From the NCBI RefSeq assembly GCF_006345805.1, contig NC_043002.1:109058001-109122000 (forward strand): a DNA stretch of 64,000 nt. The letters are read 5' to 3'. This DNA comes from Octopus sinensis (lineage: Eukaryota). Made by a program: the position numbers and the translations under genes. The notes under the pieces were generated by a model. That model saw only the letters and a list, made by a program, of their open reading frames with translations, made no database searches and had not been told where the DNA came from. This document shows, one piece after another, positions 1-64,000 of this stretch (within the stretch, counting starts at the first letter, position 1; every line of letters begins with the position of its first letter).

Positions 1-427
1 ATTTCTGAGCAAACATGTTCACTAGACAGAATAGTTTGTCTTGTTTTAATAGATAAATAATGATGGTTTTAAATTAATTTCATGTCACTATGTTGCCATC
101 CATAATACATCCACAATGTCATTGTTTATCACAATGGGCTCCATAGAGAAATAATCTGTTTAACAGTCCTCCATCATGTGTCTTTGTTGCTGATGGGTTA
201 CATTAAAGAAGAGAGAGAGAGAAATAAAATGTTAGTTCACCATGTGAAACTGTGTGTTCCATAGTTATATAAGTGGAGAAATTATCCAACAACCTCTGGT
301 GTGTCTTCGTAGCCTGTGGGCCTTGTCATGATATAGAGCAGTAGTTCCCAACCTTTTCACTACCAAGGACTCCTTTTTATTTAAATGAGTTTTCCTATGG
401 ACTCCTTTTAATATGCTAATCCTTATA

Positions 428-920
428 TATATCATCATCATCATTTAATGTCCGTTTTCCATGCTAGCAAGGGTTGGATGGCTTGACTGAGGTCTGAAGA
501 GCCTGTAGGCTGCACCAGGCTCCAATCAGATTCGGCAGTGTTTCTACAGCTGGATGCCCTTCCTAACACCAACCACTCCGAGAGTGTAGTGGGTGCCTTT
601 TACGTGCCACGTACGGATAGTGCTTTTTACATGTTGCTGGCATGGGAGCCAGTCAGAGGGAACTGACATCAGCCATATTTGGATGGTGTTTTTTATGTGC
701 CGCTGGCATGGAAGACGGTCCTGGCATCGGCCACGTTCAGATAGAGCTTTTTACATGCCACCAACACGGGAGCCAGTCAGGAGACACTAGCATCAGCCAT
801 ATTTGGATGGTGTTTTTATGTGCCACTGGCATGGAAGATGGTCCTGGCATTGATCACGTTCAGATAGTGCTTTTTTACATGCCACCGGCAAGGGAGCCAG
901 TCAGGGAGTATTGGCATGTT
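428..920 (-). mobile_element. 5'-truncated RTE tail copy with internal minisatellite
   Basis: catcatcatcatttaatgtccgttttccatgctagc...ctggatgcccttcctaacaccaaccactcc; alternating ~60-bp units with ~123-bp period (617, 741, 864). Confidence 0.75.
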
Positions 921-1927
921 CAATATATATATATGAAATTTTGAAAGTCCTGGGATTGATTTAGTCAACTAAAACTCTTCAAGGCATTGCTCCGGCATGG
1001 TCACTGTCAGATGACTGAGGCAAGTAAAAAGATTAAAGAGTTTATACACAATAATCATCACTTAACATCCCTTTTCTTTGGAGGTTTGGGTTGGGCAGTT
1101 TGATAGGGTCCAACAAGCTACAGGACTGCATCAATCTGCAATGTTTTTTCTTTGACACGGTTTCTATGACTGGATGCCCTTCCTAATGCCAACTACTTTA
1201 CAGAATGTACTGGGTGCTTTTTATGTGGCACCAGCTCAAGTGAGGTCACCCAGTAACTTGCAAGACCAGAAAAGGCCCTTTACCTGAGTGGGAGTGTATT
1301 TGAGAGAGAAAAGAAGTTGCTTTATGCCTGGTGTTGAAGGGCTAAAATATGATGGGGGTGAGGGACAAGAACAGATAGCTTGTTATGGCTACCCAGTATT
1401 ATATAAGGGTGGGTGGTAGTAACTGAAAAGAAAATAAAGATGGTGATGATGAAGTTGGTGGAGCACACTTTCAAGGTACAAAAAATGTGTATGTGTGTGT
1501 AATGTACACACACACAAATATATATATATACATGCACACACATGTATATTTATCTCACATTTGTGCGTGTATGTTCTGCTGTTTCATATTATAACATTTA
1601 CAAGCAATGTTATTGTATTACACCTAAGTAATTTTAGCTTTTACCATCTGCAATTCCTAGCTTATGGAATAAATAAAGATGATACAATGTAAATTTGTAA
1701 CTGGAATTCAGAGAACTAATAATCTGTTTGAAATTCCTGGTAGAAGTTGTGTTAAAAGGCCGGAATGGTGGTGGTGGTGAGTGGCAGGTGCTACATTTGA
1801 GGAGTATTTTACAAGTTTCTTTATTCTGTTGGTACATAACATTCTTCTCTTGAACTATAGTATTTGTATAACTTCCTCTCTCATAAACCAAGTCAGTTGT
1901 CTTTTCAATATATTATTCTATTATGAA

Positions 1928-2157
1928 GGCGGCGAGCTGGCAGAAACGGTAGCACGCCGGGCGAAATGCGTAGCCGTATTTCATCTGCCGTTACGTTCTG
2001 AGTTCAAATCCGCCGAGGTCGACTTTGCCTTTCATCCTTTCGGGGTCGATAAATTAAGTACCAGTTACGCACTGGGGCCGATGGAATTGACTTAATCGCT
2101 TTGTCTGTCCTTGTTTGTCCCCTCTGTGTTTAGCCCCTTGTGGGTAGTAAAGAAATA
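1928..2157 (+). mobile_element. SINE family B
   Basis: ggcggcgagctggcagaaac...gagttcaaatccgccgaggtcgactttgcctttcatcc; copies at about 7131-7345(+), 29420-29628(+), 42555-42790(-), 52822-53052(-), 59868-60062(-). Confidence 0.8.
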
Positions 2158-2812
2158 AATATATTATTCTATTATTCTCTTTCCGATTTCAGCCTGTGGC
2201 TGTAGCTATGCTGGGGCACCAGTATGATGAACGTTTTGTTAATCACTCAGATTGTCTGGGAGGAGGATAAGGTTAGGTTTTGCAGTACTGAATGAGGTCC
2301 ACCCCTTTTTTTTTTTTTTTCTATTTGAAGCTGGATTGTGCACCATGACATACGCAGACCCTGTGAGACTGGTAAGATTGGTGTGGTTGATGGTCAGCTT
2401 AAAATTGAAGTAGGTGAAATATGGATGGGATATCCAGTAAGGATACATTTTCTGCAGTTGATGCAGGGATACCTATTTTATTGACCTAAAAAAAAATGAA
2501 AGCAAAGTTGACCTCACAAGAATTTGAATTCAGAATGTAAAGATGGCTGAAGTGTTGCTAAGCAGTTTGCCCAACAGGCTGACAATTCCACCAGCTGGCC
2601 ACTTTAAACATCAATGTCATAATGAGAAAGTCATTCAGTCATATTGCTAAATCCCTCCAAAATCCTTGATTAATTTATTGTAAAATGATTTACAAGTTAT
2701 TATCCTTAGGTTTTTATTACCATGCTAAAACATAAACTATTGTTTGTAGATTATTGATTATATAGACTTAAACTGGATTATACAGTTCTGTATTTAAGAG
2801 ATGAGGAATTAT

Positions 2813-2891
2813 ATACATCATTTACATTTGACTGATATTTGTCCTCATCTTGTTTGTTGTTAACATAACGTTTCGGCTGGTACACCCTCCA
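2813..2891 (-). mobile_element. 5'-truncated copy of the hammerhead-bearing element
   Basis: Reverse complement reads ctggagggtgtaccagccgaaacgttatgttaacaacaaacaagatgaggacaaatatcagtcaaatgtaaa, matching about 32006-32083; CTGATGA is absent. Confidence 0.7.
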
Positions 2892-5173
2892 GTAAACTGG
2901 AACCCAACCTTGCTGTTACATGTTATTCTGTATGCCTCATTTTTTGGTATTTTCAAACAGATTTAGTAGTTTGTGAATGACTGAATAATTTATACAGTTT
3001 TGATAGCAGCTCACTTAAAGGATATTCTACCAGTGTTTTTGAAGGATCACAGTGGATCTTTGCTCATTTGTCTCTGTTGTATTGCCAAATACTGACCCTC
3101 TTGCCCACAATACCCAGTTGTCTCTTGATCATCTTTTCCATTCACTACCATCCAAACGTGGCTGATACCAGTGCCGCTTGACTGGCTCCTGTGCTGGTGG
3201 CACATAAAAAGCACCCACTACACACTCTGAGCGGTTGGCATTAGGAAGAGCATCCAGCTGTAGAAACATTGCCAGATCAGATTGTAGCCTGGTGCAGCCT
3301 CCTGGCTTGCCAGTCCTCAGTCAAACTGTCCAACTCATGCCAACTGGGAAAGCGGACGTTAAACGATGGTGATGGTGATGATGATGATATACTCTGCTAC
3401 TGATAAACTAAGACAAAAATATTAGATCTGTCCATACTTAATCCTACTACCCACTACACTCTGTAAAGTAATTGGCAAATGAATGGACAACATAAGGTTG
3501 AGAGAAGTCTTTAGATCTATTGCTGTTGAGGACATGACAACCTTTTGAGTGTTGGTGCTACAGGAAACTGTATCCTGTCAAAGAAATCATGTTGGCATGA
3601 AAAATGTAATGAGTAACACATGGTACTTCAACCTGTCTTATCAATGCCAGCATGAAGCAGGCATAAAAATGTGTGTGTACGTACATACATGTATGTGTAT
3701 ATATATTAATGTTTGTTTTTATGTTCAGTCATAATTAAAACAATTTTGCATTCATCTGAAGGGTTAATCCATACTTTTGTAGATTAACAAATTTATTATT
3801 CTTTTAACAACAATAGTATTGAGAGACTTCAAAGTTTCGGCCAGCTAAGCCTTCATAGGATTATCTGGTGATTGCTTCACTAGCCAAAACTCTGAAGTCA
3901 CTGTCATCATCATCATCACCATTGTCCTTTAATGTCCGTTTCCCATACTGGCATGAGTTTTTATGTGTCACCAGCATGAGGGCCAGTCAGGTGGCACTGG
4001 CAATGACCACACTTGAATGGTGCTGTTTACGTGCCACCAGCACATATATATATATATATATATATGTTATCTTTTATTCTTTTATTTGTTTCAGTCATTT
4101 GACTGTGGCAATGCTGGAGCACCGCCTTTAGTCAAACAAATCAACCCCAAAGCTTATTCTTTGTAAACCTAGTATTTATTCTGTCGGTCTCTTTTGCCGA
4201 ACCGCTATGTTACGGGGACATAAACACATCAGTATCAGTTGTCAGGCAATGATGAGGGACAAAGATACACACACACATATATATATACGATGGGCTTCTT
4301 TCAGTTTCCATCTACCAAATCCACTCACAAGGCTTTGATCAGCCCAAGACTATAGTAGAAGACATTGCTCAAGTTACCACGCAGTGGGACTGAACCCAGA
4401 ACCATGTGGTTGAGAAGCAAGCTACTTTACCAGATATATACATATATATATCTATATATGTATATATGTGTGTGCATATATATATTATATATGTATAAAA
4501 ATACATTTATATATGTATGTGTGTATATATATATGTAAGAGAACAAAGTGTACATACGCCACTATATATATCTCTTATTATAAAAGGCAGATTTTATCTG
4601 CCTCCCTTTGGGAGTTATACAAATCTACAATATAGGATTTCTTCAATTACAATTTACCTAGCAATTTTAAGAGTACAATGCATCGCGTCATGCCAGGTCC
4701 AGTTTTTAAAATTTAAACTCCAATTAAGCAAAATTTACAGAAAACTCACATTCTGGTGTGTGTGTCAAATGCTTTTCTTAGTCTGGTTTACACCACACGC
4801 AAACGCACACACACACAAAGGGAGCGAATTGTTTCACTGACGCTATCACCCTTCTCCTCCTTTGTCTTTGCAAGTTGGCAGCTATTAAAGTGAAAACAGT
4901 GAATCCGACGCGATAAGAAAAACGAATTGGTACCTGAATGGAGTGAAAATTTAAAAACTGTTTCTTTCGGTGAGTTTTCTGAAGAAACTGGACCAAGCCA
5001 CAGACTTTCCCAGAAGAGTAAAGCCTTAGACTATTTCTATTTACTTTTTCGAATGAGCCTATTTGAAATCATTACGCTAAACGTAAACAAACCGAAAGAA
5101 AGGATAGTTTGTTATTTCCCACAATCTTAAATGAAATTAAGGCCTATTTTGCCATAAATATTATTATGGGTAT

Positions 5174-5707
5174 CAGAAAGTTACCCAGAATAACAAATTC
5201 TATTGTAAAATTTTGTTGTATACCCAATTGAATATTAGCTAATAACCCATTTTCTATAGCGATGTTTGAACAAAATTTTAATAATTTTACAGAAAGTTAC
5301 CCAGAATAACAAATTCTATCGTAAAATTTTGTTGTATACCCAATTGAATATTAGCTAATAACCATTTTCTATAGCGATGTTTGAACAAAATTTTAATAAT
5401 TTTACAGAAAGTTACCCAGAATAACAAACGAGCCCTTCTGGGTATTAGCGCGCGTCTACGATGAGTCTACGATTTAAAAAAAAATTACCATCATATTTTT
5501 CCATTTTAATGCATTTTTTTCGCTTTTATATAAGGGAAGTAACTCTCTAAAAATATCTACGATGTGTCAACGATTTAAAGAAAAATTTACCTTAATTTTT
5601 TTTCAATTTTTAATGCATTTTTTGCTACTTTTTGGCTATAACTCTCTAAAAATGCTTATATAGTTATTTCCCTTACAACCCGAGCAACGCCGGGCGATAC
5701 TGCTAGT
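5174..5707 (-). mobile_element. Helitron-like copy adjoining a ~116-bp tandem duplication
   Basis: 5429-5707 is the reverse complement of about 41413-41690; the unit cagaaagttacccagaataacaaa starts at 5174, 5290 and 5405. Confidence 0.65.
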
Positions 5708-5871
5708 GTATATATATATATATATATATAAAATACAAAATGGGACAAGAACGCAAAACATCCGGACCAACTAGGTGATACAAAAAGGGACAACAAAACA
5801 TCCAGATAGACGATACAAAAAAAAAACAAGGACGGGTCATTCGAAGCTTTCTATTTTATATATATATATAA

Positions 5872-6157
5872 GTGGAGGCGCAATGGCCTAGTGGTTATGG
5901 CAGCAGACTCGCGGTCGCAGGATCGCGGTTTCGATTCCCAGACCAGGCGTTGTGAGTGTTTATTGAGCGAAAACACCTAAAAGCTCCACGAGGCTCCGGC
6001 AGGGGGTGGTGATCCCTGCTGTACTCTTTCACCACTCTTTCTTCTGTCGGCCTGCTCGCTTAGCCAGCGGGGTGGCGTCATTCAAAGGCTAAAACAATGC
6101 GAACGCATTGTAACCAGTGATGTGTAACTACATCTGATGGTCTGGTCGGTCACGTGA
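5872..6157 (+). mobile_element. tRNA-derived SINE (head type D)
   Basis: gtggaggcgcaatggcctagtggtt (A box) ... gtttcgattccc (B box); nearly identical to 48492-48777. Confidence 0.85.
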
Positions 6158-6424
6158 TATATATATAAACAAAAAAAAGAGATGGAAGAGGTAGCCAAGT
6201 GTTACAACTGCTTCAAAAGCATTACAAATGTCCTGTTGCTGTCTGGTATACTTTTTTCTTCAGGTACAGACAACTGTTTAATTAAAAACAGTCTACCATA
6301 ATCAATTAATCAGTCATATGTACCTGATGAGAGATTACACTGGTTAGCTGCAAAACAATTGTATTACTCAAATACCTCTACTATCACTTTTATTTCTAGA
6401 TTTGATTATCATGTTATAAGCAAT

Positions 6425-6770
6425 TGAGGTGCAATGGCCCAGTGGTTTGGGCAGTGGACTCGCAGTCGTAGGATCGCGGTTTTGATTCCCAGACCAGGCA
6501 TTGTGAATATTTATTGAGCGTAAACACCTAAAGCTCCACGAGGCTCCGGCAGGGAGTGGTGGTGAACCCTGCTGTACTCTTTCACCACAACTTTCTCTCA
6601 CTCTTACTTCCTGTTTCTGTTGTACCCGTATTTCAAAGGGCCAGCCTTGTCACACACTGTGTCACACTGAATCTCCCCAAGAAGTATGTCAAGGGTACAC
6701 GTATCTGTGGAGTGCATGTTAATTTCACAGACATGCTGTTCCATTGATCAGATCAACTGGAGTGCCACGA
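6425..6770 (+). mobile_element. tRNA-derived SINE, D head + tail 1
   Basis: Head as at 5872; tail ctgtatttcaaagggccagccttgtcacac as at 12809 and 51950. Confidence 0.75.
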
Positions 6771-8627
6771 TATAAGCACTGTTTGTTGATTTTGAAATGG
6801 AATTGTATAACAGCTGTCATCTTATTGGAATTTTCTGTCTAATCTCAATATGGGACAAACTGTATCTGATGCATTGATTAATAAATTTTATCGATTAATT
6901 ATCAAGTCATTTGTATTTTCAAGTCACTGTATTATCAAGTCATTGTATTTTCTATTCTGGCTTCCCAGATCCCCGGTCGAACCGTCCAACCCATGCTAGC
7001 ATGGAGAACGGACGTTAAACGATGATGACGATATGATGATTCAAGCCATCTTTATGCGAAAGAGTAAACAATTGTGTTACTATAACCACTTGACTGATCC
7101 TACATTATTTTTTTATTTTTTTTTTTTTTAAGGCAGCAAGCTAGCAGAATTGTTAGCATACCAGGCAAAATGCTTTGTGACATTGCATCTGTCTTTACGT
7201 TCTGAGTTTAAATTCCACCAAGGTTGACTTTGCCTTTCATCCTTTCAGGGTCAATGAATTAAGTACCAGTGAAACACTGGGGTCAATGTAATCGGCTAGT
7301 CCCCCTCCCAAATTTCAGGCCTTGTTCCCATAGCAGAAATAATAATTATTAGTAATTTTTATACACACGTACAAATATCTGATGACGATAATCATTCAAC
7401 AGGCTTCTGTGCAGTTTCTGTTTACCAAGTTCCATAGCCAAAAGCCAAAGTAGAAGAAAAGCGCTTGTGCAAGGTGTTGCACAGTGGAACCAAAACCAGA
7501 ACCACATCTCCAAAGCTGACCTCTTAACTACAGAACCAAACCTGAACTCTTAAATATGTTTTACATGTTATTTGGATATTTACCTAATTGTGTGTAGAGA
7601 CAACTGATGGTAAAGAGGGAGAATAAGCAAGAGTAGCAGAAGTCAACAGCAAAATTCTTTCTTTCACTCCTTCATACTTGTTGTTCACACTACTAACTTC
7701 AAGAAGGGAAGGCTCTACATGGTTCCTTACTCAACCTGCTAAACAGAGCAGCCAAAACTCCTTCAATATAAATAACACTAAATCCTTTTTTAAAAAAACC
7801 TTGCATTAAAGAATATATATCTTTTTATATTTTACTTTTTTTGTTCATTAGACTGTGGCCATGCTGGGGCACAGCCTTGAAGAATTATTAGATGAATAAA
7901 CCAATCCCAGTACATTTTTTTAAAGCCTGGTACTTATTCTGTCAGTCTCTATTCCTGAATCGCTAAGTAACAGGGACATAAACATGCCAACACCAGTTGT
8001 TAAATAGTGGAGATGGGGGATATGCATGCATAGATATATACAAGATGGGCTTCTTTTCAGTTTCTGTCTACCAAATCCTCTCACAAGGCTTTGGTTGGCC
8101 CAAGGCTATAGTAGAGGACACTTGCCCAGAACCATGTGGTTGGGAACCAAACTTTTGTGCCTATATATTAACTGCCAGTGCCTATATATTTGCAAAATCA
8201 CGGTACTGTCATATTTGCAATAACTCTAATTTTAGTCTGCTTAACCAGGGTTGGCCTTGGGTTAAACAGCACCATTGCTAACTCCATCTATAGTTGAATT
8301 TACTCTAGAAATAGTTACTTCAGCAGTGCAGCCCTGCACTTTTTTAATAATTCATTAGGTGTCAGGTCAGGTACCAATACAGCTATCCTGGTTTATTGGC
8401 TACACTAACCCTTTAGCATTTAAACTGGCCATATCCAGCCCAAATACTCTATTTTATGTCCAAACTGGTTGGATCTGGCCTCTTACACTTACCCTACAAT
8501 GTCATTCTAAAAACAGACAATCATATCACTGAAATCTCAAAGCTATAAGATAATCCAGATTAATTCAAAACAATGTGAATGAACAAGCATTACATTTAGC
8601 AGAATAATAATCTGAATGCTAAGGGTT

Positions 8628-9050
8628 AGGCGCAGGAGTGGCGGTGTGGTAAGTAGCTTGTTTACCAACCACATGGTTCTGGGTTCAGTCCCACTGCGTG
8701 GCACCTTGGGCAAGTGTCTTCTACTATAGCCTCGGGCCGACCAAAGCCTTGTGAGTGGATTTGGTAGACGGAAACTGAAAGAAGCCCGTCGTATATATGT
8801 ATATATATATATATATATATATGCGTGTGTATGTTTGTGTGTCTGTGTTTGTCCCCCTAGCATTGCTTGACAACCAATGCTGGTGTGTTTATGTCCCTGT
8901 TACTTAGCGGTTCGGCAAAAGAGACCGATAGAATAAGTACTGGGCTTACAAAGAATAAGTCCCGGGGTCGAGTTGCTCGATTAAAAAAAAGGCGGTGCTC
9001 CAGCATGGCCGCAGTCAAATGACTGAAACAAGTAAAAGAGTAAAAGAGAG
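8628..9050 (+). mobile_element. tRNA-derived SINE family C (CORE-like), with internal microsatellite
   Basis: ggcgcaggagtggcggtgtggtaag...gggttcagtccc...accttgggcaagtg...(TA)n(TG)n...agtaaaagagtaaaagag; copies at about 4070-4432(-), 32655-33032(-), 33285-33695(-), 33800-34085(-), 46040-46388(-). Confidence 0.8.
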
Positions 9051-10865
9051 GGTTAAACCAGATATATTTGGCCCCCAAACCCAAATATTCTATCTGTTTT
9101 ATGTCCAAACTGACCAGGTCTGGGTTCTCACGCTTACCCCACAATGTCGCTCTAAAAATAAACTCCTCATTTGCTTAGAGCAATTTGAATGCTAAAGGGT
9201 TCAACCATTGAGAGAGTTAAATTCTGTGAGACTGTCTGTTCATTGGTGCAGACTGGCTTCTTTCATCTCTGCTGACATTTGATGCTATTTGTTCTGTTGG
9301 AATGGCTTCCTTCACTTAGATTTCAGTTTGGTTCCTCACAAGTCCCTCCCCTCATCCCCACTTCCTCTGCTTTTGTATCTACTTGAAACCCACTTAAGCA
9401 TTTTATTACCATATTCCTGCTGAAATACACAGATTTTGTGTCAATTAATTTTGAAATAATGAAAAAATTTAGAAAAATAACTTTTGTCGTTAAATTGAGA
9501 GTGCGTAGAATATAAATGAACGTGGAATTTTGATGGAAGGTTTTACTTGAAATCACTTTATAGCCAGGAGTTTGTTTAAGAGCACCGGGGTCTGTCACAG
9601 GCAGCTTCATATCAAAAGACTTCAATGAAAACGTGTGTGGTTCTGTATATGTAGAGTAAAGCATTAAGATTTTCAAGTTCAACATTATTGCCACTACGTG
9701 CACTTTAGCTTCATTTTCTTATGTTTCAATATATCTGTAGATAATTTTCTGTAAATATCATATATCATATCATATCATCATCATCATCATCGTTTAACAT
9801 CCGTTTTCCATGCTGCACCAGGCCCCAATCTGATCTGGCAGTGTTTCTACAGCTGGATGCCCTTCCTAATACCCATTTCTTTACTACCCACAAGGGGCTA
9901 AACACAGAGAGCGGATAAACAAGGACAGACAAACGGAGTTAGTCGATTATATCAACCCCAGTGTGTAACTGGTACTTATTTAGTCGACCCCGAAAGGATG
10001 AAAGGCAAAGTCGACCTCGGCGGAATTTGCCCTTCCTAATACCAACCACTCTGAGAGTGTAGTGGATGCTTTTTATGTGCCACCGGCACAGGGGCCAGAG
10101 GATCTCAAATTTTTATATTAAGAGGAACTGAATCCTCTCCCATTCTTAAGTAAATATTCAAATTATCTCATCATATGAAGTCACTACTAATTGAAATATT
10201 AATTACTAGATATTCCGTTCACATTTAATGTAGTCTTTTATTGTAATGCTCAAGCAGGATCATCATGACATGACCACGGGACAAAAACGACCATCTTACA
10301 GGCTTCCACATGGTTTCCATTGACACAATTTCACTCACAAGGCTTGGGTTGACCTAACAGTATGGTAAAAGAGAAAGAGCCAAGATGCCGATCACTGATA
10401 TGAACCTGGAATCCTATCATTGCAAACAGAAATATTCAACCACTCGACCAGGCTTCTACACACATTCTTCCTTAAAAACATCATAACACACATATGCACA
10501 CTCATGATTTGACAGGCTGAGCTGGACAACTGCAGTGGGCTCCAATGCCTGCTTTGCTATGCTTTACATACAAATTAGTTACAATTTTAGGTATTTAATC
10601 ATCATCATCATCATCATCATTTTATTTGTTTATGTTTAAGGGAACATCTGTGCACTGTTAATGCTGTTGTTGCAACGAAGGCCTGTCATCTGTTTTGTAA
10701 TTTATTTCACAGTGACTGCATTGTGAATCATACATTTATTTACTTATCTTAGTATTACACGTCTAGATGTTAACAGCAGTGTTCCAGCCGAGATGACCTT
10801 AACTACGATGAAAGAACAATATTAAAGGACAATTAAAGATCTCTCACTAAGTGGGTCTAAGCACA

Positions 10866-11445
<580 letters not shown>

Positions 11446-12553
11446 GCACAGCAGGCAGTGCAGCCATTTCTTGAATCATAACAATACTTTGCTAAAAATA
11501 GGTTAAAAGTTCTGTTATCTTGTTATTCCGTTAATCAGAGATAGTGTGAAGTAGTGTAACCAATAGCTGTGTCTGTGTTCGCTGGTAACAAGTGTACAGA
11601 ACTTTCGACCGAAACTGCTGAAGGAGGTTTTGCTTTCTTGTGGCTGCTCAAAATACTTAACTTTTGATGCATATAGGTTAAGAACATTCCACTTAGACTT
11701 TAAGTAGTGGGTTTGTTGTAACTGCTGAAAGACATAGCGTTGAGTTTCTGGAGAATATAATGTGGGAATCATGCTGTAGAACTGAATGTGTGTCATCATC
11801 ATCATCATCATCATCATCATTATTTTATGTCCATTTTCCATGCTGGCATGGGTTGGACAGTTCCACAGGAGTTGGTGAGCCAAAGGGCTGTATAAAGTTC
11901 AAATGTCTGCTTTGGCTGGGTCTCTACTGCTGGATGCCCTTCCTAATACCAACCACTTTAAAGAGTGTACTGGATTTTTTTTTTTACGCCGTAGTTTCAG
12001 CTCAGAGCTGCGGCCATGCTGATGCGCCACTGTTTTGCTACACTGTTATTACTGAGAGCCTCCTCCAATATGTGGCACTTGGTGAAGGATGGAGTTTGAT
12101 GTAGCTACCCTCATTTGCACCTCTTGCCGTGAGGTAGGTTCATCTGGAATCTCAACAGGAAGAAGTCCAGCTTTGATTTAAAAACGCGTACATCTACTTA
12201 TATTAAAAAGCTGTGGGCCCCTGAAACCCAGGCTGTTGCAGTAGCTGGTCCTGAAGTGCGATGGCGTTGCTGGGATCTTTGGCACTATGCAGTGTCGTCC
12301 CATTCTGGCATTTGTGTTGCTTTCAATGCCAAAATATTTTTCTTTTCTTTTCTTTTCATCTCAGAAAACACAGAATTGTATTGTGTAGGATTTGTTGTGT
12401 GTGTGTGTGTGTTTTGTTTAATAAAACTACATGAAAATTGATAATATCTAATTAGATAGTTATGAAAAGTCATGGATTTAGTTTTGTTCTCTCTCCCTCT
12501 CTGTCTCTCTCAGATTGCTAAATCTTATTTTTTTTTTTTTTTTTTACTTCCAG

Positions 12554-12712
12554 TACCACAGTTTTGAAAGTAGCAGCCGATTACAATCATCTCTTGAAGA
12601 ACTTGAGTGCGGTGGAGACAACAGTGCTTGCAACATGCCTCAGCTCCAGGAGATGGATTATCAACTGAATGTGTCTGAACTCAATGAGAAACACATTAAA
12701 CTCGATATTCAG
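12554..12712 (+). CDS. DNAAF2: Internal coding exon, probable kintoun (dynein axonemal assembly factor 2)
   Basis: Long poly-T tract + ttccag acceptor, then 159 nt open (YHSFESSSRLQ...KHIKLDIQ), donor CAG|gtaatt. Phase 0-0, joins in frame to exon 15001. Exons further upstream were not identified. Confidence 0.6.
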
Positions 12713-12808
12713 GTAATTAGAAACTATTGACATTATCTGCGTTCCACACAATAAAATGTAGAATTAAGGGAGGACAAACATTTGTCATTTTCTGTTTTGT
12801 ATACATTG

Positions 12809-13130
12809 TGAAGGCACGTGGCTTAGTGGTTAGGGCATTCGGCTCACGATTGTAAGATTGTGAGTTCGATTCCCGGCGACGCGTTGTGTCCTTGAGCAAG
12901 ACACTTTATTTCACGTTGCTCCAGTCCACTCAGCTGGCAAAAATGAGTTGTGCCTGTATTTCAAAGGGCTGGCCTTGTCACACTTTGTGTCACATTGAAT
13001 CTCCCTGAGAACCATGTTAGGGGTACGCGTGTCTGTGGATTGCTCAGTCACTTGCACGTTAATTTCAAGAGCAGGCTGTTCCGTTGATCGTATCAGCTGG
13101 GACCCTTGTCGTCGTAACCGACGGAGTGCT
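12809..13130 (+). mobile_element. tRNA-derived SINE, E head + tail 1
   Basis: gtggcttagtggttagg...gttcgattccc...gtgtccttgagcaagacact; another copy at about 51950-52270. Confidence 0.8.
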
Positions 13131-14099
13131 CCTTTGTACATTGACCAGTAATTTGTTGAGGCAGATTTTCTATGGCCAACCCTTGTCTGTTTCCAAGCAA
13201 GGTAATGTTCCCCCATGGCCAAACATGTTCTTGCAGAAATTAATGTCACTGCTTGTCTGATAATGCTCCTTGTTTATAACAGTCACTCAGTGTCAAGACT
13301 GGAGAGTCTAACACACACATGCATATACATACACACACACACACATACTGATGCATACATAATATATATCATCATCATCGTTACCATTTAATGTCTGTTC
13401 TCCATGCTCACATGGGTTGGCAGATCTGGCGAGCCAGAGGGCTATGCCAGGTTCCAGTTGTCTCTTTTGGCAATGGTTTCTGTGGCTGGATTCCCTTCCT
13501 AATGCCAACATGTACATATGTTGGTATTTTGGCCAGCCTTTTGTAGAAGACACTTTCCCTTGGTGCCATGCAGTGGAACTGAACCTAAAACTAGTCCATT
13601 CCAAACAGAAATACCTTGTAGTATTTTGCCCACATTAGACAAACCTCCCTAACACTAGCTTAATGGTAACTGAGTTATTTTACTAAATTCTTTGTTATAT
13701 TTAAAGTAATTGAAAGAAACACAGAGCAGCTCAAAATAAATACAGTAACAAAAGCGTTAAAATATGGTTGACAGTGTCTTTAGCAAAATAAGTCAAGTAA
13801 GTGCAAGGAGCAACTTAGTCAAAGTTCCTTCCTTGAATTTAGAATTGGTATTTCTTTGGTTTTGTGGAGGCATGTAGCCTAGTGATTAGGATGTTAGACT
13901 CATGATCGTAAGATTGTAGTTTCAATTCCTTGACCAGGCAATATGTTGCATTTTGAGCAAAACACTTCATTTCACATTGCTCCAGTCCACTAAGCTGGCA
14001 AAAATAAGTAATCCTCTGGTGGACCAGCATCTTGTCCCAGGGGTAAATATATATATATATATATATCCATTGCCCATCATTTTAAATCCAGGCTTTGTC

Positions 14100-14790
14100 C
14101 CCGTTAATAGGGGTGGCGAGATCTACCTCTGTGCCATAGCAACCATCCTCACACCATTTAACCATCTTGCCCAGTTTGGGGCATCCTCCCTTCTCAAGCC
14201 AACCCTCCCAATCTCCTCCTCCACTTTTTCCTCGATCTACCTTGCTTTCTTGGTCCATTTATCTCAAACTCTAGCACCCTCTTCAGAACATGCTCCTCAT
14301 CTCTCCTCAACACATGCCCATACCACCACACTCCATTTGCCCTTGCCAGCCGTTCCACCGATTCCTCCAACCCCAGCATCCCCATCAAGTCCTCAGTCCT
14401 CCTCTTATCAAACAGCCTCACACCACACATCTCTCTCACCATTGCTCTCTCAGTCCTTCTCAAAATTGCCATCTCTCTCCCCCTCAGACACCATGTCTCA
14501 CTCCCATACAGCACTGCTGCTCTCACACAACTCCTATAGACCTTTCCTTTCATCTTCAATGAGAACCTTTTCCCATATAATAATGCTCCACATTCCCTGA
14601 ACTTCACCCAGCCACTCTTGCTGTCACACCTGCTTCACATCCATCCTGTCTCCCAAATATCAAAACCCACTCATCGTCTCCACCTCATCACATAGTGTTT
14701 CCACTGACTTCACCAGCCCTCCAGCTCTTTTCTCACATCTTCCACAAACAAACTTTCTTGCCAGTCTTGCCAGTCACCATCTTCATTTCC
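14100..14790 (-). mobile_element. RTE-clade LINE fragment (reverse transcriptase C-terminal region)
   Basis: ORF 14194-14607: KGKVYRSCVRAAVLYGSETW...WYGHVLRR...GPRKQGRSRKKW, typical RTE motifs. Confidence 0.85.
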
Positions 14791-15000
14791 ATACATCTAC
14801 CATGAGTAATAGCGATGGATAAATATATATATGTCATAGAAACCAGGAAACTGGCTCTTATGTGTCCATAGGGCTCGGTTTTACTAGTAACATTTTAGTT
14901 GTCTTTGTTCATTCTAATAATGCAATTTTATAGATAATAAAAGAAACTATTTGAGAGTATTTTGCTAATAAATATTCACTTGTCTCTTTTTCTGTTTCAG

Positions 15001-16434
15001 GTGGGTCGTACAGTTTCCGAGTCTGACACAACGGACACCGAGCCATCGACATATCCAAGTATAGAAGTTGTACATCATAAAAGGCTTCCACATTTACAAG
15101 GAATTCTGAAACAGTACTCGAAGACTATGTCTGAATCTAGTGATGAAAACGTTACGTTGTCTGCATCCCCCGATACTTCCTCAGTGGACAGTCCCTTTAC
15201 GACTGTCAAGAAATCGGTTTCATTTAACGAACGTATCGACCAAGCTATGTTCAAAACCAATTCCACGGTCTCCAGTATGCGTAGTATGTTGAAGAGTAAA
15301 CGAAAACGAAACCGACAACGTGAAGAACGCAGAAAGAACGGTCGGCGCCGACGGCGACAAAGTAGTGCGGAGAGCAGTGAAGGAGAAGAGACTAAGAAGA
15401 AAGGTACAGGGGAACATGGCAGTAAATCTCAGTCCAAAACACATGAAGGCAAAAATAATAAAAAGAAATCCACTTCATTTGCCCGAAGTGGAACCAAGCA
15501 GGAAGGTGGCGCCAGCAGTAGCACTGTGGATGAAACAGATGAAACGAGTAATACTGAGGCCTCTGACCATGATACAGACTCTGGTTATGATCAGAATGGC
15601 CAACCTATGCCTGACCCTTCACAAACTGAGCCTTCCTCTCAGTCTGAGAACAATAACTACAACTTCCGCTCCCGTAAAAATCCAGCCTCCAAATCGAAAC
15701 GAAACGGTAGCAAGAGATCGAAAAACTGTGCCTCACTCGAGGTTATGGAAACTAGCAGTAGCTGCAATAACAGCAAACTTACGGAAACAGAGAAAAGTCG
15801 TTTGGATAATTTAATGACAGCAGCTGTAAGTAATACCCTTCTGCCAGAACTTGATGACCCTGAAGTCCCAGAATCTCCTGATGTTGACTCTAATGAAGTA
15901 GCCACAGCACAAGTTGACCAAACACTGACACAAATGGCTGCTCTTTCCATTACTAACGACCCCAATAATAATAATACTTCAGAGCACCACACTTCAAATG
16001 GACAAAGCTTAGATACAGCCTTGTCTTCTTCCAGTTTCACCAAAGAGACAGAGGTCGATGTAACGGCGCCAACAACAGTTAGAAGTGAGGGTGAGGGAGA
16101 TAAGTTCGATTTTGATAAGTCGATATCAAAAGGGAACTCTGATGGGGATAAATGTAAAGATTTAAAAATCAACGGTAAAGTTGTTGAAGTTGATGAAAAT
16201 GTCGCAGATAAAAATTCTTCCAAAGAAAACGGCCACTGTATAGATACTTCCAATCTGAAGGACAATTCCGACAGCAAGAGCAAAGAGAGTTGTACAGTTA
16301 ATTCTTCAGATATTTACAAAGTGGATTCAATGCTTAGTTGGGAAAGCACACCAATGTCTAGTTTACAGAAAAATGAGCATCAAACTTACTGTCCATTTCA
16401 GTTCAGTAACAACATCTTGTTCGAACTGGACTGA
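15001..16434 (+). CDS. DNAAF2: Terminal coding exon (477 aa + stop), probable kintoun C-terminus
   Basis: Acceptor tctgtttcag|GTG, phase 0, inside the 490-aa ORF. Motifs RTVSES, GILKQYSKTMSESS and KKSVSFNERIDQAMFKTNSTVSSMRSMLKSKRKRNR resemble the invertebrate kintoun C-terminal region (recognised from memory). Coding status is high confidence, identity moderate. Confidence 0.65.
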   Translation: MGRTVSESDTTDTEPSTYPSIEVVHHKRLPHLQGILKQYSKTMSESSDENVTLSASPDTSSVDSPFTTVKKSVSFNERIDQAMFKTNSTVSSMRSMLKSKRKRNRQREERRKNGRRRRRQSSAESSEGEETKKKGTGEHGSKSQSKTHEGKNNKKKSTSFARSGTKQEGGASSSTVDETDETSNTEASDHDTDSGYDQNGQPMPDPSQTEPSSQSENNNYNFRSRKNPASKSKRNGSKRSKNCASLEVMETSSSCNNSKLTETEKSRLDNLMTAAVSNTLLPELDDPEVPESPDVDSNEVATAQVDQTLTQMAALSITNDPNNNNTSEHHTSNGQSLDTALSSSSFTKETEVDVTAPTTVRSEGEGDKFDFDKSISKGNSDGDKCKDLKINGKVVEVDENVADKNSSKENGHCIDTSNLKDNSDSKSKESCTVNSSDIYKVDSMLSWESTPMSSLQKNEHQTYCPFQFSNNILFELD

Positions 16435-16583
16435 GCTCCCATTACATCAACCCTGCTTCATTTTCACATTTTTATCTCTCAATAGGGTCACTTCATTGGG
16501 TCTTTTTCTACTATTTCTTTTTTCCTTTGTTTTTTATTTGTTTATGGTTCAGTATTAGAGAAGTACCACATTTAGCCCTTTGA

Positions 16584-16615
<32 letters not shown>

Positions 16616-16907
16616 TAATCCGTCGTACTCTGTTGAGACGAAAATGTTGCCTTTATCATCTATTTTCTTCTAAATTTGACAAAGAATATTTTAATATTCA
16701 CAACCTTAATTCTGATTCTTTGAAAAATATGTTGTGAATAGTTTTTACTGAAGTTTTTCTGGATTTCTTCAAACAACACACACACACACACACACTGATA
16801 CATACACTGATACATACACCCCATCAACACACACCCTACCAATCATATATTCATTCTCATTCATTAAATTTACCATATCACTGAAACCTGGCTTTAAAGG
16901 GCATACA

Positions 16908-16984
16908 CACACACACACACACATATATTATATATATATATATATAGAGAGAGACATATATATACTTATGTGTATATATATATA

Positions 16985-17053
<69 letters not shown>

Positions 17054-17066
17054 TTATATATATATA

Positions 17067-17121
<55 letters not shown>

Positions 17122-17165
17122 GATATATACATACACACACACACACACATGTATGTTTGTATGTA
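16908..17165. repeat. Compound (CA)n/(AT)n microsatellite in the 3' flank of the kintoun-like gene
   Basis: Direct inspection. Confidence 0.95.
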
Positions 17166-20100
17166 TGTTTGACAAAAAAATATCATTTTTTTGTTTGACA
17201 TTTTCCTATTATTTCTTCTTTTCCATTATTCTGTGTGAGTAAAACCATTGTTTTCTTTGGGCAGGCGAGGAGATTAAAGAAATTGTCATTTCTTAAAAAA
17301 AAATATGTTTCAAGTGGAAAAAAAGTTTTTTTAAAAATTAAAAAAAAAAAATCTTTGAAAATTCTATAAAATAAAAAGAAAAATACTCTGTGAAAAATCT
17401 ATTTTTAATGTTTTCTTATATTTGGTAATATTTAATTATATTGAAATGTTTATACGATATCTTCTTGAACAAGGTCAGTTACGTGGATGGTTTTTCTATT
17501 CTGCATCAGTTTGAAGTTGTAGATTAGTCAGAAGAAAGGCCTACCACCAAGCAAATAATTATCAGTTCCATGTAAAAAACATGATCCGAACGTGATTGGT
17601 GTCAGTGCCCCTAAATGTGGTCAATGCCAGTGCCCCCTGACTGGCTCCCATGCCAGTGGCACGTAAAAAGTACTATCCAAACATGATTGATGCCATCTGA
17701 TTGGCTCCTGTGCCGGTGGCACGTAAAAAGCACCCACTATACTCTTGGAGTGGTTGGCATCAGGAAGGGCATCTAGGTGTAGAAACCTTGCCAGACCAGA
17801 TTGGAGCCTGGTGCAGCCATTGGCTTTCCAGACCCCAGTCAAACCATCCAACCCATGCCAGCATGGAACAGGGATGTATGATGATGAAGGTGCGGTGGCA
17901 GCGGCGGTGGTTGTTGTTACTTTTATTCACGAAATACTTATAAAGTATTAAATTCAACCTAGAAAAGGAAAGACAGAACAAATTTCTGTCTATGAGATTT
18001 TGTTGAAAACATTGAACTCCAGCTTTGACTCAAGAACCTGTAAAACCTTTCATTACCACATTTTAGCTTTTGTTTCATTTAATTTTAAAAATCACCTACT
18101 GGCACTTATGCCCATGCTTAGTAGGGTGCCAAGAGCACCATCCAAGCGTGATCATTGCCAAAGCAGCTAATGTGCTTCTGGCCCGGTGGCATGTAAAAAG
18201 CAACCACTACACTCTCAATGTGGTTAGTGTTAGGAAGGGCATCCAGCTGTAGAAACTCTGCCAGATCAAGATTGGAGCCTGGTGCAGCCATCTGGTTCGC
18301 CAGCCCTCAGTCAAAATCGTCCAACCCATGCTAGTATGGAAAGCGGACGTTAAACGATGATGATGAAGAATTTAGTAAAATAACTTTGGAAGATATATTA
18401 ACAAGAGATTTTAATGGAAGGTTTTAATTTAGAAAAGTTGAAAGTAAGATGAGAGTTGGTCTCCAATGGGTTGGAGCTATAATTTCTGTAGAACCAATGG
18501 GTTGCTGACTATAATTTCTGTAGAAAAAAACCTTAACAAAACCACTGGAATCTGTCAAACCATTCAGCCCGTGTCAATATGGAAAATGGACATTAGAAGA
18601 TGGTGATGGTGAAGAGAAGAAGAATCTTTTAGCAGAATGGGTATTTCACTACAATCCAACATAACCAGGTGTTTGGCTTCAGTTTGTTGTTTATGTTGAG
18701 AAATTAGGAAAGGAACATTTGAGCCACATCTTTTTTTCCTATTTATTCCCCTTCATTTTGCCTTAATTTGATACTTTATGATGTCTGATATGTTTTTACT
18801 ACATTGAACATCCTTGCAGTTGATTCATAATTCCTATCTTGTCAGTGTAATTGTATCATCTCTAGATGATATATATTTATTACCAGCAGAGAGGCAGCAA
18901 ATCTTCACAAACATAGTTGAGGTATGAAAGTCATCTACGGCTTGAAGTGAGTGTGTTTGTGTATGTATGTGATCAGTTTAATATGAAATGAGCTGTATAC
19001 ATTCCAGCCGTTACAGACTGCTTAGAAGGAGAACTAAAGGTTGCATTCAATGCCAAGGTGAATCAACATAGCTGGCAGATTCTAAACATTCTAAGATGAT
19101 AAGGTCTCGAGTTCTGACAGCAAAGGTAAACAAAGGAAGTCTAAGAATAGACCGTTCTCTTTCGAAACAACACTGAACCAGCAGCAGAAGCAGCTGCAGA
19201 GCTGAACTGGTTTGAACTAGTAACCTGTAAACAATGTCTTTTACTTGTTTCAATCGTTAGAGTGTGGCCATGCTGGGGCACCATCTTGAAGTATTTTAGC
19301 TGGACAAATCAGCTCTAGTAACTTTGCAGTTCGGCAAAAGAGACCAATAGAATAGCATCAGGCTTTAAAAAAATAAGTACTGGGGTCAATTTGTTCAACT
19401 AAAATTCTTCAAGATACTGCTCCAGCATAGCCAGAGTTTACTGAGTGAAACAAAACGGTTCTACATAGAGAAATGAAGTACTGTACTGTAGAACAAGTAA
19501 AAGATGTATATAACATTGATGTCATAAGACTTTTATAAACTTTTGAAAGAAGGTTAAATAATTCTGTTTTTGGAATAGTGGTTCTTGAAGCACACACATA
19601 AAGCTATAAATAATAGCATTTAAATATTCTTTTCTGCTCTAGGCACAAGGCCCGAAATTTGGTGGGAAGAGGCCAGTCGATTAGATCAACCCCAGTGCGT
19701 AACTGGTACTTAATTTATCGACCCCTGAAAGATTTATCGATCTGTAAATGTCGTAAATGAATGTCACTGTTGTTCAAGCAGTGTTCTTTGCAGTCTTTCA
19801 AGAATAACACACCTGGTCATGGTTAAATATTACTTTGTGTGGAAAGAGGCAACAGTTGGGGACAGGAAGCTATAGAAGGTCTGCCTCACCAAAATGCTGT
19901 CCAATCCATGCAAGCATGGAAATGTAGATGTTGAAATGGTGATCTGATATATATATACATATATACAACTCCATAAGCCAGCCCCAACTCAACTCGTCCT
20001 GTCGAAAGACCCTTGTCCTACGTCATGGTTTTGTTTTTTATCCTTACCGTTATGTTTACGTTTTTGTATTCTTATTCGTGCTTTCTTATTGTTTTCACAT

Positions 20101-20347
20101 ATTTCTGTATTTTATTTGTGTACATCGTTCGTTTTTCCGTCCTTGTGTTGTATACATTCGAAGCTTTCTTCCAAGGGATTTAATGCGCTGGCTTAGATTT
20201 CCCTTGGGGGCTGCCCAGGTCGGAGCAATCTCAAGATTAATCAGCCGAAATTGCGAAGATGATCTGGTTCTTGACTGATGACTGAGGGCTTCAAATGTCC
20301 CGTCCTGTGGTTCTTGTGTTGTCTCCTAGGTGTTTCACGTTCTTGTC

Positions 20348-20447
20348 NNNNNNNNNNNNNNNNNNNNNNNNNNNNNNNNNNNNNNNNNNNNNNNNNNNNN
20401 NNNNNNNNNNNNNNNNNNNNNNNNNNNNNNNNNNNNNNNNNNNNNNN
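20348..20447. other. Assembly gap (100 N)
   Basis: Run of N. Confidence 1.
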
Positions 20448-21290
20448 ATTTGTCTATTTTGATTTGATTTGATTTGATTTGATTTTCGCTTGCCTCAACC
20501 GGTCTTCACAGGTGTCACAAGAGGAAGGTATGCACAGGTGGACTGACTAGTCTTGCCTGGTCTTCGGAAGGTGTTTTTATGTGCCACCGACACAGGTGCC
20601 AGATGAGGCTGGCGAACGGCCATGATCGGATGGTGTTTTGTTACGTGCCCACAGCACGAGCCGGTCGATGCGGAACTGGCTACGGCCACGTTCGGATGGT
20701 TCTCTTGTGTGCCACCGGCACTGGTACCACAAAGTATGTGCCACCGGCACTGGTACCACAAAGATACAGATTCCATTGATGTTCATCTATTTTGATTTGT
20801 TTTGATTTTGATTTGATTTTCACTTGCCTCAACAGGTCTTCACAAGTGTCACAAGAAGGAAGGTATGCACAGGTGGACTGACTACGTCCCAGGTAGGGGC
20901 CATGGTTATGGCCTGACTAGTCTTGCCGGGTCTTCGGATGGTGCTTTTATGTGCCACCGACACAGGTGCTAGATGAGGCTGGCGAACGGCCACGATCGGA
21001 TGGTGTTTGTCATGTGCCCACAGCACGGAGGCCAGTCGATGCGGTACTGGCTACGGCCACTTTCGGATGGTTTTCTCTTGTGTGCCACCGGCACTGGTAC
21101 CACAAAGATACAAATTCCATTGATGTTCATCTATTTTGATTTGTTTTGATTTCACTTGCCTCAACAGGTCTTCACAAGTGTCGCAAGAAGGAAGGTATGT
21201 ACAGGGGACTGACTACGTCCCAGGTAGGGCCCACGGGTTATGACCTGACTAGTCTTGCCGGGTCTTCGGATGGTGTTTTTATGTGCGACC
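20448..21290 (-). repeat. Tandem ~340-bp units derived from the RTE UTR, with (GATTT)n
   Basis: ttgcctcaac...aggtatgcacaggtggactgacta recurs near 20490, 20825 and 21158. Confidence 0.75.
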
Positions 21291-21300
21291 ATGTTCCCAC

Positions 21301-21468
21301 TACATATATATATATATCATACATATACATATATAATATATAATATACATATATATATCATTATATATATATAATATACATATATATTATATATACATAT
21401 ATATATATATTACATATATATATATAACATATATATATATATATATACTATATATATATATATATATC

Positions 21469-21540
<72 letters not shown>
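21301..21540. repeat. Interrupted (AT)n microsatellite between inverted repeat arms
   Basis: Direct inspection. Confidence 0.95.
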
Positions 21541-21541
<1 letters not shown>

Positions 21542-22064
21542 CCTGGGACGTAGTCAGTCCACCTGTGCATACCTTCCTTCTTGTGACACTTGGTGAAGAC
21601 CTGTTGAGGCAAGTGAGAATCGAATCGAATCAAATCAAATCGAACCAAATCATAGATGAACATCAATGGAATTTGTATCCTTGTGGTACCAGTGCCGGTG
21701 GCACATAAGAAAACCATCCGAACGTGAACGTAGCCCAGTACCGCAACGACTGGCCTCCGTGCTGAGGGCACGTAACAAACACCATCTGAGCGTGGCCGTC
21801 CGCCAGCCTCATCTGGCATCTGTGTCGGTGACACATAAGAAAACACCATCCGGCGTGGCCGTCTGCCAGCCTCGTCTGGCACCTGTGTCGGTGGCACATA
21901 AAATCACACCACTACACTCTCGGAGTGGTTGGCGTTAGGAAGGGCATCCAGCTGTAGAAACACTGCCATATCTGACTGGCCTGGTGCAGCCTTCGGGCTT
22001 GCCAGACCCCAGTTGAACCGTCCAACCCATGCTAGCATGGAAAGCGGACGTTAAACGATGATGA

Positions 22065-22068
<4 letters not shown>
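21541..22068 (+). mobile_element. RTE tail copy, inverted relative to 20448-21290
   Basis: Ends ccaacccatgctagcatggaaagcggacgttaaacgatgatgatgat; its 5' part is the reverse complement of the units at 20448-21290. Confidence 0.75.
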
Positions 22069-22102
<34 letters not shown>

Positions 22103-24689
22103 CATATATATATTCTTAAATCCTTAAAAATGTTTCAGTCCGAAGGCTGTGGCCATGCTGGGGCGCCACCACCGCTGAATGAGCTACATTAATATGCAAA
22201 TCCACCTCTTATACATGGCACTTGGTAAACAAGGGAGTTCGATGTCGCTGCCCACATCTGTGTCTCCTGCCGTGAGGTAGGTTCATCTGGGACCCCCTAC
22301 AAGAAGAGATCCAGTTTAGTTTTAAAGAAACCCACGTCCACAACATACAGGTCTCTCAGGCATTTAGGGAGGATGTTGAAGAGCTGTGGTTCTCTGAAAC
22401 CCAAGCTGTTGAAAGGTGAATATTTCAGCTAGCATAGTAACCAAATTAAAAATCAGAGTGGACTAAGTTCCAGGAGTTATTACCTCAGCAGGTAACAAAG
22501 ACATTTCCCCTCTTAATGAAAGGTAGATTGCGTGATGAAGGAGGGTTTGGATGGAAAAGACATGAGAAAGTTAGAAAGAAATGAGGTGAGAATGTTTCCC
22601 CTTAATGTGTAATATTAATGTGAATACAGAAGAGAGAAGACTTGGGTGCAAAAGAAGACGCTAACTGCTGTGGCTGTGTGATGTGCATGGATGTATGTGG
22701 ACTGTTGGGTAAAGAAGAAAACTGATTGTAGGATAAAGAAACTTATAAAGGAGATAACCAGATGTTTTGGAGAAGGCCTGACCAATCATTGCATATATGG
22801 TAAAATGATGACGATATATGAGATGAATCATTTTATGCCATAAAAGCAAAGGTATGATCCACGAATACATAAAACTTCTTAAAGTATGGATTCTATATTA
22901 TTCATTTATATAGCTCAAATCTGTTTCAGACAATTAACTTCATCTTTGAGACGAATACTTTTGAAAATTATTTACACCACTCTTAATCCATTAGCGCCCA
23001 TGGTCCATTTTTTAGGACTAGAAGGAAAATCCATCATATTTCTGCAACATCTGTATTTTTTCCGAGATACCTTTAATTAGTCTTCAAGACTGGAATGTCT
23101 TTCAAATACTGTAATAAAATTTTTTTTTATATATTTAGCATCAGATAAAGTTGTATAAAAAAAGATTTTTGGTAATAAATGATATTAAAAAATTAGGTCA
23201 GTAATGGAAATTTCAAAGTTCAATTCCAGGCTGGTACAATGTACACAAAGAGGAATCGTGATACATACTTGGTGATGAATGTGTCTTGAACGTATTGCTT
23301 CTCTAGGCATCAAATACACTAAAGTTTCAGCATTGAGCAACTGACTTGGAAGAAGCACACAAGATTATCCACCATCTTTCCAATAACAGCTTTGGCCCTC
23401 ATTTTGAATTCAACAGCTCTACCACTCTTGCACAGGTGTATAAAATTAACAAAAAACAGCACAACACCCATGACTTTCACAGACATTTTTTCACACTTAG
23501 AATTAATAAACCATAGAACAAACTACCCACACCAGCTGTTCGTTGTCAGGACACTGCATCCTTCAAAGATTCCATGCTTCCTGAAATTCACCAACTTTAT
23601 TCCTGATAAACTTAAGCACTCTTTCCTCTTTAAGACTCTTTTAATGTTCCCTATTCTGTGTACTGTGCAGGTATTTCTAGCTTTCATCACTGTCTTTCGT
23701 TACTTATGTCTGCTTTCTGTTTCCTCTTTTTACCTTTTCTAATGAGTTGTGGTGCACCTGAACACTGCATACAATAAGCTCAATATTATATATATATATA
23801 TATATATATATGCAGGTGGCACGTAAAAAGCACCCACTACACTCGCGGAGTGGTTGGCGTTAGGAAGGGCATCCAGCTGTAGAAACTCTGCCAGATCAGA
23901 CTGGAGCCTGGTGCAGCCCCTGGCTTCCCAGACCCCGGTCGAACCGTCCAACCCATGCTAGCATGGAAAGCGGACGTTAAACGAAACGAAACTATATATA
24001 TGTGATCAGAGATGAAACTAGTCAATGCATAATGTAAAGATATAAATATCAAAAATACGATTATCTCTGAGGTTGAAGTGGAAAGTTTATAATCTTATCA
24101 ACAGCAACAGTAACATCTAAGACATTTTAATGGAGATTCAAATTTGTCATCGATGCTTAAATTGTTTGGCTCTTCACTAACAATATTACGCATATAGCAA
24201 TTTTAAGAATGGTTTAACCCTCTGAAGCTGCACGTATGCTTTAGTGGATACGATTGTTTACCTTTACCCCTGGGCGGCACAAAAGTGAGCAGTGTATAAT
24301 TTTGTGTTTATGGCTCACTAATTGGTGCAAGCATCGTTACTTTCTACTGTAAACACGAAACCATATGAGTTCCCACATTTGTGTCTTCCAGGAGTATTGA
24401 GAGTCAAACGAAATCGCGACCAATAAAATGTATTAAAATATTGAAAATCGCAATCAAAGTCAACAGGAATAAATAACTCAGAGACGTCATTCATACGAGA
24501 AACAATAGTTAAGTTGGTGTTAACATATTTAATAGAGGAAATATTAAAAGTTAACTTGAAATAATTATGGTAAAACTGTTTTGCTGACGATGTTATAAAA
24601 CCAAATATGTGCAGAGTTGCCTCCCTGTACTTACCAAACTAATTCAAATATCATTAGGGATTCATACTATTTCCCTTCCACCACAGGAT

Positions 24690-25000
24690 AATTTCTAATT
24701 TCTTTCCCACCAAAGTACAAATATATGGGAAATTACCACCTGTATCATCTCTTGTGAAAGGTAGAAGAGTCCAGTTTGCTGGACATTGTTGTAGAGCTGA
24801 AAACGAGGTAATTTCTACTATTCTCCTCTGGAAGCCATCTGCTCGCGATACCAGAGGGTGCACACTCTCCTACCCTGATGTAATCTCCAGGGATACAGGC
24901 ATCCAGCAACAAGACCTCCGTAATGCTATGATGGACCGTAAAGTCTGGCATAACATAGTAAATTCCATTGTCTTGACCACGATCGAACAATGATGATGAT
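24690..25000 (+). mobile_element. 3' end of an RTE-like LINE
   Basis: RRVQFAGHCCRAENEVIS..LLWKP..DVISRDTG..LRNAMMDRKVW, stop, then tgatgatgat tail. Confidence 0.75.
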
Positions 25001-25202
25001 TTCTGATTAACTTTCGAATGCTCCCTGCATTAAAAACGTTAACACTAACTTGCTATTTGTAAAAGTATTTAATGTGCTTCACAGATATTACATGATCTGC
25101 CTTTACAAAGGGAAATAATGGAAATTAGTACATTTAAAAACCCCTCTCCACCTCACCAATATGATAAACTTAGACACAGTCTATCACACTGCCATAAAGT
25201 TA

Positions 25203-26540
25203 TTATCTGTTTTCAAGATCATCAGCCAAAGATTCTATTTTGACATAAACTGGAGTTGATAACGTCCCGTTTGAATTCCCCCCAATATTTTTTGTATCTT
25301 TATTATGACATGTCATCTCATCAGCAACGGATCTCTTGTCTTTCCTTCTGCTAGTCTGAGGTATAATTTGGTCAAAGGACATTGAGTTCTCTTGTGTTCT
25401 GTACATGGATTTGTACTGTTCTTCTATAGTTCTTTGCAAAGAATTTTTAAATGTATTGTCTTTTTGTAAACTCTGCCCCCTGGAATTGTTAATTCCATTT
25501 ACGGAGTTCCTTATAGTTTCTGTTAAGTCACGGTTACCATTAGCAAGTCCAGTAGAGTCTCTAATAATTACATCTTCAAGGATTTCGTCTTTTATTGTGA
25601 CTTCTGGGATTCTGTTATTATTGTCTGGAGAATCATCTTCCATCGGTTCCTTCTTCAGAGTCACTACACTTTTATTATTATTTGCTGAGTTTGAAATTCT
25701 TAATTTACCAAGTCTATTGTCTGTTTCTGATTCAGAATGATTCAAGTTTTTAGGAGACAAAGAAGAGTCTTTTAACTTCACAGAAAGACAATTTGAAGCA
25801 ACATAAGGCTGCAAACACTCAGAATTTTCAAATTTCTGTACATATTTTTTGGTGCCCCAGTAAGCTGGTTTACAGCCAGGATATGATACAAGAACAAACA
25901 CATCACAACCCATTTGTGGCAATTTTGAAGCTTCTTCAAACAGTTTCATGTAGTCTATTTGTAATCTGGAATCAGTTTCCGGACAATTCACCAGACTAGA
26001 TTGCTTCACTGTATCTGCACAACCATTTTTAGAAGTCTGGTGCTCAGAAGGATTTACACCCCTTTTACTGAGATGAACATCTGGGCTGGCATTTAGACCC
26101 AAAGATTGGAGGTTTTTGAAAGACAAACTTTCTGCAGCATGTAAAGACCTTGGCATCAAACTTGCAAGAGAATTGTCTACTTTCTGTAACTGCTGCAGCT
26201 TTTTCCTTTGTTGGAATGACATGTTCAACTGGTGTCGGTTATGGAAAACTGTTTGATTTTTAATACGTTCATCCTGGATCCTCATTTGGGGTTTGTCTTT
26301 GTTCGGTAAAACAGAAGCCAACAGGGCCGTGTTTGTTCGGGACACTGGTACCACAGAATGGACTTGAGAATGGTTTTGTTTGTTATCCCCTGTCCAGAGT
26401 TGAGAAGCTGTTTTAGATTGGTTCACAGGATGATGATGTGCAAGGGCCAAGGTGCCTTGAATGTTATAAGTGTTTCCATCTGTTCGTCTTATTTTTGTTG
26501 GTGTCAATAAGTTGCTTTCTACCAGTTCAGAGTGATTAGC
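25203..26540 (-). CDS. Terminal coding exon (445 aa) of the antisense gene; mostly low complexity, with a MADS-like motif
   Basis: 458-aa ORF; acceptor ttattgtttcag|GCT at 26540, phase 0; long open frame before the first in-frame Met implies splicing to an upstream coding exon. Confidence 0.8.
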   Translation of the reverse strand, partial: ANHSELVESNLLTPTKIRRTDGNTYNIQGTLALAHHHPVNQSKTASQLWTGDNKQNHSQVHSVVPVSRTNTALLASVLPNKDKPQMRIQDERIKNQTVFHNRHQLNMSFQQRKKLQQLQKVDNSLASLMPRSLHAAESLSFKNLQSLGLNASPDVHLSKRGVNPSEHQTSKNGCADTVKQSSLVNCPETDSRLQIDYMKLFEEASKLPQMGCDVFVLVSYPGCKPAYWGTKKYVQKFENSECLQPYVASNCLSVKLKDSSLSPKNLNHSESETDNRLGKLRISNSANNNKSVVTLKKEPMEDDSPDNNNRIPEVTIKDEILEDVIIRDSTGLANGNRDLTETIRNSVNGINNSRGQSLQKDNTFKNSLQRTIEEQYKSMYRTQENSMSFDQIIPQTSRRKDKRSVADEMTCHNKDTKNIGGNSNGTLSTPVYVKIESLADDLENR

Positions 26541-26685
26541 CTGAAACAATAACCATGAGAAAAACATTAGAGAAAACAATTATTACAAAGATATCTTTTT
26601 ACAATATATTTACTCCCATACTAATTCCATTGTGCTAATCTCACTTGTTCCCTTCACAAGCAAACACAAAAATCCTACATCACTG

Positions 26686-27080
26686 AATCATCATCATCAT
26701 CATCATCATTTAGCGTCCGCTTTCCATGCTAGCATAGGTTGGACAGTTCAACTGGGGTCTGTGAAGCCAGAAGGCTGCATCAGGCCCAGTCTGATCTGGC
26801 AGTGTTTCTACGGCTGGATGCCCTTCCTAACGCCAACCACTCCACGAGTGTAGTGGGTGCTTTTTACGTGCCACCTGCACAGGTGCCAGACGGAGCTGGC
26901 AAACGGCCATGAACGGATGCTGCTTTTATGTGCCACCGGCACGGAGGCCAGTCGGGGCGGCACTGGCAACGGCCACGAACGGATGGTGCTTTCTACGTGC
27001 CACCGGCATGAGGGCCAGGCGAGGCTGGCAACGACCACGAACGGATGGTGCTTTTTACGTGCCACCGGCACGGAGGTATC
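26686..27080 (-). mobile_element. RTE tail copy with about 4 minisatellite units
   Basis: (CAT)n, family core, and repeated gtgccaccggcac...ggcaacggccacgaacggatgg units. Confidence 0.75.
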
Positions 27081-28274
27081 AATAAAAACAAACTTAGTGC
27101 TGAAATACACTTCATTCTTCTTTAATATATCCAGTGTAAGGCAGCAAGCCGGCAGAATTTGGATAGTTATACTTTTATATTGTCATAAAGTTCTCTTGAC
27201 TCTGTTGGCCACAAATGACCATGGGTGCACCTAAAAGGTCCATCCTCCAGGGTACAAGTCTGGGTGGAAAGTTGCCTCACTGGCGAACGCACAACTTGGG
27301 GTTGTTTTTGTGGAAGACCAGCAGCACCCATGCACACCAGCCTCCCCTTTCCACGCCACTGATGTTATCCAAGGGAAAGGCAACAGCCAACACAGCTTGG
27401 TACCAGTGACATTGCAATTCATTTCTACAGCTGAGTGAACACAACACACAGCCCAGCCCAGGAATCGAACTCAACCTCATGCTCGTAAGCTCGATGCTCT
27501 GACCACTGATCCAAGCACCTTCATGAAACATATTCCTAAATATGGGAATACAGACAGTCCATCAGATACACTGGTTAGTATGTCTGATGAGTTGTCTCTA
27601 TTTCCAAGTGCAATACTAGACGCAAAACAAATGGTAAACTTATATGTCATAACTAGGAATATACTACTTGACATTTTTTAAGTGTATGTCTATATATGTC
27701 AATCAAAATCAAAATCAAATCAAGTTCGAAATCAAAATGGGAATTGTAGTTGTGGCCGATGCCAGTGCTGCCTGACTGGCTCCCCATGTCGGTGGCATGT
27801 AAAAAGCACCCACTACACTCTCGGGGTGGTTAGCGTTAGGAAGGGCATCCAGCTGTAGAAACATTGCCAGATCAGATTGGAGCCTGGTGCAGCCTCTTGG
27901 CTCACCAGTCCTCAGTTAAACCGTCCACCCCATGCCAGCATGGAAAGCAGACATAAAACGACAACGATGACGACGACGATGATGATGATGATGATTGTTG
28001 AAATGCTCAAGTGAAGAAATGCAGATGTTTGCTGCATGCAAGACAACGCGTGGACAAAGGACATAGATATAAATTCTTCTAAATAGGGAGAAGTGATGGG
28101 GTAGGCAGGTTAGGAATACTTGTGGCAGAGAAGTGGGTAGAAGTGAGCAAGAAAATGGACAAGACCCTTCTTCCATCAGGTAAATGACCCTACACAATAC
28201 ACAGAAAAGGTGCAGGCAGGCAGAATGGTTCGTATTAGGAAGGGCATCCATCCATAGAAACTATGCCAGAACAG

Positions 28275-28340
<66 letters not shown>

Positions 28341-28709
28341 CATATAAGAAGCCCGTCGTATATGTATTTATGTATGTGTGTATCTGTTTGTGTGTGTGTG
28401 TGTTTGTCTCCCAACATCGCTTGACAGCCGATGGTGGTGTGTTTACTTCCTCGTAACTTAGCAGTTCAACAATAAAGACTGGTAGAATAAGTACTAAGCT
28501 TATAAAGAATAAGTCCTTGGGTAGATTTGCTCGACTAAAAGCGGTGCTCCAGCATGGCCACAGTCAAATGGCTGAAACGAAAAGAATATATATATATATT
28601 TCTTTACTACCCACAAGGGGCTAAACATAGAGGGGACAAACAAGGATCGACAAAGGGATTAAGTCGACCCCAGTGCGAAATTGGTACTTTATTTATCGAC
28701 CCTGAAAGG

Positions 28710-28752
<43 letters not shown>

Positions 28753-28902
28753 CACACAGAGAGTGGGGCACCACCCGTTGCGATGACAATGGAACTGGTT
28801 GCTCTTGAATTTAACATGCAAGTGGCTGAGCACTAGCAACATGTCACCGTAAAGGCATTTCAAATGATGATGACGATGGTGTGTGTGTGTGTGTTCGCTC
28901 AC

Positions 28903-29060
28903 CTTGTTGAAGTCATCTATTTTCAAATCGTTTGATTTCTCATACGAAACGGAAGTTATGTCCCATATTGAACAACATTGAAAGGAAATTAAGCGATAAA
29001 GCAACAAAAACAGAATATCATGGCTTGAATATATATATAAAAAAAAACTTCCGGAAATAC
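28903..29060 (-). promoter_or_regulatory. Candidate alternative promoter / short first exon on the minus strand
   Basis: Strong minus-strand donor AAG|gtgagc at 28903; ETS-like CGGAAGT (about 28950-28956) and TTCCGGAA (about 29049-29056); no in-frame ATG. Confidence 0.3.
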
Positions 29061-29859
29061 TCGACTAAGATGACATGGCACTACTTTCTGATATGGAATC
29101 GTCACCTTTTCTTTTATATCTAAATATTAGTAATATATTTTATTCATTTATTTTCAACCAACAAATAATGTGTAATATCTAAGAGACAGTTACAGATCTC
29201 TTCTGGAGAATTATACAGTATACAACTTTACAAAATGAGTGGCCAAAAGGACTAAAGCTGTATAAATGCTTTATGTCTATACGAAGATCTACAAATGGAA
29301 TCGAAATCTGTCGATAAATAAGAATTTATTTTATATTTTAAATTTATTCTTCAAGCTTCATTTTGTCAATATTTTATTAACGACGATTTCGTTTTATTCC
29401 AGGTGTCGAGGTTAAAAACCGCTGGCAGAACGGTTAGCACGCCGGGCAAAATGCTTAGCGGTATTTCGTCTGCGTTACGTTGTGAGTTCAAATTCCGCCG
29501 AGGTCGACTTTGCCTTTCATCCTTTCGGGGTCGATAAATTAAGTACCAGTTACGCACTGGGGTCGATGTAATCGACTTAATACCTATGTCTGTCCTTGTT
29601 TGTCCCCTCTGTGGGTAATAAAGAAATAGGTTTCAACAAGATCTCATACATATTCTATCCGAACTTATATAGTCGCTCACTAATAAAACAGATGTTTACA
29701 GGGAAATAGGAAATAGAGAGTAAACGAAAAAAAATATTGAGAATCGATCTGATTCAGTGATTTAAAGGAGAGAATATCTGCAATTATTTTAAACCGAAGT
29801 AATTTCAAAATAGTTGTCACTGTGACATTTAAAATATAGGTGGAGTTATAGAAGCAGTT

Positions 29860-29942
29860 GTTTTCCCGCCGTTACGCCTAGATAATACAAACGACCAATC
29901 AACATTCCGATATGGTAGCACGTGACATAAATTTCGCGGGAG
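29860..29942 (+). promoter_or_regulatory. Candidate E2F-type proximal promoter of the SRA gene
   Basis: TTTCCCGC (29862-29869), CCAAT (29895-29899), CACGTG (29919-29924) and TTTCGCGG (29932-29939), 160-240 nt upstream of the ATG in a locally CpG-rich segment. Confidence 0.55.
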
Positions 29943-30101
29943 ACTGGAACCCACACAGAACGTGTATCTGTATTTACAGCCACACAGTTCTCTGACGGAG
30001 TCGAAAAGAAGACTCTTTTAATTGAAATTCATCAGATTTCTCTGATATATTTCCCTGTTGAAGATTGAATCGGTTTTAATCTCTTTTTCTAAAAACGAAA
30101 A

Positions 30102-30185
30102 ATGTGCAGCGAATACGAAAAACTTCGTCTGAAAAATCTCGCCGACAATCGGAGGGTTTTGGCTGAGCTGGGAATCCGTCATTCT
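30102..30185 (+). CDS. SRA-only gene exon 1 (MCSEYEKLRLKNLADNRRVLAELGIRHS)
   Basis: ATG at 30102, 28 codons, donor TCT|gtaagt, phase 0. Confidence 0.85.
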
Positions 30186-31865
30186 GTAAGTTGTTTTTCG
30201 TCCATATTAAGTTATTCTTTTCTTTGTTTCCTCTTCTTAAATTATCGGTTAAGCAGGGTTAAACCGGCTAAGCCGGTAACACACGTGCTTTTTCAATGAA
30301 GTTTTAGCTTTTATCTTTCACAAAAGCATAAATTTTCATATCTTAAGGAGATAGGGAACTTTTTCATGGTAATTTTTTTAAATATTCAATATTTTTTTAA
30401 AAACTCCTAACAAATTTATAAGTGTCATTTCTAAAATTATTTACAAAACCACAATGTTTCAAATAAGAAAATTTGTTGTTTATCAACGAATTTATTTTAA
30501 AAAGTAGAGCGAATTGCTTTACTGTAGATTTTTATGTAGATTTTAAAAAAGTTTTCGGTTGTGAAATTATTTTTAAAAAAAGAAAACGTTTCACCGCACA
30601 TCTCGTATTGTTGCAGATTCTATTTCCTGCTAAAACATTCAAAATTAATATTTTGGGGGCAAGTTGGGAAGACAGTAAATGACTAAATCAACGGCCACCT
30701 GTTTTTTTGTATTGCGGAAATGAAATAGATTGCCATAATATTTTATCTACTGCCGGCATAATGCTTTTACTAAGAGCCTCTAGTTAAGTGGTTGCTCTAC
30801 ATGATAGAAATAGTAGCCAAATCACCCTCGAAGCACACCCCATCATTTTAGAAAATAACGTCATATATTGCTATCCCTGAATCATCAGTTGATAGTGAAA
30901 AGACGAGAGGGTCACGGTTGGCATGTTCTTGATCATTGATTTACTGGATTGGAGTTGTCCTAGAGCTAAACAACATCGACCAAACTTACAACTTTTCTAA
31001 GAAAATAGCAGCTTAATCCATGCATATCACAACCCTATGTTTATAGAGCACAACAGGGGATAATGTAATCTTTGATACATTGAAGAAGAAAAAAAAGTTA
31101 CGAGATGGTCGTGGCTGGAACGTTTTTGATAATAGATCTGTCTTTACTATCGTATCGAGCCACGGTCATCTCGTCCTCATATTGGAGTCTCTCCCTCCAG
31201 ACCAGTCACTAACCACTTCGTTGCTGAGTCTTTCCTCTTGGGTGGTCGATCTTCTTGGAATCGGTTTCTGGCGCCGTGGGCACGCAATTAATTAAAGCGG
31301 GATATTGCCCATTCAGGGCTGACCTGGGTCAGCCATTCAAGTTGCATGGCAACCTCGCTAGTGTCAGTAGCACGAAAAAAAAGCACCTGGTACGTGTTGT
31401 AAATTGCTTGGTGTTAAGGGAAAGCTGGATCCTGTGATCCTATATTTCAAATACTGGCTAAATAATAACGGGTATTTGAAGAACTGTTTCATTATTTTGA
31501 AAATTGATTGCAACAAAGTGTATTTCAGCAGAAATCTGGGAACAAAACAGTTACATGATGGATGTCTGTATGTCGTGGCTTGACTTGTTGGAAATAGCAG
31601 TCAATCTCCTTCATATCATGCTATTGACTCAAGCATAATAATGAACCAGAGGCTGTCGACAATAATAATTACAGGATTTTATGGGGATCTCCCCCATAAA
31701 GACTGACAATGCTATTAAAGCAAGGAGACCGGGTATGATTGAAGAAAACAAAGGGAAAAAATAACTATATCATCATAGACTTTGCAATAGCATTTGATGA
31801 GAGATAGGGAGATTTGTGAAAGGTGACAATTATAAGCCCTAAAATTCACTCCATAATTGCCCACA

Positions 31866-32083
31866 GGCATATGGCATAGTGGTTAACCCCAAGATTCCAA
31901 GTTCAATTCCAGACAGTGACCTGAATAATAATAATAATAATATCGAAAAATACTTTAGGAATGAGAACCCAGGTTGAAAATTTCCCCAAGACACCTGATG
32001 AAGGCTGGAGGGTATATCAGCCGAAACGTTGTGTTAACAATAAACAAGATGGGGACAAATATCTGTCAAATGTAAATAATGTA
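31866..32083 (+). mobile_element. tRNA-headed short element carrying the hammerhead
   Basis: A box TGGCATAGTGG (31872-31882), B box GTTCAATTC (31901-31909), (AAT)n spacer, hammerhead, and a 3' tail also present at 2813-2891 on the minus strand. Confidence 0.65.
31990..32035 (+). ncRNA. Minimal type I hammerhead ribozyme (Penelope-type)
   Basis: GACAC (stem I) - CTGATGA - A - GGCTG [GAGGGTATAT] CAGCC (stem II) - GAAA - CG - TT - GTGTT (stem I'). Palindromic ACGT forms a loop-less stem III; predicted GUU cleavage after 32030. Confidence 0.7.
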
Positions 32084-32113
32084 TCAATTGGTCTTGTAGT
32101 AAATAGTGCACTT

Positions 32114-32353
32114 GTGGAGATGTGTGGCTTAGTGGTTAGGGTGTTGGACCCATGATCTTAAGATTGTGGTTTCGATTCCTGGGCCAGCTGACGTGTTATG
32201 TTCTTGAGCAAAACACTTCATTTCTCATTGCTCCGGTTCACTCAACCAGCAAAAATGAATAATCCTGCGACAGACCGTGGTCCTGTCCAGGTGGGGGAAT
32301 ATATATCACCATTGAAAGCAGGAAACCGGCCCTCATGAGTTTGGCATGGCTCG
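32114..32353 (+). mobile_element. tRNA-derived SINE, E head + tail 2
   Basis: E-type head followed by ggaaaccggccctcatgag...ggctcgag. Confidence 0.7.
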
Positions 32354-33890
32354 AGTGGTGGTGGGGAGCTCAGTGCACTTGGCACAATACCCAAGGTGCT
32401 ATCTATGAGGCTGAAAAGCATTAGAATTGAGATATGTATTGTTGACTTGCCTAAAAGTAGCATCCTGTATTCTGCGAGAATCAGAAGAAACATTTTTGAG
32501 ATTTGAGGAGCCTTGCTGTCACAAAGCCTCAAAACAATATCCCTGTTAACTAAATAAGTATGGCACAAGGCCAGTAATCGTGAGGGGAGGAAGTCGATTG
32601 CATTGACGCCCTACCCCCGCTTGCCTCGTATGTGACTGGTAATTGTTTACACGTTTCAGTCAATCGACTATGGCCATGCTGGAGCATACCTTTAGTCGAA
32701 GAAATTTACCCTAGGACTTATTTTTGTAGGCCTTGTACTTAATCTATCAGTCTCATTTGCTGAACTGCTAATTTTCAGGGACATAAACACACCAACATCG
32801 GTTGTCAAGCGAGGTGGGGGGGGGGGCACAGACACAATCACACACGCACACACATACATATATATACATGATGGGCTTCTTTCAGTTTTCGTCTACCGAA
32901 TTCACTCACAAGGCTTTGGTCGGCCTGAGGCTATAGTAGAAGACACTTGCCCAAGGTGCCATGCAGTGGGACTGAACCCAGAACCATGTGGTTGGAAGCA
33001 ATCTTCTTACCACACAACCACATCCTGCACCTATTTATTTTATTAAACTAGTGAAAAATAAAAAGCAAATGTGTTGAGCATTTTGTTAAATCTATTAATG
33101 ATTCTGCTTGCTCAATGCCTTATTAATAATGTTATGGGTAACCGGGTACAATGTTACTAAGCAAGAAGACAGGGTACCACTGCCGTGGCGCTTTTTCAGA
33201 CTGAGCCTGAACGGGGCTAAACATTTACAACCCTGCACAGAAAAGTTAAAATGTAGAAGAACAGCTAAACCCTGATATAACTGCTTTACTCTTTTACTTG
33301 TTTCAGTAATTTGACTGCGGCCATGCTGGAGCACCACCTTTAGTTGAGCAAATCGACCCCGGGACTTGATTCTTTGTAAGCCCAGTACTTATTCTATCGG
33401 TCTATTTTGCCGAACCGCTAAGTGACGGGGACATAAACACACCAGCATCGGTTGTCAAGCAATGCTAGAGGGACAAACACAGACACACAAACATATACAT
33501 ACACATACATACATACATATACATATAAACGACAGGCTTCTTTCAGTTTCCGTCTACCAAATCCACTCACAAGGCATTGGTCGGCCCGAGGCTATAGCAG
33601 AAGACACTTGCCCAAGATGCCACGCAGTGGGACTGAACCCAGAACCATGTGGTTGGCATGCAAGCTACTTACCACACAGCCACTCCTGCGCCTATGGCGG
33701 GAATATATTAAATGTTGTCTCTGCTGGATTCTTGATAAACTGGTGAGGAACAGCATAGGAAAAAGATGCTGCTGATCACTAATCTTGAGCAGTATTCTTT
33801 TACTAGTTTCAGTCATTTGCCAAACCACTAAGTTTTGGGGACAAATACACCAACATAGGTTATCAAGTGATGGAGAGAGGAGGGACAAAG

Positions 33891-33923
<33 letters not shown>

Positions 33924-35953
33924 CAATGGGCTTCTTTCAGTTTCCTTCTACCAAATCCACTTACAAGGTGTTGGTCGGCTTGAGGTTATAGTAGAAGACA
34001 CTTGCCCAAGGTGCCACATAGTGAGACTGAACCCAGAACCATGTGGTTCGTGAGCAAGCTACTTACCACACAGCCACTGCTGCATCTGTTTGTTTATTTT
34101 ACTTGTTTCAGTCATTTGACTGCAGCCATGCTGGAGCACCACCTTTAGTCAAACAAATCGACCCCAGGAAATATTCTTTGTAAGCCTTGTATTTATTCTA
34201 TCGGTCTCTTCTGCCAAACTGCTAGGTTCTGGGGACATAAACACACCAACACCGGTTGTCAAGCGATGAAGTGGGAAGGACGAACACAGACACAAGGACA
34301 CACACATCATCATCGTTTAACATCCGCTTTCCATGCTGGCATGGGTTAGACAGTTTGACTGCAGTTTGGAAAGCCAGTGGCTGCATCAGGCTCTGGTCAG
34401 ATCTGGCAATGTTTCTACAGCTGGATGCCCTTCCTAACACCAACCACTCCAAGAGTGTAGTGGGTGCTTTTTACGTGCCACCTGCACAGGAGCCTGGCAT
34501 CGATCACATTCAGATGGTGCTCTTAATGTGCCACCAAAATATATACATGATGCGCTTCTTTCAGTTTCCGTCTACCAGATTCATTCACAAGGCTATAATA
34601 GAAGACACTTGCCCAAGGTGTTGCGCTGTGGGACTGAACCCAGAACCATGTGGTTGGGATGCAAGCTTCTTACCATACAACCGTGCCTGTAAGTGCAACT
34701 TTTTTTTTTTTTTTTTTGCTCAGGAGCCCAGGTGGAGGGTAAAGTTAGACACAAGGGCCCAGGGGTCTGAGATGGTTAATATTCAAAGCTTAATCAAAAC
34801 CCGACATTTGGCTCTCAGGTTTACTATTATGGAAATAACCACTTCCTCAATGTTTTCAATTCCAATTTTCTAAGCATGTTCTTTGTGGAACGGTCTTCAT
34901 TTGTTTACATTTCTTCTGCTTTCTGTTCCGATGGTGACCAGCTACATGCAAATTATCATCACTGTCACTCAGCATCCAGCAAGCCAGAGGACAATCGTAT
35001 GGTTTTGTCTTTTTCATGCCAGCCATTTGGCAACACTAACCCTAGTGAGGTGACCAAGTAACTTAGAAGACAATGAGAAAAACAACCTTTAACAGAGTAG
35101 GAGGGGGTAGGTGGCTTGATGCCACATTTTAGTAAGGCAGAAGGACAGGGGCACAGGTGTCTTGCTGTAGAGGAGATATATAGCTACCTTGCATATTATA
35201 TAAAAGTGGGTAGGAAAAAACTGAAAGCACAATGATGGTGCTGACCGGGTGTCGGTGCCTACTTTCAAGGTACAAGAAGGTGAGTGTAAGAGAGGGAATG
35301 CACACGATTGGGCAGGGTGGGTGGATAAATTCCTTAGTTTGAGAGGAGAGCAACAGGTGGTTAGAGATAGGGGTAGGAGTGAATGTAGGGATGGTGGGGG
35401 TGAAGAAAAAAGGGGATAAATAGCAATAAACCCTTAGATCAGAAAATAGGGAGATGATGTGTGGGGATCGGACAGTGATGGAGGAGAATATAAGCATAAA
35501 TGCATATCTATATTTCATTTGGATTTGTAAATTTGATTTAAGAAACACACAAAATCCGTTAGATTCACTTCAACATTTAAATTTAATTTATCAAAATATT
35601 TCCATCACTTGAGACCACGACCTGTTCAGACAAAATTCCGTGCTGCATCTCAGTGAACAGGTCATGGTCTCAAAGCAACAAAAATATTTTGGCAAATTAA
35701 ATTTAAATGTTGAAGTGAATCTAACGGTTTTTGTGTTTCTTAAATGGCTTATAAACACCTTCCATGCTGCAAATGTTTTCGTTCCAGCACACAATCTTGG
35801 ATCAGGTCACTTGCTATGCAAGTACATCTCTGTAAATTTGAATGTTTAAGAAAATGAACACAGCACTTCAAATTTTCAACAAGAGAAACAATTTTGCTCT
35901 AAAATATCTTTTGCTGGAGAACCGAAAAGGTTATTTGAAACAGGAAGTCTTAC

Positions 35954-36667
35954 CGATTTGTGTTTTAATTTCTCCAAACAGATTCTCAAATCATCTGAAC
36001 TGCCATTGTCTTTTAATGTTTGAATGGTAAAACTTGGTTGCTTCAAGTTGTTGATTGGCGACTTTATAATCTTGCCGTGGCTTCCAACACCATCGGGGGT
36101 TCTCAGTTCATTTTTAGCTGCATTCAAACTCTGTAAGGAGGCGGTCATTGTTGCTGTGTCCAAGTCATTGCTTCGCATTGTCTTTACTTGATGGCTGCTG
36201 CTCTCACTCTGACCTTTTTTGTGCTTGCTGTTACCATGAGGGATAGCTGTGTGTAGTTTCTCATCTCCAAGATAGTGTACAAGCATTAATGTTCTCCTGT
36301 CATCTTTTGCATCCGCCAGGCGGTAGATGTGGCGCCTGAATCCATTAAGGCAATCACTTTTCTTGCTGCCATTTCTGTCTTTTAGACTGAAGTAGGTCTT
36401 CATAATGGCATGGCGCTTTTGACTTTTTGAATGGAAGTTGTTCCCTCTGTTAACCCACCAGTATTTATCTTTGACTCTTCTGTCATGGGGACCAGATTTG
36501 TAAAGGTAAACATCACCACCTTTGGGGAAGAGTGGTGGGGACAGTGTAATTTTCGCTGGGTCTGGGTGTCGGAGAATTGCTTCCACTTCAATGAGAAGGA
36601 AATCATCATGTTTGTTTTCTTGATATGTTAGGTTTCGGTGAGTTTCTTCAAGTAAAACCTGAGGCAT
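35954..36667 (-). CDS. Coding exon (238 aa) with a CG-1-like (CAMTA-type) DNA-binding domain
   Basis: ATG at 36667, preceded by acceptor ttcttacag| at 36731 (64-nt 5'UTR with an in-frame stop). Motifs PPLFPKGGDVYLY, KDKYWW, FRRHIYRL, LVHYLGDE, PHGNSK. Donor TCG|gtaaga at 35954 is phase 0, matching exon 26540. Unspliced, the ORF stops at 35876. Confidence 0.8.
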
Positions 36668-39600
36668 TTTGAGGCACTTCCTTCTCTTCTTATTTCATTT
36701 CACTCCTTCTTGTTATTGTCATTTGATAAATCTGTAAGAAAAATCAATTGTATTAGTTTTGAGCAACATCCTGACAGGCAGAAGCAAAATGATTATAGCA
36801 CCCACCCTCTCTGATCCTCCGTCTCTATTCTCTCCCCTGTCTTCCCGACAGGGGGCAGACATGTATCTTCTCTTGAACAAGACACCTGTTTCTGTCTTTC
36901 TCATCTTTCAACCTCTTGACACCTGGCGTAAAGCTACCTCCCTCAATTCCACACTCCCGCATGTCTTGCAAGTTATTTGGTGATCTCACTTGTACTGATG
37001 CCACAAGAAAAGGCACACAGTGCACTCTGTAAAGCAGTTGGCATAGAAAAGGGCATCCAGCCATAGGAACTATGCCAATGCTGACATTGGAGTTTGGATA
37101 CAGTGCTCTGGTTTGTCAGATCCTGTCGAACCATCCAACCCCCCATGCCTACATGGACGTTAAATGATGATAAACAAAAAAAAAAAAAAAAGATTTTGAA
37201 AAAGTTTTTTTCATCAAGTGTAACTTGTACTGCTTCAGTCTAGATGTGAACTAATATGAAACCTGTTGAGAAAAGAATTCAAAATCTAATATTTCAAATC
37301 TGACAACCAGAATGGCCTGAAGGAAGTACTTAGTCAGGGCTAATCAGAGGTGCTTTCTTCCATTTGAGTGCTCAACTTACCACCTTCGAAAAAAATGAAA
37401 GACATTAAGTGAAATAAGAGGATTTCAACTTTTAATCAGTGATTTTTAGGAATTGATATGTGGAAAATAAAAAGTTTATTGGATTACTTGAAAAGCGACA
37501 AAAAATAATTGGAAATGAAAGAAATGGGCAAAATACTTTTAGATGGTTTTTTTTATGCTTAATTATATGGTTTAGAAAAAGGTGTTGCTAAACCATTGCC
37601 TATAACGATCTTCAATTCTATTTATCAACACGAAATCTGAAGACAAGATTTTTTTAAAATGAGTTTCATTTACCAAGCCTTCAAAAATAAAAGCTTTTAA
37701 TGAACAGGTAGTATATAATTATTAAAAGTACCCAGTTCACTCTGTAAAGTGGTTGGTTTTAGGAAAGGCATCCAGCCCTAGAAACTACGCCAAAGAAGAC
37801 GACGGGCCTTAACGTCCACTTTTCCATGCTTAAGCAAATTTTCTATGGCCAGATGTGTTTGATCAGACACGCTTGGAAGAATGGAAATGAACGGCACCGT
37901 TTGTATGAGGGGACACTTGTTTACATCTATCACAATGTCAGAACGGAGGCGTGCGCGCACACAACACATACATATATATGTTCCACTCACAGGGCTTTGG
38001 TTGGTCCAAGGCAATGTCTCCTGCCACACAGTAAGACTGAACTTCTTAATCAGGATTCCACGTCTGTGACTGCCATCTCTCAGAGCATATATGTAAATGT
38101 AAATCAAGACAAACGTGTCAATAACGAAAAGATTCCCGGCAATCGAAGAAGTAGCCACTGTATGTAATGTGTAGTAAATCCATACAGCCTGTCCAATGTG
38201 AACTCTGGGCAAGATATGAAGTGGAGATCACAAGCAGACTGGCAGAGGACTTTTAAGAGCACCTATGAAATTGTTTGGGTTGGCAGGTACCGCAAAAGCA
38301 GAGTAGCCAAAGTGAGAATGTAATGAGAAAAATTACCTCTGTTGGGGGTGGGGTAAAGAGCAAATTGTGTGGTACTTGGTGCGATGTTTGCATGGTAATA
38401 GAACCTAGGCAATGAACAGGGGGTTGTGCAAAAGGTGAAAAGAAAAGCTTAACTCATGCCCTAGAGGAAGGGGGTAGGGGGAAACAGTAAAAGAGGAATC
38501 AGATGTTGTGTACAATAGAGAAGATTTGAGCTGGTAAGGACGTGTGCTGCTTTCCGATGGTGAGTCGGATAAAGAAATGACAAGAAATTTAAGCAGAAGA
38601 AACCTGTGGAAGGGTTTAGGCATAGAAAGAAATGGTGAAAGTTGATCTTAGGAAGCTGGATCCTACAAAGATAGCAAAAGACTGGAATAAAGTGGCGAGA
38701 TGTTAAGTTTGGAAAATCCAACGCAAAATGAGGATTTGTTCCCTAGTTTGTTATTGGAGTCCGAAGATTTATTTGTTGACCCGCTAAGTTATGGATGTGG
38801 CAACATAGAGAGCACCGACTTTTTTTTTTCCACCGGTGCTTCCACGCCGCAGTCTTCTGCATAGTTTCTTCTACTAAACTTTAACAAGGTATTTACGTGA
38901 AACCGAAATGAGAGCAGAAGTCATTTGGCCCATATTCCGCACAGTCGGGATCGAACGTGGAATTTTGTGATTATGCAGCTAGCTTTAAATGTATATATTT
39001 TTTAAATCTGAGAACGCGTACACATTAAATATAGGTAAACTTGGTATGCCTCAGAAAACAGAGTGGACACTCTCGTGTAGGTATGTGTAATTATTATTAT
39101 AACGAAGATAAATGTGTGTCCTTCGGCTATTTTTGTTAATGCTGGGAAATACCAGCGGAACTTTCCCACGTACAAAACACATCCTGATGTTTGCTTATTT
39201 TTGTGGTTGCTTGGGCAAGATCGGCAGAACAGTTTGTATTCCACTCAGAAAATGGTTCCACGTTGTAAAAAAAAACCCACTTTTCATTGGAACCAGTGTC
39301 GGCACAACCCTCTTCCCTTAAAACTGCCACATGGAGCCTGTGTTATTAATACATGTTCCATGTGAAGACAACACGTCTGCTAGAAATGGCAGGCAAGTCT
39401 TTTAAATTAACTTTCTCCCACAATCATCTTTAAAAATGCACATTTGACAGGCGATCCTTACAGAAATAATAATGCTTCAAACATGTATGATTCGAGGAAG
39501 GTCTGGCTACTCTTTCTAGCAGGCCGAGTAACTATGAAAAGATTTTCTCGGTGGATCGTTTTTCGATTGTTTTAAAGCTGAGCATCTTTAGTGATTCCCA

Positions 39601-40611
39601 TATTACTTCCGCTCATCCTTTTTTTCTTTTTACTTGGAATTGAAAAAAATATGCCAAAGCCACACGTTCGTTCCCTCCTCCTCTCTTCAGAACTTTTGAA
39701 ATAATGAGAGCGAAAGAGACTAAGAGAAAGCGATTGTATGACGAGGGAAGTTCTTTTGAAGTTACCGTGCATGGGAAGCATTGATGTATGTGTGTGTGTG
39801 TGTGTTTGATGGGGTGTGGGAGACAGACAGTATGTTGTGTAAGTGAAGTGCTTCTGTTAGTGTGTGTAAAGAGACAGAGTAATGTGTGAAAGAGAGAGAT
39901 AACTGAAATTTTTTACTCGGTGTATGTGTATATGTATGTATGTATATTACTTCAAAAGTTCCCGCAAGCCCATATGTAAAAAAAAATACGGAAATCGACG
40001 GAAAGGTCTACTAGAGACGAAAGATTGCCCCCTCCTCTCTTCAGAAAGTTTTCTCTCATGAAAGATGTTAAGCCGTTAATTTTCGATAAGACCACAAAAT
40101 GTGTTTTAGTTAATCTTTCCAGCATGCGTTCCTGAACGGCTTCGATTTATGGTTCTTCTTCAACCAATATTTCTATTTTTTTTTTTGTAACCTCCGGATT
40201 GTTACCGACTCACAATAAATGTATCAATTTAAAAGTTGCCAGCAGCGATTGATAAATGCTTCAAGAAGACAAAAAACGAGGGATTAAAGTTGGCCGAGGA
40301 GAGAGAGATAGACACAAAAGAAGACTTGGCGGAAGAGACATGACATGAAATAGCGTCTCCTGCTGTTACTAAGGACCATTTAACGATACGATATATAACA
40401 TTTAGTTAAAAAAAACAAATGATGAACAGGAGTCGAGATGCTGCTCTCGACTCGCTCGGGGCTTTAAGTCCTTCTTTTCACATACACATACACACCTATA
40501 TTCACATGTAGGGCCTCGTTCTTAATCGAGATTAGTTCACTAACTTAACAAAGGTATGGAGAGAGAGAGAGAGGGACCGATATAATTTCGCCACATACCT
40601 GTTTCCTCATC

Positions 40612-40650
<39 letters not shown>

Positions 40651-41412
40651 CTTAAAACTCCGGTGAACACGGTTGCTGGCAGTGTGATAAATAATCCATT
40701 GTTTAGAGAGTTGTCGTTCCTTGCAAGTTAGTAAAATCTCTTTTCCGCCAGGTAGCGTTGGCTGTCGTCATGGGCCTCCATTTCATTCGTCCCTCTTCAA
40801 ATTTTCTTCCGCCTGTTTTCTTATGCTAAATTTTTATCTTCTACACCAACCCGGCTCTGGCTCTGAGTACAAATGTCTTGTCTTCATAAGTTTTGAATTA
40901 AAATCTTCCACCAAACCTTAGTCTCAATTTATGTTCCTAACACTAACTTAATGATAAAGTTATTTTACTAAATTCTTTATTATGCTTAAAGTAATTGAAA
41001 GAAATACAGAGAATCTCAACAGAAATACAGTAACGAAAGGGGCGTAATTCGGGAGATATTTTTGGCTGTTCGCGCGACTACGTGTTGTCGATTCGAAAAT
41101 CTTGGTCTTAGGTGACAGCTGTTTTGCAAGTAAACCATTGATTGGTTATAAATACATGTCCAGATAAGCAAGTCACCAACTATAAAGTAGTAAAGTTAGT
41201 GTTAGTATATTTAATGCAGGACGGAGCTAATTAGAAATTTTCTAGTGTGGTCATTAAATATTTTCTCTTTTGACGATCAAGGGAAGCAATTCTATGTTTC
41301 GATGTTATTAGACCTCATCAGCTAAATAGAAAATGCATCCTTTTTTTAATTTTCTAATGAGTAGAAGTTATTTTTTCTCTCTCATAAAAATTATGCCTTT
41401 GCTTTATATTTA

Positions 41413-41806
41413 ACTAGCAGTATCGCCCGGCGTTGCTCGGGTTTGTAAGGGAAATAACTATATAAGCATTTTTAGATATGTAAAGTATAATAGCCATCTC
41501 AATATGGCTAACCACAAAGAGGGGGTGTTACTGTAGCTTTTTACGTTCTGAGATTTAATGATAAATTTTTAGAGAGTTACTTCCCTTATATATGCCAAAA
41601 ATGCATTAAAAATGGGAAAATTGATGGTAAATTTTTTTTTAAATCGTAGACTCATCGTAGACGTGCGCTAATACCCAGAAGGGCTCGATATGAATCACGA
41701 CTATAAGATACCCGGTTTTGGTTAATCTGCACTGCAAAATGTGGGAGTAGTTAGGAATCTAAATCGTAGGAGACAGACACGCAACCTCACTTTTATATAT
41801 AAAGAT
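41413..41806 (+). mobile_element. Non-autonomous Helitron/Helentron (DINE-like) element
   Basis: Starts actagcagtatcgcccggcgttgctcggg (subterminal hairpin); ends gacagacac...ttttatatataaagat. Confidence 0.6.
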
Positions 41807-42983
41807 GAAATAAAATTCCATGTAATATATTGCTTTTTGTCTGCACAAGAATGAGTATTATTTATTTTTTTACCACCTGCTTTGCTAAAAAGCTTCAAAA
41901 GTCTAATTAACTTAATGAGCCTGAGTAGTCCTTCAGCTGGCCAGTTCCTGTTAAACCATCCAACGCATGCCAGCATTAAAAGTGGACGTTAAATGATTAT
42001 GATGATAATATTTAGATCCATGCTAGACTTCATTTTTGGTGGACACTTTCCCACTTTTCATTTTCAACCACAACAGCACAATATTAAAATCTGCAAAATA
42101 AAATAGGTTCCCAACTTTTTGCCCAAGAGATTTTCCTAGGATCTTTTATCTTTTACTTGTTTCAGTCATTAGACTGTGGCTATACTGGGGCACCACCTTG
42201 TTCTTTTTTAACCTAGGTATTTATTCCATCAGTTTCTTTCACTGAACCACTAGGTTAAAGGAATGTAAAGCGAGAGAACACACACATATGACGTGCTTCT
42301 TTCAGTTTCCATCTACCTAATCCACTCAAAAGGCTTTGGCTAGCTCGAGGCTATAGTAGAAGGCACTGTAGTTCATTGTATATTCGAGCAAGGTCATTGC
42401 TAGTTGCCTGCTGGCCCTCTTGCCGGTGGCATGTAAAAGCACCCATTACACTCCCAGAGTGGTTGGCGTCAGGAAGGGCATCCAGCTGTAGAAACTCTGC
42501 CAGGTCAGATTGGAGCCTGGTACAGCCTTCTGGCTCACCAGTCCGCAATCAAACCTATTTCTTTATTACCCACAAGGGGCTAAACATAGAGGGGACAAAC
42601 AAGGACAGACATAGGTATTAAGTCGATTACATCGACCCCAGTGCGGACAGGTACTTAATTTATCGACCCCGAAAGGATGAAAGGCAAAGTCAACCTCGGC
42701 AGAATTTGAACTCACAACGTAACGACAGACGAAATACCGCTAAGCATTTCATCCGGCATGCTAACGTTTCTGCCAGCTCGCCGCCTTGTCCTCACACAAA
42801 CCGTCCAACCTATGCTAGCATGGAAGGCGGACGTTAAATGATGATGATTTACTTTACAATGACTATGGTGATATACGTTTACAATGCATGCAGGGCAGAT
42901 ATCACAGTTGATGTGGATTTTTTTGCTAGAAAAAAATGCTTGACTGGCCTTAATCCCCCACTTTTTTTTTTCTTTCCTTTTAG

Positions 42984-43133
42984 CTGGAAAAATTTCAAGT
43001 GGTTCACAAACCAATTAAACGCAAAGCACTGTGGACACCAAAGGCTTCCAAAAGATCATCTGTACCCTCTACCACAGATGAAGGTTCAGTCAGTGTTGGT
43101 GCTGTGAGGCGTTCTTGTAGATTGAGAGGAGAG
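42984..43133 (+). CDS. SRA-only gene exon 2 (LEKFQVV...VRRSCRLRGE)
   Basis: Acceptor tttccttttag|, 150 nt open, donor GAG|gtaaga, phase 0-0. Confidence 0.85.
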
Positions 43134-44214
43134 GTAAGAAAATAGTTTTGGTTTATTCTTCTGGAAAAATGTTGGTCTTGTGTTATCTAAGTCAGTAAAA
43201 CCTATCAGCCTTCCAAGAATTTGTTTACAGTTCATCCTTCAATCACAATGTCTTTGTTTTAAGATAAAAAAGTTGTTTTAACTTTACAGCAAACCTAATT
43301 ACTAACAAAAAATAATAAAAAGCCTTCAAAGATTTGCACAGAGGCAATGACAAATGACCAAGACCTTTGGCCAAGTAAAATTGTAGTTGTGGCAGATACT
43401 GGTATTACATGAATGGCACCTATGCTGGTGGCATATAAAAGCACCCATTACACTCTTGGAGTGGTTGGAGTTAGAAAGAGCATCCAGTCAATGAAACCAT
43501 GCCGAATTGGACAGGAGTCTGGTGCAGCCCCTCAACTTCCCAGCCCTGGTCAGACTGTCCAACCCATGCCAGCATGGACAACGAACACTTAATGATGATG
43601 ATGCCAATCTGGTTTTTGTGATCACTTATGGTTCTAGGATATCAACTTCATGTCTTAAGTGATTTTAATTAAAACCTCTTATAAAAACTTCGTTTATTTA
43701 TATTCCAAATACCAGTCTAATAATGGCAGTTATTTTAATAAGTTCTTTATTTTTGAAATTAATTGAAACAAAAGCAGTGAATTTCAGCAGAAATATGGTA
43801 ACTAAAGGGTTGATATGATCTAAATTTAAACATACGTCCAAATTCCACGTTGATTCATTTTCCTGCTTCCAATTTAAAAAAAAGTTATTTTACTATATTC
43901 TTTAAAAGTTTCAAAATTAATTGAAAGAAAGGCAGTGAATTCCAACAGAAATATGGTTAAAAAAGTGGTGGGGGGGTTAAAGTGATTATTGTTCATTTAA
44001 ACTGAAGTGCATTAATCTTGCTATCTGCCAGTCTGGGAGGATCTGCAAAGGTCACATACAGAAGTCTGTCCTGACTAAATCATTTAAGGAAACGAAAAGT
44101 CAGAAACACAACTCTAAATACCAAGTCTTCAGCAACTTAACCGTACTAATAATAAATTATTTTTACAGATTTCCCCCTTGACCCTAATTTTAACAATTTT
44201 CTTGTTTTTTCTAG

Positions 44215-44317
44215 AAACCATCTGAAAACAATTTTATTGAACTTCTTGATGAGGATAAACCTTCTCCAGTTAAGAGAATTCCTCAGTTTCGAGAAAATAC
44301 ATTCGGTTCAATTGAAG
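44215..44317 (+). CDS. SRA-only gene exon 3 (KPSENNF...ENTFGSIE-G)
   Basis: Acceptor ttttttctag|, 103 nt, donor AAG|gtgagg, phase 0-1; FGSIEG corresponds to the start of SRA domains. Confidence 0.85.
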
Positions 44318-45332
44318 GTGAGGCTTCTTATCCTTGCTAATAACAATACTCAGTGTAGCTTCTGTCACTATCATAGCTTTCCTTAGATGTCTCTGTAGGA
44401 TTAAGAAGTTCAATTTCATAATCAGTGATTCTGGGTTCAATCCCACAGCAAATGACGGTTTGGACAGGTGTCTCTTTATTCTCTTTGTGTGGTTTATAGG
44501 TGCAAGCATTGCTGTGATTTTGAGGGGCTTGCTTCCCAACCATCATACAAGCAGTGTCCTTCATTGCCAATCTTCCCTGAAAACATATCTGAGCATGAAG
44601 ATATATATATACATACATACGTACATATATACACACCTTCCTTGGACAGTTCATAACAGGAAGGGCGTCTAGTCATAGAAAATCTGCCTCAATGAATTTC
44701 ATTTGATGGTTGCAAGCATGGAAAAGATGGCAATAAAACAATGATTTTTAAAAATTCTATGTCTAAGTTAGGTGGGTGTTGAAGTATTCCATTCATTTTA
44801 CACATAGACATGAACAAATTATATTTTATTCTATCCCCATTACTTTCTGTGTATTCTTATTCAGAGTTATTGTCCTCCTAGATCAGTGGTTTCCAACCTG
44901 GGGTCCATGGACCTTTGGTCATCCACAAAGGTAGTACTAGGAGTCCATGAACTAAATTCAGGGTCTCGGATATATATATATATATATATATCTGGACCCC
45001 CTTCGGTCATGACACAGACCATGGGATTGCACCTAGAAAGTTACCCTCCCAGACACAAGTCCGGACAAGGTTGTTTATGGAAGACCAGCAGTCGCCCATG
45101 CATACTGGCCTCCCCTCTCCACGCCACCAGTGTTATCCAAGGGAAAGGCAAAGGCCGATACAGCTTGGCACCTGTGATGTCACAACTCATTTCTACAGCT
45201 GATTGAATTGGAGCAACGTGAAATAAAGTGTCTTGCTCAAGAACACAACATGCAGCCCAGTCCGGGATTCAAGCTCACAACCTCACGATCCTAAGCTCGA
45301 CGCTCTAACCATTGAGACATGCGGCTTCACAG

Positions 45333-45374
<42 letters not shown>

Positions 45375-46771
45375 CACATATATATACTCACACTCACATA
45401 CACATATATATACATATATATATACTCGCACTCACATACACACATACACATAAGGATAATCATATTAAAAGAGGTCCATGGAGAAACTTGTTTAAGTAAA
45501 AATGTTGAGAACCACTGTCCTAGAAAGTTGTCCGTGCTGCAGTTTGTAGAGTTCCTGTTCAGTTTCCATCTGCCAATTCCACTTACAAAGCTGTAGTCAG
45601 CCCAGCGCTTATAGAAGACACCAATCCAGAGTGGCATACAGTGGGACTGAACCTGAAATCATGTAATTAGGGAGCAAACCTCCCACAGCCATACCTACAA
45701 ATTTATCTAATCACTAATGGATTCACATAGGGGAAACCGTTTCATCAATATTTGTTGTAAGCCTCTCAAGATATTAATCTTTAGACATATTCCCACAAGC
45801 AAGAATCTCTCTCTCTCTCTAAATACAAATGTGTTCATGTCCATTGTGATGTCTTTGCTAAAACTTCCGTTGCTACCAGCTTTTTGTCCAGACTGAAACG
45901 TATTCACACAGAAATATATAATAAAACCGAGTTTGGCAAGCAGGTTCCAGACTCCATGGAGCATCAGACAAACTTGCTTGAAATTTGGTTTCAAATTTTG
46001 GCACAAGGCCAGCAATTTGGGAAGAGGAGGTATACTCTTGTTTCAGTCAGTTGACTGCGGCCATGCTGGAGCACCACCTTTAGTCAAGCAAATCAACCCC
46101 AGGACTTATTCTTTGTAAGCCTAGTACTTATTCTATCAGTCTCTTTTGTTGAACTGCTAAGTTACGGGAACATAAACACACCAGCATTGGTTGTCAAGCG
46201 ATGTTGGGTGTGCATACACAGACACACATAGATATATACGACGGGCTTCTTTCAGTTTTCATCTATCAAATCCACTCACATGGCTTTGGTCAGCCTGAGG
46301 CTATAGTAGAGGACTCTTGACCAAGTTGCCATGCAGAGGGACTGAACCTGGAACCATGTGGTTGGTAAGCAAGCTACTTCTGCGCCTATGTCAGTTATAT
46401 TGACCCTGGCAGCATTTGAACTCAAAACATAATCAGAAGAAATGCCACTAAGCATTTTCTCTGTGGCGATAATGATTCTGCCAGCTCACCACCTGAACTT
46501 GCTTCTAATTTAGCTGTTCTGTTACATTGTGATTACCTCCCTTTATGCCTCGGTCAATTTTACTTTTCCTTGTTAGAAAGTTACCAAGAAGTAAAATTCT
46601 TGAGTCAGTGTAAGTGACCAACACCTTTGATGGTTGTTCCTCAGCATGGTTGCAATCCAGTAATTGAAACTAGTCAAAGAGTGACATAAATGTTTATTCC
46701 TTAATAAATAATAGCTTTTATTTATTACCTACCTTGTCAGTAAAATTTATCACGTTTCTTGTATCTGACAG

Positions 46772-46832
46772 GTGTAGAAGTCGGCACCTGGTGGCAGTCC
46801 CGAGTGGAGTGTAGCTATGCTGGAATCCACAG
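46772..46832 (+). CDS. SRA-only gene exon 4 (G-VEVGTWWQSRVECSYAGIH-R)
   Basis: Acceptor tctgacag|, 61 nt, donor CAG|gtaagt, phase 1-2; SRA/YDG motif. Confidence 0.92.
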
Positions 46833-47059
46833 GTAAGTTACTTGATTGTTATACTTGGAAGAGTGAGAACTTCAGTTACCAATTCACACATATTTCGGAC
46901 AAATATGCTTGTTTTGTGAACTTACAGAGAATAAGAATTTGACAGCTAAATTGATTGTTTTTGTTCTATGTGGTCACTCAACATGCTAAAGATAGCAACC
47001 AGATATCCTCTTTTCTTAAAAACAGCTGGACACATTCAATAATGTAGTTCTAGATACTC

Positions 47060-47457
47060 TTTTACTCTTGTTTCAGTCATTTGACTGCGGCCATGCTGGA
47101 GCACCGCCTTTAATCGAGCAACTCGACCCCGGGACTTATTCTCTTGTAAGCCCAGTATATGTGCTATCGGTCTCTTTTGCCGAACCGCTAAGTAACGGGG
47201 ACATAAACACACCAGCATCGGTTGTCAAACAATGCTAAGGGGACAAACACAGACACACATGCATATATATATATATATATATACATATATACGACGGGCT
47301 TCTTTTCAGTTTCCGTCTACCAAATCCACTCACAAGGCTTTGGTCGGCCTGAGGCCATAGTAGAAGACACCTGCCCAAGGTGCCACGCAGTGGGACTGAA
47401 CCCGGAACCATGTGATTGGTAAACAAGCTACTTACCACACAGCCACTCCTGCACCTA
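47060..47457 (-). mobile_element. SINE family C full-length copy
   Basis: Reverse complement of the 8628-9050 type sequence. Confidence 0.8.
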
Positions 47458-47775
47458 GATTGATTGCAATAAAGATGAAATAGTCAGTTTTTTTAATTGG
47501 CCTTAGTTCTAATTGATTGTGTCTGAATAGAGTCTAAATGATATCTTTATATAGAAATAGAATTACAATTTTGTCAATATTGATCAAGAAAAGAAAATTT
47601 TACAAGTTACTCTTGATTATTGGGATCCCTTTTGCTGTAATAATCTGTTCTTGACCTACTAAAGTTACCATCTATCTGTTTAAGGGAACAATGGACGATG
47701 GAATTCTTTGGGGTTACTTGGGTTTAGTGTTAATCCCTTGGAATTTCCTGCTGCTAAATGCATTACTTAGTTTAA

Positions 47776-47994
47776 CCCTTTAATGTTCAGATTATTCAAT
47801 CAAACATAATGCCTATTGATTCACATTGATTTGAATTGATCATGCATTATCCCATATCTTCAAGATCTTGATGGTGCAATTACTTAATGTAGAATAACAT
47901 TGTAGGGTAGGTGTGAGAGCCTGGATCTGGTCAGTTTGAACATAAAACAGATTAAATATTTTGGCCGGATATGGCCGGTTTAAATACTAAAGGG
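47776..47994. mobile_element. piggyBac-like MITE
   Basis: TTAA|CCCTTTA...TAAAGGG|TTAA; related copies at about 8409-8625, 9050-9205 and 59055-59270. Confidence 0.65.
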
Positions 47995-48186
47995 TTAAAG
48001 AATTAATAAAATCCCAGAAATCTGAATGCATTCATGTATCATAAATGAGGAATACTTTATTTGGATAAGAGGGGGTCTTGTGCGTTATGCTGTCCATTCA
48101 TACACTATTTTAAATGTTTGAAAATAGTTTAGATTTGTTGCTATTGGTGGTTTTTCTTCTTTCTTAATCACACACATCTTCTTCAG

Positions 48187-48302
48187 ACCTACAGTTGCTG
48201 GTATTCATGGAAGTGAAACAGAAGGAGCATATTCTATTGCTCTGTCAGGTGGCTATGAAGATGATTTAGATTTTGGAGAATGCTTCACATACACAGGAGC
48301 AG
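48187..48302 (+). CDS. SRA-only gene exon 5 (PTVAGIHG...[19 protein letters not shown])
   Basis: Acceptor cttcttcag|, 116 nt, donor CAG|gtaggt, phase 2-1; contains the GGYEDD and FTYTG 5mC-pocket motifs. Confidence 0.95.
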
Positions 48303-48491
48303 GTAGGTTTTTCATTCATCTCTTCTAATTCACTTAATGTAGTAGTGATGGTAGAACCAGCATGACCACCACCATCAAAATGTCTGTTCTTCCTACAGAC
48401 TGGTATTGTTCCTAATCAAAGCAAATTTATCCCTCTATCATTGTATTGGGTTCAAATCCAGATGTCAATTCCATTTCATATATTTTATTAT

Positions 48492-48777
48492 GTGGAGGCG
48501 CAATGGCCTAGTGGTTAGGGCAGCGGACTCGCGGTCGTAGGATCACGGTTTCAATTCCCAGACCGGGCGTTGTGAGTGTTTATTGAGCGAAAACACCTAA
48601 AAGCTCCACGAGGCTCCGGCAGGGGGTGGTGATCCCTGCTGTACTCTTTCACCACTCTTTCTTCTGTTGGCCTGCTCGCTTAGCCAGCGGGGTGGCATCA
48701 TTCAAAGGCTAAAACAATGCGAACGCATTGTGACCAGCAATGTGTAACTACATCTGATGGACTGGATGGTGACGTGA
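48492..48777 (+). mobile_element. tRNA-derived SINE (head type D), young copy
   Basis: Near-identical to 5872-6157 over the whole length. Confidence 0.85.
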
Positions 48778-49907
48778 TGATATTTTATTATAGATTTGAA
48801 CTACTCATAACATTCCTGCAACCTACTCTACTACATATCATCCCTCATCCTCCTGTTTACCATATCATTCTTACTATTCTGCTGCTCTACTCCTGCTACC
48901 TCCCTCAATTTGTACACCATTGGTCATCTCCCACCCCTTATCCACCCTTCAGCCCCACTCAAATCTTTACATTGGTCACCTACATCACTTCACCCTTTCA
49001 TCCATCCTACTCTGTCTCCCCACTCACTTCCACTCCTCTCATACCCTGAAGGTCCGTCCATAAACTGCATCACCACACTTTTATCTTTCTTTCCAGCTTC
49101 ACACTGATCACTCACACCATCTTTTCTAAAATGTTTAGCCATGTGACTCCTCTACAGCAAGAAACCTGTTCTGCTTTGGCCCCTTCTCTCACATTTTAAC
49201 CCTCATCTAGCCGAACGTTACTTCTACTGGAGGTTCACTGTCTTGCAGGCTGCATAGTGACCTCACTAGTGCAGCTAGCATGAAAAAAAACAAAGCACTC
49301 AGCATAATCTGTAAAGTAGTTGGTGTTTGGAAAGGCATCCAGCTGCAGAAACTGTGCTTAGACATATTGGATCTTATCAAACTGTCCAACATAAGCCAGC
49401 ATAGAGCATGGACATTAAATAAGAACTTTGAGGTGAATGGGTTGTATTCCACCTAATGTGACTCTACTCAGAGTAATATCATTTGACAAGAAACCCGGTG
49501 TAAAGAATACATAAAACTAGGCTGTGACTTAATATACCTTTAATGTGGCTGCACATATATCCACCAGCTGAATGATAAATGAAAATGGTTTGATGCATGG
49601 ATGCCATAGTCTTCTGTGTGTGAATTCATATCTGCTACTGTAACAGGTTACATCTTCATAGTCTCATGTCTCAATGCAGAGATAGTCCTAAGGGTTCGTG
49701 CCAGAATCTCACACTCTAGTGCCAGTTTGTTTAAACCCACTATGGGAGTGGGGTAACTGCGCCTACAAACCAATAGTCCTTAGACCACTAGTGTAGCAAT
49801 CTAAACAGTCAACAACTGGAATATATTGTGACGTTACTTATTAGCTTTACTAAACCATTCTACATTTGTGTTGTTATCGTTGAATCCTTTCTTCTTCATA
49901 TTACCAG

Positions 49908-49945
49908 GAGGTCGAGATCTCAGAGGTACCAAAACAAATCCAAAG
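49908..49945 (+). CDS. SRA-only gene exon 6, 38-nt exon (G-GRDLRGTKTNPK)
   Basis: Acceptor catattaccag|, donor AAG|gtaagt, phase 1-0. Confidence 0.9.
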
Positions 49946-49969
49946 GTAAGTTGTATTTCTTCATTGCCA

Positions 49970-50378
49970 GGGCCGCTGACTGGCTCCCATGCCAATGGCA
50001 CTTAAAAAGCACCATTCGAGCATGATCGTTGCCAGTGTCGCCGTACTGGCACAGGTGTTGGTGGCACGTGAAAGACAACATTTGAGCGTGGTCGTTGTCA
50101 GTGCTGCCAGACTGGCTCCTGTGCAGGTGGCACACAAAAAACACCTTTTGAACGTGGCCGTTGCCAGTACCACCTGACCGGCCCTCATGCCAGTGGCATG
50201 TAAAAGCACCCACTACACTCTCGGAGTGGTTGGCGTTAGGAAGGGCATCCAGCTGTAGAAACTCTGCCAGATCAGATTGGAGCCTGGTACAGTTGCCTGG
50301 CTTGCCAGTCCTCAATCAAATTGTCTAACCCATGCCAGCATGGAAAGTGGACGTTAAACAACAATGATGATGATGATT
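49970..50378 (+). mobile_element. RTE tail copy with minisatellite units
   Basis: Same family core ending in gatgatgat. Confidence 0.7.
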
Positions 50379-50629
50379 CTGCAGGTGTATGAAGAAACAA
50401 TAATGAAAATTTCTTACAGCAACACAACCCCAAAAATGTATGAATAAAGAGAATGAAAGTTTTAGCCTTATCGCTAACTAAATTCTGTAGTTATTTTATT
50501 TTTATTGTTGGTTATTGTACTACAGCTGAAGTGTGGCTGTGTGGTTAAGAAACTTGCTTCCCAACCAGGCAGCCTTAGGTTCAGTCCCACTCTGTGGTTC
50601 CCTTGGCAAAAGTCTTCCCACAATATCCC

Positions 50630-51144
50630 CATCATCACCAACGTTGTTTAACATCCGCTTTCCATGCCAGCATGGGTTGGACGGTTTGACTGAAGACTGG
50701 AGAGACAGAAGGCTGCACCAAGTTCCAATCCCATCTGGCAAAGTTTCTACAGCCTGATGCCCTTTCTAATGCCAACTGCTCCGAGAGTGTAGCAGGTGCT
50801 TTTACATGCCACCAGCATGAGGGCCAGTCAGGCGGTACTGGCAATGACTATGCTCAGAAGGTGTTTTTTTTACGTGCCATCTTTTTTCTCAAGGTACTTA
50901 CACTCTGTTGAGTACGAACACTGACATTACACATCCATCGGAGCATACTGGCTTCATTTCTTGCGAGCTTACGCATATCCTCAGCAGTCACGGCCCATGT
51001 TTCACTACCATGTGGCATGGCTGTTCGTACACATGCATCATACAGTCTGCCTTTTACTCTGAGCGAGAGGCCTTTTGTCACCAGCAGGGGTAAGAGCTCG
51101 CTGAACTTTGTCCAGGCTATTCTTACTCTAGCATAGCAAGACAT
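50630..51144 (-). mobile_element. RTE LINE fragment joined to its 3'UTR and (GAT)n tail
   Basis: RVRIAWTKFSELLPLLVTKGLSLRVKGRLYDACVRTAMPHGSETW, followed directly by the family tail sequence. Confidence 0.85.
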
Positions 51145-52590
51145 TTAAAAGTTACGTTAAAAGTATAATAATAGTTATGATAAATGTGTAGCAAAAGATA
51201 TTGTTGATGTAGCAGATGTTGACGACAACAAAGTAAAACAAGCATTGGATTGTGGTTTAAATGATTTATTTAATCGACACTTGGATTTATGTGTGGTATA
51301 CACAAGGAAAGCTGCTACATGATGTTACCAATCTGCTTCGAGTTGGTAAAGTAAAAAATGAACTGGAGATATGCTGTGTTGATGTGATGAGGTGGAACCA
51401 GACATTTTTTGTGTCTGTGTGTGCGTTGGTCATTCGGTCATGTCTGTTTATGTTCTGTGACCGCTACTGTGTTGGGTAATTCATGCTGAATATGTGGTTC
51501 TCTGTTGTCTGCTGTCTCTTGACCATTTGCCTGTTGATGGCTATCTGTTTATCTGTCATGTGTCTGACTGTATTTATAATGGTGATCCCAGGTAAAAGGA
51601 CAAACATACCACAGGAGTAATTTCTACCTATGTAGGTTGCCTCCTGTCCACTTGAACCTTCAGTGACACTACTCAGGTCCGAGGTCAAAGGGAAATCCAT
51701 CCATCATTTTTTGACAGGTCAAAAAAATTCCTTTCGTGCCTGTTTGGCCAATGGTGGATCAGACGAGCAAGAATCCTTAGATGCAGTTTCGAATCTCAGC
51801 TTGGAAAATAAGTGTTAGCTTTTACAAATGTATTATTATAATTAATGACACTGAAAATATCAAAAATGAGACTAACTAATTTAATGTGCTAATAATTTTA
51901 ATCAATTAAGTATTATAACATTGATGTGATACTGGTTACCTACTTTTGAAGGTGCATACCATAGTGGTTAAGGTATTCGGTTCACAATCATAGGATCACG
52001 AGTTCAATTCCAGGTGTCACGTTGTGTCCTTGAGAGCAAGACACTTTATTTCACGTTGCTCCAGTCAATTCAGCTGGCAAAAATAAGTAGCACCTGTATT
52101 TCAAGGGGCCAGCCTTGTTACACTCTGTGTCACGCTGGATCTTCCTGAGAAGTATGTGAATAGGTACATGTGCCTGTAGAGTGCTCAGCCACTTACACAT
52201 TAATCTCCTGAGCAAGATGTTACATTGATTGGATCAACTGGAACCCTTGTAAGCGACAGAGTGCCAGACTTTTGCACCCCACTGTATGTGAGATATATGA
52301 GCATCACACAAACTGTTGTTCATCTCCAATCTTCTGTGATGAACATGTCTCGCCCTGGAGAAATATCACCTTCCTTGGAAACCGGTGAGGGCTGACAGCA
52401 GAAAGGGCATCAGGCTATAGAAAGTCTGCCTCAGTAAATTCCATCTGACCCATGCAAGAGTGGGAAAACGGATGTTAAATGATGATGAGATCCTTTGTTT
52501 CTTTTCTACTTTATCCATGTTTATTTTACAGAATAAACTATTGCTTACTCAAATTTTAAAACTTTCTTTTTTTTTTCCCCACCTTTTCAG

Positions 52591-52744
52591 AATTTACGAA
52601 CAGCACCACAGTCTAAAGACCAAACATTGACTCGAGGAAACTTAGCTCTGAGCCGCAACTGTGAACTAGGGAGAACTGTTAGAGTGATCCGAGGCTATAA
52701 ATCCAAGAGTGATTTTGCCCCTGAAGAAGGATATCGTTATGATG
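52591..52744 (+). CDS. SRA-only gene exon 7 (NLRTAPQSKDQ...VRVIRGY...GYRYD-G)
   Basis: Acceptor ccttttcag|, 154 nt, donor ATG|gtaagg, phase 0-1; VRVIRG and YRYDG SRA hallmarks. Confidence 0.95.
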
Positions 52745-53191
52745 GTAAGGATTATTTTATTGAGTTGGCTGAACTGGCTTTCTGAGCTTAACACTGGCAT
52801 GGCTATGTGGTTAAATTAGCTTCTCAACCTATTTCTTTACTACCCACAAGGGGCTAAACACAGAGGGGACAAACAGGGACAGACACACGGATTAAGTCGA
52901 TTATATCGACCCCAGTGTGTAACTGGTACTTAATCGACCCCGAAAGGATGAAAGGCAAAGTCAACCTCGGCGGAATTTGAACTCAGAACGTAACGGCTGA
53001 CGAAATGCGGCTACGCATTTCGCCCGGCGTGCTAACGTTTCTGCCAGCTCGCTTCTCAACCGTGTTGCTTTAGTCCCATTGCACTGTACCTTGGGCAATC
53101 ATATTCTGTTATGTTCCTGCACCATGCAAAGCCATGTGATTTAAAGTTGTTTTGCATGTATTTTTATATTTTCTTTTTCTTCATGCTACAG

Positions 53192-53301
53192 GCCTCTACA
53201 CTGTGGAAAAATACTGGTACACCATTGGTCTTTCTGGTTTCGGTGTGTGGAAATTTGCACTCCGGCGCTGTCCCAACCAAGCTCCTCCTCCATGGACTGT
53301 G
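53192..53301 (+). CDS. SRA-only gene exon 8 (LYTVEKYW...FALRRCPNQAPPPWTV)
   Basis: Acceptor atgctacag|, 110 nt, donor GTG|gtaagc, phase 1-0; ends the SRA domain with the Q.PPPW motif. Confidence 0.93.
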
Positions 53302-53500
53302 GTAAGCTGATTGTTTGACTGCTTATTATTTATTTATGCAAATGACTGCTGTAGAATAAAAGCAATGGTATAACTTTTTGATAGAGCTTCTTTGTAGTCA
53401 CTCAGGCTGCTAGAAACAGCAGCGTAGATCCCTCGAGTGCATTCTAAAGTGTTTTCTAAGTATGTTTTCAGTATTCTACGTAACATTGTTTAATGCTAGA

Positions 53501-53870
53501 CTGGAGTGGCTGTGTGGTAAGTAGCTTGCCTACCAACCACATGGTTCTGGGTTCAGTCCCACTGCAAGTGTCTATTGCTATAGCCTCGGGCCGACCAAAG
53601 CCTTGTGAGTGGATTTGGTAGACGGAAACTGAAAGAAGCCTATCGTATATATGTATGTATGTTTGTGTGTCTGTGTTTGTCCCTCTAGCATTGCTTGACA
53701 ACCGATGCTGGTGTATTTACGTCCCCGTCACTTAGCGGTTCGGCAAAATAGACCGATAGAATAAGTACTAGGCTTACAAAGAAATAAGTCCCGGGGTCGA
53801 TTTGCTCGACTAAAGGCGGTGCTCCAGCATGGCCGCAGTCAAATGACTGAAACAACTAAAAGAGTAAAAA
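53501..53870 (+). mobile_element. SINE family C copy
   Basis: Same head, core and tail as 8628-9050. Confidence 0.8.
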
Positions 53871-54337
53871 AAAAAAAAGAGTTATATGGTGTCTTACATT
53901 ATGAAGTTCTTCTCTAATGCCATCAAAGTTGGTTTAAATGACTGAAGTCATCCTCTGTGCCTAGTGTAAAGATGTGAGCAGTTTCAACTAGTGTTAAGAC
54001 CTCAGTAAGCAGTCTGGGTTACAGGTTCAATTCCTGGTTCGACCAGTTGACTTACTAAATCATACCTGGCTCAATCCGTAATAGAAACCCAAAGGTGCAT
54101 AGATAGGAGGATATGTCAGATAATAAGTGTATAACTGAAGCTGTTGTTGCCGTACATAGGTGAGCAGCAAGTCTACAATTGAGGTTTAATTGCTATGTTA
54201 GACTCTGTGATTCCGTCTACACTCCAGTGACCATGGTGATAACTACTGGTGCATAAACACTGATTCATAATAAAAACTTGATTTCTTAAAGACCCAGATG
54301 TCTGAACAGTGTGTCTGTAGTAGAATGTAAAGAGATA

Positions 54338-54810
54338 TCATCATCATTTAACGTCCACTTTCCATGCTGGCATGGGTTAGACAGTTTGACTGAGGACTGG
54401 CAATCCAGGCAGCTGTATCAGGCTCCAATCTGATCTGGCAGAGTTTCTACAGCTGGATGCCCTTCCTAACGCCAACCACTCCGAGAGTGTAGTGGGTGCA
54501 TTTGCATGCCACTGGCATGAGGGCCAGTCGGGTGGTACTGGCAACAGCCACGCTCAAATGGTGCTTTTTACATGCCACCTTCACGGGGGCCAGTCCAGCG
54601 GCACTGACAACGACCTTGCTCGATTGTTTTTTCACGTGCCACCAGCACAAGTGTCAGTAAGGCTTCGCAGGGCTAACGATCATGCTCGAATGTTGCTTTT
54701 TATGTGCCACCGGCACAGAAGCCAGTTTGTTGCTTTGGCAACGATCGCGCTGGGATGGTGCTCTTAGCGCTGCACTGGCAAGGACTAGCCAGTCATCAAA
54801 TTTGATTTTG
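54338..54810 (-). mobile_element. RTE tail copy with minisatellite units
   Basis: Same family core. Further shorter copies at about 3165-3388, 17600-17885, 18140-18365, 23815-23985, 27700-27995, 34300-34540 and 43420-43600. Confidence 0.7.
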
Positions 54811-55057
54811 ATTTCGACACCAGTTTAAAGTGCTCACATTTTTACACTAGGCACAGAAGATGACTTCGGTCATTTAAACCAACTTTGATGGAATTAGAAG
54901 AAATTCATAATGTAAGACACCATATTATAAGTCTAGCATTAAACAATGTGATGACCCAATAAAGTGAGCAATTGATATCCTTTCTTAAATTTACTGCATT
55001 GAATTATTATTTTGTCTTCATTTCTCAGGTTTCAATGATCTTTGTTCTATTTTACAG

Positions 55058-55324
55058 AAAAACCAAGATACTTTTAGTGATAAAGCAAATGAAGAATCGG
55101 ATGCTGACTCTGGTGTGGATTTGTTAGACTCTGACACAGCAAGTCAACACTCAAACAGCAGCAGTAGTAGTAGTAGTAATAAAGACAATGGATTGGATTT
55201 GGTGAAGAAAGACAACTGTGATGGTGATTCTCCTGCTGAAGAAAATGACAGTGATGAGGATGGCATGGGCAAATGTAATGAAATGACGGATAATGATGTC
55301 GATGGTGAAGATTCCAGTGTTTAA
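55058..55324 (+). CDS. SRA-only gene terminal exon 9, acidic D/E/S-rich tail
   Basis: Acceptor attttacag|, phase 0, in frame with ORF 55115-55324; 88 aa + TAA. The nine exons total 1083 nt = 360 aa + stop. Confidence 0.8.
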   Translation, partial: KNQDTFSDKANEESDADSGVDLLDSDTASQHSNSSSSSSSNKDNGLDLVKKDNCDGDSPAEENDSDEDGMGKCNEMTDNDVDGEDSSV

Positions 55325-57329
55325 GAAGAAAATTCAAAGCTAAGAAAAGAAAGCAAATTTTCAGAAATAAATCTGTTTGGGTGGAGGGTAAACAACAAAA
55401 GTCTAACAATTTATCAAATTGCCAAATGAACAAATTGTATGGTGTTGTCTAAAACTTGCAATATTTTAGAAGAAAGAAGAGACTTTGTCGTTGGTTTCTG
55501 TCAATTGGCTGTGGTGTTACCATTCAATGTTTGAAACAAATACTAGATATGCACACAAAATCTCTTTAGGTTTTGGTTCATATTTTTACTTTTTTTTTAT
55601 GTTGATTGGAACATTTTTAAAACGGGCCTTTATGGGAAAATGCAAATAGGTTTTTATATCACAAATGATATTCATGCATTGTAGTTTCACATTTTCAATT
55701 TCCACTATGGTTTAAAGATTACTGATTAGATTTTCATTGTTGCATGAGGAATTGTCTCAGAATAACAATGTGTCCCTTGTGGTGTTATCATCTTTTAGCT
55801 ACTCATTCAGTTCAAAATTTAATTCTATATTTAAGGTACTAGTAAAGTTTTTGTTTTTGAAAATGCAACATTGAACAAATATTTTAATATTTCACTGAAA
55901 CCATTTTACTTTAATTTGTAGAACCAATTACTTTTGTATGATAAAACTTAATATTTATTTAGCTGTCAATCAGTAAGATATTAGACTCAGTGGTTGTCAG
56001 TTTGTATTCCATCAAGTGTAACTTCAACACAAGAAAGTCTCTTTTTCAAGTGTGGACTTTATGAAATTTTGTTCATCATACATTGAAGGACAAATCTTTC
56101 AATTTATAATTTATCAAACATAGTGCAGCATTTTAGTACACTGTATATTGCTCTAAACAAATCATTCAAATATTTTTAAAGAAAATTTCTTTTATAAGAA
56201 ATATATGTGTATATTGTTATAAAATTAACTAAGCATTCACTATTTGACATCTGAGAGGTTGCAGCTCATAAATTGTCTTCTATCAATCTTGGTCTTGTTT
56301 TACTTCACCACTTAGAATTCAGAAAAAAAAGGTTACAAGCATTTATTTATTAGTATTATGAAATAGTGTTATTTTCTCATAAAGGTAGGATTCTTCAAGA
56401 ATAGTAAGTTAAGAGAGAAAAAAGTGCAATAAAGATTTATCTTAAAATTTTCATTACATAAGTTCCTTACTCTGTGATTCAATGATTTCCATTTACAGTT
56501 CCTTTTGTGCCATTTTTCCAACAGAAACTGGGTCTATAAGAGTACTTCAATTGGCTTTTTTAACTTTTGACTGATTTAACTTGGATCGCAGTTCATTTTT
56601 AAGTTTGGTTCATCACTTCATAATTATGACTTTGTGGTTGATTAATCTGTTTTAATTTTTTGTCATTGGAGATCTCAAAATGTGCCTTTCTATAAGTTTA
56701 TTCTTCTGAATGTGGCAAAAGTTGCTGAAAATTTCTGAGACATATAAGAACTCTGGAACTGGAAAAGAATGGTTTAAGGCAGCAGCATATTCATATTTTT
56801 GTAATAAATGTTTTTTTTATTTGTATTTTTACATTCTTGTTGATCACCAAAGCAAATTGACTTTTAAAATGTGAATAAAACAAACCTGTTTTTGTTTCCA
56901 GTTTTCTTTGTGCTTCATGTGTTTTTGTAGATATTCTTTTACTTGTTTCAGTCATTTGACTGCAGCCATGCTGGAGCACCACCTTTTAGTCAAGCAAATC
57001 GACCCCAGGACTTTTTCTTTGTAAGCCTATTGGTCTCTTTTTGCCGAACTGCTACATTACGGGGATGTAAAAAAATCCAGTAATTTCACTACAGCTATTG
57101 AATGTGAGGCACAATACCTGTTGATGCTACCATTACATAAATATTTACCTGAAGATTATTAATACCAAGAAAATATACTGCTTTGCTTTGAAATTTTGTT
57201 TATTTTACTTTGCCACTTCTATAAAACATGAAACTACTTGTTATATTGTGTGTACATAGACAGGGTTTTATTATTTTTTTTATTTCACGCATGTGCATTG
57301 TTTGCTTTTGATTTTGTCTGCTATACAAT

Positions 57330-58035
57330 ATAGTGGGGTCAGTTGGGCACTGTCTGTGAAAACACAGCACCATGATGCAATTCACTCTGCCAGAAATTTG
57401 GAAACGACATGCTGTACTGCTTGGCATTTGCACTGGAAGCTCCAATATGTACATTTCAGAGCATTTGGGTGATAAAAACAAATATCCAGTCAACATCATG
57501 GTGTTTGGAGTGATCACTAGTGATGGTGACCTTATGCTTCCCATGTGGCCTTAGATTCTACACGGAGGCCTACATCAAGTGCCTGGAGGTGGTAATGTTG
57601 CTCTGGGCTCTGATGGTGGCTGCTAGAAGACCCTATGTCTGGCAACAGGATTCTGCACCATGCCACACAAGCAGGAGAAACCAGTCGTGGCTGTCAAACA
57701 ATTTATTTGACCAAATCCTCTCTAACATCTGGCCACCTAACTCCCCAAACTGCGATCCCCTTGATTATTATGTGTGGGGTGCAGTTGAGTGAGAGACCAA
57801 CAAAACTCCTTGTAACACCAAAGATGAACTGAAGGCAAGGATTATGGCAGCTTAAACAAGGAGACCGTCCAGAAGAGTTGCAGGAGATTCTGAAGTTGTC
57901 TGGAAGCAGTGGTTGAAGCCAATGGTGATTTTATTGAATAAATTTACTCTTTAGTATTTCAAGATATTTTTATGTAATTTTGATAAATATATGAGATATC
58001 AGTGTTATTTTCATTTTTGTAATTTAGACGGCATA
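57330..58035 (+). pseudogene. Decayed Tc1/mariner transposase, DD37D (maT-type)
   Basis: NIMVFGVITSDG; YVWQQDSAPCH...WPPNSPNCDPLDYYVWG with 37 residues between the second and third catalytic Asp; frameshifts and stops. Confidence 0.8.
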
Positions 58036-58039
58036 CAAC

Positions 58040-58200
58040 TGTCAGTAAGGTGAGGGTTGGCAACAAGTACAGTGAAGAAATCTGGGTAGGGGTCCACCAA
58101 GGATCAGTCCTCAGCCCCCTCTTATTCATCATAGTCCTCCAGGCAATAACAAAGGAATTCAAGACAGGATGCCCCTGGGAGCTACTCTGGGTTGAAATCA
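58040..58200 (+). mobile_element. RTE LINE RT core fragment
   Basis: VGVHQGSVLSPLLFIIVLQAITKEFKTGCPWELL; QGSVLSP is an RT motif. Confidence 0.8.
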
Positions 58201-58609
58201 GCCATGCCAAATTGTCTGCATCCAAACACCTGGTTTCCAATATAGGTTTCATATTGGACAGAAATATGGTCAATTCAGATCAGCCCCCAACTTTTTGTTG
58301 GTATTTTATAATATAAACACCTGGGGAAAAATGGAAGACAAAGTTGAACTCAGAACCTTTGAAGCAAAACTACCTTCTGATTGTCTCCTCTGTTTCCAAG
58401 TGTAATGCACTTCTTGTTTAATTACATATTTACTCTATCACCCAATATGTTGTTGCTGTGACTCTCTTATCATCTATGGCAGCATTATCCCAAATGTAGT
58501 CTTCTGTCAGTCTGATTTGAGAGAAATTTTCAATAAGAAGAGTAACTGCATAGAAGATTCCTCATGGGTTCATGTAATGTTTGTCAATAGTTGTTATATT
58601 ATCTTTTTC

Positions 58610-59040
58610 AAGTGGAAGAGGTAGACCCAGGAAGACATGGGATGAGGTGGTGAGGCTTTATCTTCAAACATTGGGCCCCGTGGAAGCAATGACTAATGAC
58701 CAAGACTTTTGATAATATGCTGTGCTTGAGAAGACTCGTCAAGCCAGGTAAAATTATAGTCGTGACTGATACCGGTGTCATGTAACTGGTACCTTCCAAG
58801 CATTTGGCCTCATAGACGCAATGTGGCACATGCAAAAGAGTGTTGGGCTTCATGGAGGCAATGACAAATGACCAAGGCCTTTGCTGTGCTTGAGAAGACC
58901 CAGCAAGCCAAGTGGAATTGTTGTCATGGCAGATATTGGTGCTATGCAACTGATACTTGTGCCAGTGGCATGTAAAAGAGTCTAGTGCAGCCCCTCACCC
59001 CTGGACAACAGATGTTAAATGATGGTGGTGCTGGTGATGA
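58610..59040 (+). mobile_element. RTE LINE 3' end (ORF end + 3'UTR)
   Basis: GRGRPRKTWDEVV, then family UTR and gatggtggtgctggtgatga tail. Confidence 0.7.
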
Positions 59041-59280
59041 AGTTTAGTTTTGATAGTTTAACACTTTAGCATTTAAACTGGTCATAACCAGCCAAAATAT
59101 TCTGCCTGTTTTATCGGGCCTTTCATACCTACCCAACAATGTCATTTTTAAAATAAACAATCACATCACCGAAATCTTGAAGCTAAGAATAATGTAGGAT
59201 TAATTAAAGACAATATGAATAAATAAACATTACTTTTGACAGAATATACTGAATACCAAAGGGCTAAAACTTTAACTTGG

Positions 59281-59752
59281 CGCAAATCCTCGAGTATAAT
59301 CTGCATTTTTTCCCCAAAATTTAAAGGTCAAAATCCCTTATGCGTAATATATATGAGGTTAAAAATGAAAAACATTTTCTAATCAATGTCCGAGTCTCTA
59401 TTTGCTATCCAGCAATGTTTATTTAGACGCATTTTGTGATGTCAGGCGCGAAAATATCTTAAGCTAAGCCTGAAAGCAATGAAGTCATAAAAGAATCATC
59501 CATAACTTGCAGTAAGCAACATTTATTACAATAGAAGTATTCAGAACACAGAATAACAGTTAAGAACATCATTATTGTGTTACGCATGCGTGGAAGTGTT
59601 TGTTTGACTAGGTGCTGCTGGCTTAATTACGCTCGACTCAAGTTAGAGAAGGGGTGCATATTATACACATGGTTTAGGTTTTTCAGAGGGACAACCCCCT
59701 AAAAATCCCCTGTGTGTTATACTCAAGGGCGGACTATACTTGAAGATTTATA
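59281..59752. mobile_element. MITE with ~22-bp imperfect terminal inverted repeats
   Basis: aaatcctcgagtataatctgc ... gcggactatacttgaagattt. Confidence 0.6.
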
Positions 59753-60825
59753 TGTTAGGATTTAATGGAGATTAGTCGCCATTTTAGTAGGTTGAGCAGC
59801 TGCACAAGTTTTCCTATGCAAAATTTTACATAAACTAATTAAAATATCCAAAGTTTATTATTTCTACATTGCCCACAAGGGGCTAAACATAGAGGGGGAC
59901 AAACGGATTGAGTGGATTACATCGGCCCCAGTGTGTAATTGGTACTTAATTTATCAACCCCGAAAGGATGAAAGGCAAAGTTGAACTAAGAATGTAGCAG
60001 CAGACGAAATACCGATCAGCATTTCGCCTGGCATGCTAATGTTTCTGCCAGCTCGCCACCTTAGAATATCCAAAGTTTCTGAAGGTCTCAAGAGGCCTTA
60101 GATCTGCACCTGAGCATTTTTTATTTTGTTTTTATGAAAGATCAACATTTACCTTCTCATAGAAGTTTTCTCACCACTCTTCACACTCTTCATTGTCTCT
60201 ACTCTGCAAATTTCTGTCTTCCTGTCCCGTTATTCTATCTTCTCTCTCTTTCTCTCCCTCTCTCTTCCCCTGTCCTCATTATATCTATTTTTCGCTGTGA
60301 TTTGCCTCCCCTGCTGTCTTTCCTTCCACCTATATCAATCTGTTGCCTACATGCACACACACATCTCAGATTAAAACAATCGTGTGAATACAGCTGCATA
60401 AATCAATTCATTTGAATGGATGTCATAAAATCAATATAAATTAGCATTTAGAAAACATTTTAAGCCTAGCTGTTACTGATTAATACCTGTTAGCTTCAAT
60501 AACAATCATCATCATCGTTTAATATCTGCCTTCCATACTGGCATCAGTTGAATGGTTCAACAGAGGACAGTGTCAAATTCCAGTATCTGCTTTGGCATGG
60601 TTTCTATGACTAGATGCCAACCACTTTACAGTGTGTATTGAGTTCTTTATTTTTTTTTTTGTGACACCAACACTAATGGGGTCACCAAGTGATTTGCAAG
60701 ACAAGACCCATCAACTCAGTGTAGCATTGAGGAGAAGCTAAAGTATGAAACGTGTTATTTCCAGTATCAAAATCTGGTAACCCTCTGTTTTCAGTTCAGT
60801 TCTCATTACAGTGAATACAATAAAC

Positions 60826-61400
60826 ATCATCATCATCATTCAACATCCGTTTTCCATGCTGGCATACGTTGAATGTTTGACCAGGGCTAGCAAACTGGAA
60901 GGCTGTACCAAACTCTAGTCTGATTTGGCATGGTTTCTATGGCTGGATGTCCTTCCTAACGCTAACCACTCCAAGAGTGTAATGGGTGCTTTTACATGTC
61001 ACCGGCACAGGTGCCATTTGCATGACACCGGTATCTGCTGTGACTGCAATTTTGCTTGGCTTGATGGGACTTCTTAAGCATGACATAATACCAAAAGCCT
61101 CAGTCATTGCCTCCATGTGGCCCAACACTCAAAAGGAGCTCAGCTACTTTGACACCATGAGGCCCAATGCTTGAAAAGAGCTCAGTCACTTTGCTTCCAT
61201 GAGGCCCAATACTTGAAAGGTGCTTTTTACGTGCCACCAGCATGGGTGCCAGTTATGTGACGCCAGTATCAGCCACAACTATGATTTCACTTGGCTTGAT
61301 GGGTCTTCCCAAGCACAGCATATCACCAAAGGTCTTAGTCCAACGTTCATAAATCATGCTTCACCACCTTGTCCCATGTCTTCCTGGGTCTACCTCTGTC
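60826..61400 (-). mobile_element. RTE LINE 3' end with repeat-containing UTR
   Basis: (CAT)n + ttcaacatccgttttccatgc tail on the plus strand; reverse complement of the RPRKTW-encoding segment near 61360-61395. Confidence 0.7.
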
Positions 61401-62799
61401 ACAGGTTCCCTCCACAGAGATCTTTACGCTATATTTTTTCTTGTCTTTGTTAATTAATTCCAATGGTGGTGGTTGTTCATGTATTCAAATCTATTGCATA
61501 TATTTCATTTTGTCTTCAAGCTTCACACTTTATTCTACATGCCCTCCTTCTCAGTAATGATTAACAGACTTAACCAAGCACCCAGTTTATCACCATCACT
61601 TGGCCTGTTGGGTACTTTTTGTGGTATCCACTCTGTTAGCAGACATTCAGACCTGATTTCTAGTTTCAGCATCCCTTTCTCTCAGAGACCTGTAGAGGGA
61701 TAAATGCCCTTCACTCTCAGCTGAAAGCTAAATTAAAAGTACATGGTGACAATATCTAGCTAAGAATATTTCTCTTCAGAGGTCAATTTTTGCTAGATTT
61801 CACCCTTTATATTGCTTCTTTTTATTGTAATTTTTATATTTATTTTGCTATTTACATTGACTTTGTGTGATCAAACCAACTGCTTTGTTGAATCTTAATG
61901 AAGAACACTATATTCTACATGCTCCAGTTCATTTAAGCTGCTGGAAACAAGAGAATTCAATAAGCTCAGTTGCCATGAAGCATGAAGTATCCAATGTCAC
62001 AAGTTTTGCGTTTCATCTAAAGAAAGGGAAATGAGAGAAAGTAAAAGCATTGTTTGGGCTGAGGGTAAGTAAATGATGTAATTTTAGAAATACTTGCAAT
62101 AGACTTGTACTACAGCCAAGGGAAGTTTTCTTTTATGTTTGAGAATTAAAAGCTAGGACCAATAAATTTCTGAGGTTAAAGAAGAGTTTGAGAACAAGTT
62201 TCCTCACCTTTCAGTGACACAAAGCTATGTCCCAGACCAGAACACTTAATTTTCAATAACCCACATACATATTAAAGCATACAATGGTGGTGGTGTGACT
62301 ATAAGTAATGAGTTTAGGAGAGGTTTGCAGACAATGGGAAAAAACACTGTAGGGAGCACAGTCAAAATTACAAGTGTTTTTGTTAGCTTGCAGTGATGAT
62401 TTCAAGTCTTTGAAGACCCTAAGAGAACACGTGTAAGTTCAGCCTTGAATCATTGTATGATGACTGGGTGTTTGGTTACTGCATCACAAACCACTGTCAT
62501 TACCACCACCACCACACTATTTGACAATGAGTCAGTGTGAGTACTTCCATATGATTGCTTAATCTACTAGAAAAAGTTGTTGAATCTCCCTCAAATACAC
62601 ACACCTTACTGTCTTAAATAAGAATAGGTGTAAGCATTTGGAAAAAGTAGTCCTAGATACATTCATACACTTTATCTGAATATAAGACAAAATTGTTATG
62701 GTCGGAAAATTTTTGCTCATAAATTCGCATGATCATAACTGATTTGGAGCTAAGCAATAACTCTAAGAATCTACAATATTATTCCATTTATTATGCTAT

Positions 62800-63083
62800 G
62801 TTGTTTGTTCCTTCTCGAGCCACACCTGGCTCATAAGGGCCGGTTTCCTTGGTGTATAGGTTCCCCACCAGTCCGTCACAAGTGAGCTGCAAGATGCAGG
62901 AGGAAAGAGTGAGAGAAAGTTGTGGCAAAAGAGTCAGCAGAAGTTCGCCATTACCTTCTGCCGGAGCTGCATGGAGCTTAGGTGTTTTGCTCATAAACAC
63001 ACACATCGTCCGGTCTGAAATTCGAACCCACAATCTCCCGACTGCGAGTTCACTGCTCTAACCACTAGGCCATGTGCCTCCAC
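62800..63083 (-). mobile_element. tRNA-derived SINE, D head + tail 2
   Basis: Reverse complement gtggaggcacatggcctagtggttagagcag...ggaaaccggcccttatgagccagg..ggctcgag. Confidence 0.75.
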
Positions 63084-64000
63084 TTATTATGCTATGTGCT
63101 TGTATGTTACACAAAAGCAAAATGTGAAACTCTTTTCATGGGTGAAGAACGGAAGTTTTATTTTTTGAATATAAATGGTAAATAGATTTACTATCATTAA
63201 ATAATTGTTTCAAATCCATCTTAAAAAGAAAAGCATTATGTCACATAAAACTCAAGGTTCTCATTGAGTTTTAATCTATTACACTCAGGTTCCCCAGCTC
63301 AGGACCATTGCCTACAATATTGCCATAAAAGGCAAGGCCAGTTATGAAACACAGTGTTGTCATAAAAGACATTAACACTTTTGCAAACATAGCACAGTCA
63401 GTCAGGTCAACTGGTGTGCAACCAAGTGAACAGGAATCTTCCTAGCAATAGCTTGGTTGAATATTCTAGAAACTCTGTTTGGTGTTATAAAAAATATTGG
63501 GATTTCAAACTCCCCAACACAATGACCCGATGTACTATTGGAAGCTATGTCAGTCAGCTTTGGGATAAGGCAATCTCAATCTTTCTACTTTATTTGTTCT
63601 CAATAATGTAAACTATCTTCATATTTCTATTAAGCATATTATGCAGAGAAAAGTCAACAGAATTCGGTCAGGGATTGATGATGTCAGCAAACAATTTAAG
63701 TCTCTGGAAGACTCATTAAAAACTTGCTTTTACCAGTAGCTGGGCTGACCAGCAAATGTTTAACCTGTTAGAATTGCAGTTATTGTAAGCAATGCATTGA
63801 AATATTATTAACAATCTTGTCTTTGGCATCCTTTCTTTGACAGACCATTAGATATATATAGCTCATTTGGCTAGTGGCCATAATGCAGCTAAAGCCAACT
63901 TGCTGCAGGAATTTATGCCTCTCACCTACCTATACGACTACTATCACTGCTTCACTTGGTGTAAATATTTTCTATCATTTGTCACAATGACAGCATTTTT

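What the first reader, a model, noticed from the sequence alone, without database searches (positions are those of the whole stretch)
30102..55324. Stand-alone SRA methyl-CpG reader with a CDCA7/WDR76-like N-terminal module: a possible second hemimethyl-DNA adaptor
Seen: nine phase-consistent exons give a 360-aa protein made of an N-terminal helix (SEYEKLRLKNLADNRRVLAELG), a basic linker ending in RRSCRLRGE, a full SRA domain and an acidic tail. It has no UBL, tandem Tudor, PHD or RING, so it is not canonical UHRF1. Established: the UHRF1 5mC pocket residues (human Y466, D469, Y478, T479, thumb V446) map onto GGYEDD, FTYTG and PTVAG here and are intact. A YExxRxxNIxxNxxxLxxLG helix followed by RRSxRL occurs, as I recall, in plant CDCA7 and in Cmr1/WDR76; the corresponding CDCA7 helix binds HELLS; RRSARL is the HMGN acidic-patch anchor. 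Inference: this may be a CDCA7-like adaptor that uses SRA rather than zf-4CXXC to sense (hemi)methylated CpG and recruit HELLS/DDM1 to nucleosomes, with a histone-chaperone-like acidic tail. It would be a non-ubiquitin-ligase branch of invertebrate methylation maintenance.
Basis: partly seen in the sequence, partly recalled or inferred. Interest (0 to 1): 0.8.

Follow-up and report, generated by a model that had tools for sequence, protein, structure and literature searches.

The report
Stand-alone methyl-DNA reader with remodeler-adaptor module
This octopus gene encodes a small protein that joins a methylated-DNA-reading SRA domain to a short N-terminal module also found in the two known partners of the chromatin remodeler HELLS. 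It belongs to an old, widespread and apparently unstudied family that may be a second way of linking DNA methylation to chromatin remodelling.

Summary
Nine + strand exons (30102-55324), all with AG/GT splice sites, give a 360-aa protein whose only Pfam domain is SAD_SRA (E=1.3e-54). It is 97% identical to an annotated 358-aa Octopus bimaculoides protein. No UBL, Tudor, PHD or RING exon lies in the 64 kb. Octopus has a separate canonical UHRF1, and this gene was noted in 2022 as "YDG_OCTBM".

It belongs to a conserved SRA-only family in non-vertebrate animals (sponge to amphioxus) and fungi. Members share an N-terminal helix, a KRK stretch, an invariant R-x-S-x-R motif, an SRA with intact 5mC pocket and a lengthened finger, and an acidic tail.

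The N-terminal module is significantly similar to that of WDR76/Cmr1 (hhalign 96.6%). Its helix aligns on the CDCA7 HELLS-binding helix (76%, P=2e-5). A library-wide profile search finds the module before WD40, zf-4CXXC_R1, HRDC and Myb-like domains too.

Best reading: a hemimethyl-CpG reader that anchors on the nucleosome acidic patch and recruits HELLS. The HELLS and nucleosome steps are inferred, not tested.

Novelty: new variant of a known kind.

The parts
30102..30185 (+). Exon 1 (aa 1-28). It holds the start codon and the N-terminal amphipathic helix (aa 4-22, nt 30111-30167), sequence SEYEKLRLKNLADNRRVLAELGI.
   Evidence: ATG with an in-frame stop 9 nt upstream and a GTAAGT donor. AF2 predicts helix 4-22 at pLDDT about 90-95. 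N12, N16 and L20 are invariant and Y5, E6, R9 and G24 are at least 90% conserved in 61 family members.
42984..43133 (+). Exon 2 (aa 29-78). It holds a basic KRK stretch (candidate NLS) and the R-R-S-C-R-L motif (aa 70-75, nt 43107-43124).
   Evidence: Polypyrimidine tract, AG acceptor and GTAAGA donor. R70, S72 and R74 are invariant in the family. The spacing matches the acidic-patch contacts R363/S365/R367 of Dsup and the RRSAR of HMGN2 (PMC12487698).
44215..44317 (+). Exon 3 (aa 79-112). It holds the acidic/basic linker and the start of the SRA domain (FGSIEG).
   Evidence: It is the only candidate between exons 2 and 4 with the right phases (0 in, 1 out) that continues the SRA N-terminus. 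It is conserved in O. bimaculoides at 94% nt.
46772..46832 (+). Exon 4 (aa 113-133). SRA segment VEVGTWWQSRVECSYAGIHR.
   Evidence: tblastn to UHRF1 SRA. Splice sites.
48187..48302 (+). Exon 5 (aa 133-171). It holds the thumb (PTVAG) and the 5mC pocket (GGYEDD, FTYTG).
   Evidence: 67.5% identity to human UHRF1 residues 443-482, E=9e-12. Conservation in 94 members: Y156 94/94, T169 94/94, V136 93/94, D159 as D78/N16, Y168 as Y83/F11.
49908..49945 (+). Exon 6 (aa 172-184). First half of the lengthened finger loop, GGRDLRGTKTNPK. It carries the family-specific 6-residue insertion.
   Evidence: Splice sites. 100% nt identity to O. bimaculoides. G178, T179 and P183 are invariant in 94 members.
52591..52744 (+). 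Exon 7 (aa 185-236). It holds NLR (equivalent to the UHRF1 NKR finger), TAPQSKDQTL and the SRA core. The UHRF1 loop of about 15 residues is absent.
   Evidence: tblastn E=1e-6. N185, L186 and R187 are 94/94. The alignment to mouse UHRF1 SRA shows the deletion.
53192..53301 (+). Exon 8 (aa 236-272). C-terminal strands of the SRA domain, ending in APPPWTV.
   Evidence: tblastn E=3e-5. AF2 pLDDT above 90.
55058..55324 (+). Exon 9 (aa 273-360 plus TAA). Disordered acidic, Ser-rich tail containing DSGVDLLDS (aa 289-297, nt 55106-55132).
   Evidence: Acceptor TTTTACAG, phase 0. The tail is 29% D/E and 23% S/T. pLDDT is about 50. A DSG motif occurs in 41 of 91 family tails against 8.8% of shuffled tails.

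Best explanation
The locus encodes a stand-alone chromatin adaptor of a conserved opisthokont family. It is not a truncated UHRF1. The proposed mechanism has five parts. (1) The SRA domain binds CpG DNA and flips 5-methylcytosine into a UHRF1-type pocket. Because the finger Asn and Arg are kept, it probably prefers hemimethylated CpG (inferred from residue conservation). (2) The invariant R-x-S-x-R(L) motif in the disordered linker anchors the protein on the H2A-H2B acidic patch of a nucleosome, as HMGN and Dsup do (inferred from the motif match). (3) The N-terminal helix is the same motif as the CDCA7 HELLS-binding helix and the helix of WDR76/Cmr1. It recruits the SNF2 remodeler HELLS/LSH through its N-terminal coiled coil (inferred by homology; both characterised carriers of the helix bind HELLS). 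The expected result is remodelling of nucleosomes at methylated or hemimethylated DNA, giving DNMT1/UHRF1 or repair factors access, with no ubiquitin-ligase activity in the protein itself. (4) The acidic Ser-rich tail, with a DSG-type motif in many members, most likely regulates the protein through autoinhibition of the basic linker or phospho-dependent turnover (speculative). (5) The bipartite N-terminal module is mobile. It also precedes WD40, zf-4CXXC_R1, HRDC and Myb-like domains, so it would act as a common effector handle on different DNA or chromatin readers.
For: Shown by tool results:
- The gene model and stand-alone architecture.
- The SRA fold and closest relatives. The sequence matches mouse and human UHRF1 SRA at E about 1e-47. 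The AF2 model superposes on the UHRF1 SRA/hemi-mCpG complex 3f8j at rmsd 1.7 A over 182 columns with 52% identity.
- Pocket, thumb and finger residues are conserved in 94 members.
- The family spans sponge, cnidarians, molluscs, annelids, brachiopod, echinoderms, hemichordates, amphioxus, crustaceans, chelicerates, a thrips, chytrids, Glomeromycota and Agaricomycetes. The N-terminal module is present in 119 of 120 agaric members.
- The module compared with WDR76: HMM E=1.4e-7 to 1.4e-5 at Z=20000 over profile positions 4-81, and hhalign 96.6%, E=5.7e-10.
- The helix compared with the CDCA7 HLBH: hhalign 76%, P=2.2e-5, in exact register.
- The shared pattern [FY]x3Rx2N[ILVM]x2Nx3[LFM]x2[LIM] is expected about 0.3 times per proteome.
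- The profile search of 1.84 billion representatives gave 1261 clusters at E<=1e-3. These include module+WD40 (P0327), module+zf-4CXXC_R1 (chytrid P0374), module+HRDC (P0289, P0293) and module+Myb-like (green alga, P0338).

From the literature:
- Deleting the CDCA7 helix abolishes HELLS binding, and the N-terminal part suffices for it (PMC11343034).
- The WDR76-LSH interaction is conserved in Neurospora, yeast and human (PMC4714748).
- The WDR76 N-terminal half binds histones (bioRxiv 10.1101/650028; PMC11331135).
- Cryo-EM shows RRSAR / RRSSRL on the acidic patch, with contacts at R, S and R in the spacing that is invariant here (PMC12487698).
- The SRA-only Uhrf1 of Cryptococcus binds hemimethylated DNA and promotes 5mC without an E3 domain (bioRxiv 10.1101/149385).
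Against: - Similarity to vertebrate CDCA7 is confined to about 20 residues and is not significant by HMM alone (5-11 bits). WDR76 and CDCA7 do not match each other directly (hhalign 5%).
- The region of WDR76 that binds HELLS has not been mapped. The WDR76-HELLS interaction is salt-labile.
- The finger loop is 6 residues longer than in UHRF1, with Leu in place of Lys490, and S481 is Ala/Glu. Specificity could therefore differ (fully methylated CpG, 5hmC, non-CpG or lesions).
- Macchi et al. [quoted passage not shown] My alignments disagree, but this is unresolved by experiment.
- The AF2 monomer model suggests that residues 33-36 pair with a strand at 270-273, so the N-terminus may dock on the SRA domain rather than be free.
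- The presence of HELLS and CDCA7 in this octopus genome was not checked.
Confidence: 0.5

Rival explanations
1. It is a plain methyl-DNA reader or competitor. The SRA domain binds (hemi)methylated CpG and the N-terminal module only provides nuclear import and nucleosome tethering. The protein then acts by occupying sites, protecting them or competing with UHRF1/DNMT1, or by bridging to DNMT1 or DNMT5 directly, without HELLS.
For: The SRA pocket is intact. The KRK stretch and RxSxR motif suffice for nuclear and nucleosome targeting. The Cryptococcus SRA-only Uhrf1 works with Dnmt5 with no reported HELLS link. The WDR76 N-terminus binds histones and many partners other than HELLS.
Against: This does not explain why the helix, with invariant Asn, Asn and Leu on one face, is kept from fungi to amphioxus. 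It also does not explain why the same helix is the mapped HELLS-binding element of CDCA7 and occurs in the other conserved HELLS partner, WDR76.
Confidence: 0.22
2. It is a genome-stability factor of the WDR76/Cmr1 kind. The SRA domain recognises flipped or damaged bases (or 5hmC, or crosslinks) rather than serving methylation maintenance, and the module connects it to the same replication-stress or repair machinery as WDR76.
For: The module matches WDR76 far better than CDCA7 (against 37). WDR76/Cmr1 and LSH/MUS-30 act in DNA-damage tolerance independently of 5mC in Neurospora. The module also occurs with HRDC domains, which are typical of RecQ-type repair proteins. The finger loop differs from that of UHRF1.
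Against: The 5mC-pocket residues are under strong constraint. No member from Diptera, nematodes or Saccharomycotina, lineages known from general knowledge to lack 5mC, appears among the 240 listed homologs. That is suggestive only. This rival is partly compatible with the best explanation, since HELLS could still be the partner.
Confidence: 0.15
3. It is a substrate receptor or adaptor for a cullin ligase. The N-terminal helix is a DDB1-binding (H-box-like) helix, as might be expected in the DCAF protein WDR76, so the SRA protein would bring CRL4 ubiquitin-ligase activity to methylated DNA in trans.
For: WDR76 is described as a CUL4-DDB1-associated WD40 protein (mentioned in bioRxiv 10.1101/650028). 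The helix ends in L-x-x-LGL, loosely reminiscent of H-box helices (my own recollection, not tested).
Against: CDCA7, HRDC and Myb-type carriers are not DCAFs. In CDCA7 the helix is mapped to HELLS. The spacing of the hydrophobic residues does not match the H-box sequences I recall. No tool result supports DDB1 binding.
Confidence: 0.05
4. It is a decaying partial duplicate of UHRF1, or a mis-assembled gene fragment, with no function of its own.
For: Databases name it 'E3 ubiquitin-protein ligase UHRF1'. It lacks four of the five UHRF1 domains.
Against: The reading frame is intact. Between two octopus species there are 35 nucleotide differences but only 9 amino-acid changes. Orthologs with the same architecture exist across animal phyla and fungi, with more than 40 invariant positions. 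Family-specific features are absent from UHRF1 (N-terminal module, finger insertion).
Confidence: 0.02

Closest known systems
UHRF1 (Np95/ICBP90), SRA domain
   Same: It has the same fold and the closest sequence among solved structures: about 50% identity, E about 1e-47, rmsd 1.7 A to the hemi-mCpG complex. The pocket residues Tyr, Asp, Tyr and Thr, the thumb Val-Ala-Gly and the finger Asn and Arg are conserved.
   Different: It has no UBL, tandem Tudor, PHD or RING, so no intrinsic E3 activity or histone-mark reading. The finger is 6 residues longer, with Leu for Lys490. The UHRF1 loop of about 15 residues is deleted. It carries an N-terminal module and an acidic tail that UHRF1 lacks. Octopus has a separate full UHRF1.
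CDCA7 (ICF3 protein), hemimethylated-DNA adaptor of HELLS
   Same: The logic is the same: a short N-terminal helix plus a basic disordered linker plus a C-terminal sensor of (hemi)methylated CpG. The helix aligns in register with the HELLS-binding helix FLEKRALNIKQNKAMLAKL. A chytrid zf-4CXXC_R1 protein has the family-type helix.
   Different: The sensor is an SRA base-flipping domain, not zf-4CXXC_R1. There is no Pfam zf-4CXXC_R1 hit. Similarity to vertebrate CDCA7 is limited to about 20 residues. HELLS binding is unproven here.
WDR76 / yeast Cmr1 / Neurospora WDR76
   Same: It has the same bipartite N-terminal module, helix SxYExxRLKNIxxN...L plus KRK plus RRSxRL, at similar spacing. WDR76 is a conserved partner of HELLS/LSH/MUS-30 and binds histones through its N-terminal half.
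   Different: The C-terminal domain is SRA instead of a WD40 propeller, so target recognition is different. WDR76 has no methyl-cytosine pocket.
HMGN proteins and tardigrade Dsup (RRSARLSA-type nucleosome-binding motif)
   Same: The R-R-S-x-R-L core is shared. The family-invariant R, S and R have the spacing of the Dsup residues that contact the H2A-H2B acidic patch.
   Different: There is no other similarity to HMGN or Dsup. Here the motif is one element of a larger adaptor. Binding was not tested.
Cryptococcus neoformans Uhrf1/Uhf1 (CNAG_00677)
   Same: It is an SRA-only protein lacking Tudor and RING. It binds hemimethylated DNA in vitro and promotes maintenance 5mC in parallel with H3K9 methylation. 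Basidiomycete members of the present family are general in Agaricomycetes.
   Different: Whether CNAG_00677 carries the N-terminal module, and so belongs to this family, could not be tested. It works with Dnmt5, which animals lack.

Membership tests
UHRF1/UHRF2 E3 ubiquitin ligases | SRA (SAD_SRA) domain | tested here: met
   Pfam PF02182 E=1.3e-54. The closest PDB sequences and folds are UHRF1 SRA.
UHRF1/UHRF2 E3 ubiquitin ligases | UBL, tandem Tudor, PHD and RING domains in the same protein | tested here: not met
   No other Pfam domain at E<=1. tblastn with human UHRF1 finds no such exon in 64 kb. The O. bimaculoides ortholog is annotated as 358 aa with SRA only, and its neighbours are unrelated genes. 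So the database name 'E3 ubiquitin-protein ligase UHRF1' is a misnomer.
SAD/SRA 5mC base-flipping readers | Conserved 5mC pocket (Tyr466, Asp469, Tyr478, Thr479 and Gly465 equivalents), thumb and finger | tested here: met
   Y156, D159, Y168, T169, G155, V136, N185 and R187 are present in the octopus protein. Each is kept in 78-94 of 94 family members, or in all 94 when D/N and Y/F replacements are counted. S481 is Ala in octopus and Glu in most members. K490 is Leu.
SAD/SRA 5mC base-flipping readers | Preferential binding of methylated or hemimethylated DNA | not testable with these tools
   This needs EMSA or fluorescence polarisation with un-, hemi- and fully methylated and 5hmC probes.
SRA-only family with N-terminal module (unnamed; 'YDG domain-containing protein', YDG_OCTBM) | N-terminal helix SxYExxRxxN[IL]xxNxxxLxxLG within the first ~40 residues | tested here: met
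   Residues 3-25. N12, N16 and L20 are invariant in 61 members. AF2 predicts the helix at pLDDT about 90-95.
SRA-only family with N-terminal module (unnamed; 'YDG domain-containing protein', YDG_OCTBM) | R-x-S-x-R motif 40-90 residues after the helix, then an SRA with the finger G-T-x-x-x-P-K-N-L-R-T-A, then an acidic tail | tested here: met
   RRSCRL at 70-75. GTKTNPKNLRTA at 178-189, with invariant G, T, P, N, L, R and A. The tail is 29% D/E against a family median of 26%.
CDCA7 family | zf-4CXXC_R1 (hemimethyl-CpG zinc finger) domain | tested here: not met
   No PF10497 hit. It is therefore not a CDCA7 family member, whatever the functional analogy.
CDCA7 family | HELLS-binding helix (HLBH) | tested here: inconclusive
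   hhalign gives 76% probability, P=2.2e-5, in exact register over 20 columns. HMM scores on vertebrate CDCA7 are only 5-11 bits. A chytrid zf-4CXXC_R1 protein has the family-type helix at library-wide E=4e-7. Binding to HELLS was not tested.
WDR76/Cmr1 family | C-terminal seven-bladed WD40 propeller | tested here: not met
   No WD40 hit.
WDR76/Cmr1 family | N-terminal helix + basic stretch + RRSxRL module | tested here: met
   HMM E=1.4e-7 to 1.4e-5 (Z=20000) over profile positions 4-81. hhalign 96.6%, E=5.7e-10.
HMGN-like nucleosome acidic-patch binders | RRSAR(L)-type arginine-anchor motif | tested here: met
   RRSCRL is present. R70, S72 and R74 are invariant, with the same spacing as the Dsup contacts R363, S365 and R367.
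HMGN-like nucleosome acidic-patch binders | Acidic-patch-dependent nucleosome binding | not testable with these tools
   This needs nucleosome EMSA or pull-down with acidic-patch mutants. The cited paper notes that AF3 models of such motifs are unreliable.

The most novel reading that the evidence does not exclude
The bipartite N-terminal module (HLBH-type helix plus R-x-S-x-R acidic-patch anchor) is an ancient, mobile 'HELLS/DDM1-and-nucleosome handle' that evolution has attached to at least five different DNA or chromatin readers: SRA, zf-4CXXC_R1, the WD40 of WDR76, HRDC and Myb-like. If so, HELLS would be a multi-adaptor remodeler. Most non-vertebrate animals and many fungi would have two parallel hemimethyl-CpG sensors feeding it (CDCA7 through a zinc finger, this family through SRA), and the SRA route would have been lost in vertebrates.
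Probability: 0.35. Interest if true: 0.85.

Novelty: new variant of a known kind. Interest (0 to 1): 0.7.

Why it matters
It is an open question why CDCA7-HELLS is the only remodeler tied to maintenance methylation, and how hemimethylated CpGs inside nucleosomes are made accessible. A second, base-flipping sensor carrying the same remodeler-binding helix would make that question testable in new systems. Candidates are oyster, sea urchin, Nematostella, amphioxus, Daphnia and Coprinopsis.

It would also explain the many 'UHRF1 homologs without RING' that comparative surveys have set aside. It would give a rationale for the conserved but unexplained WDR76-HELLS interaction, through a shared helix.

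On the practical side, it flags a systematic mis-annotation. Hundreds of these proteins are named 'E3 ubiquitin-protein ligase UHRF1/ORTHRUS', which inflates the inferred presence of UHRF1 in phyletic studies of methylation machinery.

Tried and rejected
1. I looked for UBL, Tudor, PHD and RING exons anywhere in the window with human UHRF1 (sequence recalled from memory; its numbering of the known pocket residues checked out). Only the SRA exons hit.
2. I searched PDB sequences with the N-terminal profile. Only weak matches to the C-terminus of ribosomal protein L20 came up (NIxxNRKVLSEL, E=0.005). I regard these as chance or convergent, and there was no informative structure.
3. The HMM of the module against vertebrate CDCA7 is not significant on its own (5-11 bits). 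The CDCA7 link rests on the profile-profile alignment and on the chytrid zf-4CXXC_R1 protein.
4. I tried to place the experimentally studied Cryptococcus Uhf1 in the family by searching with a basidiomycete member. The list was saturated by Agaricomycetes and Cryptococcus was not among the 120 shown, so this remains untested.
6. I considered and rejected the reading as a UHRF1 pseudogene or fragment, on the grounds of conservation and family-specific features.
7. The histone-chaperone idea for the tail has no conserved sequence behind it apart from a DSG motif, so it stays speculative.
8. Literature searches for 'SRA-only', HLBH and similar terms found no description of this family or of the shared module. 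Absence from the held library is not proof that none exists.

Full report
**Observation**

The window is eukaryotic DNA, about 39% G+C, with long introns full of repeats. It is colinear at 85-94% nucleotide identity with a stretch of Octopus bimaculoides chromosome CM046606.1. It therefore probably comes from a congeneric octopus.

I rebuilt the gene from stop-to-stop frames, a tblastn seed and an exhaustive search for the one missing exon. Nine + strand exons resulted, at 30102-30185, 42984-43133, 44215-44317, 46772-46832, 48187-48302, 49908-49945, 52591-52744, 53192-53301 and 55058-55324. Every internal boundary is AG/GT behind a polypyrimidine tract, and the phases fit. The product is 360 aa and ends in TAA. 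An in-frame stop lies 9 nt upstream of the ATG.

Each exon has an equal-length counterpart in O. bimaculoides, at 96.8% identity overall. There are 35 nucleotide differences but only 9 amino-acid changes, plus a 2-Ser indel in the tail. The exons span exactly the gene annotated there for a 358-aa protein.

**What the protein is**

Pfam finds a single domain, SAD_SRA, at residues 108-265 with E=1.3e-54. The closest solved sequences are the SRA domains of mouse and human UHRF1 (E about 1e-47), followed by UHRF2 and the plant SUVH proteins.

An AlphaFold2 model built on 94 family sequences has pLDDT above 90 over the SRA core. It superposes on the mouse UHRF1 SRA/hemimethylated-CpG complex at 1.7 A over 182 columns.

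The residues that hold the flipped 5-methylcytosine in UHRF1 map as follows:
- Y466, D469, Y478, T479 and G465 map to Y156, D159, Y168, T169 and G155.
- The thumb V446-A-G448 maps to V136-A-G138.
- The finger N489 and R491 map to N185 and R187.

Across 94 members these positions are invariant or show only D/N and Y/F replacements. There are also differences from UHRF1:
- The finger is six residues longer (GTKTNPK-NLR-TA against G-NKR-TA).
- Leu replaces Lys490. This Leu and the flanking P-K-N and R-T-A are invariant in the family.
- S481 is Ala here and Glu in most members.
- A UHRF1 loop of about 15 residues is missing.

No UBL, Tudor, PHD or RING is present in the protein. None lies anywhere in the 64 kb. 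The O. bimaculoides neighbours are an antisense gene without a Pfam domain and a downstream glycosyl-hydrolase-31 gene.

Octopus has a separate, complete UHRF1 with UBL, TTD, PHD, SRA and RING. The present gene was mentioned in the same paper as 'YDG_OCTBM', a shorter SRA protein said to lack key UHRF1 residues (PMC9476566 and its supplement). My alignments do not bear out that last statement. The finger insertion probably misled a whole-protein alignment.

**The family**

The homolog search returns proteins of about 290-510 aa that contain only an SRA domain. They come from cephalopods, gastropods, bivalves, annelids, a brachiopod, a nemertean, a bryozoan, echinoderms, hemichordates, amphioxus, cnidarians, a calcareous sponge, Daphnia, a barnacle, a thrips, spiders and sea spiders, and also from Glomeromycota and chytrids. 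A second search seeded with a basidiomycete member shows the family to be general in Agaricomycetes.

No vertebrate, dipteran, nematode or budding-yeast protein is among the 240 listed. Source databases call these proteins 'E3 ubiquitin-protein ligase UHRF1(-like)', 'ORTHRUS', 'PUA-like' or 'YDG domain-containing'.

All share one plan:
- an N-terminal helix, consensus SxYExxRLKNIExNxRxLxxLGL, with N12, N16 and L20 invariant and Y5, E6, R9 and G24 at least 90% conserved;
- a KRK-rich stretch;
- an R-R-S-x-R-L-x-G motif with R70, S72 and R74 invariant;
- a short acidic linker;
- the SRA with the long finger;
- a non-conserved acidic, Ser/Thr-rich tail (median 26% D/E, 6-254 residues).

119 of 120 agaric members carry the N-terminal module. 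AlphaFold predicts the helix (residues 4-22) with pLDDT about 90-95. The linker and the tail are predicted disordered.

**The N-terminal module elsewhere**

I fetched real sequences of both with one chimeric query and tested the likeness in three ways.

First, an HMM of 61 family N-termini was run against the fetched sequences. It hits the three WDR76 N-terminal fragments at E=1.4e-7 to 1.4e-5 for a proteome-sized search. The alignment runs over nearly the whole profile, covering both the helix and RRSMRL. On vertebrate CDCA7 the same HMM aligns only its helix core, always on FLEKRALNIKQNKAMLAKL, at an insignificant 5-11 bits.

Second, profile-profile comparison gave these results:
- family against WDR76: 96.6% probability, E=5.7e-10;
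- family against the CDCA7 helix region: 76%, P=2.2e-5, in exact register;
- WDR76 against CDCA7: only 5%.

The SRA family therefore bridges the other two. The shared pattern [FY]x3Rx2N[ILVM]x2Nx3[LFM]x2[LIM] is expected about 0.3 times in a human-sized proteome.

Third, the profile was searched against 1.84 billion representative proteins. It finds 1261 clusters at E<=1e-3. Besides SRA proteins and many short fragments, the best 150 include the following, identified by Pfam and source names:
- the module in front of a WD40 propeller (P0327);
- a zf-4CXXC_R1 domain in the chytrid Homolaphlyctis (P0374; helix and linker only);
- HRDC domains in marine protists (P0289, P0293);
- a Myb-like domain in the green alga Cymbomonas (P0338);
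- proteins with the module repeated in tandem.

The module is thus a mobile unit attached to several different nucleic-acid or chromatin-binding domains. No Pfam model covers it.

**What the module is likely to do**

In CDCA7 the corresponding helix is the 'HELLS-binding helix'. AlphaFold places it on the CC2 helix of HELLS/DDM1 in animals and plants. Deleting it abolishes HELLS binding, and the N-terminal part alone suffices (PMC11343034; PMC12718391).

WDR76 is the other conserved partner of this remodeler. MUS-30/LSH co-purifies reciprocally with WDR76 in Neurospora and interacts with it genetically. Cmr1-Irc5 in yeast and WDR76-HELLS in human are also reported (PMC4714748). The N-terminal half of WDR76 carries its histone binding (bioRxiv 10.1101/650028; PMC11331135).

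The second element, R-R-S-x-R-L, equals the core of the HMGN/Dsup nucleosome-binding motif. Cryo-EM shows Dsup R363, S365 and R367 and HMGN2 R23 and R26 on the H2A-H2B acidic patch (PMC12487698). The three invariant family positions (R70, S72, R74) have exactly the Dsup spacing, while the intervening positions vary.

From this I infer a three-point adaptor. The SRA sits on methylated (probably hemimethylated) CpG, R-x-S-x-R sits on the acidic patch, and the helix sits on HELLS. None of the three contacts was tested here. The nearest experimental precedent for an SRA-only protein is Cryptococcus Uhrf1, which binds hemimethylated DNA and supports maintenance methylation without any E3 domain (bioRxiv 10.1101/149385). 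I could not establish whether it has the module.

**Rivals**

There are four rival readings:
- A reader that works without HELLS, by tethering or competition. This cannot be excluded, but it leaves the conserved polar face of the helix unexplained.
- A WDR76-like genome-stability role. This is favoured by the stronger WDR76 match and the HRDC relatives, and it is partly compatible with HELLS recruitment.
- A DDB1/CRL4 adaptor role for the helix. This rests only on WDR76 being a DCAF and is contradicted by the CDCA7 data.
- A decaying UHRF1 fragment. This is refuted by conservation.

The description is accurate. The interpretive leads (WDR76/CDCA7-type helix, HMGN-type anchor) survive testing.

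Corrections are as follows. The WDR76 link is strong and the CDCA7 link moderate. The family is not confined to invertebrates. The gene is already annotated and was briefly noted in 2022. The tail's role is unknown, although 41 of 91 tails contain a DSG motif (8.8% in shuffles) in a context resembling a beta-TrCP phosphodegron. Octopus has DSGVDLLDS.

**Novelty**

The gene and the existence of 'UHRF1 homologs without RING' are on record (PMC9476566; PMC10538959). I found no paper that describes the family's architecture or the shared module.

I class it as a new variant of a known kind. It combines known modules (an SRA reader and an HLBH-type adaptor helix) in a way that has not been characterised, and it carries a directly testable mechanistic prediction.

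Noticed in passing
window 35876-36667 (- strand), inside intron 1 of the SRA gene: A 263-aa open reading frame gives a marginal Pfam CG-1 (CAMTA-type DNA-binding) hit (E=3.4e-5, 24.0 bits against a cutoff of 23.5). It is 93% identical to the first coding exon of an annotated 683-aa antisense gene in O. bimaculoides (L001 5487-16480, -). That gene overlaps the 5' end of the SRA gene and has no Pfam domain on record.
   Followed up: partly
window 8651-9071, 32646-33044, 46037-46379, 47055-47452, 53503-53875: At least five copies of one ~380-bp interspersed repeat lie in both orientations. All match the same two intervals of the O. bimaculoides locus (L001 355-728 and 37118-37517) at 80-90% identity. 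The copies account for recurring pseudo-ORFs such as 'FQSFDCGHAGAPPLV...' in the introns.
   Followed up: no
window 50854-51144 (- strand), intron between exons 6 and 7: A 96-aa ORF ('...RVKGRLYDACVRTAMPHGSETWAVTAEDMRKL...') looks to me like the C-terminal part of a non-LTR retrotransposon reverse transcriptase, probably a degraded fragment. This is from recollection only and was not tested.
   Followed up: no
window 55106-55132 (aa 289-297) and family tails: A DSG motif sits in the acidic tail, with family consensus SDSG[FVI][DSE]S[DE]. It occurs in 41 of 91 tails against 8.8% of shuffled tails. It resembles a beta-TrCP phosphodegron. In octopus the second Ser is displaced (DSGVDLLDS).
   Followed up: partly
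window 55148-55168 region (Ser run, aa 303-312): The poly-Ser run in the tail differs in length between the window (7 Ser after N) and O. bimaculoides (5 Ser). This is the only indel in the coding sequence.
   Followed up: no
residues 10-49 of the N-terminal profile (A1): The profile weakly matches the C-terminal helix of bacterial, organellar and mitochondrial ribosomal protein L20 (NIxxNRKVLSELAxxEP; best E=0.005 in PDB). This is probably a chance or convergent helix-cap motif.
   Followed up: no
AF2 model, residues 33-36 and 270-273: The model pairs a short strand just after the N-terminal helix (VVHK; family consensus PxVxKK) with the strand that follows the SRA domain (WTVK), at pLDDT about 70-75. 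This hints that the N-terminus docks on the SRA domain, which could be autoinhibition or simply part of the fold.
   Followed up: no
P0258 (Cylindrobasidium torrendii, 1058 aa) and P0249 (1137 aa): Two long proteins carry the module directly before an SRA, behind unrelated N-terminal parts (DUF7923 + CCCH zinc finger in P0258). In P0258 a Met precedes the helix ('MALSEYEK'), so this may be a gene-model fusion rather than a real architecture.
   Followed up: partly
database annotation of P0001-P0120 and P0400-P0519: Many members of this RING-less family are named 'E3 ubiquitin-protein ligase UHRF1', 'UHRF1-like' or 'ORTHRUS' by automatic pipelines. This can create false UHRF1 presence calls in comparative studies.
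   Followed up: yes
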